Assembly (NCBI GenBank): GCA_048213135.1
Contig: PS015030.1
Location: 213,424 to 260,354, forward strand
Source: Reclinomonas americana ATCC 50394
Lineage: Eukaryota
Direction of reading: 5' to 3'
Length of the DNA stretch: 46,931 nt
Shown: positions 1-46,931 of the stretch, piece after piece
Position numbering within the stretch: position 1 is the stretch's first letter
Layout: every line of letters begins with the position of its first letter
Program-made: the position numbers and the translations under genes
The notes under the pieces: generated by a model
Databases searched by the model: none
The model's input: the letters and a program-made list of their open reading frames with translations, nothing else
Told to the model about the DNA's origin: nothing

Positions 1-3000
1 TTGCCGCGCCGCCGCCACCCACAAGCAGCACATCAACATCGACTGATCCAGTCGCGCTGTCTTGCACGCACTGCACCGTTGCCTCGTATTGGTAGTTGTG
101 ATACAGGACCGTGCCGGCGGCAGGCGACGTCATCGTAAAGGTCGGCGCTGTGAGATGTGTCAGCAAGATCCCACATGTCCATCAGCACCACCTCAGCAAC
201 TCACCAGACAAGACAAAGGCCGACGACGTGGCAGTAGGTGCAAACGAGCCACCGTCCGTTCCCGTCACTTGCAATACGTATGACACACCAGTCGGCTGCG
301 CACCGACGACAGCCGGTCCCACCGTCAACGTGGTTCCTCCAAGCGCGCACGTCACAGCTTGAGATGGCACCACCACAACAGCAGCGCCACCTCCAGCCGG
401 CAACACAGCCACACTGACGCCAGTCACCGACGGCAGGTTGCACTGCACTTGCAGTGTGATGGCGCTGACCTCAAATGCCGTCGGCGGTGTTGTCCACGGC
501 AGCTGGAGAGACGTCACACTGAACACGGACGCTGTGCACGACGAGCGGGTGAGCAGGTGCTGTTTTCTTCATTTCGTGCTCTCTCTCTTCTCTTCTCCCT
601 CTCAATATCTACTCCCACTCTCGCGCCTTCACAGTCTCTCTCATTCGCATCCCGCGTCTGCGGTTCGATGTCGTCTCGCCTTTGTATGCTCTCTATTCTC
701 GTCTGTCGTCGTCAGGCGATTCGTCCTTGCTCTCTCGCTCCCACACTCTCTCCCTCTCTATGTCCTCCCAATATCTCTCCCTTTCTCGGCCTCTCTCTCT
801 CTCTCTCTTTTGCCCTGCCTCTCTCTCTTGCTCTCCCTTTCTCCTCTCTCCTTGCTCCTCCCACTCTTCCTCACTCTCCTTGTCATCTCTTTCTCACCCC
901 TCTCCCCTCCCTCCCTTCCCCCCTTCCGCACCTGGCACCACAAACGCCGCACTTGTTCCCGCAATCATTGCGTCAGCAGCATACACCAACTGCACCGTCA
1001 GTGACGTCCCCACAGGCAACATGCTCGTGCTCCACCACAGTAAACTCTCTGTCGCCGCACTGGCGCAGCTCAGTGGCGCACCCGTCTGCAACGTCACTCC
1101 GTTCGACGCCACCACATTCACCGCCGTCACCAGCTGATGCGCACAGCGCACACCAACATTGACACGCTCCGGCCACACCGACACAATGCGCACCGCCAGC
1201 TGCCACGCGACCACCGTCACGCTGCTTGAACTCGAGCGCTTGCTGCCAGCAACAGCCGCATCACGTACCGACAGCACCACCGACCCGCCCAGAGACACCA
1301 GTGCCGACGGCGGTCGCCAATCAACGGTGATAGAGCCACTCGGACACGCCGTCGCGCCATTCACAGTGCCAATCACAATCGGTGCCGTCGACGTGGGTGC
1401 CGTCGCCTCCACCACCACACTCGTGCCAACGAGCGGATTCGCCACACAGCCGAATCGAACGCGATACAGCGTGTCCGTGCTGACAGTGCTCACCACAGTC
1501 GACATGCCGCCAGCAGTGATCACCACTGGTACCGATGTGAACGTGTCTGCAACGGCACCCACTTGGCCGACGGCACTCACCGCACCGCTCGCACCAAACA
1601 CGAGTGCACTGTGCATCACCTCAATCGACACTGTGTACCCGCCAGCCGCCGCACCGCCCATGGCCAACGACGCACGCGCCACAGTCCAGCTCAGCGCCGT
1701 CGACGCACACGCCGCGGTCGACGACGACGCCACTCGTGCCACCTCCACCGTATCCGCCGCATTCGCACTGCCTGTCACCGATACCAGCAGCCGCACGGAG
1801 CCGCCAGGCACATTGCACGTGTACGGCACCGAGTACGTGTAGCCCTCGTACACAGTGCTCGGAAACATGCCGCCCGTCGGAGTCGCACTCGCCGTCAGCA
1901 CCTGCATCACGGACGACTGGCCCGCTGCGCCGGCATAGCCCGTCTGTTGCACTGACACCCGCGTGTTGTTCGATCCGCTCAGACTGCTGTTCACCGTCCA
2001 CTGCGTCGTGTTCTCCACCGCCAAGTTGCCACACGTCGACGACACACCGGTCCCCACCGTTATCGTTCCATTCACCGTCACGTCGACGCTGCTGGTTGCT
2101 GCTCGTGCACACCGCCACCCAATCGTGTACTGCACGCCCACAAACACCACACCACTGTGACCCGTCGGCACCACCACTCGAACACCCGTCACATCCATCG
2201 TGGGCAACGAAAACATCGCACTCGACGACCGACTCGTCAGTCGCGGCAAGTCGGCCACATCCAGCGCCAGATCAACGGCCCCCGATAACGACACACTCGG
2301 CTGCCACACATACGTCTGGCTGGCGGCACTCGGCCCGCACGTGGCAGCCACATTGCTGCCAATCACCGTTTCGGCACTCGCACTGGTCGCCGTCCGAACC
2401 GACACTTGCACGGCCGAGACAAGTGCGTTTCTACACGTGAACACGAGGCTGACACTGTCCGCTGACGCCACCGACACCGAGTTGACCACAATGCTGCTGA
2501 GGGACGACCCGAATGCAGACGATGTGCGGCTCAGCGACAGTCCGTCCACATCAATCAGCTGCACTTGCAGTTGATACGTGCCCGCAGCAGCCTCGTCCAT
2601 CCCCACCGCCACCCACACTCGCGAGTTGAGCGTGGCGCCTGCGTCACACCGAGCCGGATAGGCTTCAAGAACAGCGCGCACGTTGCTGCTGTCACTCACA
2701 CGCTGCACAGTCACCGCCACTCGAGCATTCACATCGCGTGACCAGCACCGCCATCGAAGAGTGTACTCGAAGCCGCGGAACACCATGCTTGGAATGCTGC
2801 TGCCATCGATCGTCAAGTCCTCTGCGGGGAAAAGAGAGAACGTGAGCACACCTCCAATTCGGAAGACTGTCGCAAGCTCGCATTTCTTGTCTCTCTCTCT
2901 CTCTCCAAATAACGCACCAATCGCAATGGTTCCGGCTGATGTGTACGGTGATGTCGACGAGAAGCGGACGCACACAAGAAGCCCGTTGATCGCGGCCAAC

Positions 3001-6000
3001 CCGTTCAAGCCAAGCACAAACGAGATGCGAGTACTCGACACAAATGTCACACTGCTCGGCACGCGAGTCCACGCATCCGCCAGGTTGATCGGAGAGCACG
3101 ACCGCGCAACAACAACCGCCTGCGCATCTCCACCGGCTGTGAGGTCCGTGAACGACTGACCGTTGATGCTGAACGACTGCTGCGACCCAACGCCGCCAAT
3201 GCTGACAGCAGCAGGTGACACGGACGAGAACCCAGCTGTGCACATCAAAGAACACACACATGTATCCACACAAGTGAGTCGATTGATCATTCGGCCAAAG
3301 AAAAAACACCACGATACGAACCCACGTCAAGTGTGCCGACGCTGGAAAACGGCGCTCCTGTTCCCCATGATGCACATATCTGGTACGTGCCAGACACGCT
3401 GCTCAGTCCCAGATACGGAACACCCAGACTGATACTATTGTTCGTGATGGCTGTCGCCGTGAGCGTGGCCACAGACGGTCCACTGGCACACGAGGCACGA
3501 AGCACAAAAGATGTCGTCGACTGGCTGCCCACGTAACCCCCGCCACCAGTTAATGTCACTATGCCCGGCGTCAGATCTCGCAGCACCATTGCTGGGCTTG
3601 TAGTGGTCGACGACACAGAGTAAATGCCGAGTGGCGCCAACATTGACGGAGGTTGATTGGGAATCTGGGTGCACAAGTAGTACATGCCGCCAGTCTGGCC
3701 ACTTCCGTTCACCGTCAACGACGCGGTAGTTGACGTGACTGACCCAACAGTCACTCCCACGGTCGTCGGTACCATACATGCGCTGTCCGATGTCACGAAC
3801 ACAATTAGCGTGCCACCAAACCCGCTGCCATTCAGCACCTCCGTCTGCCCAGCGAGAGCCGGAATCGCCGTTGGCGACACCCCAGTAACAACAAACACGC
3901 CAATCTGGCCTGCATCCACATATCCGAGGGTCGGCCACAATCGCACACACAGTCGATAGACACCAGTCGACACGCCGGTGGCATCGAAGCCAAACACCGA
4001 CTGCGTGGTGCTGGCCGACGACAGAGATGTCGTGTACCTCACAGCGGAAATGTCGGCGTTGCTACAAGTCGGGTTGGACGCAGCATCCACCACCAATGCC
4101 ACTGGGTCTGTCGGCACCGTGCGTGCACCAGGCGGTAGCAAGCCAGTTCCCGACACACGAAGTTGGTGTGTCACACCGACGCCGGCCAGAATCGAACTGG
4201 GAACGAGCGAAGAAAATGATGCTGCTCACACACACACACATCATTTCACACCGTGAGACGCACAAGCAAACTGAAGGAAACGAGAGCATGTGCACTCACC
4301 CACGGTGACACCAGCCGAGTACGTATCCTCATACGGAACACCAGAGGCGGCAGAAGCACGCATGCACACGCGATACACGCCACCCGTCGACGATCCACTC
4401 GGCAGCACTGTCACTCTCATGGCTGTCGAACCCGTCACTGAATCGACTGTCCCACCCACACCCGCTGTCGTGTCCGCGCTAACACTGCACGAGCCGCTGG
4501 TCAACACCAGCATGCGCGTCACTGCCTGCAGCGACGCCAAGAAGCCACCACCCGAGATCTGCAGCTGCGTGCTGTACCCCGCGGGAAAAATCGGCGGCGT
4601 GATGCTTGAGACAGAAGCCAGCGCCAAGGCGCCAGCACTCTCGTATGTCGCACCAGTCGCCCACCGAATGCCTGTGCGCAAACACCCGGGCGTGAGAACG
4701 ATGAAAGTGACACTCAAGCTGATGAACTGCATATTCTTCTCTCTTCGCTCCCCCAAACTCACACAGCTGATAGTTTCCAGCTGGCGTCGTCGCCGATGCA
4801 CTAACGACGCTGGTTGTCAACGTCTGCGCGTCCACATACTGAGTCGACTGTGTCGACGTTGACATGACTGCTGTCGGTGCCGCGGCCGCACACGACGACG
4901 ATACCACAAACAGGGAAGCGTCGCTGGCCAATGATGCCGCAAATCCACCACCTCCAACTTGCACCGTGTGACTGTGAGACGAAGTGGCATCATGAGATCC
5001 AAATTCGCCATCTTGGGTACATCACTCTTCAGCAAACTCACGAGTTGCTGGCATTGATGAAGATTAGAGCCGGTGTCACAGAGGTTNNNNNNNNNNNNNN
5101 NNNNNNNNNNNNNNNNNNNNNNNNNNNNNNNNNNNNNNNNNNNNNNNNNNNNNNNNNNNNNNNNNNNNNNNNNNNNNNNNNNNNNNNNNNNNNNNNNNNN
5201 NNNNNNNNNNNNNNNNNNNNNNNNNNNNNNNNNNNNNNNNNNNNNNNNNNNNNNNNNNNNNNNNNNNNNNNNNNNNNNNNNNNNNNNNNNNNNNNNNNNN
5301 NNNNNNNNNNNNNNNNNNNNNNNNNNNNNNNNNNNNNNNNNNNNNNNNNNNNNNNNNNNNNNNNNNNNNNNNNNNNNNNNNNNNNNNNNNNNNNNNNNNN
5401 NNNNNNGACACGGCAAACGTGCAGGTACATACCACACACATACACGTATCCGCTGCTCGCATCGTATGTGATTGCGGTCTGCACAGGAGGACGGGATAAT
5501 GAGATCAGAGAGGCAGAGGTCTACGAAAGAGAGAGAGAGAGAAACAGACAGTACCGGATTGTTGAAGCGAGCCGAAGTCGTCGATCCATCCGTAAACCCA
5601 TTGTCTCCAGCAATGCCAGCCAGAGTCGATGTCACACCAGCTGATGTGATCAGTCGAATCAAATGGTTGCTCGTCTGCCAGATGCACACACCACGTGTGA
5701 GGTCAGCATGCGCCAGATAACGGAGAGAAGAGTACCTCCTCAAACCAAGCACGCAACATCAGCCACATACACATTGTATGTCGCAACGTCCACAAAGACG
5801 CCTGATGGCGAGCGAAACTTGGCCGTTCCTCGTGCGCCATCAGTGGACCCAAGACTCCCCTTCACACCAGCAAATGTGCTGACCAGATTTGTGCTGAAGT
5901 CGATCTGTCGAATGGCATGATTGCTACGGTCGGCGATGAACAGAAGCAGCCGAGTCGCGTCGTAGTAGAGGCCGTAAGGTCCATTGAAGCGAGCTGCTGT

Positions 6001-9000
6001 GCTGTTGCCATCCGCCGTGCCAGACACTCCCACAGCGCCGAATATGCGTGTCACCACGCCAGCGTACGTCACAGTGCTGCAGCGTGCACACGCGTCAGAG
6101 AAGCACGTGCCATGAATGACTGACAATATCGTGTGCACACCGAATCGTGTGATTGCCGGTGTCACTGACAAAGAGCACTTGGTTACCGGCGTCGATGCCG
6201 ATACCTCCAGGACTTGTGAACGCTGCCGCAGTGCCCGTACCATCTGCACTACCTGGCGACGCAGGCTGTCCCGCAACAGTGGTGACAACACCGCCAGACG
6301 TGATCTGCCGGATAATGTGATTTCCCGTCTGCGAAATACCACGAGTCACAGATGTCAGTCGTCTTACAAGCGGCGCACACCGTTGAGAGAGCGAAAAGGC
6401 AACGAACATCTGCCACATAGACATTGCCGGTGCTAGTATCCATTGTAACATCACGAGGACTGCATAAAACAGCGACGTGTGAGGTGCACTGACTTTCGAC
6501 GCACGGCATTGCACAAGAGTCCAACTCACTTGTTGAAGCGAGACGCCGTGTTTGTACCGTCCAGGTAGCCACGAACGCCAACAAGGCCAGCAAACGCCGT
6601 CACCACAGCGCCAGTGGTCATGCGACGAATGACCAAATTGCTGCGCGGTCATGCATTAGAAGGACGAAACACACACATACACACACACACACACACACGC
6701 ACACACGGAAATACTTCGCACCTCGTGTCAACCACATAGAACGTGGATGCACCGTCAAAAACGATGCCCTACATCGTTAAATCACAATGAAAGTCAGCAG
6801 ACGGACAATGCAGACTACCAACGCATACCAAGAATCACACCTGCGGGTTCTGGAATCGTGCAGAGGTGCCAGTTCCAAGTGATGACCCCTGCGAGCCCGG
6901 CGTTCCAGCAAACACCGCTACATTCGACGAGAAGTTGACCACATTGGTGGTGTACTCGAAGCCAGTGGTCAGTGTGCCAAGACCAAGTGTGTCAACTGAC
7001 CCACTCAACACGGCTGTGCTGTCGGTGATGCTGCTCACGCTCACCGTTGTCGTCTGCTGCGCAGCCACCGACCGCACAGTAAAACCAAATACACTACTCG
7101 AAGCCGTGATGCCGGCACTAGTGGCCATTGCTTGCACAAAGTACGTGCTGTTCAACGGCAGTCCAGTCAGTGTTGCGGTGACCGTCACGGTTCCCGTGCC
7201 AGTGATTCCAGTCGGTGTCGCAGTAACCGTGTCGGACGTGGGCACCAGCACCTCGCGGATCTGATTGTTGAAACTGAGCGCGTAGGACAAACAAGTGAGC
7301 GCAAGAAAAATGAGAGACACAAATGAATGGAGCAACGAGAAGAATGACTCACGTGTCTGCGATAACAACATTGCCGGTGCTATCCGTCGTCACACCAAAT
7401 GGATAGTAAAAGCGACCACTTGCAATTGGGCCGTTGGTCGCCGCCGGATTAGTGGTACCGGTGTAAGAAGTCACGACGGCCCCCGGAACGGTGACACGCC
7501 GAATCTGATGGTTGCCGGGGTCGGCAACGTACATCGCGTCATCAGTTGTCGTCAGTGCCAGGCCAACTGGTCCCTGGAACCTCGCCGATGTACCAGTGGC
7601 ATTGGTAGACCCGGCAGTGGTCGACCCGGCAAATGTCGTCACAACACCGGCCGACGTGATGGCGCGCAGCTGCCGATTGCCCGTATCGGCCACATACAAC
7701 ACGCTGCTCGGCTGGTGGAACACAACGCCAGAGGGCGCTGTATGGGACGAACGCGGTGAGTGACGGAGAACGGGAGACAGACGGAAGCAAATGACAACTC
7801 AACTATTGAACCTGGCCGCCGTGCCAGTGGCATTTGTGGTGCCAGATACACCCGCACCACCCGCAAACGTGGACACCGACAGCGTCGCAACGTCGATCTT
7901 GCGAATCGTGTGCGACAAAGTATCCGCCACGTATAACGTAGTCACTGCGTCGTCAACTGCCACATCGCGTGGTCCATTGAAGCTGCCCGGTGTGCCGTCA
8001 GCCGTGCCTGGTGTGTCAGGTGTGCCAGCTATCGTGGTCACCACGCCAGCCAACGTGATCTGCCGTTGTATGCGTGTGTCAGCAGGACGGCAAAACCCAA
8101 TCAAGATCACAAATGAACGCGTAACTCGACGAATGGTGTGCGACCCCGAATCCGCCACATATATCACATCATTTGCGTCGATGCAGATGCCTTGCGGGCC
8201 GTTGAACCGCGCGCTGGTACCAACAGCGTTGTCAGTGCTTCCAGGCGTGAGCGCCAAACCGGCGAAGGTGGTCACGGCACCCACGGAAGTCACTCGACGG
8301 ATGGTGTGGTTTTGCGTCTGTAGACGGTGAAGAGAATCATGAGCCGATATGAGAGCGGACACTCGCACAGGGTGGAGCGACGCAACGTCAGCCACGTATG
8401 CATTGCCGGAGGAATCGCACGCCACATCCGTGGGGAAGTTGAAGCGCGCGGTGGTACCGGAGGCATCAACTGCACCGGCATTCGAAATCTTGCCGGCGAG
8501 CGACGAGACGGTCAGCGTGGCCACATCAACCTTGCGAATGTTGTTGTTGCCCGAGTCGGCAACGTACATATTGCCACTGCCGTCAAAGGTGATGCCGCGA
8601 GGTGTGTAGAAGCGAGCACTAGTACCGACGCCGTCTTGGAAGCCGAATGCCACGTTGGTTCCTGCCTCCCGCAAAATACGACAAGAAAGACACGAGGCAT
8701 CATTCAGTACAGACATTGGTTTCCAGTGAGAAACTCCACCAACGTACCGAGAATAGTTGCGGTCGTGAGAGTGTTCGTGTCCAGAGTACGAATGGTCTGA
8801 TTGCTCGATTCGCTATAGTACAGTACGCCATTGTACAGGCAGAAATTGGTGCCGCCATTCAGTCGTGCAGCGGTGCCGGTACCGTCGGTGGTGCCGCCAT
8901 TGCCCATCAAACCGATAACCGTGGTCACAACGCCGGCCATCGTGACCTGTCGCGGAGATATGAGGCAACACCAGAACGACGGTGGAGGTAGGAAAGCGAG

Positions 9001-11579
9001 AGAGAGCGAGAGAAGGGTGGAGGATGGGGGAGAGATATCATCGCATCTCACCTTGCGAACGACACGATTCGACACGTCCAGCACCCAAACCACGTTATTG
9101 GCAGCGTCATATGCCACATCCCAAGGCTACAGCACACCCCAGTGAGTGAGCTCTTCCCAGAAAAAAACACATCACCCTCCGTCTCCGCGGTGTACTCACA
9201 GCGTTGAAAAGCGCCGCACTTCCAGTACCGTCCGATTGGCCGGCTGTACCAGCTGTTCCTGCGAGCGTGGTGACCACGGCGCTGGGGGAGACCAATCGAA
9301 TGGTGTTGCTGTCGGTCTGCATGAACGGGCGACAGGGTGTGAGCATGTGAGAGACGTCGACAAGAAGAACAAGACCACGCAACATCAGCCACAATCGCAC
9401 TGCCATCGACTGTGTATATGTCGAGGCCACTTGGGTTCTGTGCGAAGCAATGTAGAGTGAGAATTTGATGATGATCTTGAGCATTTGCGCTGCATCATCA
9501 TACCTGAAATCGAGCAGCCGTGCCCGTGCCGTCCACAGTGCCGGCGGTGCCAGCGAGACCAGCGACTGAAGTGACAACGGCTGACGTGGAGATTGAGCGG
9601 ATAGTCGAGTTGCCCGACTGCATGCACGAGAGGGGGAAAGAGGTGAGAAAGGAAGGGGAATGCGTGACGAGACACAGCGAATGACACAGCTCGAAAACAC
9701 ATGCCGCGGATTGGAATAAGATGCACACATGCACACACGACATGTGTTGATTATCGCACGCAACATCGGCAACCCACAGAGTGCCACTCGCATCCACCAC
9801 AATGTCACGAGGAGCGTTGAACCGTGCCGCTGCATCACCATGACATGGGTCACAACACAGCTCACTGCGCAAGCACAGCGCGAGAGAGAAACGAACCGGT
9901 GCCTGTGCCATCGGTAGAACCGGCTGAGCTGCTCGTAGAACCAGCAAATGTTGTCACCACGCCGGCGGCCGTCACTTGGCGGATGGAGTTGCTGAATCTG
10001 TGGCGTGAAAGAGAGAGAGGGCTGCTTTCAGCATGACAGCGACGAGAGAGAGGGAGACAGAGAGAGAGAGACAGAGAGAGAGAGAGAAGCGTAACAATGC
10101 AGTCTCACATATCTGCACACCACACACACGTGTCCTTACAGAGAGAGAAAGAGGCATACAAAGGCAGCCCACCAGCACGTTGATTTCCTCTCATTGTTGC
10201 GAGGCCACAAAGAATACAGTGAAGAGACGGGACAGCGCAGAAGGGACGGACATCGAAGCACNNNNNNNNNNNNNNNNNNNNNNNNNNNNNNNNNNNNNNN
10301 NNNNNNNNNNNNNNNNNNNNNNNNNNNNNNNNNNNNNNNNNNNNNNNNNNNNNNNNNNNNNNNNNNNNNNNNNNNNNNNNNNNNNNNNNNNNNNNNNNNN
10401 NNNNNNNNNNNNNNNNNNNNNNNNNNNNNNNNNNNNNNNNNNNNNNNNNNNNNNNNNNNNNNNNNNNNNNNNNNNNNNNNNNNNNNNNNNNNNNNNNNNN
10501 NNNNNNNNNNNNNNNNNNNNNNNNNNNNNNNNNNNNNNNNNNNNNNNNNNNNNNNNNNNNNNNNNNNNNNNNNNNNNNNNNNNNNNNNNNNNNNNNNNNN
10601 NNNNNNNNNNNNNNNNNNNNNNNNNNNNNNNNNNNNNNNNNNNNAGAGAGAGAGAGAGAGAGCAGCCTCGCGTCTTCGATGGACAGTGCCTCAAGCATAC
10701 GATAGCGAGAGGGGAAACGAGCACAGAAGAGGGTGCGCGTGAGACAGAGAGAGAGAGAGAGAGAGTACGGATGGAGGAGAGAGCGAGCGAGAGACAAGCA
10801 GCTTAACACAGGTGCTTGCTGAAGAAGAGCACCCGAAACACAAGCAGCGAGACCAGGAAGACCAACGCAAGAAAGGCGCAGCTCACCGATCGGCCACATA
10901 GATGACTCCTGCCGACGTCGACGTGATGCCCAACAATCCGTTGAACGTCGCCACTGTGGCAGCTCCATTCGTCTGCCCGCCCGTCTGCGCCTGTCCCGCC
11001 AGCGACACCACCGTCGACGAGTACGCACTCTGATCTGTCGCATACTGAAACGTGACAGTCGTCGCTGCGCCTCCATTCGCACTCGCGAACGCCGTAAAGA
11101 GGACAGATCCATTTTGCACGTTGGCCATCGGCGTGTTGAGCACAGTCGCCGATTGCGCATTGGCGAGGAGAATGAATGATGATGATGATGATGATGATGA
11201 CAATGCGATGAGACACAGTGAAATTAAGATGACCAATGTCGTGATTGCGATGGAGACTGCTCTTGCACTCCGTCTGTGTGAGTGGAGGAAAGAGAGAGCG
11301 AGTGTGTGCAAGTGAGTGAGTGAACACACATAGATATTGTCTAACTATCGCACACACCGTCTTGTGTGCGCACTCATGGTGTAAGCACGAAAGCACACGT
11401 GCACGAGCACAAACAGGAAGGCTATGTGTCGCCGCGAAGCCAAGGAGTGTGTGCGTGTGTGAGTGTGAAAAATTCGGACAAATTGGTGGGACCAGGTGCG
11501 CACACAGCGACGTTCTGTTGTGCATGCAGAACAAGAGGGCACACCCGGCAAGCGAGTGTTGTGAGCAAGGGCTTTGCAT
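1..11579 (-). CDS. Large secreted/cell-surface multidomain protein, 3'-partial (runs off the window start): signal peptide, [split FN3 + 12 NHL repeats], [split FN3 + 6 NHL repeats], several IPT/TIG-like repeats with paired Cys, then Ser/Thr/Val-rich Ig-like repeats; about 30 introns
   Basis: Exons join in frame across GT-AG introns. N-terminus ITTLVILISLCLIAL...LLANAQ; repeats of the form YVAD-xxNHTIRxxT-xxGVVTTxAG-xxG-xxDG-xGT-xARFNxPxG (NHL); long ORFs 894-3290, 3287-4174 and 4241-4801. The start at 11579 (exon 11579-11545, phase-2 join to the acceptor near 11274) is tentative. Gaps 5086-5406 and 10262-10644 lie inside the gene. Confidence 0.85.
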
Positions 11580-11714
11580 GATTGCAGCGAAAGTCGCGGG
11601 TTAATTTCGAATGTGAACGCAAAGATACGGACTCTCCTGGTGGCGGCCATCGCTCACGGGAGAGCTCGAGTGCTTTTGGGGGCGCCTCGCTGTGAGCGCA
11701 GTGCAAGCATGCAA

Positions 11715-12325
11715 CTATCCTCTGTCGGCTTCGCTGGTTGCTGCAACGAGTGACCGGACACACAGCTGCAGTGCACTAGTGAGCTGCATGATGTCTGTCG
11801 CGTCGTACTCCCGACGGGCGAGGACTACGAAAGAACCGACTGGAGAGCCATATGCACTCTTCAAGAACACTAACCACTGCACAGCTGCAGCATGAANNNN
11901 NNNNNNNNNNNNNNNNNNNNNNNNNNNNNNNNNNNNNNNNNNNNNNNNNNNNNNNNNNNNNNNNNNNNNNNNNNNNNNNNNNNNNNNNNNNNNNNNNNNN
12001 NNNNNNNNNNNNNNNNNNNNNNNNNNNNNNNNNNNNNNNNNNNNNNNNNNNNNNNNNNNNNNNNNNNNNNNNNNNNNNNNNNTCTTCACACACACACACG
12101 CACCGCGTACATCAGCTTGATGAGCGAGTCGAGGTTGTCTTGGATGAGTTGCATGCCCAGTGTCAACTCTTGTTCCTCCTCCTCCTCCTCCTCGAGCTCG
12201 TCGGGATTCGCCTCTCGCACGATCCTCGGCCTGCCCCTTGGCCTCTTCACTGGAGGCTCCTCGTCGAGAGTCTCCATTGACTCAAAGGTTGGTGACTTCG
12301 AGCGCTTCCTTCCTTTCGGCGGCAT
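11715..12325 (-). CDS. Small AT-hook-containing nuclear protein (at least 2 exons, about 125 aa)
   Basis: MPPKGRKRSKS...PPVKRPRGRPR (canonical AT-hook core RGRP) and a poly-E tract; GTGCGT donor at 12103; after an N-gap an in-frame exon WLVFLKSAYG...EADRG* ends at 11715. Confidence 0.55.
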
Positions 12326-12862
12326 TGTTTGCACACAAAAGAAAAAAGTGTAATGTGAGAAAGTCTGATCAACTGAATGAATTATGAATTATTTTATGAA
12401 TTGTTTAGTTTGTTTTATTATTATTAACATATGATCAGTGTGCGAAGCACATAGCCGTCGTTCTCCGCAAAAATAAAAAAAAATCAAGCTGGGTTGAAGC
12501 GTCTGAGTTCGTTTGCGGTCAAATCCAATTGCGGTCGTAATTGTTCCGACGTTGAAGAAACTGCTTCCCGGAGTGAAGTCCACGGCCAAACAACCCTATG
12601 GCAAGTCATATTTGGCCTCCATATGCGAGGGCATTTTGAGGATGTGAAGAGCAGCGACGTCGAGACTTTGACGCGAAGTCGAAGTCGGAAGAACTCCATC
12701 TCGTATGCACACCCACGTCAGATCGTCTCCTTGATCATGTACATAGCAATACGTAGAACGCAGGCAGTCAGACACTGGAGGAGGAGGACAAGGAGATCGA
12801 GAAGACTAGCAGGGCGCTGCGGCATAGAATGGCCACGATCTAAATAGCCAGAAGCGCGGGAC

Positions 12863-15411
12863 TCAGCATGCAGCTGCGTCGCTGCTGTTGCTGTTGTTGT
12901 TGTCAACTTGAAAGCAACGACATCATTTCACTCGACTCCCCCTCGCCCACCACTACGTTTCCTTTTGTCTCGTTAAAAAAGAAATAACGTAACAGCGGCG
13001 ACGACACATCAACGTCGTGATCTCAACGGCGGCACCATAAACCCTTGTTGTTGCTGCTGCTGCTGCTGCTGTTGTTCCTCTTGTTGTTGCGGCAGGTGTG
13101 GCGGTCGCGGTGGCGGAGGTGGTGGGGACGGTGAGCGGGATGCGGCGGGTGAAGAAAACGCACTGTTGCCAGTCACACCGCCACCGTCATCGTCATCATC
13201 GTCGTCGTCGTCATCATCATCATCATCATCGTCGTCACCCAACGCCACCATGTCGCGCTCACGGGCCCTCTCCGGCTCGCCACGCAGCGAAGCCAGCTGC
13301 TTCAGTGGTAGTATCGGTGGTCGCATTCCGGCGGGTGGCGACGTTGCCGTCGCGGCAGGGGTGGTGACAGTCGACGACGATGCAGGTGGTGGTGACAAGA
13401 GCGCCGTGCGCAATGCCAAATTCTCCTTCTCCAGCGCGGCAATCTCCATCTGTGGCATGTCATAGATGAGCGCGCACAAATACGACAGCCCTCTATCCCC
13501 CATCGCAGTGACCAACTCACCTGATATTCCGTGGCCTCGGCCTCGCTGTGTGCGGCCGCCAGTCTGGCCAACTCATACATCTCATACAACCGGCTATGCA
13601 AATGCGTGTTCTCCTCGAAACGATCCCTGCTCTCCCGCTCCGCCGCCCCCAGCGACATCTTCAGCTTGACATTCTCCGCCACTACGTCTTGCAGCATGTG
13701 CTGCGGAGGAGGAAGTGCGGCGAGTGAGACCTTGCCGACAACTTTTCAGCAATCGAGCACGCTGTGCGCGCACACCTGCTGCTCCAAAAATCTTGCCACC
13801 ATCACCGACATGGCCTGCTCGTACTGCCGCAATGTGTCCAGCAACAGCAAATCGTCCTCGTCCAATGCACGTTCAGCGGCGACTGCGGTCGTGCCACCGT
13901 CCTCCAGTGGCCTTCTTTCCGCCGCCGTCCGCGCATCTCCCCGCTTCACTGGTGGTGGACTTGGTGCCACGGTGTTCACGGCCGGTGCCGGCGACTCTCG
14001 ATCGTCGGCTGTGGCGCCAGCCGGTGGTGCCGGAAGTGNNNNNNNNNNNNNNNNNNNNGGAAAGAGAAGGGGAAGACGAAGGGGAAGGAACAGGGGGAAG
14101 GAACAGGGGGAAGGGAAACAGGAAGGAGAAGGGGGAAGGAGAAGGGGGAAGGAGAAGCGGGAGGGTGAAGGGGGAGAAGGGAAGAAATGAGATGGGAAGA
14201 GAGAAGAGAGAAGAAAAACGTAAGGAGACAGCGGCAATGCAGTTCAATATCCGCGCATGTCAGAGAGGATGTGAAGGCGGGAGTAGAATGTGCACGTGCG
14301 AGAGAGGGAGAGACAGAACGTTGGAAACCCGATCGACAGCACTCAGTACCACGGCACGCACCATCCAGACGAGGCACAGCAGGCGATTGACCACCTGCCG
14401 ATCCACTTCTTGCATGAGACGGGGTCGACTGCTGCTGCTGTTGCAGCTGCTGTTGTGCCATCAACACAGGAACAGGCGGTGGCGGTGGTGGTGTTTGCGA
14501 CACGGCACCGCCGGCCGCCGAGGGACTCCTCTGAAATGCAGAGGGCGACGATAATGATCCATCGGGAGTGGAGACGCGCTTCGAGGCGACGCTATTCTGT
14601 GGTGCGTGGAACGGGAGAGAGGAATGAGAGATAGGAAACGCGAGACGAAAAGAAGGAGTCACAGCAATGACGTGTGTCACTGCAACAGATCCTCGCACTC
14701 AAACAACTGGCGAGTGCACAAGAGGCCAAACACGGATGCCCAGCAGAGAGAGAGAAAGAGGGAGGAAGTGGGAGAGAGTGAACGATTTCAGCATTTGTAT
14801 GTGCAANNNNNNNNNNNNNNNNNNNNNNNNNNNNNNNNNNNNNNNNNNNNNNNNNNNNNNNNNNNNNNNNNNNNNNNNNNNNNNNNNNNNNNNNNNNNNN
14901 NNNNNNNNNNNNNNNNNNNNNNNNNNNNNNNNNNNNNNNNNNNNNNNNNNNNNNNNNNNNNNNNNNNNNNNNNNNNNNNNNNNNNNNNNNNNNNNNNNNN
15001 NNNNNNNNNNNNNNNNNNNNNNNNNNNNNNNNNNNNNNNNNNNNNNNNNNNNNNNNNNNNNNNNNNNNNNNNNNNNNNNNNNNNNNNNNNNNNNNNNNNN
15101 NNNNNNNNNNNNNNNNNNNNNNNNNNNNNNNNNNNNNNNNNNNNNNNNNNNNNNNNNNNNNNNNNNNNNNNNNNNNNNNNNNNNNNNNNNNNNNNNNNNN
15201 NNNNNNNNNNNNNNNNNNNNNNNNNNNNNNNNNNNNNNNNNNNNNNNNNNNNNNNNNNNNNNNNNNNNNNNNNNNNNNNNNNNNNNNNNNNNNNNNNNNN
15301 NNNNNNNNNNNNNNNNNNNNNNNNNNNNNNNNNNNNNNNNNNNNNNNNNNNNNNNNNNNNNNNNNNNNNNNNNNNNNNNNNNNNNNNNNNNNNNNNNNNN
15401 NNNNNNNNNNN

Positions 15412-15497
<86 letters not shown>

Positions 15498-16049
15498 CAG
15501 AACCTCTGATCAACAGCGCACCTCTTACAGAAGAGAGTCTCTGCCTCCCTCCCTCCCTCTCTGCGTGTGTGTGTGTGTGCGTGTGTGTGTAAGAGAGAGT
15601 GTGTGTGAGAGAGAGTGTGTGAATGTGTGAGAGAGTGTTAAGGCACCCTTGTTCCTTTGCACCTTTGTGCGCCTAAGTCGCCACCTACACGCACTTTATC
15701 TCACGCAGTCTCTCTTTCTCTTTCACACACACACGCGTCTGTCTTGTCTCTCTCTCACACACACTTCTCACCTTCAATGAGGCCGCGCGCGAATGCAAAC
15801 TTGACAGTAAGTGTTGACTGTGCAACAGAGAGAGAGAGAGACAGACAAAGAGTGTGTGTGAGAGAGTGAGTGACTTCCGAAAAGACACGCATCTCACGCA
15901 ACGTGTGTTCCAGTTGCGCTTGTAACGTGTTGACAGAGCGTGTCAACTCAACTGTGAGCGTGAGTGTGTGTGTGTGAGAGAGAGAGTGAGTGACAAAGAA
16001 ACAAGGGCCATCTTCATCGCAACAAAACACACTCACCAAAGTTGAACAT
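12863..16049 (-). CDS. SIKE/FGFR1OP2-like coiled-coil protein (STRIPAK-associated family) with poly-Q, poly-D and poly-P insertions
   Basis: Spliced model: MFNF|VELTRSVNTLQAQLEHT|QHLLSSLHSRAASLK|NSVAS... LLDTLRQYEQAMSVMVARFLEQQ|HMLQDV...RLYEMYELARLAAAHSEAEATEYQ|MEIAALEKENLALRTALL. From memory this parallels the FGFR1OP2 motifs LEEHQSALELIMSKYREQ and EMAAVMRKAI...IFQLEQENKGLREIL. The last exon (12906-12863) is uncertain; the unspliced stop is at 13009. Confidence 0.6.
15412..15495 (+). repeat. Compound (GT)n(GA)n microsatellite, representative of many intronic dinucleotide tracts next to N-gaps
   Basis: Directly visible; similar tracts at 33355-33412, 30100-30286 and 17200-17350. Confidence 0.95.
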
Positions 16050-16311
16050 TTTCCGCTCGTGGACACGGTGTGCGCACTCTTGTGCCTCACTCTTTCGCAC
16101 ACACACAGACGCGCAGACGCAGAGACTCGCTCTCTCGCTCTTGTGAGTGGAGAGTGAAATCGACAACGCGCAGGACAGCGGACGGTCATCCAATGTGTTG
16201 GCGTTTTCTTTAGTCTCGCTGGATGGCCAGCCCGTCGCTGCTGTGATGATCACAATGCACAACTCTCTATGCTGTTCCGGCGTATAAAACCGACATTGCT
16301 CTGTCGACGTC

Positions 16312-16929
16312 GTGAAAAGATGCTCCACAGTCGTCGAACCGCAACTGCAAAGCGCTTTCCCGTGCGCACACTATGTATGCAAACATGTTTGGCATCTGCC
16401 CCTGATGCGTGAAGTTCCAGGAACCCAAGATGAATTCAGCAAACTTGATCAATGCTTTCGCGACGTTTCGAATACCTCTTGTGCTAGGTACGTAACTCGT
16501 GACCGTGCCTGCCAAAAAGCAGCACGAAGTATGCTCGGGAAGGTACCTAGCACCTTCCGATGGAGCGAGCTCGAGCTGCTCAGGAACCGCGGCGGTTCTG
16601 CAGAGTTGCGATTTGAATTCGTCAATTTGCGAAACGCATATTTCTTGAAGATGCCTGCCAACAAGTTACACAGATTACGCGAAGCAATGCGCGTAGTACC
16701 TGCTGATGGCGCGAGCTGCGCAGGAACTGCGGTAATCGATATCAGCCAAGTTCGCGAAGTTCTGAATATCTCTGCCTGCGACGCGCGTAATTCGTGGCCT
16801 CGCCCGGCAGGAACAAGCACAATACCTATACCTCCATACAGCGTTCCTTCGCTTGGACGCCGTGGAGCGCATGCAGCCGCCAGGCAAAACAAACTTCCAA
16901 TCGATATCAGGATCCGAATGCAAGCATGA
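16312..16929 (+). other. Intronless 205-codon ORF of unknown status between divergently transcribed genes
   Basis: Open frame in a microsatellite-free block; no recognisable domain; long overlapping antisense ORFs are also present. Confidence 0.2.
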
Positions 16930-17076
16930 TGCTTTCTTCCTCCCCCTTTCGCTTGTGTATTGATGCCAACTCCCACTCACTGCACCACTCTATTACTCAC
17001 ACAAGCAGCTACAAAATAATCTGTGGCAACTGCAACTTCACAGCACAAAAAAAACAATTTCTGTTTACTTTTGTGA

Positions 17077-17451
17077 ATGCCTCACGGGCAACGACTTGTC
17101 AACAGGCGACTGAGTGGCGCCGAAAGCAGCTCCTGTGTGAGCGCCTCATGCACTGGCCACTTTGTGTCGCACACAGAGCAGGCACTGGTGGTGTGCAAGG
17201 TGAGAGAGACAGAGAGAGAGAGACAAGAGAGAGACAAGTGAGAGAGAGAGAGAGAGAAACACCGCAGTGAGGCAACAGAGAGAGAGAGAGAGAGAGAGTG
17301 ACTGACGCACACACACACGCACACACACACGCACACACACTGAGAGAGAGAGAGTGAGAAGATGAGCGAAGGTCACGTTTAGGTGTTCTCAGGTGCATGT
17401 TTAGGTGCACTTAGGTGCATGATTAGGTGACTATATCTCTCTAACTTCCTC

Positions 17452-17488
<37 letters not shown>

Positions 17489-20400
17489 ATTAACTTCCTC
17501 TCTCTCNNNNNNNNNNNNNNNNNNNNNNNNNNNNNNNNNNCCCGCCCTCACTCTCACACTCTCTGTCTCCCCTCCCTCTCTCTCACACTCTCTCTCTCTC
17601 TCTCTCTGTGCAGAATGACATTCTCGAGGTGTTTGTGTGGTCGCCCTCCGAGGGCGAGGAGATGGAAGGCGAAGGAGGCGATCGACTGGAGTGTGTGTTG
17701 CAAGAGCGCATGTTTGCGGATGTGGCGGCTGCAGTGTGCATTCCGTCGTCCTCGCGGTGAGTGGTGAGGAGAAGGAAGAGAGTGGAGAGAGCTCCTCCTC
17801 TTCTCCTGCTTGCTTCCTCGTCTGCTGGAACGACACAAGGTAGAAGACGTTGCGACTGTTCTTCTTCCTCCACTGCTTCTTCCTCCTGCACCTTCTGCTC
17901 CGAGGTCGCTGCGTCTTGCTTCCAACCGAGGGTTGAGCTCCTCCTCCTCTCTTCTCCATTCCGTCTTTGCTTCTTCTGCTTGCTTCCTCTTCTCCTGGAA
18001 AGACACAAGGTAGAAGACGTTGCGACTGTTCTTCTTTCTCCACTGCTTCTTCCACTACTTCCTCCTGCGCCTTCTGATTCTTGCTTCCAAGAGACGAAAT
18101 GGGCAGAGTCCTCCTCCCTTCTCCATGTCGTTTTTGCTTCTTCTTCGTGCTGCGATCTTTTTTTGATAAAGGGATCATCGTCTTCGTCTTCTTCTTGCTC
18201 TTATAGTCACATTCTACGAAAGAGACGAAGAGGAACGAAGTGGGCAGAGATTGGAGCTCCTCCCCTGTACTTCTTCCCACCGTAATCGTCGCCTTTCTGC
18301 TGAAAGATACAGAGGGAGTGGGGAATAAGAATGTACAGGAGGGAGCAGAGAGCGATCTTCTTCTTCTCCCCTTTCCTCACCCCCTGCTTCTTGCACGCAT
18401 CACGGTCTCACTACTTCTGTCTTCAAAGAGACGAAGAGGAACGAAGTGGGGGGAGGTGAAGTCTCCGTTACTCTTCTCTCTTTCTCTTGCTTTCTATCCA
18501 TGCGGCGATCTTCGTTTTTGAACAATGCCAGGGGGATGAGAAGACCCTGCTCAACGAAGAAGGGAGAAGCGAGAGGCCTACTCTCTCCTCTGCTGTCGCC
18601 ATCCTCCCCCTCGGCTTCATCGTTCCCTCAGCCTGTCTCCTTTCATCCTTGAGAAAACAGCAACATGTAAGCTTCACTTCTCTTTCTTCCCTTCAATCTC
18701 TTCCCCCTCTCCCTTCCCCTTCACGCCCTCAATCCCCACACCGCGCAGCCTCCGCCGCGATCACCTGCTCCTCGTCGGTGAAGACATGTCCTTTGCGATT
18801 GTGCAATGGAACGAGGAGGCGTGCCGCTTCTGTACCGTCGAGGGCGGCGAGTTGAAGGCGCGCTCCGAGTCCATGGATGAGTTTCCACGGGTGCGCGTTG
18901 TTGTCCACACTCTACTTCTTCATCAACTGTTGTTGATTCTCTCGTGTGCAGTTGCTGTGTCGACCTGTGGTCTGCTGCTCGGGTTTCCGCGGCGATCAGA
19001 GTGCGCAGCGCATCGTGTGTGTCGCCGGTTTCCGTGGCCTGCTGCACGGGCTAGCGGTGGTCGGTGACACGGGGCGCGTGACCACCAAGTTGCCGTTTCG
19101 CTTCCAGTTGTCGCGTGCCACCGAGAAGGACGCCGTGGTGTCCATGTGCTTCCTGGAGGGTCGCGGAGCGCAGGATTGTCAGGCACGTACTTGGTGGAAT
19201 ATGTGTGCGATGTGGCGTTAATGGACGTGCTTTGCAGGGCGTGCCGATTCTGGCCGTCTTGTATCAGGAGGTGGTGCATCGGTTCGACGCTCCACTCGTG
19301 CACGTGCAGTGCTTGGTGCCGAATTTTGCGAGCAGAAGACTGGACCAAGGTTGCGTAAGGGGGGACTAACTTGATTAAGAGGCGATTCTGCGCTCGCTGC
19401 ACTCTAGAGTGCTTTCACCACTGTTTGTATTGTCCTGCTGTCGCACCCACTTCCCATTCTTGCCGTGCGACTTTTGTTTAACGTCTCACTCGCAGTTCAC
19501 TTCTCTCACTTGTCCGCACGCCCTTTGTGCTCCTCGCTGTCTCACGCATTCCGTTACATTGCCCATAACTCACTTTTCTCGCCGTGTCTCTCTCTTCTCC
19601 CACCGCTGCCTGTCACGCGTCAATATTCCAGTGTCTTCTCTCTAATTCAATCTTTCTCCCTTCGTTTCTCCCTGCCACAAACCTTCCTCTCACACCGCCT
19701 TCCCTCTTCTCGCAGGTCCCTGGGCCGTGCGCAACGTCCACCCCCTGAGTTGCCACATCCTCCCCGTCGCACACCTCTCTTCCGCCGTCTCCACGGCGCT
19801 CGTGATCACTCCGTCCTCCGCGCTCTTGTTTTGCGAAGACGGCTTGCTGTTTGAGATTCAGCTGCCGTTCGCCGCCCCCTCTGCATGTGTCCGCCTCGAC
19901 AGACCAGACCTGCCGCAGCACGCCGGGGCCGTGCATCAGTCGGTCTTGTGCGACTCGGCGGGTGCGCTGCATGTGCTGGAGTTGTTTGTCCGCGATCCAA
20001 CACAAGAGCTAGCCGGCAACGTGTGCTCAGTTGCATTCGCCCTTCATTCTCCCCACTCGGTGTGTCCTGCCTAGTTGTTTCGTGACGGTGTTGGCACAGA
20101 TCGGCCCGGCGGAGATCTCCCAAGCTGTGGCGTGCGAATGCACAGTGCTTGCTGTACTGCCGGTGGCGCCGGATCCGGTGGCGTCGTTTGTTGCCATGGT
20201 TGGCTCGTCGTATGGTCACTCGCGGTTGCATCGACTCTCCGGCGCTGCCATCACCCAGTGGGAGTGTGAGGAGTTGGTGAGGCGCGCATGTGGGGAGTTG
20301 TCGATGTGCATGGTGCTGACTTGTTTGCCAACCCAGAATCCCCAATTCACGGAGAGTCGCGGCTCGCTGGTTGATGTGTGCTCGAACGCGCACGGTGTTC

Positions 20401-23400
20401 GCGCGCCATCGTCAACAGATGATGCCGCCTCGGGTTCATCGTCAGCCGGCGACTCACCGGTGCCTGAACTCGTCCTGTATGCCGTGGCGACGCCGTCTGG
20501 TTTCTCGGGCTGGAGCGAGAGCAAGCTGACTCCGACATCGATTGTGCACAAGATTCGGCACGGCCGACGGGCGAATGAGCTGGCCGAGGCGATTCCGCTC
20601 GAGGGTTGTCCGACTGTATTAGCGTGAGTTCATGGGGGGCGAGGAGAGGGAAAGGAGAGGGAGTTCAGGAGGGAAAGGGAGAGGGAGTGGGAGACAGGAA
20701 GCGAAACTGAGCGAGGGAAAGCGACCGTCTTGTTTGTGATATGCAAGCCAGCCAGGGCACTGATCTCCGAGCTGCAGAGTGCAAGATATCCTGACTCTGC
20801 TATCGATGAGCGGAGCGCAGCCACGTGCAATGACACAGAGCTCTTCTGTCTCCCTCTCTCGTCTTCTCTCTCCATGCGCCTTCTGTCCCTTGATCCTCAC
20901 TGTGTTTTGCATGCTTTCTTGCTGACGCTGAGCGCACATTTGAGTTTGATGCATAGAGGCGCGTGTTGTCATCATATGCCTACAAATGTTTATGTCGCAG
21001 GTTCTCAGTGCAGCCGTCGCAACCATTCCACACGCACCTGGCCTTTGTGTACTCGGCCTCATCGCAAACCGTCTTCATGTCGGTGGAGCACGCCGAGTTC
21101 GAGTCCACCTCGCTGGCCCCGGCCCTCGTTGAGGACGCTGTGACGTTGGCCATGGGCGCTGTGTGCCAGGCGTGGGTGGTACAAGTGACGGCGAGTGGTG
21201 TCCGGTCGGTACGCTGTTCGCCTTCGTTGCAGCTGGCTGACACGTGGTCGCCTCTGTCGGAGACCGCTGTGTCGCATGCAGCCGTCGGTTTGACCAAGGT
21301 GTGGTGGGGGAAGGCGATTTGACATGAGTTCTCACCTGTGATTGGTGTTCTGTTGTCGTGTTCTCCGCTTCTTCGACATATGATGCGATAGAGCAAGAGA
21401 GTATTGGACTGAGAGACACAGGGACTGAGATTCAGTTGCAAGAGAAGGAGAGTGAGAAGAGTGAGGGAAGGAGGGTGAGAGCTGTGGGAGACAGACAGGG
21501 AGAGCGAAAGGAGAGAGGGAGAGAAAGGGAGGAAGGAGAGTGAGAGCCACGCTCACCTACCTTTTGCCTCCAGGTCCTGGTGAACTGTGCCGCCGAACTG
21601 CACCTGTTGGAAGTGTCGTCGGCGCACGGGCGACTGGCGGTGCTAAAGTCGGTCGATCTCGGCTTGCAGGCGTCGTGTGTGGCGCTCGACGAGAAGCAGG
21701 ATGGCGGTGCGAAGTTTGAAGTCAGCTTGACTGCACCGTGATTTACCACGCCACTCACTCGCCGCACGCGACTCATCAGGCTGCCTGTGCGCCGTTGGTT
21801 CTTGGACGGAAAATGCCCTCCAAATTCTGCGATGGACGGCAGCGCAGGGTTTCGAGAGTTTGTACACATTGGTCAGTTCGTACATGTCATCACACTTGAA
21901 GCTGCCCTCATCTGCGTTAACTTTCCAATCGGCAGCACTTGGGCCTCGAGCACGCCTCATCCGTGGTTATTGTGAATGACATGGCGGCTTCATCGCGAAA
22001 TCGACACGCTGAGAGGTGTCTTGTGGCGTGCGGTCTATCCGACGGCAGCGCCATGTGGGGTCGCATCGATGTGCATGCGGACGGGCGGAGGGTGGAAGGT
22101 GCGTTACGATACAGAGAGAGAGAGAGAGGAATCTCTGGAATTATCTCTTCATTCAAACTATTATTATCCGCAGCCTCCCTCTCAACTGCTGTGATTGGCG
22201 CACAAAGTGTTTCCTGTGAGCGGCTGAGTGTGCACGGAGGCACAGGTACGCATGTATGCAGCCGCAACCGTCCGTGTGCGCGGTTGCTCACTGTCTTTGC
22301 CGTCCTCGTACAGCATTCTATCTGCAGAGTGATCAGGATGCGCTGGTGACGGTGAAAGAGATCGATGCCGGTGACCACCGTTTCGCGGTGGACCGAGTGT
22401 GTCATCAACGAGCTGCACCGCATCACAGTGCATGTGCGCTGCGCACACCGTACACGGCGGAGAGCACGGCAATGGCGGTTGTGATTGGCGACGACAGCGC
22501 AGGTGCGTGGCGGGTGACGCAGGGAGCGATGAACGCGACCAGAGTGTTAACGAGCCAATTGCAGATGCCGGTTTTTTGGTCATTGACGTGGAGGCCCAGG
22601 CGCGTGTTGTCTTTGAGCCGACGGTCGTACAGAACTTGGCGGCAGAGCACGTGTGTGTGATGCCAGCGTGGAGATGTGTGGCGGTGATTGGCGAGGACTC
22701 GAGGGGGATGGTGAGGAACAAGGGGCAAAAAGGGAAAGGGAGATGGTGGGGAATGGGACAGTGAGAGGAGAACGGAGACTGGATTATGACCATCAGGTGG
22801 TGAGAGATGTTGCCTGCAAATCAAGAGATGTTTGTACATCGCTAAATGGGCGATGGGGAGAGCACAAAGAGAGTGGACGGGAGAGCGATGGTAGAAGAGG
22901 CAGAGAGATAGGCTCGAGCTAAGTATGGCAAAAGCCGCTGGAAGAGGACTTTGCTTGGTGAGAAAGAAAGAGATGAATCTCATCTTCCGCTTATCACAGT
23001 CGAGTCTGTGTTTCTTCGACATGGACGACATGAGTCAGGAGCTGCATCGCGAAACCATGCCACAGCTGGGGAACGTCTTTTCCGCCATGTGCCCGCTGAA
23101 CCTGACGATAACCGCCGGTCAACAGCAAGTGTGGTACGCGATCTCTTCTGCTCTCCTTTTCCTTCTCTTTCTCTCCCTCTCCCTTTCCCTTTCTCTTTCC
23201 CCCTTTCTCTCCCTCTCCCTCTCCCTCTCCCTTCCCCTCCCCCTCCCCCCTCCCTTCTTCCCAGCCTGTCACATTCTCTTTCTCCCTAAAGGCCTGGTGA
23301 GCTTTGTCGTTTTTCTCACTTTTCTAATAGTGTCCTCGCGGTCGTGTCGCAAATGAGTCCAGCACTCTTGTCGCTCTGGTATCTGCATCGTCGGGCAGAG

Positions 23401-25582
23401 GAGGCGGTGGAGGTGTCACTGCTGGCTCTGGCACCCCTCGGTCAGGTAAAGAAGCGTGATAACCGCACAATGCATTGCTCAGTGAGGTTTTTCATCGTCA
23501 TTGATGCAGGGTACTTGCGAGGCGGTGTGCGAGGTACGCTCCGGTACGCTGGCTGCCGCCATTGGCAATCGAGTGTGCGCCTTTGAGTGCACCGTTGAGC
23601 CGCTGGACGGCTCACTGACAGTCGAGTCGGTGTTTTGTACACCGGAGGCGCGCGAGAGGACACGGCGTTTGAGGTTGGCCTTGATCGCACTGCGGCGAGA
23701 CGAAATTAGCGGCACTCACGTGATGATTGACGCAGATTCGCTCTGGAACGTGCGGAAGAAGTGGCGTTGGCTGACACTGGGCCGGCGGCGGCTGTTGCTG
23801 TGCGTGAACGGTGCTTTGCTCGGTCCGTCAATTTCAACGCTTGCGTCTCGCTCGATTGTCGTGCGTTGCCGCACGCGGCCAATCGTTGCGTGAGCTCTCT
23901 TTGTTTGGTGTGTGAGTGGTGAATTTAACGCCTGTTTTTTTTTTTTTTTGTGAACGCAGAGTATGTGATCACCACCGGGCTACTGTACGGCTCGGTGTGC
24001 CTGATGCATCTGGATGTCGGTTCCTGGACGATGCACACCCTTGGGCAGGTGCGTTTCATTCGTCGCTGAGGTGAGAACTTTCGTGCATCGACATATGTTT
24101 CGACGTCACACAGGATGCTTCGCCCATGATTGCTGCCACGGCGCGCATCCTTTCGTCGACAACGCCGTCGCCGAGCTGCGTGGTGGCCGACTATGACCAG
24201 GCTCTTTATTATCTGGAGCTCGTTGGCGACACCAAGGCCGGCGAGGTACTGCTTGAAGAACTTCGTGTCTGTCCTCCAGCTGTACCCATATCTCCACCAC
24301 ACAGGGACCAAGCGGACGACCAGTGGAGACCGAAGACGACGATCGACGCATGCAGCTGTTTGTCGAACTGTACGTGCGCCAGCTGAATATGCCCGCTGCG
24401 CCACTCCCGCCGGTCGAGTTGCCACCGCCGTTGCGCACAGGAGTCGTCAATGTGGTTTCCCCCCTTTCGTTTTTCATTTTTCCCGCACAGTGACCTGCAC
24501 ACTGGGTATGAGCACGCGCAGCGGCCGGTGCAGGCGCTGCTGGTGGGCTCACGATTACGCGTGTACGCGTCGGTGGTGCATTTCGAGTGCGGTCGCCTCG
24601 GCATACAACCCGTGCGAATGGTGGCTGCCGCGGAGGCCGAGGTGGATGCCGTGATGCGGGGGGCGGAGAAGGAGGTGGCGGAGGCGGGCGCAGGGATGCC
24701 ACCGGTGCTGTGGATTGCACGCAATGGGGTGGTCGGGTCGCTGGCGGCGGTGGAGGGGACCGAGTATCTGCGTTTGCGTGGATTGCAGAATCTCCTTCAT
24801 CGGCATGTGGCGCAGCAGGGCGCGCCGCTATTTTTGCGGGAGGGGCAATTTGCGGCGAGTTTGGAAGTTGCGAAAGAGGGGAAGGGGCAGGGAAGAAGGG
24901 AGACAGCAGGACTAACTTTTCGCGATGAATAGGTGAACGAGCGGTCGGAATTGCGCACCGAGTCGCGGTCGTCAGAGGAGATTGAGAGGGGTGCGTTGGG
25001 TGGAAGGGGGGAGGGGAAGGGCGGAGGGGAAAGGGACGGAAAGGGGGGAAGGGGACACATCGACTTTGTTTGCGGCGAGCAGCAGAGGGAGACGCATTAT
25101 TCCCCATTAGATCGAGTCTTATTATTCTCGTGAGCTTCACGAACCCATGTCGCAGCAACTACAACGTAGGCTTGAATCAGGCGAGGAGGTGATATATGTG
25201 CGTTTGAAGTATGACAAAAAAGCAGAAGCAAAGGAAGTCCACAATCATTGCCACATAAAGAAGGGAGATGCAGAAATCGGAGGTGTTGCTGTGTCGCAAG
25301 TGCCAGCTTCAGTGAGTGGAACGAGGACTGCACACTCTATTTTGTTCATCTTTCAATCATGCTTTCATGATCGTGGCCTTCTTTCCTTCTATTGTGCTTT
25401 CCTTTTATCTCTGGATTGCTCACTGGTTGCCTCGCACTGCAGGTGCTCCCGACTCGATCGACATGGACTTTGTCCTCCGCTTCTTGTCGCTCAACCCGGC
25501 TGCCAAGGCAGATTTATCTCGACAGATCAATGTGCCGCTAGCTGAGGTGGAGAGGCTTGTGGGAAGATACCTTAATGAGTGA
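17077..25582 (+). CDS. Divergent DDB1-family (DDB1/SF3B3/CPSF160; MMS1_N + CPSF_A) triple beta-propeller protein, about 18 introns
   Basis: Exon 1 (17077-17199) SCVSASCTGHFVSHTEQALVVCK, exon 2 NDILEVF, then RDHLLLVG, VVSMCFLEG, PILAVLYQ, GPWAVRNV, VVQVTASGVR, YVITTGLLYGSVCL and C-terminal DSIDMDFVLRFLSL...YLNE*. These match, in order, remembered DDB1 motifs (CVTGHFTS, NTRLEIY, KDLLFIL, VIDVKFLYG, PTICFVYQ, GPWKQENV, LIQITSASVR, FIDGDLIESFLD). Confidence 0.8.
17378..17429 (+). repeat. Cluster of five (TT)AGGTG motifs in intron 1 of the DDB1-like gene
   Basis: tttaggtg-ttctcaggtg-catgtttaggtg-cacttaggtg-catgattaggtg read directly. Confidence 0.6.
17800..18450 (+). repeat. Internally repetitive block in the ~1-kb intron 2 of the DDB1-like gene
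   Basis: gacacaaggtagaagacgttgcgactgttcttctt..ctccactgcttcttcc at 17832 and 18002 (170-bp offset); gagacgaagaggaacgaagtggg at about 18222 and 18428. Confidence 0.75.
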
Positions 25583-25653
25583 AGGGTCGGTGATCATTGA
25601 CACGGCAGAGACATGTGGAAGCGTGTTTCGATATCGTTGTGCGCTGCTTCACT

Positions 25654-28600
25654 TCATATCTTCAACCCCGACGTGCAATCACCGCTCGTCGCACACGCTG
25701 TCGCCGTCGACGTGGCCACAACGCCACTCTTCGGCACACACTGCTTGGTCGACGCCGTGAACGTCCACGAGCCACAGGCGGTCAACTGGGAACACCACAG
25801 TGAGCAGGCTTGTGGTCCAGTTGTTGTCTTGATGGCCCACGTGAGATCGCCACCAGGTCGATCTGCATGCCAACAATAAGCCACATGTCAGTCACGATTC
25901 TCTCTCATCTCTCATCTCTACCACTCACCCGTGTTGGTCTGGAAGCCGCTGCTGTCATACGCCGCCACACTCGTCTTGCGTCCCGATACCAAGCAGAAGT
26001 GCGAGCCACACACGTTGCTGGTCTCTGCATTGGCTGCAGCTGCTGGCACGGTGCTCTGCATTCACCGGTGAGCATGTCATTTCCTCACAATCTCTTTCGG
26101 CGATCACCGACGACGTGCCTTCAGCGTGCACAAATTCACGCCGAGAGTGTTGGATGCCGCAGCAGCATCCAGGAAAATCCATGATCGACATTGCGAGTAC
26201 TGATCGCACAGTTCGCAGCACCCGACCTCACTGCGCGCAGAAACAAGGGTCGCCACGATCGTGCCACCAGGTCGATCCACTGCCTCAAACTGGCACACTT
26301 CCAAAGCCGCTGCTCGAAGCGAGTGCGAGTGAGACAGCAGAAGATGCCGAGAACGAAAGCCCACAAGTGACGCAACATGCCACAGCTCCATTCTGCACCG
26401 TTGAACAACCGGTGTTCATTGCTACACACGCAGGCAAGTAATGTTAGTACCGTACCCCTTAGTGNNNNNNNNNNNNNNNNNNNNGCAGTCCTCCCTCCTC
26501 AAGCTTGGCCTTGGATTCACGACGACACTGCCTTCCTTCCACTCTCAGCCAGTGATCTTTGACCCACTACTGTTCACCCTCCACTCTTCGCCTCGGTTTC
26601 TCTGTTTGTCTTCCCTCGCCATTCTCAGATGTGCACAAACATATTGGCACTTAGCCCCTCTCCCCTGTCAATCTGTTCCACCCTACTGCTATCTCCTTCC
26701 CCCATGGCGCACCATACACAATCATGAACTGCTTGGTGTACGTCAGCGCGCCATCGCTCACTTGCACAAACACTTGCAGTCGCCGACTCAGTGGCGGAGC
26801 CACCGAGATTGTCAGCTGGTTGCCACCCACCAGGCTGAACAGAGCCGCATGCACGCCGCCCACAATGCTGAATGTCGGCGTCTGTCCCGTGTTGAGATCC
26901 AGCATGCTCAGTGTCCCAACGGTGAATGGCACCGTCGCACTCGAGTACGTCTGCGGTCCCGACAGCAGAATGTCACTCGGACCAACACTCCCTGCACATA
27001 ATTATGGTCAGCTGACACTCGCATAGAAACACATGCTTACATACATACCGACATCTATGCACATAGAGGGAGAGGGGAGAGAGAGAGATAAATTGCGACA
27101 GAGAGAAGAACAACATGAAGGAATGAAGCACAGTTCTAGATCTCCACACACAAACAAACAAACGACGGCTGAATACTCCCTGCGCTCTCCCTTCCCCTCA
27201 TTCCTCACCAATGGCAAATGCCGACACCGCCAGATACGTCTTTGTTGACGCCCACCGTGTGCACAGCTCGTACGTGCCAGTAGCTGCACCCGCCGCCCCA
27301 ATCGTCAGCGTGATGCTGGTCGAGCTACCGAATACACTGCTGACGGTGGTGCTGGCCACGGCCGTCGGCGGTGTCGTGGCAGCACAGAGAGGAGTGGCAA
27401 GCACATACGCCGACGCATCAGCCGAGTTGTTCACCAGCGCGGTTCCCGTCAGTGTAATCATTTGACCGGCCAGAGCCGACACAAACGTGGCCGACAGCGA
27501 TGTCACAGTGGGGACTGCAGGAAGGCAGTCAGTATCAACGTGCAATACAACCTCATGCACAATCAGAATAAACACACACCAGCAACGTTAAACGTCTGAT
27601 CGAACGACATGGCAGGATTACCATTGTCGGTCGAGCGCACAATCACCACCAACGATGCCGTCACACCCGCACTCGCAAACTGCAGCTGGTTGCCAGACGC
27701 AATTGTCACCAATGCGCTGCTGGCACCACCCACCACCGAATACGTGAACGACTGCTGCGAGTCCACATCGCTCGTGCTCATCGTGCCGATCGCCTGCCCC
27801 ATCGCGCTGGGCGGGATGTACGAGCTCACGCTCAGTGTCACCGCCGTTGGTGCATTGTTCACTGCGTGAAGACGAGGTCAGCATGCACGCCAAGGAACAC
27901 ACCACTCCCAATCAATCGTCCACTCACCCGACGTCACACTGAATGACTTGTCGACAAACATCGGAGGCGTGCCGTTGTCGAACGAACGGACTATGACAAC
28001 CAGCGGACTGGCCGACTGGCCCGCCGAGGTGATCTGCAGCTGTGCGCCAGCGCTCACCGAAAACGCAATGCCGTTCGCTCCTCCACTGACCGCGTAGGTA
28101 AACGACTGTCCCACGTTATCGTCGCTGGTGCTCATAGTACATAACGGAACACTGGCCGTCGACGGTGCGACATATGTGGTGGTTCCGGTACACGCAGCAT
28201 CGGTCGGCGCCGAGTTGGAGGTGGTGAATGACATGGTGGAGCCGGTGAGGGTGCTCGGCACGGTGGAGGTTGACAGGGCACGAAAGTAGTACGTCCAATT
28301 GGCGGCGAGCGACGTCAGTGATGCGGTAAGTGTGGTGATGGAGGCGACACCGGAAGAAGCCGGGGTGGCCGAGACGGTGGAGGAGCCGATGGTGAGTCGG
28401 CGAACAGTTAAACCAATATGATCTGCAGACTTCAATGTTGAGGAACAAGGCGGAAGAAGACGATATTTACGGGAGATACACGCACTGGCAATGTACAAAA
28501 CGGACGCCGTGGTATCATACGCCATGAATACCTGGAGTCAGCGAGTCGTCAAATTTGACAGTTTTCTTGGCAGGAGTCACGAGGAAAGTAGACGAACCGG

Positions 28601-30215
28601 CCCGTTGAGTCGAGCAACGGTCAGCGGGCTTCCGTCGGCTGATCCGCTGACTCCTGTAGCACCAGCTATTCGTGTCACAGCACCCGTGCTGACAACGACT
28701 TGGCGAATGGTGTGGTTGCCATACTTCGAAAGGCAACAGATTGTACAAAGTTAGGCGACGAGAAAATTCACAGCGCACGTTGAACTGCAGAACACGCAAC
28801 TTCTGAAACATAAAGAACGCCTCGACCACGATCAAGTTGGATGCCAATTGGTTGGTTGAAAAGAGCCGCGGTGCCTGTGGCATCTGTCGACCCTAAAAAC
28901 CCGGCGACCGAGCCAGCCAGAGTCGACAAAGTCATCGCCAGCATGTCAATCGCACGAATGTTGTGGCGATATCGATCAGCTGCTCATCACGAGAGTGTGA
29001 GAGCACGTCACGAAAAGACGGTGGCCAGTCGACGCAGAGACGAGCACACTCACCGACATACAGCCGATTGGCCGTCGTGTCCAGCGCCATGCCGTACGGT
29101 GTACCAAGCCGCGCTGTTGTTGCACAGGCTCCATCAACGATTCCCGACGACCCAATCGTGCCACAGTAGGTGGTGACTTCGCCGCCATAAGTGACCTGAG
29201 GTAAGCACATAAGCACTGGACGAAGTTACAGGACTATCGAAACTGCTAACACACACACACACACACACACACACACCTTCCTGACAGCACAATTCAGAAC
29301 ATCACCAACATACATGAGTTTGTTGGCCGCATCAACCACGATGCCGTGCGGACCATTGAATCTCGCACTCGATCCGGTGCCATTCGCAGTGCCGGCAGTC
29401 CCGTTACCGGCCAGAGTAGACACAGAACCGGACGGAGTGCTCACACGGATGGCATGGTTGGTGTTCTGCAAAGCCAGACTGTGAGCAACCGAGAAGACGT
29501 CCTGGCATAAGGAAGCACAATCACAACGCAACATCATCGATGTACAGGTACCCAGTGGTCGAGTCAATCGACACATCGCTTGGATTGTTGAACCGCGCAG
29601 CAGCGCCGATTCCATTGACAAAGCCCGGCACACCAGCACTTCCCAGAAATGTCGACGTTACACCGCCGCTCGTCACTCGCCGAATCGAGTGATTTGCTTG
29701 ATCACATATAAATGCGGTGCCAGAAGCATCTAGCGCGATACTCTGCGACTTCACATCAGTAAATGGTTATATGTGAAGCGTGTGAAGAGATGCCTACCAC
29801 AGAGCCGTTGAAACGAGCAGCTGTGCCAGTACCATCCGTCGAGCCAGACATACCCGCCGTGCCCAACCACGTCGACACAGTTGGCGTGGCACCAAGCGCA
29901 GCTGCTGTCGGTGCCCACTCGAATGAGTTTGTCATCGTCGAGGCCGCCACGGAGTTGCCCACCACCGCATTCAATGTTGCCAACGACGTCGTGACACTGC
30001 TGGCCGCGAGCGTGGACAGCGACTGGGTGGCTGCGGCACAACGAAGAGGAAGCACTCAGCAGCCGGAAGACATCAAGGATGACGAGAAGAAGTAAAAGAG
30101 GAAGAAGAGGAAGAGGAAAAGAAGGAGGGGGATAAAGAGAAGAAGGAGAATGAGGAGAAGAAGGAAAAGGAGAAGAAGGACAAGAAGGAGAAGAAGAAGA
30201 AAAAGGAAGAGAAGA

Positions 30216-30252
<37 letters not shown>

Positions 30253-33200
30253 AGAAAGAAAGAAGAAGAAGAAGAAGAAGAAGAAGNNNNNNNNNNNNNN
30301 NNNNNNNNNNNNNNNNNNNNNNNNNNNNNNNNNNNNNNNNNNNNNNNNNNNNNNNNNNNNNNNNNNNNNNNNNNNNNNNNNNNNNNNNNNNNNNNNNNNN
30401 NNNNNNNNNNNNNNNNNNNNNNNNNNNNNNNNNNNNNNNNNNNNNNNNNNNNNNNNNNNNNNNNNNNNNNNNNNNNNNNNNNNNNNNNNNNNNNNNNNNN
30501 NNNNNNNNNNNNNNNNNNNNNNNNNNNNNNNNNNNNNNNNNNNNNNNNNNNNNNNNNNNNNNNNNNNNNNNNNNNNNNNNNNNNNNNNNNNNNNNNNNNN
30601 NNNNNNNNNNNNNNNNNNNNNNNNNNNNNNNNNNNNNNNNNNNNNNNNNNNNNNNNNNNNNNNNNNNNNNNAAGAAGAGGAAGAAGAGAAAAGTAAGAGA
30701 AGGAGGGGGAGGAGGAGAAATACAGGGGCACGGAGAAAGAAAGACACGAAGGAAAAAGAGGGACAAGAGGGGAATACAGAAGACGGGGAGGAGGATGAGA
30801 ACGAGAGGGAGAGGTGGAGAGGAAGACGTAGAAAAATAAGAAGGGCAAGAAGATGAAGAAGGAGAAGAGGAGAAGAAGAAGGAGAATAAGGAAACGAAAG
30901 TCATCAGAACAACTCAATGAAAATGACGCATACGAAGACGAGACAAGAGAGAGAGAGTAAGAAGAGAATGAGCAGGAGAGGCAGCAATAGAGCACAAGAC
31001 CATGCAGCTGCACATCGCCTCACCTGCGGTGATGGTGAACGCCTTGTCAAAGAAAAGCGGCGGCGTTCCATTGTCCGTCGACCGGATCGTCACCGCCAGC
31101 GAGCTGCCCGCCTGCCCAGCCGCCACAATCACCAATGACTGTCCGCTGATCGAAAACACCGCGCTGTTGGCGCCACCGACAATCGAGTATGTGAACGACT
31201 GGCCCGCATTCGCGTCCGTCGTCTGCAGCGCACATACGACCTGATTCGCCACCGACGGCGGCACATACGTCGTCGACGAGCAGCTAATGTCGGTCGGAGC
31301 CACATTCGTGATGGTGGTGAATGACACGGTGGCGCCGTTGATGGTGCTGGGCGTGGAAGTGACACCGACGGCGCGGTAGTAGTACGTCCAGTTGCTCGCC
31401 AATCCAGTCAGTGAGGCGGTGATGGAGGTGGCAACGGAGCCAGTGGAGGTGGCGGGTGTGGCTGACACCAATTGTGACGCCAGCGAGAGGCGACGGATGG
31501 TGTGCGTGTTGTAATCGGCAATCAGCACCGATGCTGTCGATGCATCGAAGGCGAGGTGGACAGGCGAGTTGAAGCGTGCCACGGTCAGTGCGCTGCCGTT
31601 GGCTGAGCCGCTCACGCCCGCCGCGCCGCCGATCGTTGTCACAGACGAGTCTGACACACGAATGCTTCGCACGGTGTTGTTGGCAGACTGCGTGAGAGTT
31701 CAGGCTGTCAGGTCAAGAAGCGAAGACGCAGAGAGTGTGGGGTGATACTCAACATCGGCGATATAGATGACGTTGTTTCCAGAGTCGTATGCCAGTCCGA
31801 TCGGTGCGTTGAAGCGGGCAGCCGTTCCTGGTGTGCATCGATGAGTGCACACGCAAACGATCACACTGATTCGCACCTGATGAACTCACCGGTGGCATCC
31901 GTGGATCCAGATGCTCCGCTCGTTGAACCCGCCACCGTCGTCAGCGTCATCGCCACAGTGTCAATGGCTCGGATGGAGTTGTTCACGCGATCGGCTTCAC
32001 ATGCACAAGCAGGATGGCAGGATGAGAATGGGAGGAAGGGAATCTCTCTCTCTATCCCCCACAGCGCTCACCAACATACAGCGTGGTTCCAACGAGAAGC
32101 ACGCCATTGGGACCACCGAATCGTGCCGTTCCCGCACACGCACCATCGGCAGTGCCACTCATGCCCGTCGTGCCACAAAAGGTCGTCACCGCACCGGCAT
32201 AGGTCACTCGCCGCACAGTGTTGTTGAGCCAGTCGCCCACATACACCACTTGATTTGTGGAATCCACCGCGATGCCCGCAGGCTGATTGAAGGAGGCTGC
32301 TGCACCCGAGGCATTGGCACTCCCCGACACTCCGTTTCCCGCCAGTGTGGTTACCACGGCCGCTGCGGTGACCGCGCGCACGGCGTGGTTTGTCAACTGT
32401 AAGAAAGACAGAGTCACAGTCACCGGAATGCATTCATCAAGCTTGATCACGCCAGCACACACTCACATCGGCGGTATAGATGGTTCCCGTGGATTGATCG
32501 ATGGCGAGGCCGGCAACACTGCGAGAGAGTGAGTGAAACAGAGGGAGAGGAAGGGAAGAAGAGAGTGAGAGAGAGGACGGGAAGAAGAGAGAAGGGAGAA
32601 CGCACTTTTTGAACTGAGCTGCCACTCCTGTCGCATTCGTCAGGCCGCATGTGCTTCCCGCAAAGGTGGTCACAGTCGCTGCGGGTGTGATGCGTCGAAT
32701 GCGACAGTTGCTGCCATCATCATCATCGCGTGTCAGAGAGTGAGAAGGAAGCGACGAATCAACTGACAAGTGCGTGACGGACACAACTTGTAATCGCCCA
32801 CGTACACATTGCCCATGGCGTCAAAGGCAAGTCCCTGTTGAGAGAGAACACACACTCAATGTATCAGCAAAAGCGCACAGCTGGCGCAGCAGGGACACTT
32901 GTCGCAGCGTGCACAAACCATCGGCCCGTTGAACAATGCACTTGCTCCACCTCCGTCCGTCGTTCCCGAGGTGCCCGCCGTGCCCACAAAGGTGGAGACA
33001 GTGGCAGTGGGAACGCCGAAAGCAGCAGCATAGAGTGACCACTCGAACGAGTTGGTGGTGCCGCCGGCGACGTTGTTGGGATTGATCCACGCATTGAGAG
33101 TGGCGGACGTGCCGGTGATGTTGTTAGCGACGGCGGTGGTCACTGTCTGGGCGTCTGCGACGCACACGGAGAGCGAAGAATTGTGCGCGTGTGTCAGTGT

Positions 33201-33349
33201 GCGGGTGAGAGGTGCGGGCTCGAGTGGCGAGGGGAGGGTGAAGAAAAGGGAAACGAGGAGCGCCATACAAGAGAAGATATGGAAGGCTGCAAATTCACAA
33301 CGTTTCTACCAAAACGAAGAAGAGAGTGCACGACGGAAAGAGAGGGCGA

Positions 33350-33417
<68 letters not shown>

Positions 33418-33542
33418 ATGTGCACTCTCACACAAGCACACACAAGCACACACACACACACGCAGTCGCAACTTGCAGTGACCGCGAGTGAGAGGACAAG
33501 CGCGAGGGCGACGATGAGCGCGACGGTGAGGAGCAGGCGCAT
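25654..33542 (-). CDS. Secreted multidomain adhesin/lectin-like protein: signal peptide - [FN3 split by 6 NHL] - cadherin-like - [FN3 split by 6 NHL] - 2x cadherin-like - IPT-like - cadherin-like - 2x PAN/Apple; about 24 introns
   Basis: MRLLLTVALIVALALVLSLAVTA|NAQ signal; NHL repeats; NxAPTDIxxS...TxDxxxGQSFTYSxxGG...VxxRSTDNGxP cadherin-like motifs; DRPGG...C..C....C.SW.F....C.LKS PAN/Apple pattern twice; stop after GLKI at 25654. No transmembrane segment seen. Confidence 0.85.
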
Positions 33543-33750
33543 GAAGGGCCAGTCGAATGCGTGAGTGAGCGAAACAAATGTGGAAACGGGGGAAACGCCC
33601 TGATTTTGGCGCCAATTGCAAATTGTGCGATCGCGCGCGAGTGCTCGACAGTCGAGGCGACTCAGCAACGCGCGTTGGGTACTATACTGTAGAACAGAAT
33701 AAAAGTCGCATCTCCTGCAGCGAGGTCTCAGTCGCGCGATATCCAACTTC

Positions 33751-33872
33751 GAAAGAAAAACACTTCATTCACCACATTCCAATAATGCGACAAATTTAAA
33801 TGTCCACAAATTCATGAAAGAAACAAACACTTCATTCACCACATTCCAATAATGCGATAAACGCCCACAAAT
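33751..33872 (+). repeat. Direct repeat with a ~65-bp period in the AT-richer intergenic region between divergent genes
   Basis: aaacacttcattcaccacattccaataatgcga occurs twice (about 33758 and 33825). Confidence 0.8.
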
Positions 33873-34124
33873 CCCTTGCCGACAACGACCTTGGCACACC
33901 AACAATATACAAACACATAATTACTTCATCATGATCACGCGTACGACGTCGACTTCGCAGTACGAGCTCGAATGCATCAACAGCTTTGTGCCTGCCCTAC
34001 GTCGTAGTACACTTTGCTTCACTCTTCGGCTACCACTTTGTACTCGCCGTTGCACAACGAAGGGAAGGGGAAGAGTACACGTGTCCTCCGACGACTCTTT
34101 TCAGTATTTGGGGTCGTATTTGTG

Positions 34125-34633
34125 ATGGAGTCAAATCTCGGCCTCGTCGACCCTGTTGTTGCGTTCCTCCCTGTGCCCAGTCTTCTCTCTCTCTCTCACT
34201 TGCCAGTCTCTGATTCGCTGTTTTGTTGGGCATGCACAGTGTCACAATCAACAGTGAGGAAGTCGTGTCTACTCTCTCTGTGTGTGTGTGGCCAAGTGCC
34301 CCTCTCACACTGAGTGTGTATGTGTGTGTGCAGCTACGATGTGTTGCCAGGGTGGTTGCAGGCGGGCGAGCAGTGTGCGCGCGAGGGCAACACGCAAAGT
34401 GCGTGGTGAGAGAGAGAGAGAGAGAGAGAGTGAGTGAGTGAGGGAAAGGGAAAGAGAGAGAGAGAGAGTGAGAGCGAGAGAGAGAGAGAGGAGGAGAGGA
34501 GGAGAGGAGAAGGAAGGAAGAGAGAGANNNNNNNNNNNNNNNNNNNNNNNNNNNNNNNNNNNNNNNNNNNNNNNNNNNNNNNNNNNNNNNNNNNNNNNTT
34601 CCCTACCCGCCGTTCTCGCTCGTCCTTCGTCGC

Positions 34634-34672
<39 letters not shown>

Positions 34673-35117
34673 GTTCCCCATGTGTGTCAGACTCTCTCCC
34701 TCGTCGTCTTCCGTTTTCGGCGTTGAGGCTTCCGTGCCCTTCCCACCGCCTATCCTTGACTGCTTTCCTCTCTCGCTCTCTCTTCCCGGACTCTCTTTCT
34801 CCGTCGTCGTCTTCCGTTCGTATTCCCTCACCGCCGCATTGTGAGGCCATCCTTTCCGCTCGCCATTCTGCTCTTCTGTGATCGCTTCCTCCCAAACTCA
34901 CTCTTCCTCTCTCATTCTTTTTGTCGTTCATCGTCGATCCTGCCGCATTGTCGCTGAGGCTCCATCCTAACCCACTCGCCATTCTGCTCTTCTGTGATCG
35001 CTTCCTCCAAAACTCACTCTTTCTCTCCTTGCAGTGCTGAACACGCTACAGGCACTGTCGATCTCAGATGCGGCGGCCATTCGCCACGAGATCTGGGAGG
35101 CGTATCATGGACGCTGA
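34125..35117 (+). CDS. Hypothetical 64-aa protein, 4 exons (34125-34157, 34240-34253, 34334-34398, 35035-35117)
   Basis: All three GT-AG introns are phase-compatible (0, 2, 1), giving MESNLGLVDPVCHNQHYDVLPGWLQAGEQCAREGNTQMLNTLQALSISDAAAIRHEIWEAYHGR*. An upstream exon or an exon in the gap is possible. Confidence 0.55.
34859..35021 (+). repeat. Intronic direct repeat (~46 bp x2)
   Basis: ctcgccattctgctcttctgtgatcgcttcctcc..aaactcactctt at about 34859 and 34975. Confidence 0.8.
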
Positions 35118-35230
35118 AGAAAGCTCTTAATTTAAGGGTCGAGACGGGCGCTGTTGCATGAAGACAAATGAAGTTTCTCTTCACACAATCACTGCCAAGT
35201 GCCATTCACTTGTTGTCTTAACGCTCACGA

Positions 35231-35822
35231 TCATTCCGGCACGCCCTCCAGACTCAAGTGCGGGTCCACGCCCACGTGCGCGTGTTGGTCAGTGTTGTTG
35301 TTGCCGAATGACACGGTCGTCTGTGGAGCGAGAGGGTAGGAAGTGAGGAAGGAGCAGGGGAAGGAAGAGAACAAGGAGACAGGGAATAGAGGAACGAGGA
35401 GGAGGAGGAGAGGAAGGAGGCGGGCAGGAAAGGAGACTAACAACGAGGATGAGAACAAAAGAAAGCGGTAAAGGAGAAGGATTGTACATGTGAGTCTCTC
35501 GCTTGCTCAGCAGCAGGCATGCTCTCTCTGTCTCTCTCTGTCTCTCTCTCTCTCTCTCTCTACACTCATTCCACACTTCTCTCTCTCTCTCTCCCTCTCA
35601 TGCCCTGCTCATACGCATGTTCTCGTTTTCCTGTCTCCCTCTCTGCCCTTCTCTCTCTCTCTCTGTGCACGCAACAGTGTCATCATTGCCGTGCACATCA
35701 ACGTGGTTGACTTCCTCGTTCTTGGAGCTTTGAGCTGCATGCAACAGAAGAAAGCAAGTGAGTGAGCACACACACACACACACGACAACTAAGAGCAGTG
35801 AAAGTCACGCACAGGCACCCAT
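35231..35822 (-). CDS. Hypothetical 52-aa protein with an N-myristoylation motif, 3 exons (35822-35813, 35734-35676, 35320-35231)
   Basis: A-rich context before the ATG; donors GTGCGT and GTTGCGT; CAG acceptors; phases 1 and 0. Product MGASQSSKNEEVNHVDVHGNDDTTTVSFGNNNTDQHAHVGVDPHLSLEGVPE*. Confidence 0.65.
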
Positions 35823-37017
35823 TGTTGTTTGTGCTTGCGTGCGAGAGAGATGAAAAAGTGGTGTGAGTGCGAGAAGGTCCCACAGTCAAGAATTGGTCGC
35901 CGGAGATAGCATGCACATGAACTTGACGTGTTCTTTCAGAGATGCAGACTACGGTGATTGTCGCCGTGCAGCGAGGTGCGTACAGAGAGCGTGCGTTGCT
36001 AACTAGGAGACGACAAGACTTCGACAAGATTTTCAGATATTGATCCCGGTATTGATCGATATCGCGTTTCGCGCTGGGGTGTCGCTGAGGTGCCGAGTTA
36101 CGGGTGCTTGCCAAATGCATTGCCTGCCACGATACGCCAGCATTAGGCATTTCGACTTTTCTCGTTCTGCGGCCGCGGTGCGCGTCGAATTCGTCGGTCG
36201 CAGTTCTCGACTTGTTCGAAGCTCCGAGAGCGAACACACGCAACTCACAAGAAACGTGCTGCTGCCTCAAGACGGGTACTTTTGTTGATGCTTTGGTCAA
36301 GGATAAGACTTGGTCATGTTGCTTGTAGGTAGTTGCTGTTTCTGGATTGGCATATCAACCAGAAAATTCTGGCTAACTCAACATCGCGATCAGCATGCAC
36401 CTGTGGCTGCTTGAATCACTAGTGTTGTTGCTGCTGTTTCTGCAGGTGACCTGTCTGCACACCTCATGGGTCCAGCATCGCAGCAGCCCGTGCAATCATG
36501 ATGTCGATATCGCGATATCGATATTGCGATTTCGCATTGATGGGATCCGGAGCTCGAGCTCGCGACCAAGAAGACAACAACCGCGACTTTTGTAATCCCA
36601 TGCTGTTGCGTCACGTGCACCATCTTGCGGGAGTGCCAGAAGCTGATCGCGGTCGCTGCGATTTTGATGCACTTGCTCGATCTCGATCTCCTCTCTCGCT
36701 CACGCATGTTGTCTCGCCTTCAGTGACGGCTGCACACACGAGTGAAGCGATCCGATGCATGCCACCCCACTACGCAGCGCTGCGCCGAGTGAACAACTCG
36801 ATTGGTCCATGAATGTGTCAAATGTGTGTGATGTGTGTGGCACCGCGGGTGTCTGTGGCACATCGACAGCACTCTCCCACACATCACCTCCACCGCGCCA
36901 CCCACTGCACCCCTCTTCGCTCTCGTCCTCCAGCATGATCGCTTTGCAACGGTTGCGAGTGGTCGCGCGCAGCTGTCGACCGTTACGTTTTACGTTTCAC
37001 GCGAGAGAAAGAGAGAC

Positions 37018-38176
37018 ATGACAACGATTCGCGCGCTTCTGTTGGTGGCGGTGCTGGTGGTTGTGGCGGCTGTGGTGGCCATCGCTCGTGCCGAGGAGGT
37101 GCACGTGGATGGTGAGCAACAAACGCGCACTCTGTCTCCAAAAAGTGAGTGATCTCTCACATTGTGTGCGCAGAGGAGACTGCGTCGTTTGAGGCGGCTG
37201 TGGCTGGTTTGTGGAGCGATGAGAAGGTGGAAGGGAGGAGAGGAGAGAGAGAGAAGGGAAAGGAGAGGATGAGTGAGAGAGGGAGACAGGACTTGAGAAG
37301 GCGGGTTGTTGANNNNNNNNNNNNNNNNNNNNNNNNNNNNNNNNNNNNNNNNNNNNNNNNNNNNNNNNNNNNNNNNNNNNNNNNNNNNNNNNNNNNGAGA
37401 GAGAGAGAGAGAGAGAACGACAGGCACGCACCAAGGAGGGAAAGAATGAGAGAGCAAAGGCAGTGAAGGGGAGCACAGCGATTCTCTTTCTTTCTCTCGC
37501 CCGCGAGACAGTTGATATTATTCCCGCCCTTCCCTCTCTGCATTGTCTCCCACCCTCTCGCAAAGCCTGCTTCTTTGTGTGTCATGTCTCTTGGTCTCAC
37601 CACACATAAGCGATGGCTGCTGTTGCTCCCCCAAGAGACAGATGAACGACGCTGGCAGGCTCGTGATGTCGATGCAACAAGAGAAAGAGAGAGCATAAGG
37701 GGAGCATGGCGACCTCCGTTGAGACCAAGACATATTGACAGGAAAACAGGTGCTGTCGCATCTGGTGCTCACCTTTCTACCCCTTTCCCCTCCCGCAGAG
37801 CTCAACAACGAGCTTACCGAGGACGGCGTTGTCGTGTTCGCTGGTTCGCCAGTCATCGCAGCTCTCCCCTCCTATGTGTTACTCATCCTCTCGCTTTGCT
37901 CCACTCACAGAGGCCAAGGAAGAGGAGGCAGAGGAGGAGGAGCAGCCGGCGGCTGAAGACCTCGCGCAGTGGCACATGGAGACGCAGGCGGCGACGGAGG
38001 AGAAGCAGGAGGGCGAGATCATCACCGAGGCGGCCGAGACTGAACAGTTTGCCGAGTTGTTCGGCTGGTTCAAGCGCCACAAGAAGGACAAGAAGGGCAA
38101 GAAGGACGACAAGAAGAACAACCAGAAGAACAATGGTGGCAAGCGCCCGCGCCACCATCTCCGCCACGGTGTGTAA
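37018..38176 (+). CDS. Secreted prepropeptide-like protein (at least 145 aa): signal peptide, acidic pro-region, highly cationic C-terminus
   Basis: Exons 37018-37111, 37174-37206, 37799-37843 and 37911-38176, all joined by phase-1 GT-AG introns; signal MTTIRALLLVAVLVVVAAVVAIARA; tail LFGWFKRHKKDKKGKKDDKK...RHGV*. Confidence 0.75.
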
Positions 38177-38900
38177 ACGGTGAGAGACGTCTGAAGGAGG
38201 AGAAGGCCGCACTCAGTGACACAGTGCGAGCGAGAAGCAACTGGTGATGCCTGAGTGAAGTGCGAGACTCATGCATTTGTAAGGAGCAGATGCCGGGAAG
38301 CAACATCAACAAGCTGGTCTTGTTGCTTGCTCTTCTCGGATTCAGCCGTAAGCACGAACAACTGTAGCACACGTGCGCACAGCAACAATTCGTTCACCAT
38401 GGCCAGCAGGCAAGCAGCAGCTAGTGTCGAAAAACTGCGATCTGCAGTGCAGCAGCGTGGTTGCACACCTCTACTTACTCACTACCATTGAGAGTGCTGT
38501 CAGTATGACGCAGGAAGAAGTGTGGTTCAGCGCAGCGGGCGAATAAAAACATGTACACGAAGTCCAGAGTGCTCTCCTGATCGGTTCGCTTCTGCAAACC
38601 TACGGATATCGGAGAGCACAGCCACTGGGTCGGTACTCTGGATCTATCACCGCACGCAGAAGCCTCGCGTTGCGGTTTCAGTAACGCATGCGTTGTCGAC
38701 GTCGACGTCGTAACAACTTTCATCAAGTGTAATTGCAGATGCATCTCTGTTTCCAAAGGAGTCTTCCTATCTAGCACGCATACGCACAGAACGGCCACCA
38801 TCGTGCTGCCTCTATCCACTTTGGTTCGAGCAGGACAAGAATTGTACTTGGCGGAATTTGGGAGGGGTTTGCATTCGCCGATCTCACAAAGGAAGAGCGC

Positions 38901-39305
38901 ATGTCAAAAGTCGTCGTGAAAAGTGCCAACGTGCTCAACAATCCGTCGACAGTCGACGCCAACTTTCAACTGCAACTGCGAGTGGAGGCGATTGAGGCGT
39001 TGCCGGAGGGTGAGGAAGAGAGGAAGAGAGAGAGAGAGACGAGTGAGGAAAGGGAGTGAGAGAGATACGAGTGAGGGAAGGGAGAGAGAGCATGCCTTCG
39101 AGAGCACAGCAGGGAGGAGAGAGAGGAGGAGAGCGCGAGTGAGAGACTGGGAGAAGTGAGGTCTGAGAAGTGAACACGATGATGGTGCAGTTCTTTGTGT
39201 AGCGCTGTTGGCAGAGAGAGAGAGGAGGGGGGGAAGAAGGAGAGAGGGAGGGAGCGAGGAAAAACTGAGAGAAAGGGAGATGTAGGGAGAGCAGTCACTT
39301 CAGGA

Positions 39306-39339
<34 letters not shown>

Positions 39340-39896
39340 GTTCTGTGCGATGCAGCACGAGTGAGCAACCCTTTGTGCAGCATTGAGAAACAAGAGAGAG
39401 AAACTGAGAGGGAGATGTGCAAACCTTTGTGCACTTCTGTAGGATGGGTGTGTGAGGGAGAGAAAGGACGAGATCTGGAGACAGCAGCGCAGTGCTGTGC
39501 ACAAGAGTGAGCAACCCGTTGTGCAGCGTTGTCGAGCAAGAGAGTGAGGCACGGAGAGGCGAAGATCGAGAGATAGATCTGGAGACAAGTGCAGAGTTGT
39601 GCGAGAGTGAGGCATTGGGGAGGAGAGATAGATCTTGAGACGGCAGTGCAGAGTTTGTACAGCAATGCAGAAAGGGGAACAAGCAAGAGAGCGCCTAAGG
39701 CACAGACAAGTCCCTCTCTCACTCTTCTCTCCCGTCCTCCATTCCTTCACTCCGCATTTCTCTGACACTGCTGAGACGCACAGATGTGGTGTTCAGGTTT
39801 CACTACTTGACGGGATCGTCCAAGTCGGGAGACATACCATTGGATGAGATCCCGGTGGGACCGATTCAGCAGGGAGTGTTGGAGTTTGTGTTGGAT
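38901..39896 (+). CDS. ASF1: ASF1-like histone H3/H4 chaperone, N-terminal two exons only (38901-39009, 39784-39896)
   Basis: MSKVVVKSANVLNNPSTVDANFQLQLRVEAIEALPE|DVVFRFHYLTGSSKSGDIPLDEIPVGPIQQGVLEFVLD aligns by eye with ASF1 MAKVQVNNVVVLDNPS...[27 protein letters not shown]...DQVLDSVLVGPV..G...FVF. Downstream exons were not found. Confidence 0.75.
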
Positions 39897-39969
39897 GTTG
39901 CGTGGAGGGGTTTATGGGAGGGAGGGGGCGGAGGGTGGAGAAGATCTTTGAAGAGGAGAGAGAAGAGAG

Positions 39970-42430
39970 AAGAGAGGAGACATCTCCGCTGGTGGAATCG
40001 ACACGGATGGCGATCAATGCGTCAAAGTGGCTCCTTTGGCGTGCAGTGCATCCTGTCGCGGATGAGAGGCTTTGTTGACGCAGGAGGCTGTTGTCAGAGA
40101 GTTGCATGGCAAGAATCCGATTGAGATAAGAGAAGTTATCACGTGCCGCGTTGCACACGAGTCTTGTCTTCGCTCAGGCATTCTCATTGTTGCATGCCAT
40201 GGAGATAGAAAGAGGCAAGTGAGCTAAATCTGAGCACTGCGTACAAAGTGTGCAATACCGAGAGAGAAAAGGAGAGCGAGACGAGGATCTTGAGCTATGC
40301 TCACGAGTAAGGGCAATGCTGTGTGTGTGAGAGAGAGAAAGTTGGGAGACAAGAGAGTTGATCTTGACCACTGCTTCCAATCACGTGTTATACTGATAGA
40401 GGTCGATGTTTAGCATACTTTCAATCACGTGCAATGCTGAGAGAGAAAAGGAGAGAGAGGATCTAGAGCACTGCTGGAGAGAGAAGGGAGTGGATGCCTA
40501 GCTCTTTGCTCAATCAAGTGCAATTCTGAGAGAGAGAACGAGATGGAAGGAGAGACAGAGAAAGAAAAGGAGGGAGAGGCGATGTTGAGTATAGTTCTGC
40601 ATGGGCGATGCTGACAGGGAAGCACAGAGAGAGAGAGAGTCGATCTTGAGAATGCTTTTAATCATGTGCAGTGCTGAGAAAGGAGAGAGACGATTTAGAG
40701 CACTGCATTCGAGCAGAGCGATGCACGGAGAGCGCGCGCGAGAGAGAGAACGAGGGAGAGAAGGGAGTCGAAATGAAGCACTGCTTTCGGGAAGGGGGGT
40801 GCAGCGCTGAGGAGAGAGGGACGTGTGAGTTCTTGAGTTCTCCTCTCGAGCAGAGGCATGCTGAGGGAGACAGGGAGAGACAGGGAGAGATTGAGTCGAA
40901 TCGAGCGCTGATTACGAGCAAGGGTAATGCTGAGGAAAGAAAGAAAGAGAAAAGAGAGAGGAATTTGAGTACTGCTTTCGGATATGGGTACTGCTGAGAG
41001 GGAGAGAGAGAGAGAGGAGGGAGGACATGTGTAGTTCTTGAGCAATGCTGTCGNNNNNNNNNNNNNNNNNNNNNNNNNNNNNNNNNNNNNNNNNNNNNNN
41101 NNNNNNNNNNNNNNNNNNNNNNNNNNNNNNNNNNNNNNNNNNNNNNNNNNNNNNNNNNNNNNNNNNNNNNNNNNNNNNNNNNNNNNNNNNNNNNNNNNNN
41201 NNNNNNNNNNNNNNNNNNNNNNNNNNNNNNNNNNNNNGAGAGAGAGAGAGAGGAGACATCTCCGCTGCTGGAGTCGACACGGATGGCGATTAATGCGTCA
41301 AAGTGGCTCCTGTGGCGTGCAGTGCAGCGGGCCGCAGAGGAGAGGCTTTGTTGGCGCAGGAGGCTGTGGTGAGAGAGTTGCATAACAGGAATGAGATTGA
41401 GTTTAGAGAATATGTCATGTGCCGCGTGGCGTAAGAGTCTCCGCCCGCTCAGGCATGCTCATTGTTGCATGCCATGGAGATAGAAAGAGGCAAGTGAGCT
41501 AAATCTGAGCACTGCGTATAAAGTGTGCAATGCTGAGTGAGAAAAGGAGAGTGAAACGAGGATCTTGAGTTCTGCTCACGAATAAGGGCAATGCTGTGTG
41601 TGTGAGAGAGAAAGTTGAGAGACAAGAGAGTTGATCTTGACCACTGCTTCCAATCACGTTTAATACTGAGAGAGGTCGATGTTTAGCATGCATGCTTTCA
41701 ATCACGTGCAATGCTGAGAGAGAAAAGGAGAGAGAAGATTTAGAGCACTGCTGGAGAGAGAAGGAAGTGGATGCCTAGCTCTTCGCTCAATCTAGTGCAA
41801 TTCTGAGAGAGAGAACGAGACGGAAGGAGAGACAGAGAAAGAAAAGAAGGGGGAGGCGATCTTGAGTATAGTTCTGCATGGGCGATGCTGACAGGGAAGC
41901 ACAGAGTGAGAGAATGCTTCAATCATGTGCAGTGCTGAGAAAGGAGAGAGACGATCCAGAGCGCTGCATTCGAGCAGAGCGATGCACGGAGAGCGCGCGC
42001 GCGCGCGAGAGAGAAGAGAGTCGAAATGAAGCACTGCTTTCGGGAAGGGGGGTGCAGCACTGAGGAGAGAGGGACATGTGAGTTCTTGAGTTCTCCTCTC
42101 GAGCAGAGGCATGCTGAGGGAGACAGGGAGAGACAGAGAGATATTGAGTCGAATCGAGCGCTGATTACGAGCAAGGGTAATGCTGAAGAAAGAAAGAGAA
42201 AAGAGAGAGGAATTTGAGTACTGCTTTCGAGAGAGAGAGGGGGGGACATGTGAGTTCTTGAGCAATGCTGTCGCAGTGCAATGCTGAGAGAGACAGTGAG
42301 AGAGTGAGGAGGGAGTCGATCTTGATCACTTCGCTCAATCGCATGTGATGCTGAGAGAGAGAGAGAGAGAGAGGGACGTGAAAGTTCTTGAGCACTGCTT
42401 GCGAGCCGAGGCAGTGCTGTGAGAGAGAGA
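39970..42430. repeat. Tandem duplication of a ~1.2-1.3-kb unit built from degenerate GA-rich subrepeats
   Basis: catctccgctg at 39981 and 41257; gttgcatgccatggagatagaaagaggcaagtgagctaaatctgagcactgcgta at about 40190 and 41465; recurring gatcttgag / gttcttgag / caatgctgagag motifs. Confidence 0.85.
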
Positions 42431-42552
42431 ACGANNNNNNNNNNNNNNNNNNNNTCACTCACTCACTCACTCACTCACTCACTCACTCGCTCACCCTTTC
42501 ATTTCCCCTCTCCCCTCCCTTCCCCCCATCTCCCCTCTTCTCACTCACTCAC

Positions 42553-42972
42553 CGCTGCACCACCTTGAACCCCAACCGCTCCAACCGCGCCACCGCCTCC
42601 TCCACTGCACTCTCCTCCACCGCCTTGGCATCAAACAACAGCTTGGCGTTGTGCTTGACGACCTTCGCCTCCTCCTCCGAGCGCGTAATCACCGCCGCAG
42701 CTCCGCGATGAACCTCGGCGACACCGCCTTCCTCGCGCACGCGTGTGAGCAGAGCCTCGTCGCCAATGAACTCGTTGAAGACCTGGTGTGTGGGGGGAGG
42801 GAGTGAGAGTGAGGTGGGGAAGGGTTTAGTGATGCTGCTGCTGATGTACCTCGAGAAGCATTCTCAAATGTGAATGACTGTGACAGATTGGACTTCTGCA
42901 GGACGACCAAGTCGAAGTGAGGTTGCGCTCAGTTGGAAGCTCTAGAGCTTTGTGTCTTCCTCTCCTTGACAT
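42553..42972 (-). CDS. Partial hypothetical protein (exon 42782-42553; possible upstream exon 42972-42850); 3' part not found
   Basis: CAG acceptor, GC3-rich exon VFNEFIGDEALLTRVREEGG...LERLGFKVVQR, then a GTGAGT donor and an N-gap. Confidence 0.4.
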
Positions 42973-43305
42973 CAAACAGCCAGCGGCAATTCCTGCCCTT
43001 AACTGCTGTCATCCATGACTGTGAACTTCTGCAGGTACGTCCCGAGTGTTCGTGGCATGCATATGCGCAGGTTGGCAGGTTGCACTGCAGTTGGCGACAC
43101 CGTTGGCCTTATGCAGTGGCATCTCGGCCCTTGATTTGTACTGCTGCAAACATGGCAGGAACTTCCCGAGTGTTCGTGGCAGGTTGGCAGGTTGCACTCA
43201 GCTTCCTTGTGTCTTCCTCTCCTTGACATCAAACAGCCAGCGGCAGCTCCTGCCCTTGACTGCTGTCATCCATGACTGTGAACTTCTGCAGGTACGTCCC
43301 GAGTG
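42951..43305. repeat. ~98-bp near-identical direct repeat (257-bp offset) with smaller internal duplications
   Basis: tgtgtcttcctctccttgacatcaaacagccagcggca...ctgcaggtacgtcccgagtg at 42951 and 43208. Confidence 0.85.
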
Positions 43306-43314
43306 ATCCAAACT

Positions 43315-46300
43315 TCAATACAGCTGCACAACCTTGACCCTCGTCTCTCTCCACCATTCCTCTCCTTCGACTATATCATCCATCTGCTTCATCAACTACA
43401 TAGCACCACCCTTTCCCTTCCTTCTCCCATCTCCCTTCCCCCAAACTCCCTCATCATTCCTCCCTTGCGATTATTCAATGATATCTCCTCACCACCTCAT
43501 CCAGCTGCTGCATCAACTGCGCCACCACACCTCAGTAAGCATCACCGCCCTTTCCTTTCTTCTCCCTTCCCCCATCTCCCCCTCACCTGCGGCGCATACA
43601 CCTCCCACCTCCTGTTGACCTCCACCAAGTGCTCCTCAATCAGCGCCAGCCGCGTGGCCAGCGTCTTCTCGGCTTTCCGTCTCGCCACCGTCAGTGTCAT
43701 GCACACAAACTCCACCACTGTGTCGCCACACTTTATCAGCGCAAGGCAATGCCCCTTCCCCTCCCCCCCTCCTCACACCGCCACGCAACATGGATGATCA
43801 TCCTGCGTCTTGCCCGTGCGCACATTGAAGAACGACCGCTGACCCGTGCGGCGATTCACGCTCGGAATCTGCCGCCCTCATTTTCTCAGTCACCACTCAC
43901 TTCTCTCTTTCCCAAACATCGCCCCCACTCACCCACTCGGGATCCAACGGCGCACTGAAAATGCGCTGCTTGGTGGCCTTGGACCACCGCCGGAACGTCC
44001 GCTCGAAATCCACCTTCTCCCTCTCCAACTCTGCCGCGCAGTGCTCCCTCTCGCGCATCATCGCCACCGACGTGGTCATGAGCTGGCGGTTCGCCGGACG
44101 CATGTGCTGCACGAATCCGGCACGGTCGCGCCACGCCGCCCGCAAGCGCGCACGCCGCCACAACCGAGCACGCGCCACCACAAACCACCAACGATGTCGC
44201 CGTACCAGCGCTCGCCGCCACACGCTCTGCACCAGCAGCACCTGTCGATGCCACTGCCGGAGTCGTGGCAGCCACTGCTGCGCGCGACACACGCACCCGC
44301 GCCACCACGCCTGTATGCGCACACATGCGTTGCACTCTGCCGGGCTCCGGAGGTGATGCTGCTGCTGCTGCTGCTGCGCCTCCACGCACTGCGCCACCCA
44401 CCGCGCCCGGCGACGAACAGCCTCGCGCGAGGCCGCCAGCAGCTCGCGCCGCCGCCGCGCCGCCTGCGCCACCAGTCGTCGACGAAAGCGCGTGCGACGC
44501 CACCACCTTTGCAGTTTCAGCAGCGTGTATTTCAGGCGGAGAGTGGACACGCCGTAGAGGGCGGCGGCCGAGGGAAAGGCGGAGAGGAGGCGCACGAGCG
44601 AGGCGCTGGTGTGTGTGGCGGTGGCATGGAGGCGGCGAGAGACGGCCAGAGTGCAGCGGGCGAGAAGAGTGTGGAATTCGGCGCGCGCTTGGGAGATGAA
44701 CTCTGCGCGAGGGTGGAAGGGGAAGGGGATGAGGAAAGGAAGGGGAGTGGGCAAAGGAGGGGAGGAGACGAGACGACAAATGGGCAAAGCAAGGATGCGG
44801 GGCAGGAAAGGAAAGATCTATTCCCCCTCACGCAACCACTGATAACCACAGCGCCGGGAACAGCACTGGCATCACCACCACCCTCGTCGCTCGCCGCCGT
44901 CCCCGCGAGCGGATTCGCAGGCGTCGATGGCCGCCCACCCACAGCCGAGGCCGGTCGACCACCGCCACCGGCCGCCGACGAGGCCACCGAGGCATTGGCC
45001 GCGTCGACCAGCTTGCGCACCGCCTTCAGCACCTTCATTAATCGCTGCCCGAGTTCCTGCGTGTCGGGCTCCAGTTCCACTTGCACACCGTCCCACACAT
45101 GCGCATTCTGCGGCGACAGCGGCACGCCGTCGCTCCCCACACTGCTTGGTGGTCTCAGATGTTGCTGTCGAAATGAAGACGAAGAGGCAGCCGACGCTGG
45201 CCGGCTGCTGCTGCTGCTGCTGCTGCTGGATGAGAGTGTCTGCCGCAGGAGCGCCAGCTGGTTCTGAAAGGCGTGATGTGAGATGCTCGAGTCGGCGGCC
45301 TTGGCGGAAGTACGTGATGTCATGTCAGTGCTGCCGACGCTGTCGATGAGGAGTGGGTTGTCGTGCGAGGCCACAGCGGTGACCGGGCTCAGCTGAGATG
45401 GCGAGCGTGACTGTGTGTTGGTGAGGGTGAAGAGTTGCTCCAGAGCTGAGTCCTCGCGCTCTGCGACGAGAGGGGAAGGGAGATCAGGCAACGGGGGCGG
45501 TAGTAACTCGTTCCTGTTGTTAGAGTACCTCTCCTCCATTGCTCCTGCAACCTCGCCGTCTCCACTTGCACCTCCGTCAACTCCTTCTCCGGCTGCGTTG
45601 CACGGGTAGTGAGGGATATGAGAATGGGGGAGGTGAGTGGGAAGCGAGAGGAGGGCTCTGGAGACAGACGAGCGTCGTACTGACTGCAGATCACCCAAGG
45701 GAGGAAGAGAAGAGAATGAGGAGGAGAGTGGGAAGCGAGAGGAGGGCTCTGATGACAGAGGAGCTTCTTTCTAACCGCAGAGTGGTGAGCGACTACCCAC
45801 GGGAGGAGGAGAAGAGAATGAGGGTGGTGAGGAAGGCAAACGAGAGGAGACTGGGAAGCGTGAGGAGGGCTCTGGAGACAGAGGAGCTTCTTACTGACTG
45901 CAGATCACCCAAGGGAGGAAGAGAAGAGAAGAGAATGGGGGTGGTGAGGAAGGCTAAGGGGAGGAGAGTGGGATTCGAGAGGAGGGCTCTGGAGACAGAG
46001 GAGCTTCTTTCTAACCGCAGAGTGGTGAGCGACTGCCCGCCCGCAGTCCAGGCGAACTTCTACTCTGCCGTACTCCTTCTCTTTCCCCCCATCTCAACCT
46101 GCATACCATCTCTATCTCTTGCAAAGCCGTTACGGAGATTGAAGAGAGCGAAGAGCAAAGAGAGATAAGCAAGAAGTGAAGAGAGAAAGTTGCTTTAAGC
46201 AGCTCACTCTTCTCCTCTCTCATCACGAGAGAGGATGCCTTGTGGCTCTCTCTTGTCCGTGAAACGCAACAATCGCCGCCAACTCCCTCCCACTCTGCTT

Positions 46301-46443
46301 GCGCGCGAACCCGAGTCGCGTCAGCTCATCGACCACCACGCGCACTTGCAGAGCTCGATGCACGGCGGTCGACACCAGTGAAGGCGAGGAGGAGTCTTGT
46401 TGATCCACAGTCATCGATTGCATAACGTGCGAGACGCGGAGGG
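43315..46443 (-). CDS. IQ-motif (calmodulin-binding) and WW-domain protein with a low-complexity middle region; 5'-partial
   Basis: IQ-like LLKLQRWWRR, VRIQAWWRGCVCR and LLVQSVWRRALVRR; spliced WW-like LDPEW|IPSVNRRTGQRSFFNVRTGKTQDDHP; a coiled segment follows. Introns 44836-44703, 43932-43869 and one starting at 43789 are frame-consistent. Confidence 0.7.
45635..46034. repeat. Intronic tandem repeats (about 240-bp higher-order period) in the IQ/WW gene
   Basis: gaggagggctctggagacagaggagcttct recurs; ctaaccgcagagtggtgagcgact at 45771 and 46011; actgactgcagatcacccaaggga twice. Confidence 0.75.
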
Positions 46444-46931
46444 CTGTAGGAGGGAGAAGAAGAAGGGAATGGGAGGGAGAAGGAGACAAGGAGTGAGTGG
46501 ATGCATGGCTTCCTGTGTCACTGTCTCTCTCTCTCTCTCAGTATGTGTGTGTGAGAGAGAGTGAGTGGATGAAGAACGAGAATGCAGAGAGATCCAGGCA
46601 AGACAGGAGACAAAGAGTGAGAGAGGAGAGAGAGAGAGAGAGTGGATGAAGAACGAGCATGCAGAGAGATCCAGGCAAGAGATTTGAGAGACAGGAGATA
46701 AAGAGCGAGAGTGAGGAGACAACGAGTGAGAGTGAGAGTGAGCGAGAGCTCTCCAAGAGGATTTTCCCAGTTCTCAATCTTACTCTTGACAAGATCTCTG
46801 CATTCTCGCTCACTCTCTCCCTCAGACACACACACACACTCTTCTCTCTCTCTCTCTCTCTCTCACTCACACACACACTCACTCACTCACTTTCTTTCTC
46901 TCACTCTCTCTTCCCCTTCTCTCAATCACTT

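What the first reader, a model, noticed from the sequence alone, without database searches (positions are those of the whole stretch)
5751..44836. Abundant shifted 5' splice-site class GTTGCGT/GTTGAGT used across unrelated genes
Seen: frame-restoring introns begin with GTTGCGT at 5757, 8386, 9383, 9764, 15902, 26376, 28800, 29532, 35675, 43789 and 44836 (minus strand) and at 19350, 23885, 34158 and 39897 (plus strand). Related starts are GTTGAGT at 7803 and 31753, GTTGCGA at 33472 and GTTGTGT at 32787. That is about 19 of the roughly 90-100 introns I could model, in 8 genes and all three phases. Each is the local consensus (GTGCGT/GTGAGT) with one extra T at +3. Established: in mammals atypical GUUAAGU-type sites are read by shifted or bulged U1 pairing, but they are rare. 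Inference: this lineage uses the shifted register as a major donor class, which may reflect a variant U1/U6 snRNA, altered U1C/LUC7-type proofreading, or a shared intron-gain origin. Caveat: some NHL-gene introns are homologous and so not independent.
Basis: partly seen in the sequence, partly recalled or inferred. Interest (0 to 1): 0.8.

Follow-up and report, generated by a model that had tools for sequence, protein, structure and literature searches.

The report
Splice donors with an extra T
In this unidentified intron-rich eukaryote, many short introns seem to start with the usual signal plus one extra T (GTTGCGT instead of GTGCGT), a form that is very rare in humans; no RNA data were available to prove it.

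Summary
All 15 listed GTTGCGT sites exist, and the window holds 18 against 7.9 expected. GTTGAGT is not enriched overall.

A homology test that ignores donor sequence was run on the two NHL-repeat genes. It placed 30 of 43 modelled introns. Ten of these 30 start with GT+T+(GCGT, GAGT, GTGT or ACGC), which is a canonical donor lengthened by one T. A position-independent model predicts 0.22 GTTGCGT; 6 were seen.

- Seven of the ten occupy one homologous slot in the NHL repeat. The other three occupy different slots.
- Outside the repeats, four sites are frame-supported: 19350, 26376, 43789 and 44836.
- Two sites have canonical rivals: 23885 and 33472.
- Four sites cannot be verified: 15902, 34158, 35675 and 39897.

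So an "extra-T" donor class is probably real here. Its abundance and spread across unrelated genes are only partly shown.

The mechanism (bulged or shifted snRNA pairing, or a variant U1) could not be tested. No genome, RNA run or snRNA gene was available. A human-type U1 end pairs almost not at all with GUUGCGU in any register.

The parts
5675..5757 (-). 83-nt intron, donor GAT|GTTGCGT, NHL 'D|' slot, phase 0
   Evidence: 85.9 bits, second to 88.2 bits for an internal-GT donor that needs a GAG acceptor. Branch motif plus CAG acceptor.
7738..7803 (-). 66-nt intron, donor ATA|GTTGAGT, phase 1, a different NHL slot (after RFN)
   Evidence: best junction, 76.3 against 72.4 bits. Also chosen by the flat-donor gene finder.
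8060..8125 (-).
   Evidence: best junction, 80.5 against 71.6 bits.
8318..8386 (-). 69-nt intron, donor GAC|GTTGCGT, NHL 'D|' slot
   Evidence: best junction, 82.8 against 76.3 bits, gapless. Also chosen.
9317..9383 (-). 67-nt intron, donor GAT|GTTGCGT, NHL 'D|' slot
   Evidence: tie at 63.5 bits with a GTCTTG donor that uses a later AG. Chosen.
9618..9764 (-). 147-nt intron, donor GAT|GTTGCGT, NHL 'D|' slot
   Evidence: best junction, 77.8 against 69.7 bits, gapless. Also chosen.
28724..28800 (-). 77-nt intron, donor GAA|GTTGCGT, homologous slot (E in place of D), AAG acceptor
   Evidence: best junction, 71.2 against 63.9 bits.
29466..29532 (-). 67-nt intron, donor GAT|GTTGCGT, NHL 'D|' slot
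   Evidence: best junction, 77.8 against 76.6 bits (narrow margin). Also chosen.
31688..31753 (-). 66-nt intron, donor GAT|GTTGAGT, NHL 'D|' slot
   Evidence: best junction, 62.0 against 58.2 bits. Also chosen.
32711..32787 (-). 77-nt intron, donor CAA|GTTGTGT, phase 2, 5 nt downstream of the 'D|' slot
   Evidence: best junction, 67.4 against 62.4 bits, gapless. Also chosen.
43718..43789 (-). 72-nt intron, donor CAT|GTTGCGT, phase 1, in the IQ-motif gene (probable)
   Evidence: the only in-frame GT that works with the first CAG. Every rival needs a GAG or AAG acceptor, and none of the 30 anchored acceptors has G at -3. Reading.
44703..44836 (-). 134-nt intron, donor GTG|GTTGCGT, phase 1, same gene (probable)
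   Evidence: in frame with the CAG acceptor. The rival is the internal donor GTGAGG at 44831 with the acceptor CAGAG|.
26310..26376 (-). 67-nt intron, donor CAT|GTTGCGT, phase 1, just before a PAN-domain exon (probable)
   Evidence: Reading. PAN domain found by Pfam on the next exon. The rival donor GTGGGC lies 12 nt downstream in the same phase.
19350..19715 (+). 366-nt intron, donor AAG|GTTGCGT, phase 1, in the DDB1-like gene (probable)
   Evidence: Reading: the only in-phase GT within about 50 nt that joins two protein-like ORFs. The internal GTAAGG at +5 is out of frame.
23885..23959 (+). Candidate 75-nt intron, donor ATC|GTTGCGT, in the DDB1-like gene (ambiguous)
   Evidence: the canonical donor GTGCGT at 23861 is in phase with the same CAG acceptor. 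GTGAGC at 23890 with CAGAG| is also in frame.
33155..33472 (-). Candidate 318-nt intron after the signal-peptide exon, donor CAA|GTTGCGA (ambiguous)
   Evidence: in frame, but the (GT)n run 15 nt downstream offers in-phase GTGTGT donors.
39897..39903 (+). GTTGCGT at the end of an ASF1-like exon (unverified)
   Evidence: Pfam ASF1 E 4e-4, below cut-off. The next exon was not found. A 1.27-kb duplicated repeat and a gap follow.

Best explanation
GTT[G/A]NG[T/C] heptamers, above all GTTGCGT, are genuine 5' splice sites cut in front of the first G. They form a second donor class that equals the local canonical donors (GTGCGT, GTGAGT, GTGTGN, GTACGT) with one extra U after the GU. The conserted block R-N-G-U(-G) is therefore read one nucleotide further into the intron.

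The most likely way this works (inferred, not shown) is that the extra U at +3, or equivalently +2, is bulged out when the 5' splice site pairs with the snRNAs. The same snRNA bases would then contact +4 to +7 that normally contact +3 to +6. The class is kept by selection, because it persists in introns that have otherwise diverged completely.
For: Shown:
1. A donor-blind test was run on the NHL genes. All GT/AG pairs within 45 nt of 43 modelled introns gave 1506 spliced peptides, which were scored across the junction against 120 intronless bacterial NHL proteins. The test anchored 30 introns at 45 bits or more. All 9 GTTG[ACT]GT sites among the 264 candidate GT sites came out as best (7), tied (1) or second by 2.3 bits (1). 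The binomial P for 9 or more of 30 is 4.6e-7, and for 7 it is 5.5e-5. The same test recovers canonical donors: GTGAGT 6 times, plus GTGCGT and others.
2. The donors fall into two registers. G at +4 goes with T at +3 (9 of 14 against 1 of 16, p 0.0014). GTTG donors never have G at +5 (9 of 9 non-G against 1 of 21, p 7e-7). A position-independent matrix built from these same 30 donors predicts 0.22 GTTGCGT (6 seen) and 0.31 GTTG[ACT]GT (9 seen).
3. Each extra-T form mirrors a canonical form found in the same genes. In addition, +8 is G in 10 of the 15 listed GTTGCGT sites.
4. All 10 anchored extra-T introns have a CT[GCA]A[CT] branch motif 17-28 nt before the acceptor, and their lengths are ordinary (median 69 nt).
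5. A gene finder with a flat donor score picked 7 of them among 56 predicted introns.
6. Four more cases outside the NHL repeats are the in-frame solution with the first YAG acceptor.

Background. Bulged (+2/+3) and shifted 5'ss/U1 registers are proven in human cells (PMC4856993, passages read).
Against: - There is no RNA evidence for any junction, since no RNA run was listed.
- Seven of the ten anchored cases are at one homologous NHL slot, so the number of independent observations is about 4 in the NHL genes plus 4 elsewhere.
- Several margins in the homology test are small: 29532 by 1.2 bits, 9383 a tie, 5757 second.
- At 19350, 23885, 44836 and 15902 the GT five bases further in starts GTAAG or GTGAG. 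At the first three of these the acceptor reads YAGAG. For 23885 and 44836, 'donor +5, acceptor +2' is also in frame. For 19350 that applies only to the nearer TAG acceptor first considered; with the acceptor adopted here (19715) the internal GT is out of frame.
- With a human-type U1 5' end, GUUGCGU has almost no predicted duplex in any register. The class mean is -1.6 kcal/mol, against -7.1 for canonical donors. Simple bulged pairing to a standard U1 is therefore not a sufficient account.
- The organism, its U1/U6 genes and its genome-wide donor spectrum are all unknown.
Confidence: 0.6

Rival explanations
1. Family artefact. GTTGCGT is the inherited donor of one ancestral intron that was copied along with the NHL repeat. 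It is not a general donor class of the genome.
For: Seven of the 10 anchored extra-T donors lie at the same 'D|' phase-0 slot of the NHL repeat: 5757, 8386, 9383, 9764, 28800, 29532 and 31753. None of the 7 introns modelled in the adjoining Ig-like part of the gene has the motif.
Against: - Three anchored cases are at other slots and in other phases: 7803, 8125 and 32787.
- Four frame-supported cases lie outside the NHL repeats.
- The same slot also carries GTTCGT (6407) and GTGAGT (32466).
- Introns in the D slot are no more alike than unrelated introns (normalised score -0.086 against -0.090 and -0.094). The heptamer is therefore conserved or recreated against a fully diverged background.
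- With the slot collapsed to one intron, the class is still 4 of 22 against 0.08 expected.
Confidence: 0.2
2. Mis-modelled junctions. The real donor is another GT (the internal GC|GT five bases further in, or a nearby canonical donor), and GTTGC is exon sequence.
For: One search gives in-frame alternatives at three sites:
- 44831 GTGAGG with CAGAG|;
- 23890 GTGAGC with CAGAG|, and 23861 GTGCGT with the same CAG;
- 43784 and 43778 with GGAG|.

One search gives 5752 GTGCTT with ACGAG|, which scores 2.3 bits above 5757. The internal donor at 44831 resembles the other donors of that gene (reading).
Against: - Apart from 23861, the alternatives named above need G at acceptor -3 and must skip the first CAG (other in-frame pairings use ordinary acceptors but non-consensus donors). 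Of the 30 anchored acceptors, -3 is C 26, T 2, A 2 and G 0.
- In the NHL genes the internal GTs are poor donors (GTGCTT, GTCGCT, GTGGTC, GTTGTG, GTGTTC).
- GTTGC standing by chance in front of several true donors is about a 1-in-1000 event for each donor.
- At 19350 the internal GTAAGG is out of frame.
Confidence: 0.12
3. No special register. Position +3 is simply free in this organism (T is as common as G), and GTTGCGT is one of many tolerated weak donors read in the ordinary register with help from proteins or U6/U5.
For: T at +3 occurs in 14 of 30 anchored donors. These include GTTCGT 3 times and GTTTGT once, and both read naturally in the canonical register. U-pseudouridine contacts at +3/+4 are documented in human (PMC4856993).
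Against: There is strong dependence between positions (p 0.0014 and 7e-7). The block GCGT, GAGT or GTGT is displaced by exactly one base, and the matrix expectation is 0.22 against 6 seen.
Confidence: 0.08

Closest known systems
Human 5' splice sites read by U1 in the 'bulge +2/+3' or 'shifted +1' register (Roca and co-workers; Tan et al. 2016, PMC4856993, passages read)
   Same: GU is followed by one extra nucleotide and then a consensus-like block. There is no G at +5 in the canonical register. Cleavage stays at the first GU.
   Different: In human the curated list holds 68 predicted bulge +2/+3 sites. All validated non-canonical registers together make up 1.5% of 201,541 sites. Here the class is 10 of 30 anchored introns in one gene family, and roughly a fifth of the introns I could read in the window. 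The human consensus block is AAGU; here it is GCGU. No U1 sequence or suppressor test is available here.
Constrained GTGCGTG donors with GACTGACG branch sites in Ostreococcus lucimarinus outside chromosome 2 (Irimia and Roy 2008, PMC2483917, passages read)
   Same: The canonical class here is also GTG[C/A]GT(G), with a CTGAC or CTCAC branch motif close to a CAG acceptor. That paper also raises the idea of snRNA changes that match a divergent donor.
   Different: Those introns belong to an intron-poor genome and have a single rigid donor, with no extra-T class reported in the passages I read. The window's genes are intron-dense with variable donors. The organism of the window is not identified.
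Introner elements / mobile introns (recalled, not from a call)
   Same: Many introns share a conserved 5' end.
   Different: Apart from the splice signals, the introns here show no similarity to each other.

Membership tests
Bulged (+2/+3) or shifted-register U2-type 5' splice sites | The intron starts with GU and is cut before that G | tested here: met
   Junction placed by donor-blind homology at 10 sites. This is indirect: no RNA evidence.
Bulged (+2/+3) or shifted-register U2-type 5' splice sites | No G at +5 in the canonical register; the consensus block is displaced by one base | tested here: met
   GTTG donors have non-G at +5 in 9 of 9 cases, against 1 of 21 in the rest, and carry G-T at +6/+7.
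Bulged (+2/+3) or shifted-register U2-type 5' splice sites | Pairing to the U1 5' end is more stable in the non-canonical register than in the canonical one | tested here: inconclusive
   The organism's own U1 is unknown. With the human-type end, GUUGCGU gives between +0.5 and -2.6 kcal/mol at 10 of 11 sites (-4.9 at 19350, which draws on flanking bases), and GUUGAGU gives about -4.4.
Bulged (+2/+3) or shifted-register U2-type 5' splice sites | Rescue by register-specific suppressor U1 | not testable with these tools
   Needs experiments.
U12-type (minor) introns | Donor [A/G]TATCCTT and a TCCTTAAC-type branch site (recalled) | tested here: not met
   The donors are GTTGCGT and the branch motif is CT[GC]A[CT].
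GC-AG introns (cut after GTT, i.e. GTT|GCGT) | An exon three bases longer, giving one extra residue | tested here: not met
   The spacing of the NHL motif (D, two residues, N/S, H/N) in 11 intronless repeats matches a cut before GTT. The test covered GT donors only.
Introner-like mobile introns | Intron copies alike along their whole length | tested here: not met
   The mean pairwise score of D-slot introns equals that of unrelated introns.

The most novel reading that the evidence does not exclude
In this lineage a one-nucleotide-longer 5' splice site (GU-U-GCGU) is a major, selected donor class used for 15% or more of introns genome-wide. It would be served either by a U1 (and U6 contact) adapted to it (for example a variant or second U1 whose 5' end matches GUUGCGU) or by a spliceosome that routinely tolerates a +3 bulge in both the U1 and U6 helices. 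That would be the first organism in which a non-canonical register is a main mode of splice-site recognition.
Probability: 0.3. Interest if true: 0.8.

Novelty: new variant of a known kind. Interest (0 to 1): 0.55.

Why it matters
Non-canonical 5' splice site registers are known from human cells as rare exceptions, proven one site at a time. A genome in which an extra-U donor is common would be a natural experiment on three questions:
- how U1, U6 and proofreading proteins fix the cleavage position;
- how gene finders mis-call such introns, because a matrix-based donor model would miss them or shift the frame;
- whether snRNAs co-evolve with donor classes.

If the class turns out to be confined to one repeat family, it is a curiosity of intron inheritance.

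Tried and rejected
- **Whole genome:** none is held for this window.
- **snRNA genes:** Rfam found none at gathering thresholds. At E up to 1 there were only low-complexity matches to miRNA and Hsp83-UTR models, far below their cut-offs.
- **Homologues for the non-NHL genes:**
  - The ASF1-like exon found nothing.
  - The DDB1-like exon found nothing in the word-indexed search.
  - The full HMMER scan gave only one spurious bacterial repeat protein.
  - The protein atlas gave no usable hit.
  - PDB searches with the two exons flanking 23885 found nothing.
  - The 98-aa exon matches DDB1 only weakly, with E 0.04.
- **Search for the missing ASF1-like exon:** Pfam on 8 further ORFs, 5 of them in 42.5-43.8 kb, found none.
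- **My own gene finder:** with flat donors it was usable for the NHL genes only and gave a messy model of the DDB1-like gene. With donor classes and self-training it over-predicted genes on antisense strands, so I discarded it and draw no counts from it.
- **Strand count:** GTTGCGT is 12 on the sense strand and 0 on the antisense strand in gene regions. This is weak evidence, because sense strands are GT-rich and the maximal-order Markov expectation is 7.8.
- **Literature:** a heptamer search returned only primers. Two concept searches found no report of a lineage with a major bulged-donor class. This is not proof that none exists.
- **Earlier scan notes:** none for this genome or for this sequence.


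Full report
**Material and limits.** The window is 46,931 bases with 12 assembly gaps totalling 2,312 N. No whole genome is held for it. No RNA sequencing run was listed. The window holds no Rfam family at gathering score and no snRNA-like match at E up to 1. Earlier scan notes hold nothing on this genome. Everything below therefore rests on the window itself, on intronless bacterial homologues and on the literature. The organism could not be identified.

**The motif.** GTTGCGT occurs 18 times on both strands, against 7.9 +/- 2.9 in dinucleotide-preserving shuffles, and 0 of 100 shuffles reached 18. The other three are 36238(-), 36605(+) and 46264(-). GTTGAGT occurs 7 times against 8.7 expected and is not enriched as such.

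**Genes in the window.**
- On the minus strand, bases 2-11200 and 25650-33540 hold two large intron-dense genes for secreted proteins with NHL repeats.
  - The first continues into a Ser/Thr/Val-rich repeat region.
  - The second ends in PAN domains (Pfam PF14295, E 1.4e-7).
  - Their nearest database relatives are bacterial NHL proteins at about 40% identity.
- On the plus strand, about 18786-24930 holds a very divergent DDB1/RSE1-like gene. One exon matches PF23726 at E 3e-11 and DDB1 residues about 424-496 in the PDB at E 0.04.
- On the minus strand, 43400-45800 holds a gene with a weak IQ motif (E 0.0098, below cut-off). By my reading it also has a WW-like segment, but that consensus is recalled and Pfam gave no hit.
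- An ASF1-like exon lies at 39784-39896 (E 4e-4, below cut-off).
- The regions 11.3-18.7 kb and 33.8-39.7 kb showed no convincing coding signal. The 'exons' needed for the listed donors at 15902, 34158 and 35675 translate to sequence that looks non-coding.

**Donor-blind placement of junctions.**
- I wrote a small gene finder in which every GT has the same donor score. Only coding potential, a branch motif CT[GC]A[CT], the acceptor and the intron length count.
- Among its 56 predicted introns it chose GTTGCGT at 8386, 9383, 9764 and 29532, GTTGAGT at 7803 and 31753, and GTTGTGT at 32787.
- I then took the 43 predicted introns that lie in the NHL genes. For each I built every GT/AG combination within 45 nt in all phases, 1506 candidate spliced peptides in all. 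Each was scored by the best BLASTP alignment that crosses the junction against 120 intronless bacterial NHL proteins.
- Thirty introns reached 45 bits or more. The other 13 lie in non-NHL parts or next to gaps and are not used.
- The best junctions fall into four groups:

| Group | Donors |
|---|---|
| GTG-type (13 of 30) | GTGAGT x6; GTGCGT, GTGAGC, GTGAGA, GTGCGA, GTGTGA, GTGTGC and GTGTGT once each |
| GTA-type (3 of 30) | GTATGA, GTACGT, GTAGGC |
| T at +3, canonical register (4 of 30) | GTTCGT x3, GTTTGT |
| Extra T (10 of 30) | GTTGCGT x6, GTTGAGT x2, GTTGTGT, GTTACGC |

- Of the nine GTTG[ACT]GT sites, seven are strictly best. Site 9383 ties with a solution that uses a later AG. Site 5757 is 2.3 bits behind a solution that needs a GAG acceptor.
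- These nine are all the GTTG[ACT]GT heptamers among the 264 candidate GT sites. The chance of picking 9 or more in 30 draws is 4.6e-7, and 5.5e-5 for seven.

**Two registers.**
- In the 30 anchored donors, +3 is T 14, G 13 and A 3.
- G at +4 goes with T at +3: 9 of 14 against 1 of 16 (Fisher p 0.0014).
- GTTG donors never have G at +5: 9 of 9 non-G against 1 of 21 in the rest (p 7e-7).
- A position-independent matrix made from these same 30 donors predicts 0.22 GTTGCGT (6 seen) and 0.31 GTTG[ACT]GT (9 seen).
- Each extra-T form is a canonical form of the same genes with one T inserted after GT:
  - GCGT corresponds to GTGCGT;
  - GAGT corresponds to GTGAGT;
  - GTGT corresponds to GTGTGN;
  - ACGC corresponds to GTACGT.
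- Position +8 is G in 10 of the 15 listed GTTGCGT sites.
- GTTCGT and GTTTGT, by contrast, read naturally in the ordinary register with T at +3.
- All 10 extra-T introns have the branch motif 17-28 nt before the acceptor, and their median length is 69 nt.
- None has G at exon position -1, against 14 of 20 in the rest (p 0.0003). For seven of them this simply follows from the Asp or Glu codon that ends the exon.

**Independence.**
- Seven of the ten lie at the same place in the NHL repeat, directly after the conserved Asp (Glu in one), in phase 0. That slot also holds GTTCGT (6407) and GTGAGT (32466).
- Eleven repeats without an intron show the spacing Asp, two residues, Asn/Ser, His/Asn. This spacing fits a cut before GTT, not after it.
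- The other three (7803, 8125, 32787) are at different positions and in different phases.
- D-slot introns are no more similar to one another than to other introns once the signals are trimmed (mean normalised alignment score -0.086, against -0.090 and -0.094). The heptamer has therefore been kept, or made again, while the rest of each intron diverged.
- With the slot collapsed to one intron, the class is 4 of 22 against 0.08 expected.

**Sites outside the NHL repeats.**
- **43789.** The upstream exon is fixed by the preceding GTGAGT...CAG intron, and the downstream exon ends at a CAG|GTGAGG donor. GTTGCGT is the only GT in frame with the first CAG. All rivals need GAG or AAG acceptors.
- **44836.** It is in frame with the CAG acceptor. 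The internal GTGAGG at 44831, which resembles this gene's other donors, is in frame only with the next AG, two bases on (CAGAG|).
- **26376.** It is phase 1, with a 67-nt intron carrying a CTCAC branch motif and a CAG acceptor. The next exon opens a PAN domain. A poor GTGGGC donor 12 nt downstream is also in phase.
- **19350.** It is the only in-phase GT within about 50 nt that joins two protein-like ORFs of the DDB1-like gene across a 366-nt CT-rich intron. The internal GTAAGG is out of frame. However, I could not link this exon cleanly to the exon before it.
- **23885.** It is in frame, but so is the canonical GTGCGT at 23861 with the same acceptor. By my recollection of DDB1, the shorter product fits better, but PDB searches with the two exons gave nothing to test this.
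- **33472 (GTTGCGA).** It follows the signal-peptide exon and is in frame. The (GT)n run 15 nt downstream offers in-phase GTGTGT donors of a kind used elsewhere.
- **39897.** It ends the ASF1-like exon, but no following exon was found. A 1.27-kb tandem duplication and a gap follow.

The argument against the 'internal GT' solutions is that none of the 30 anchored acceptors has G at -3 (C 26, T 2, A 2).

**Mechanism.**
- What is shown is a donor class whose conserved block sits one base further from the cut. How it is recognised is inference.
- The known precedent is the bulge +2/+3 and shifted registers of human 5'ss/U1 pairing. The curated list holds 68 predicted bulge +2/+3 sites, and all validated non-canonical registers cover 1.5% of 201,541 human sites (PMC4856993, passages read).
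- With the human-type U1 end taken from that paper, predicted duplex energies average -7.1 kcal/mol for the 16 canonical donors, -3.3 for GTT[CT]GT and -1.6 for the 15 extra-T sites tested. GUUGCGU itself gives between +0.5 and -2.6 at 10 of 11 sites whatever the register (-4.9 at 19350). GUGCGU is also weak (-2.7).
- So if these sites are used, either the snRNAs of this organism differ, or proteins and U6/U5 carry most of the recognition.
- Irimia and Roy raised the same thought for the GTGCGTG donors of Ostreococcus (PMC2483917, passages read). An earlier scan note led me to that paper.
- None of this can be tested without the genome.

**Literature.** A search for the heptamers returned only primers. 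Two concept searches returned the human work and general reviews, and no report of a lineage with a major extra-nucleotide donor class. Supplementary files were not consulted.

**Verdict.**
The extra-T donor class is well supported in the NHL genes and plausibly present in two or three other genes.
- About a third of the listed sites are ambiguous or unverifiable.
- The claim of genome-wide abundance, and the proposed mechanism, remain open.

Noticed in passing
window 6407, 9896, 28597 (GTTCGT) and 32918 (GTTTGT), minus strand: Four homology-anchored donors carry T at +3 in the ordinary register. Overall, T is as common as G at +3 (14 against 13 of 30).
   Followed up: partly
window 19405-19409, 23957-23961, 44701-44705: At three non-NHL GTTGCGT candidates, a candidate acceptor reads YAGAG and the donor has GT[AG]AG five bases in. 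'Donor +5 / acceptor +2' then gives a second in-frame product three bases longer, which may be tandem alternative splicing. At 19350 this concerns the nearer TAG acceptor, not the 19715 acceptor adopted in the report. The coincidence is unexplained.
   Followed up: partly
window 39971-42376: There is a tandem duplication of about 1.27 kb (86-95% identity), made of GA-rich units of about 100 nt and spanning an assembly gap. It starts 75 nt after the ASF1-like exon. There is also a 102-nt duplicate at 42950 and 43207.
   Followed up: partly
window 5407-10261 and 28400-33150, minus strand: The NHL-repeat genes have their best database matches in bacterial and metagenome proteins at about 40% identity, yet carry 20 or more spliceosomal introns each. 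No eukaryotic relative appeared among the 120 listed hits.
   Followed up: no
window 18786-24930, plus strand: A DDB1/RSE1/CPSF1-like gene is so divergent that only one exon is recognised by Pfam. A full HMMER scan of 1.8 billion proteins found no true relative at E up to 0.001.
   Followed up: partly
window 25654-26290, minus strand: Two PAN domains each begin with the same short motif. The second follows a phase-1 intron; in the first the motif lies inside the exon, about 11 codons after the intron. This suggests duplication of the domain.
   Followed up: no
window 34385-34718, 35357-35638, 46605-46885: Sub-threshold Rfam matches to the Hsp83 3' UTR and to plant miRNA models fall on GA/CT microsatellites. 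They are low-complexity artefacts.
   Followed up: no
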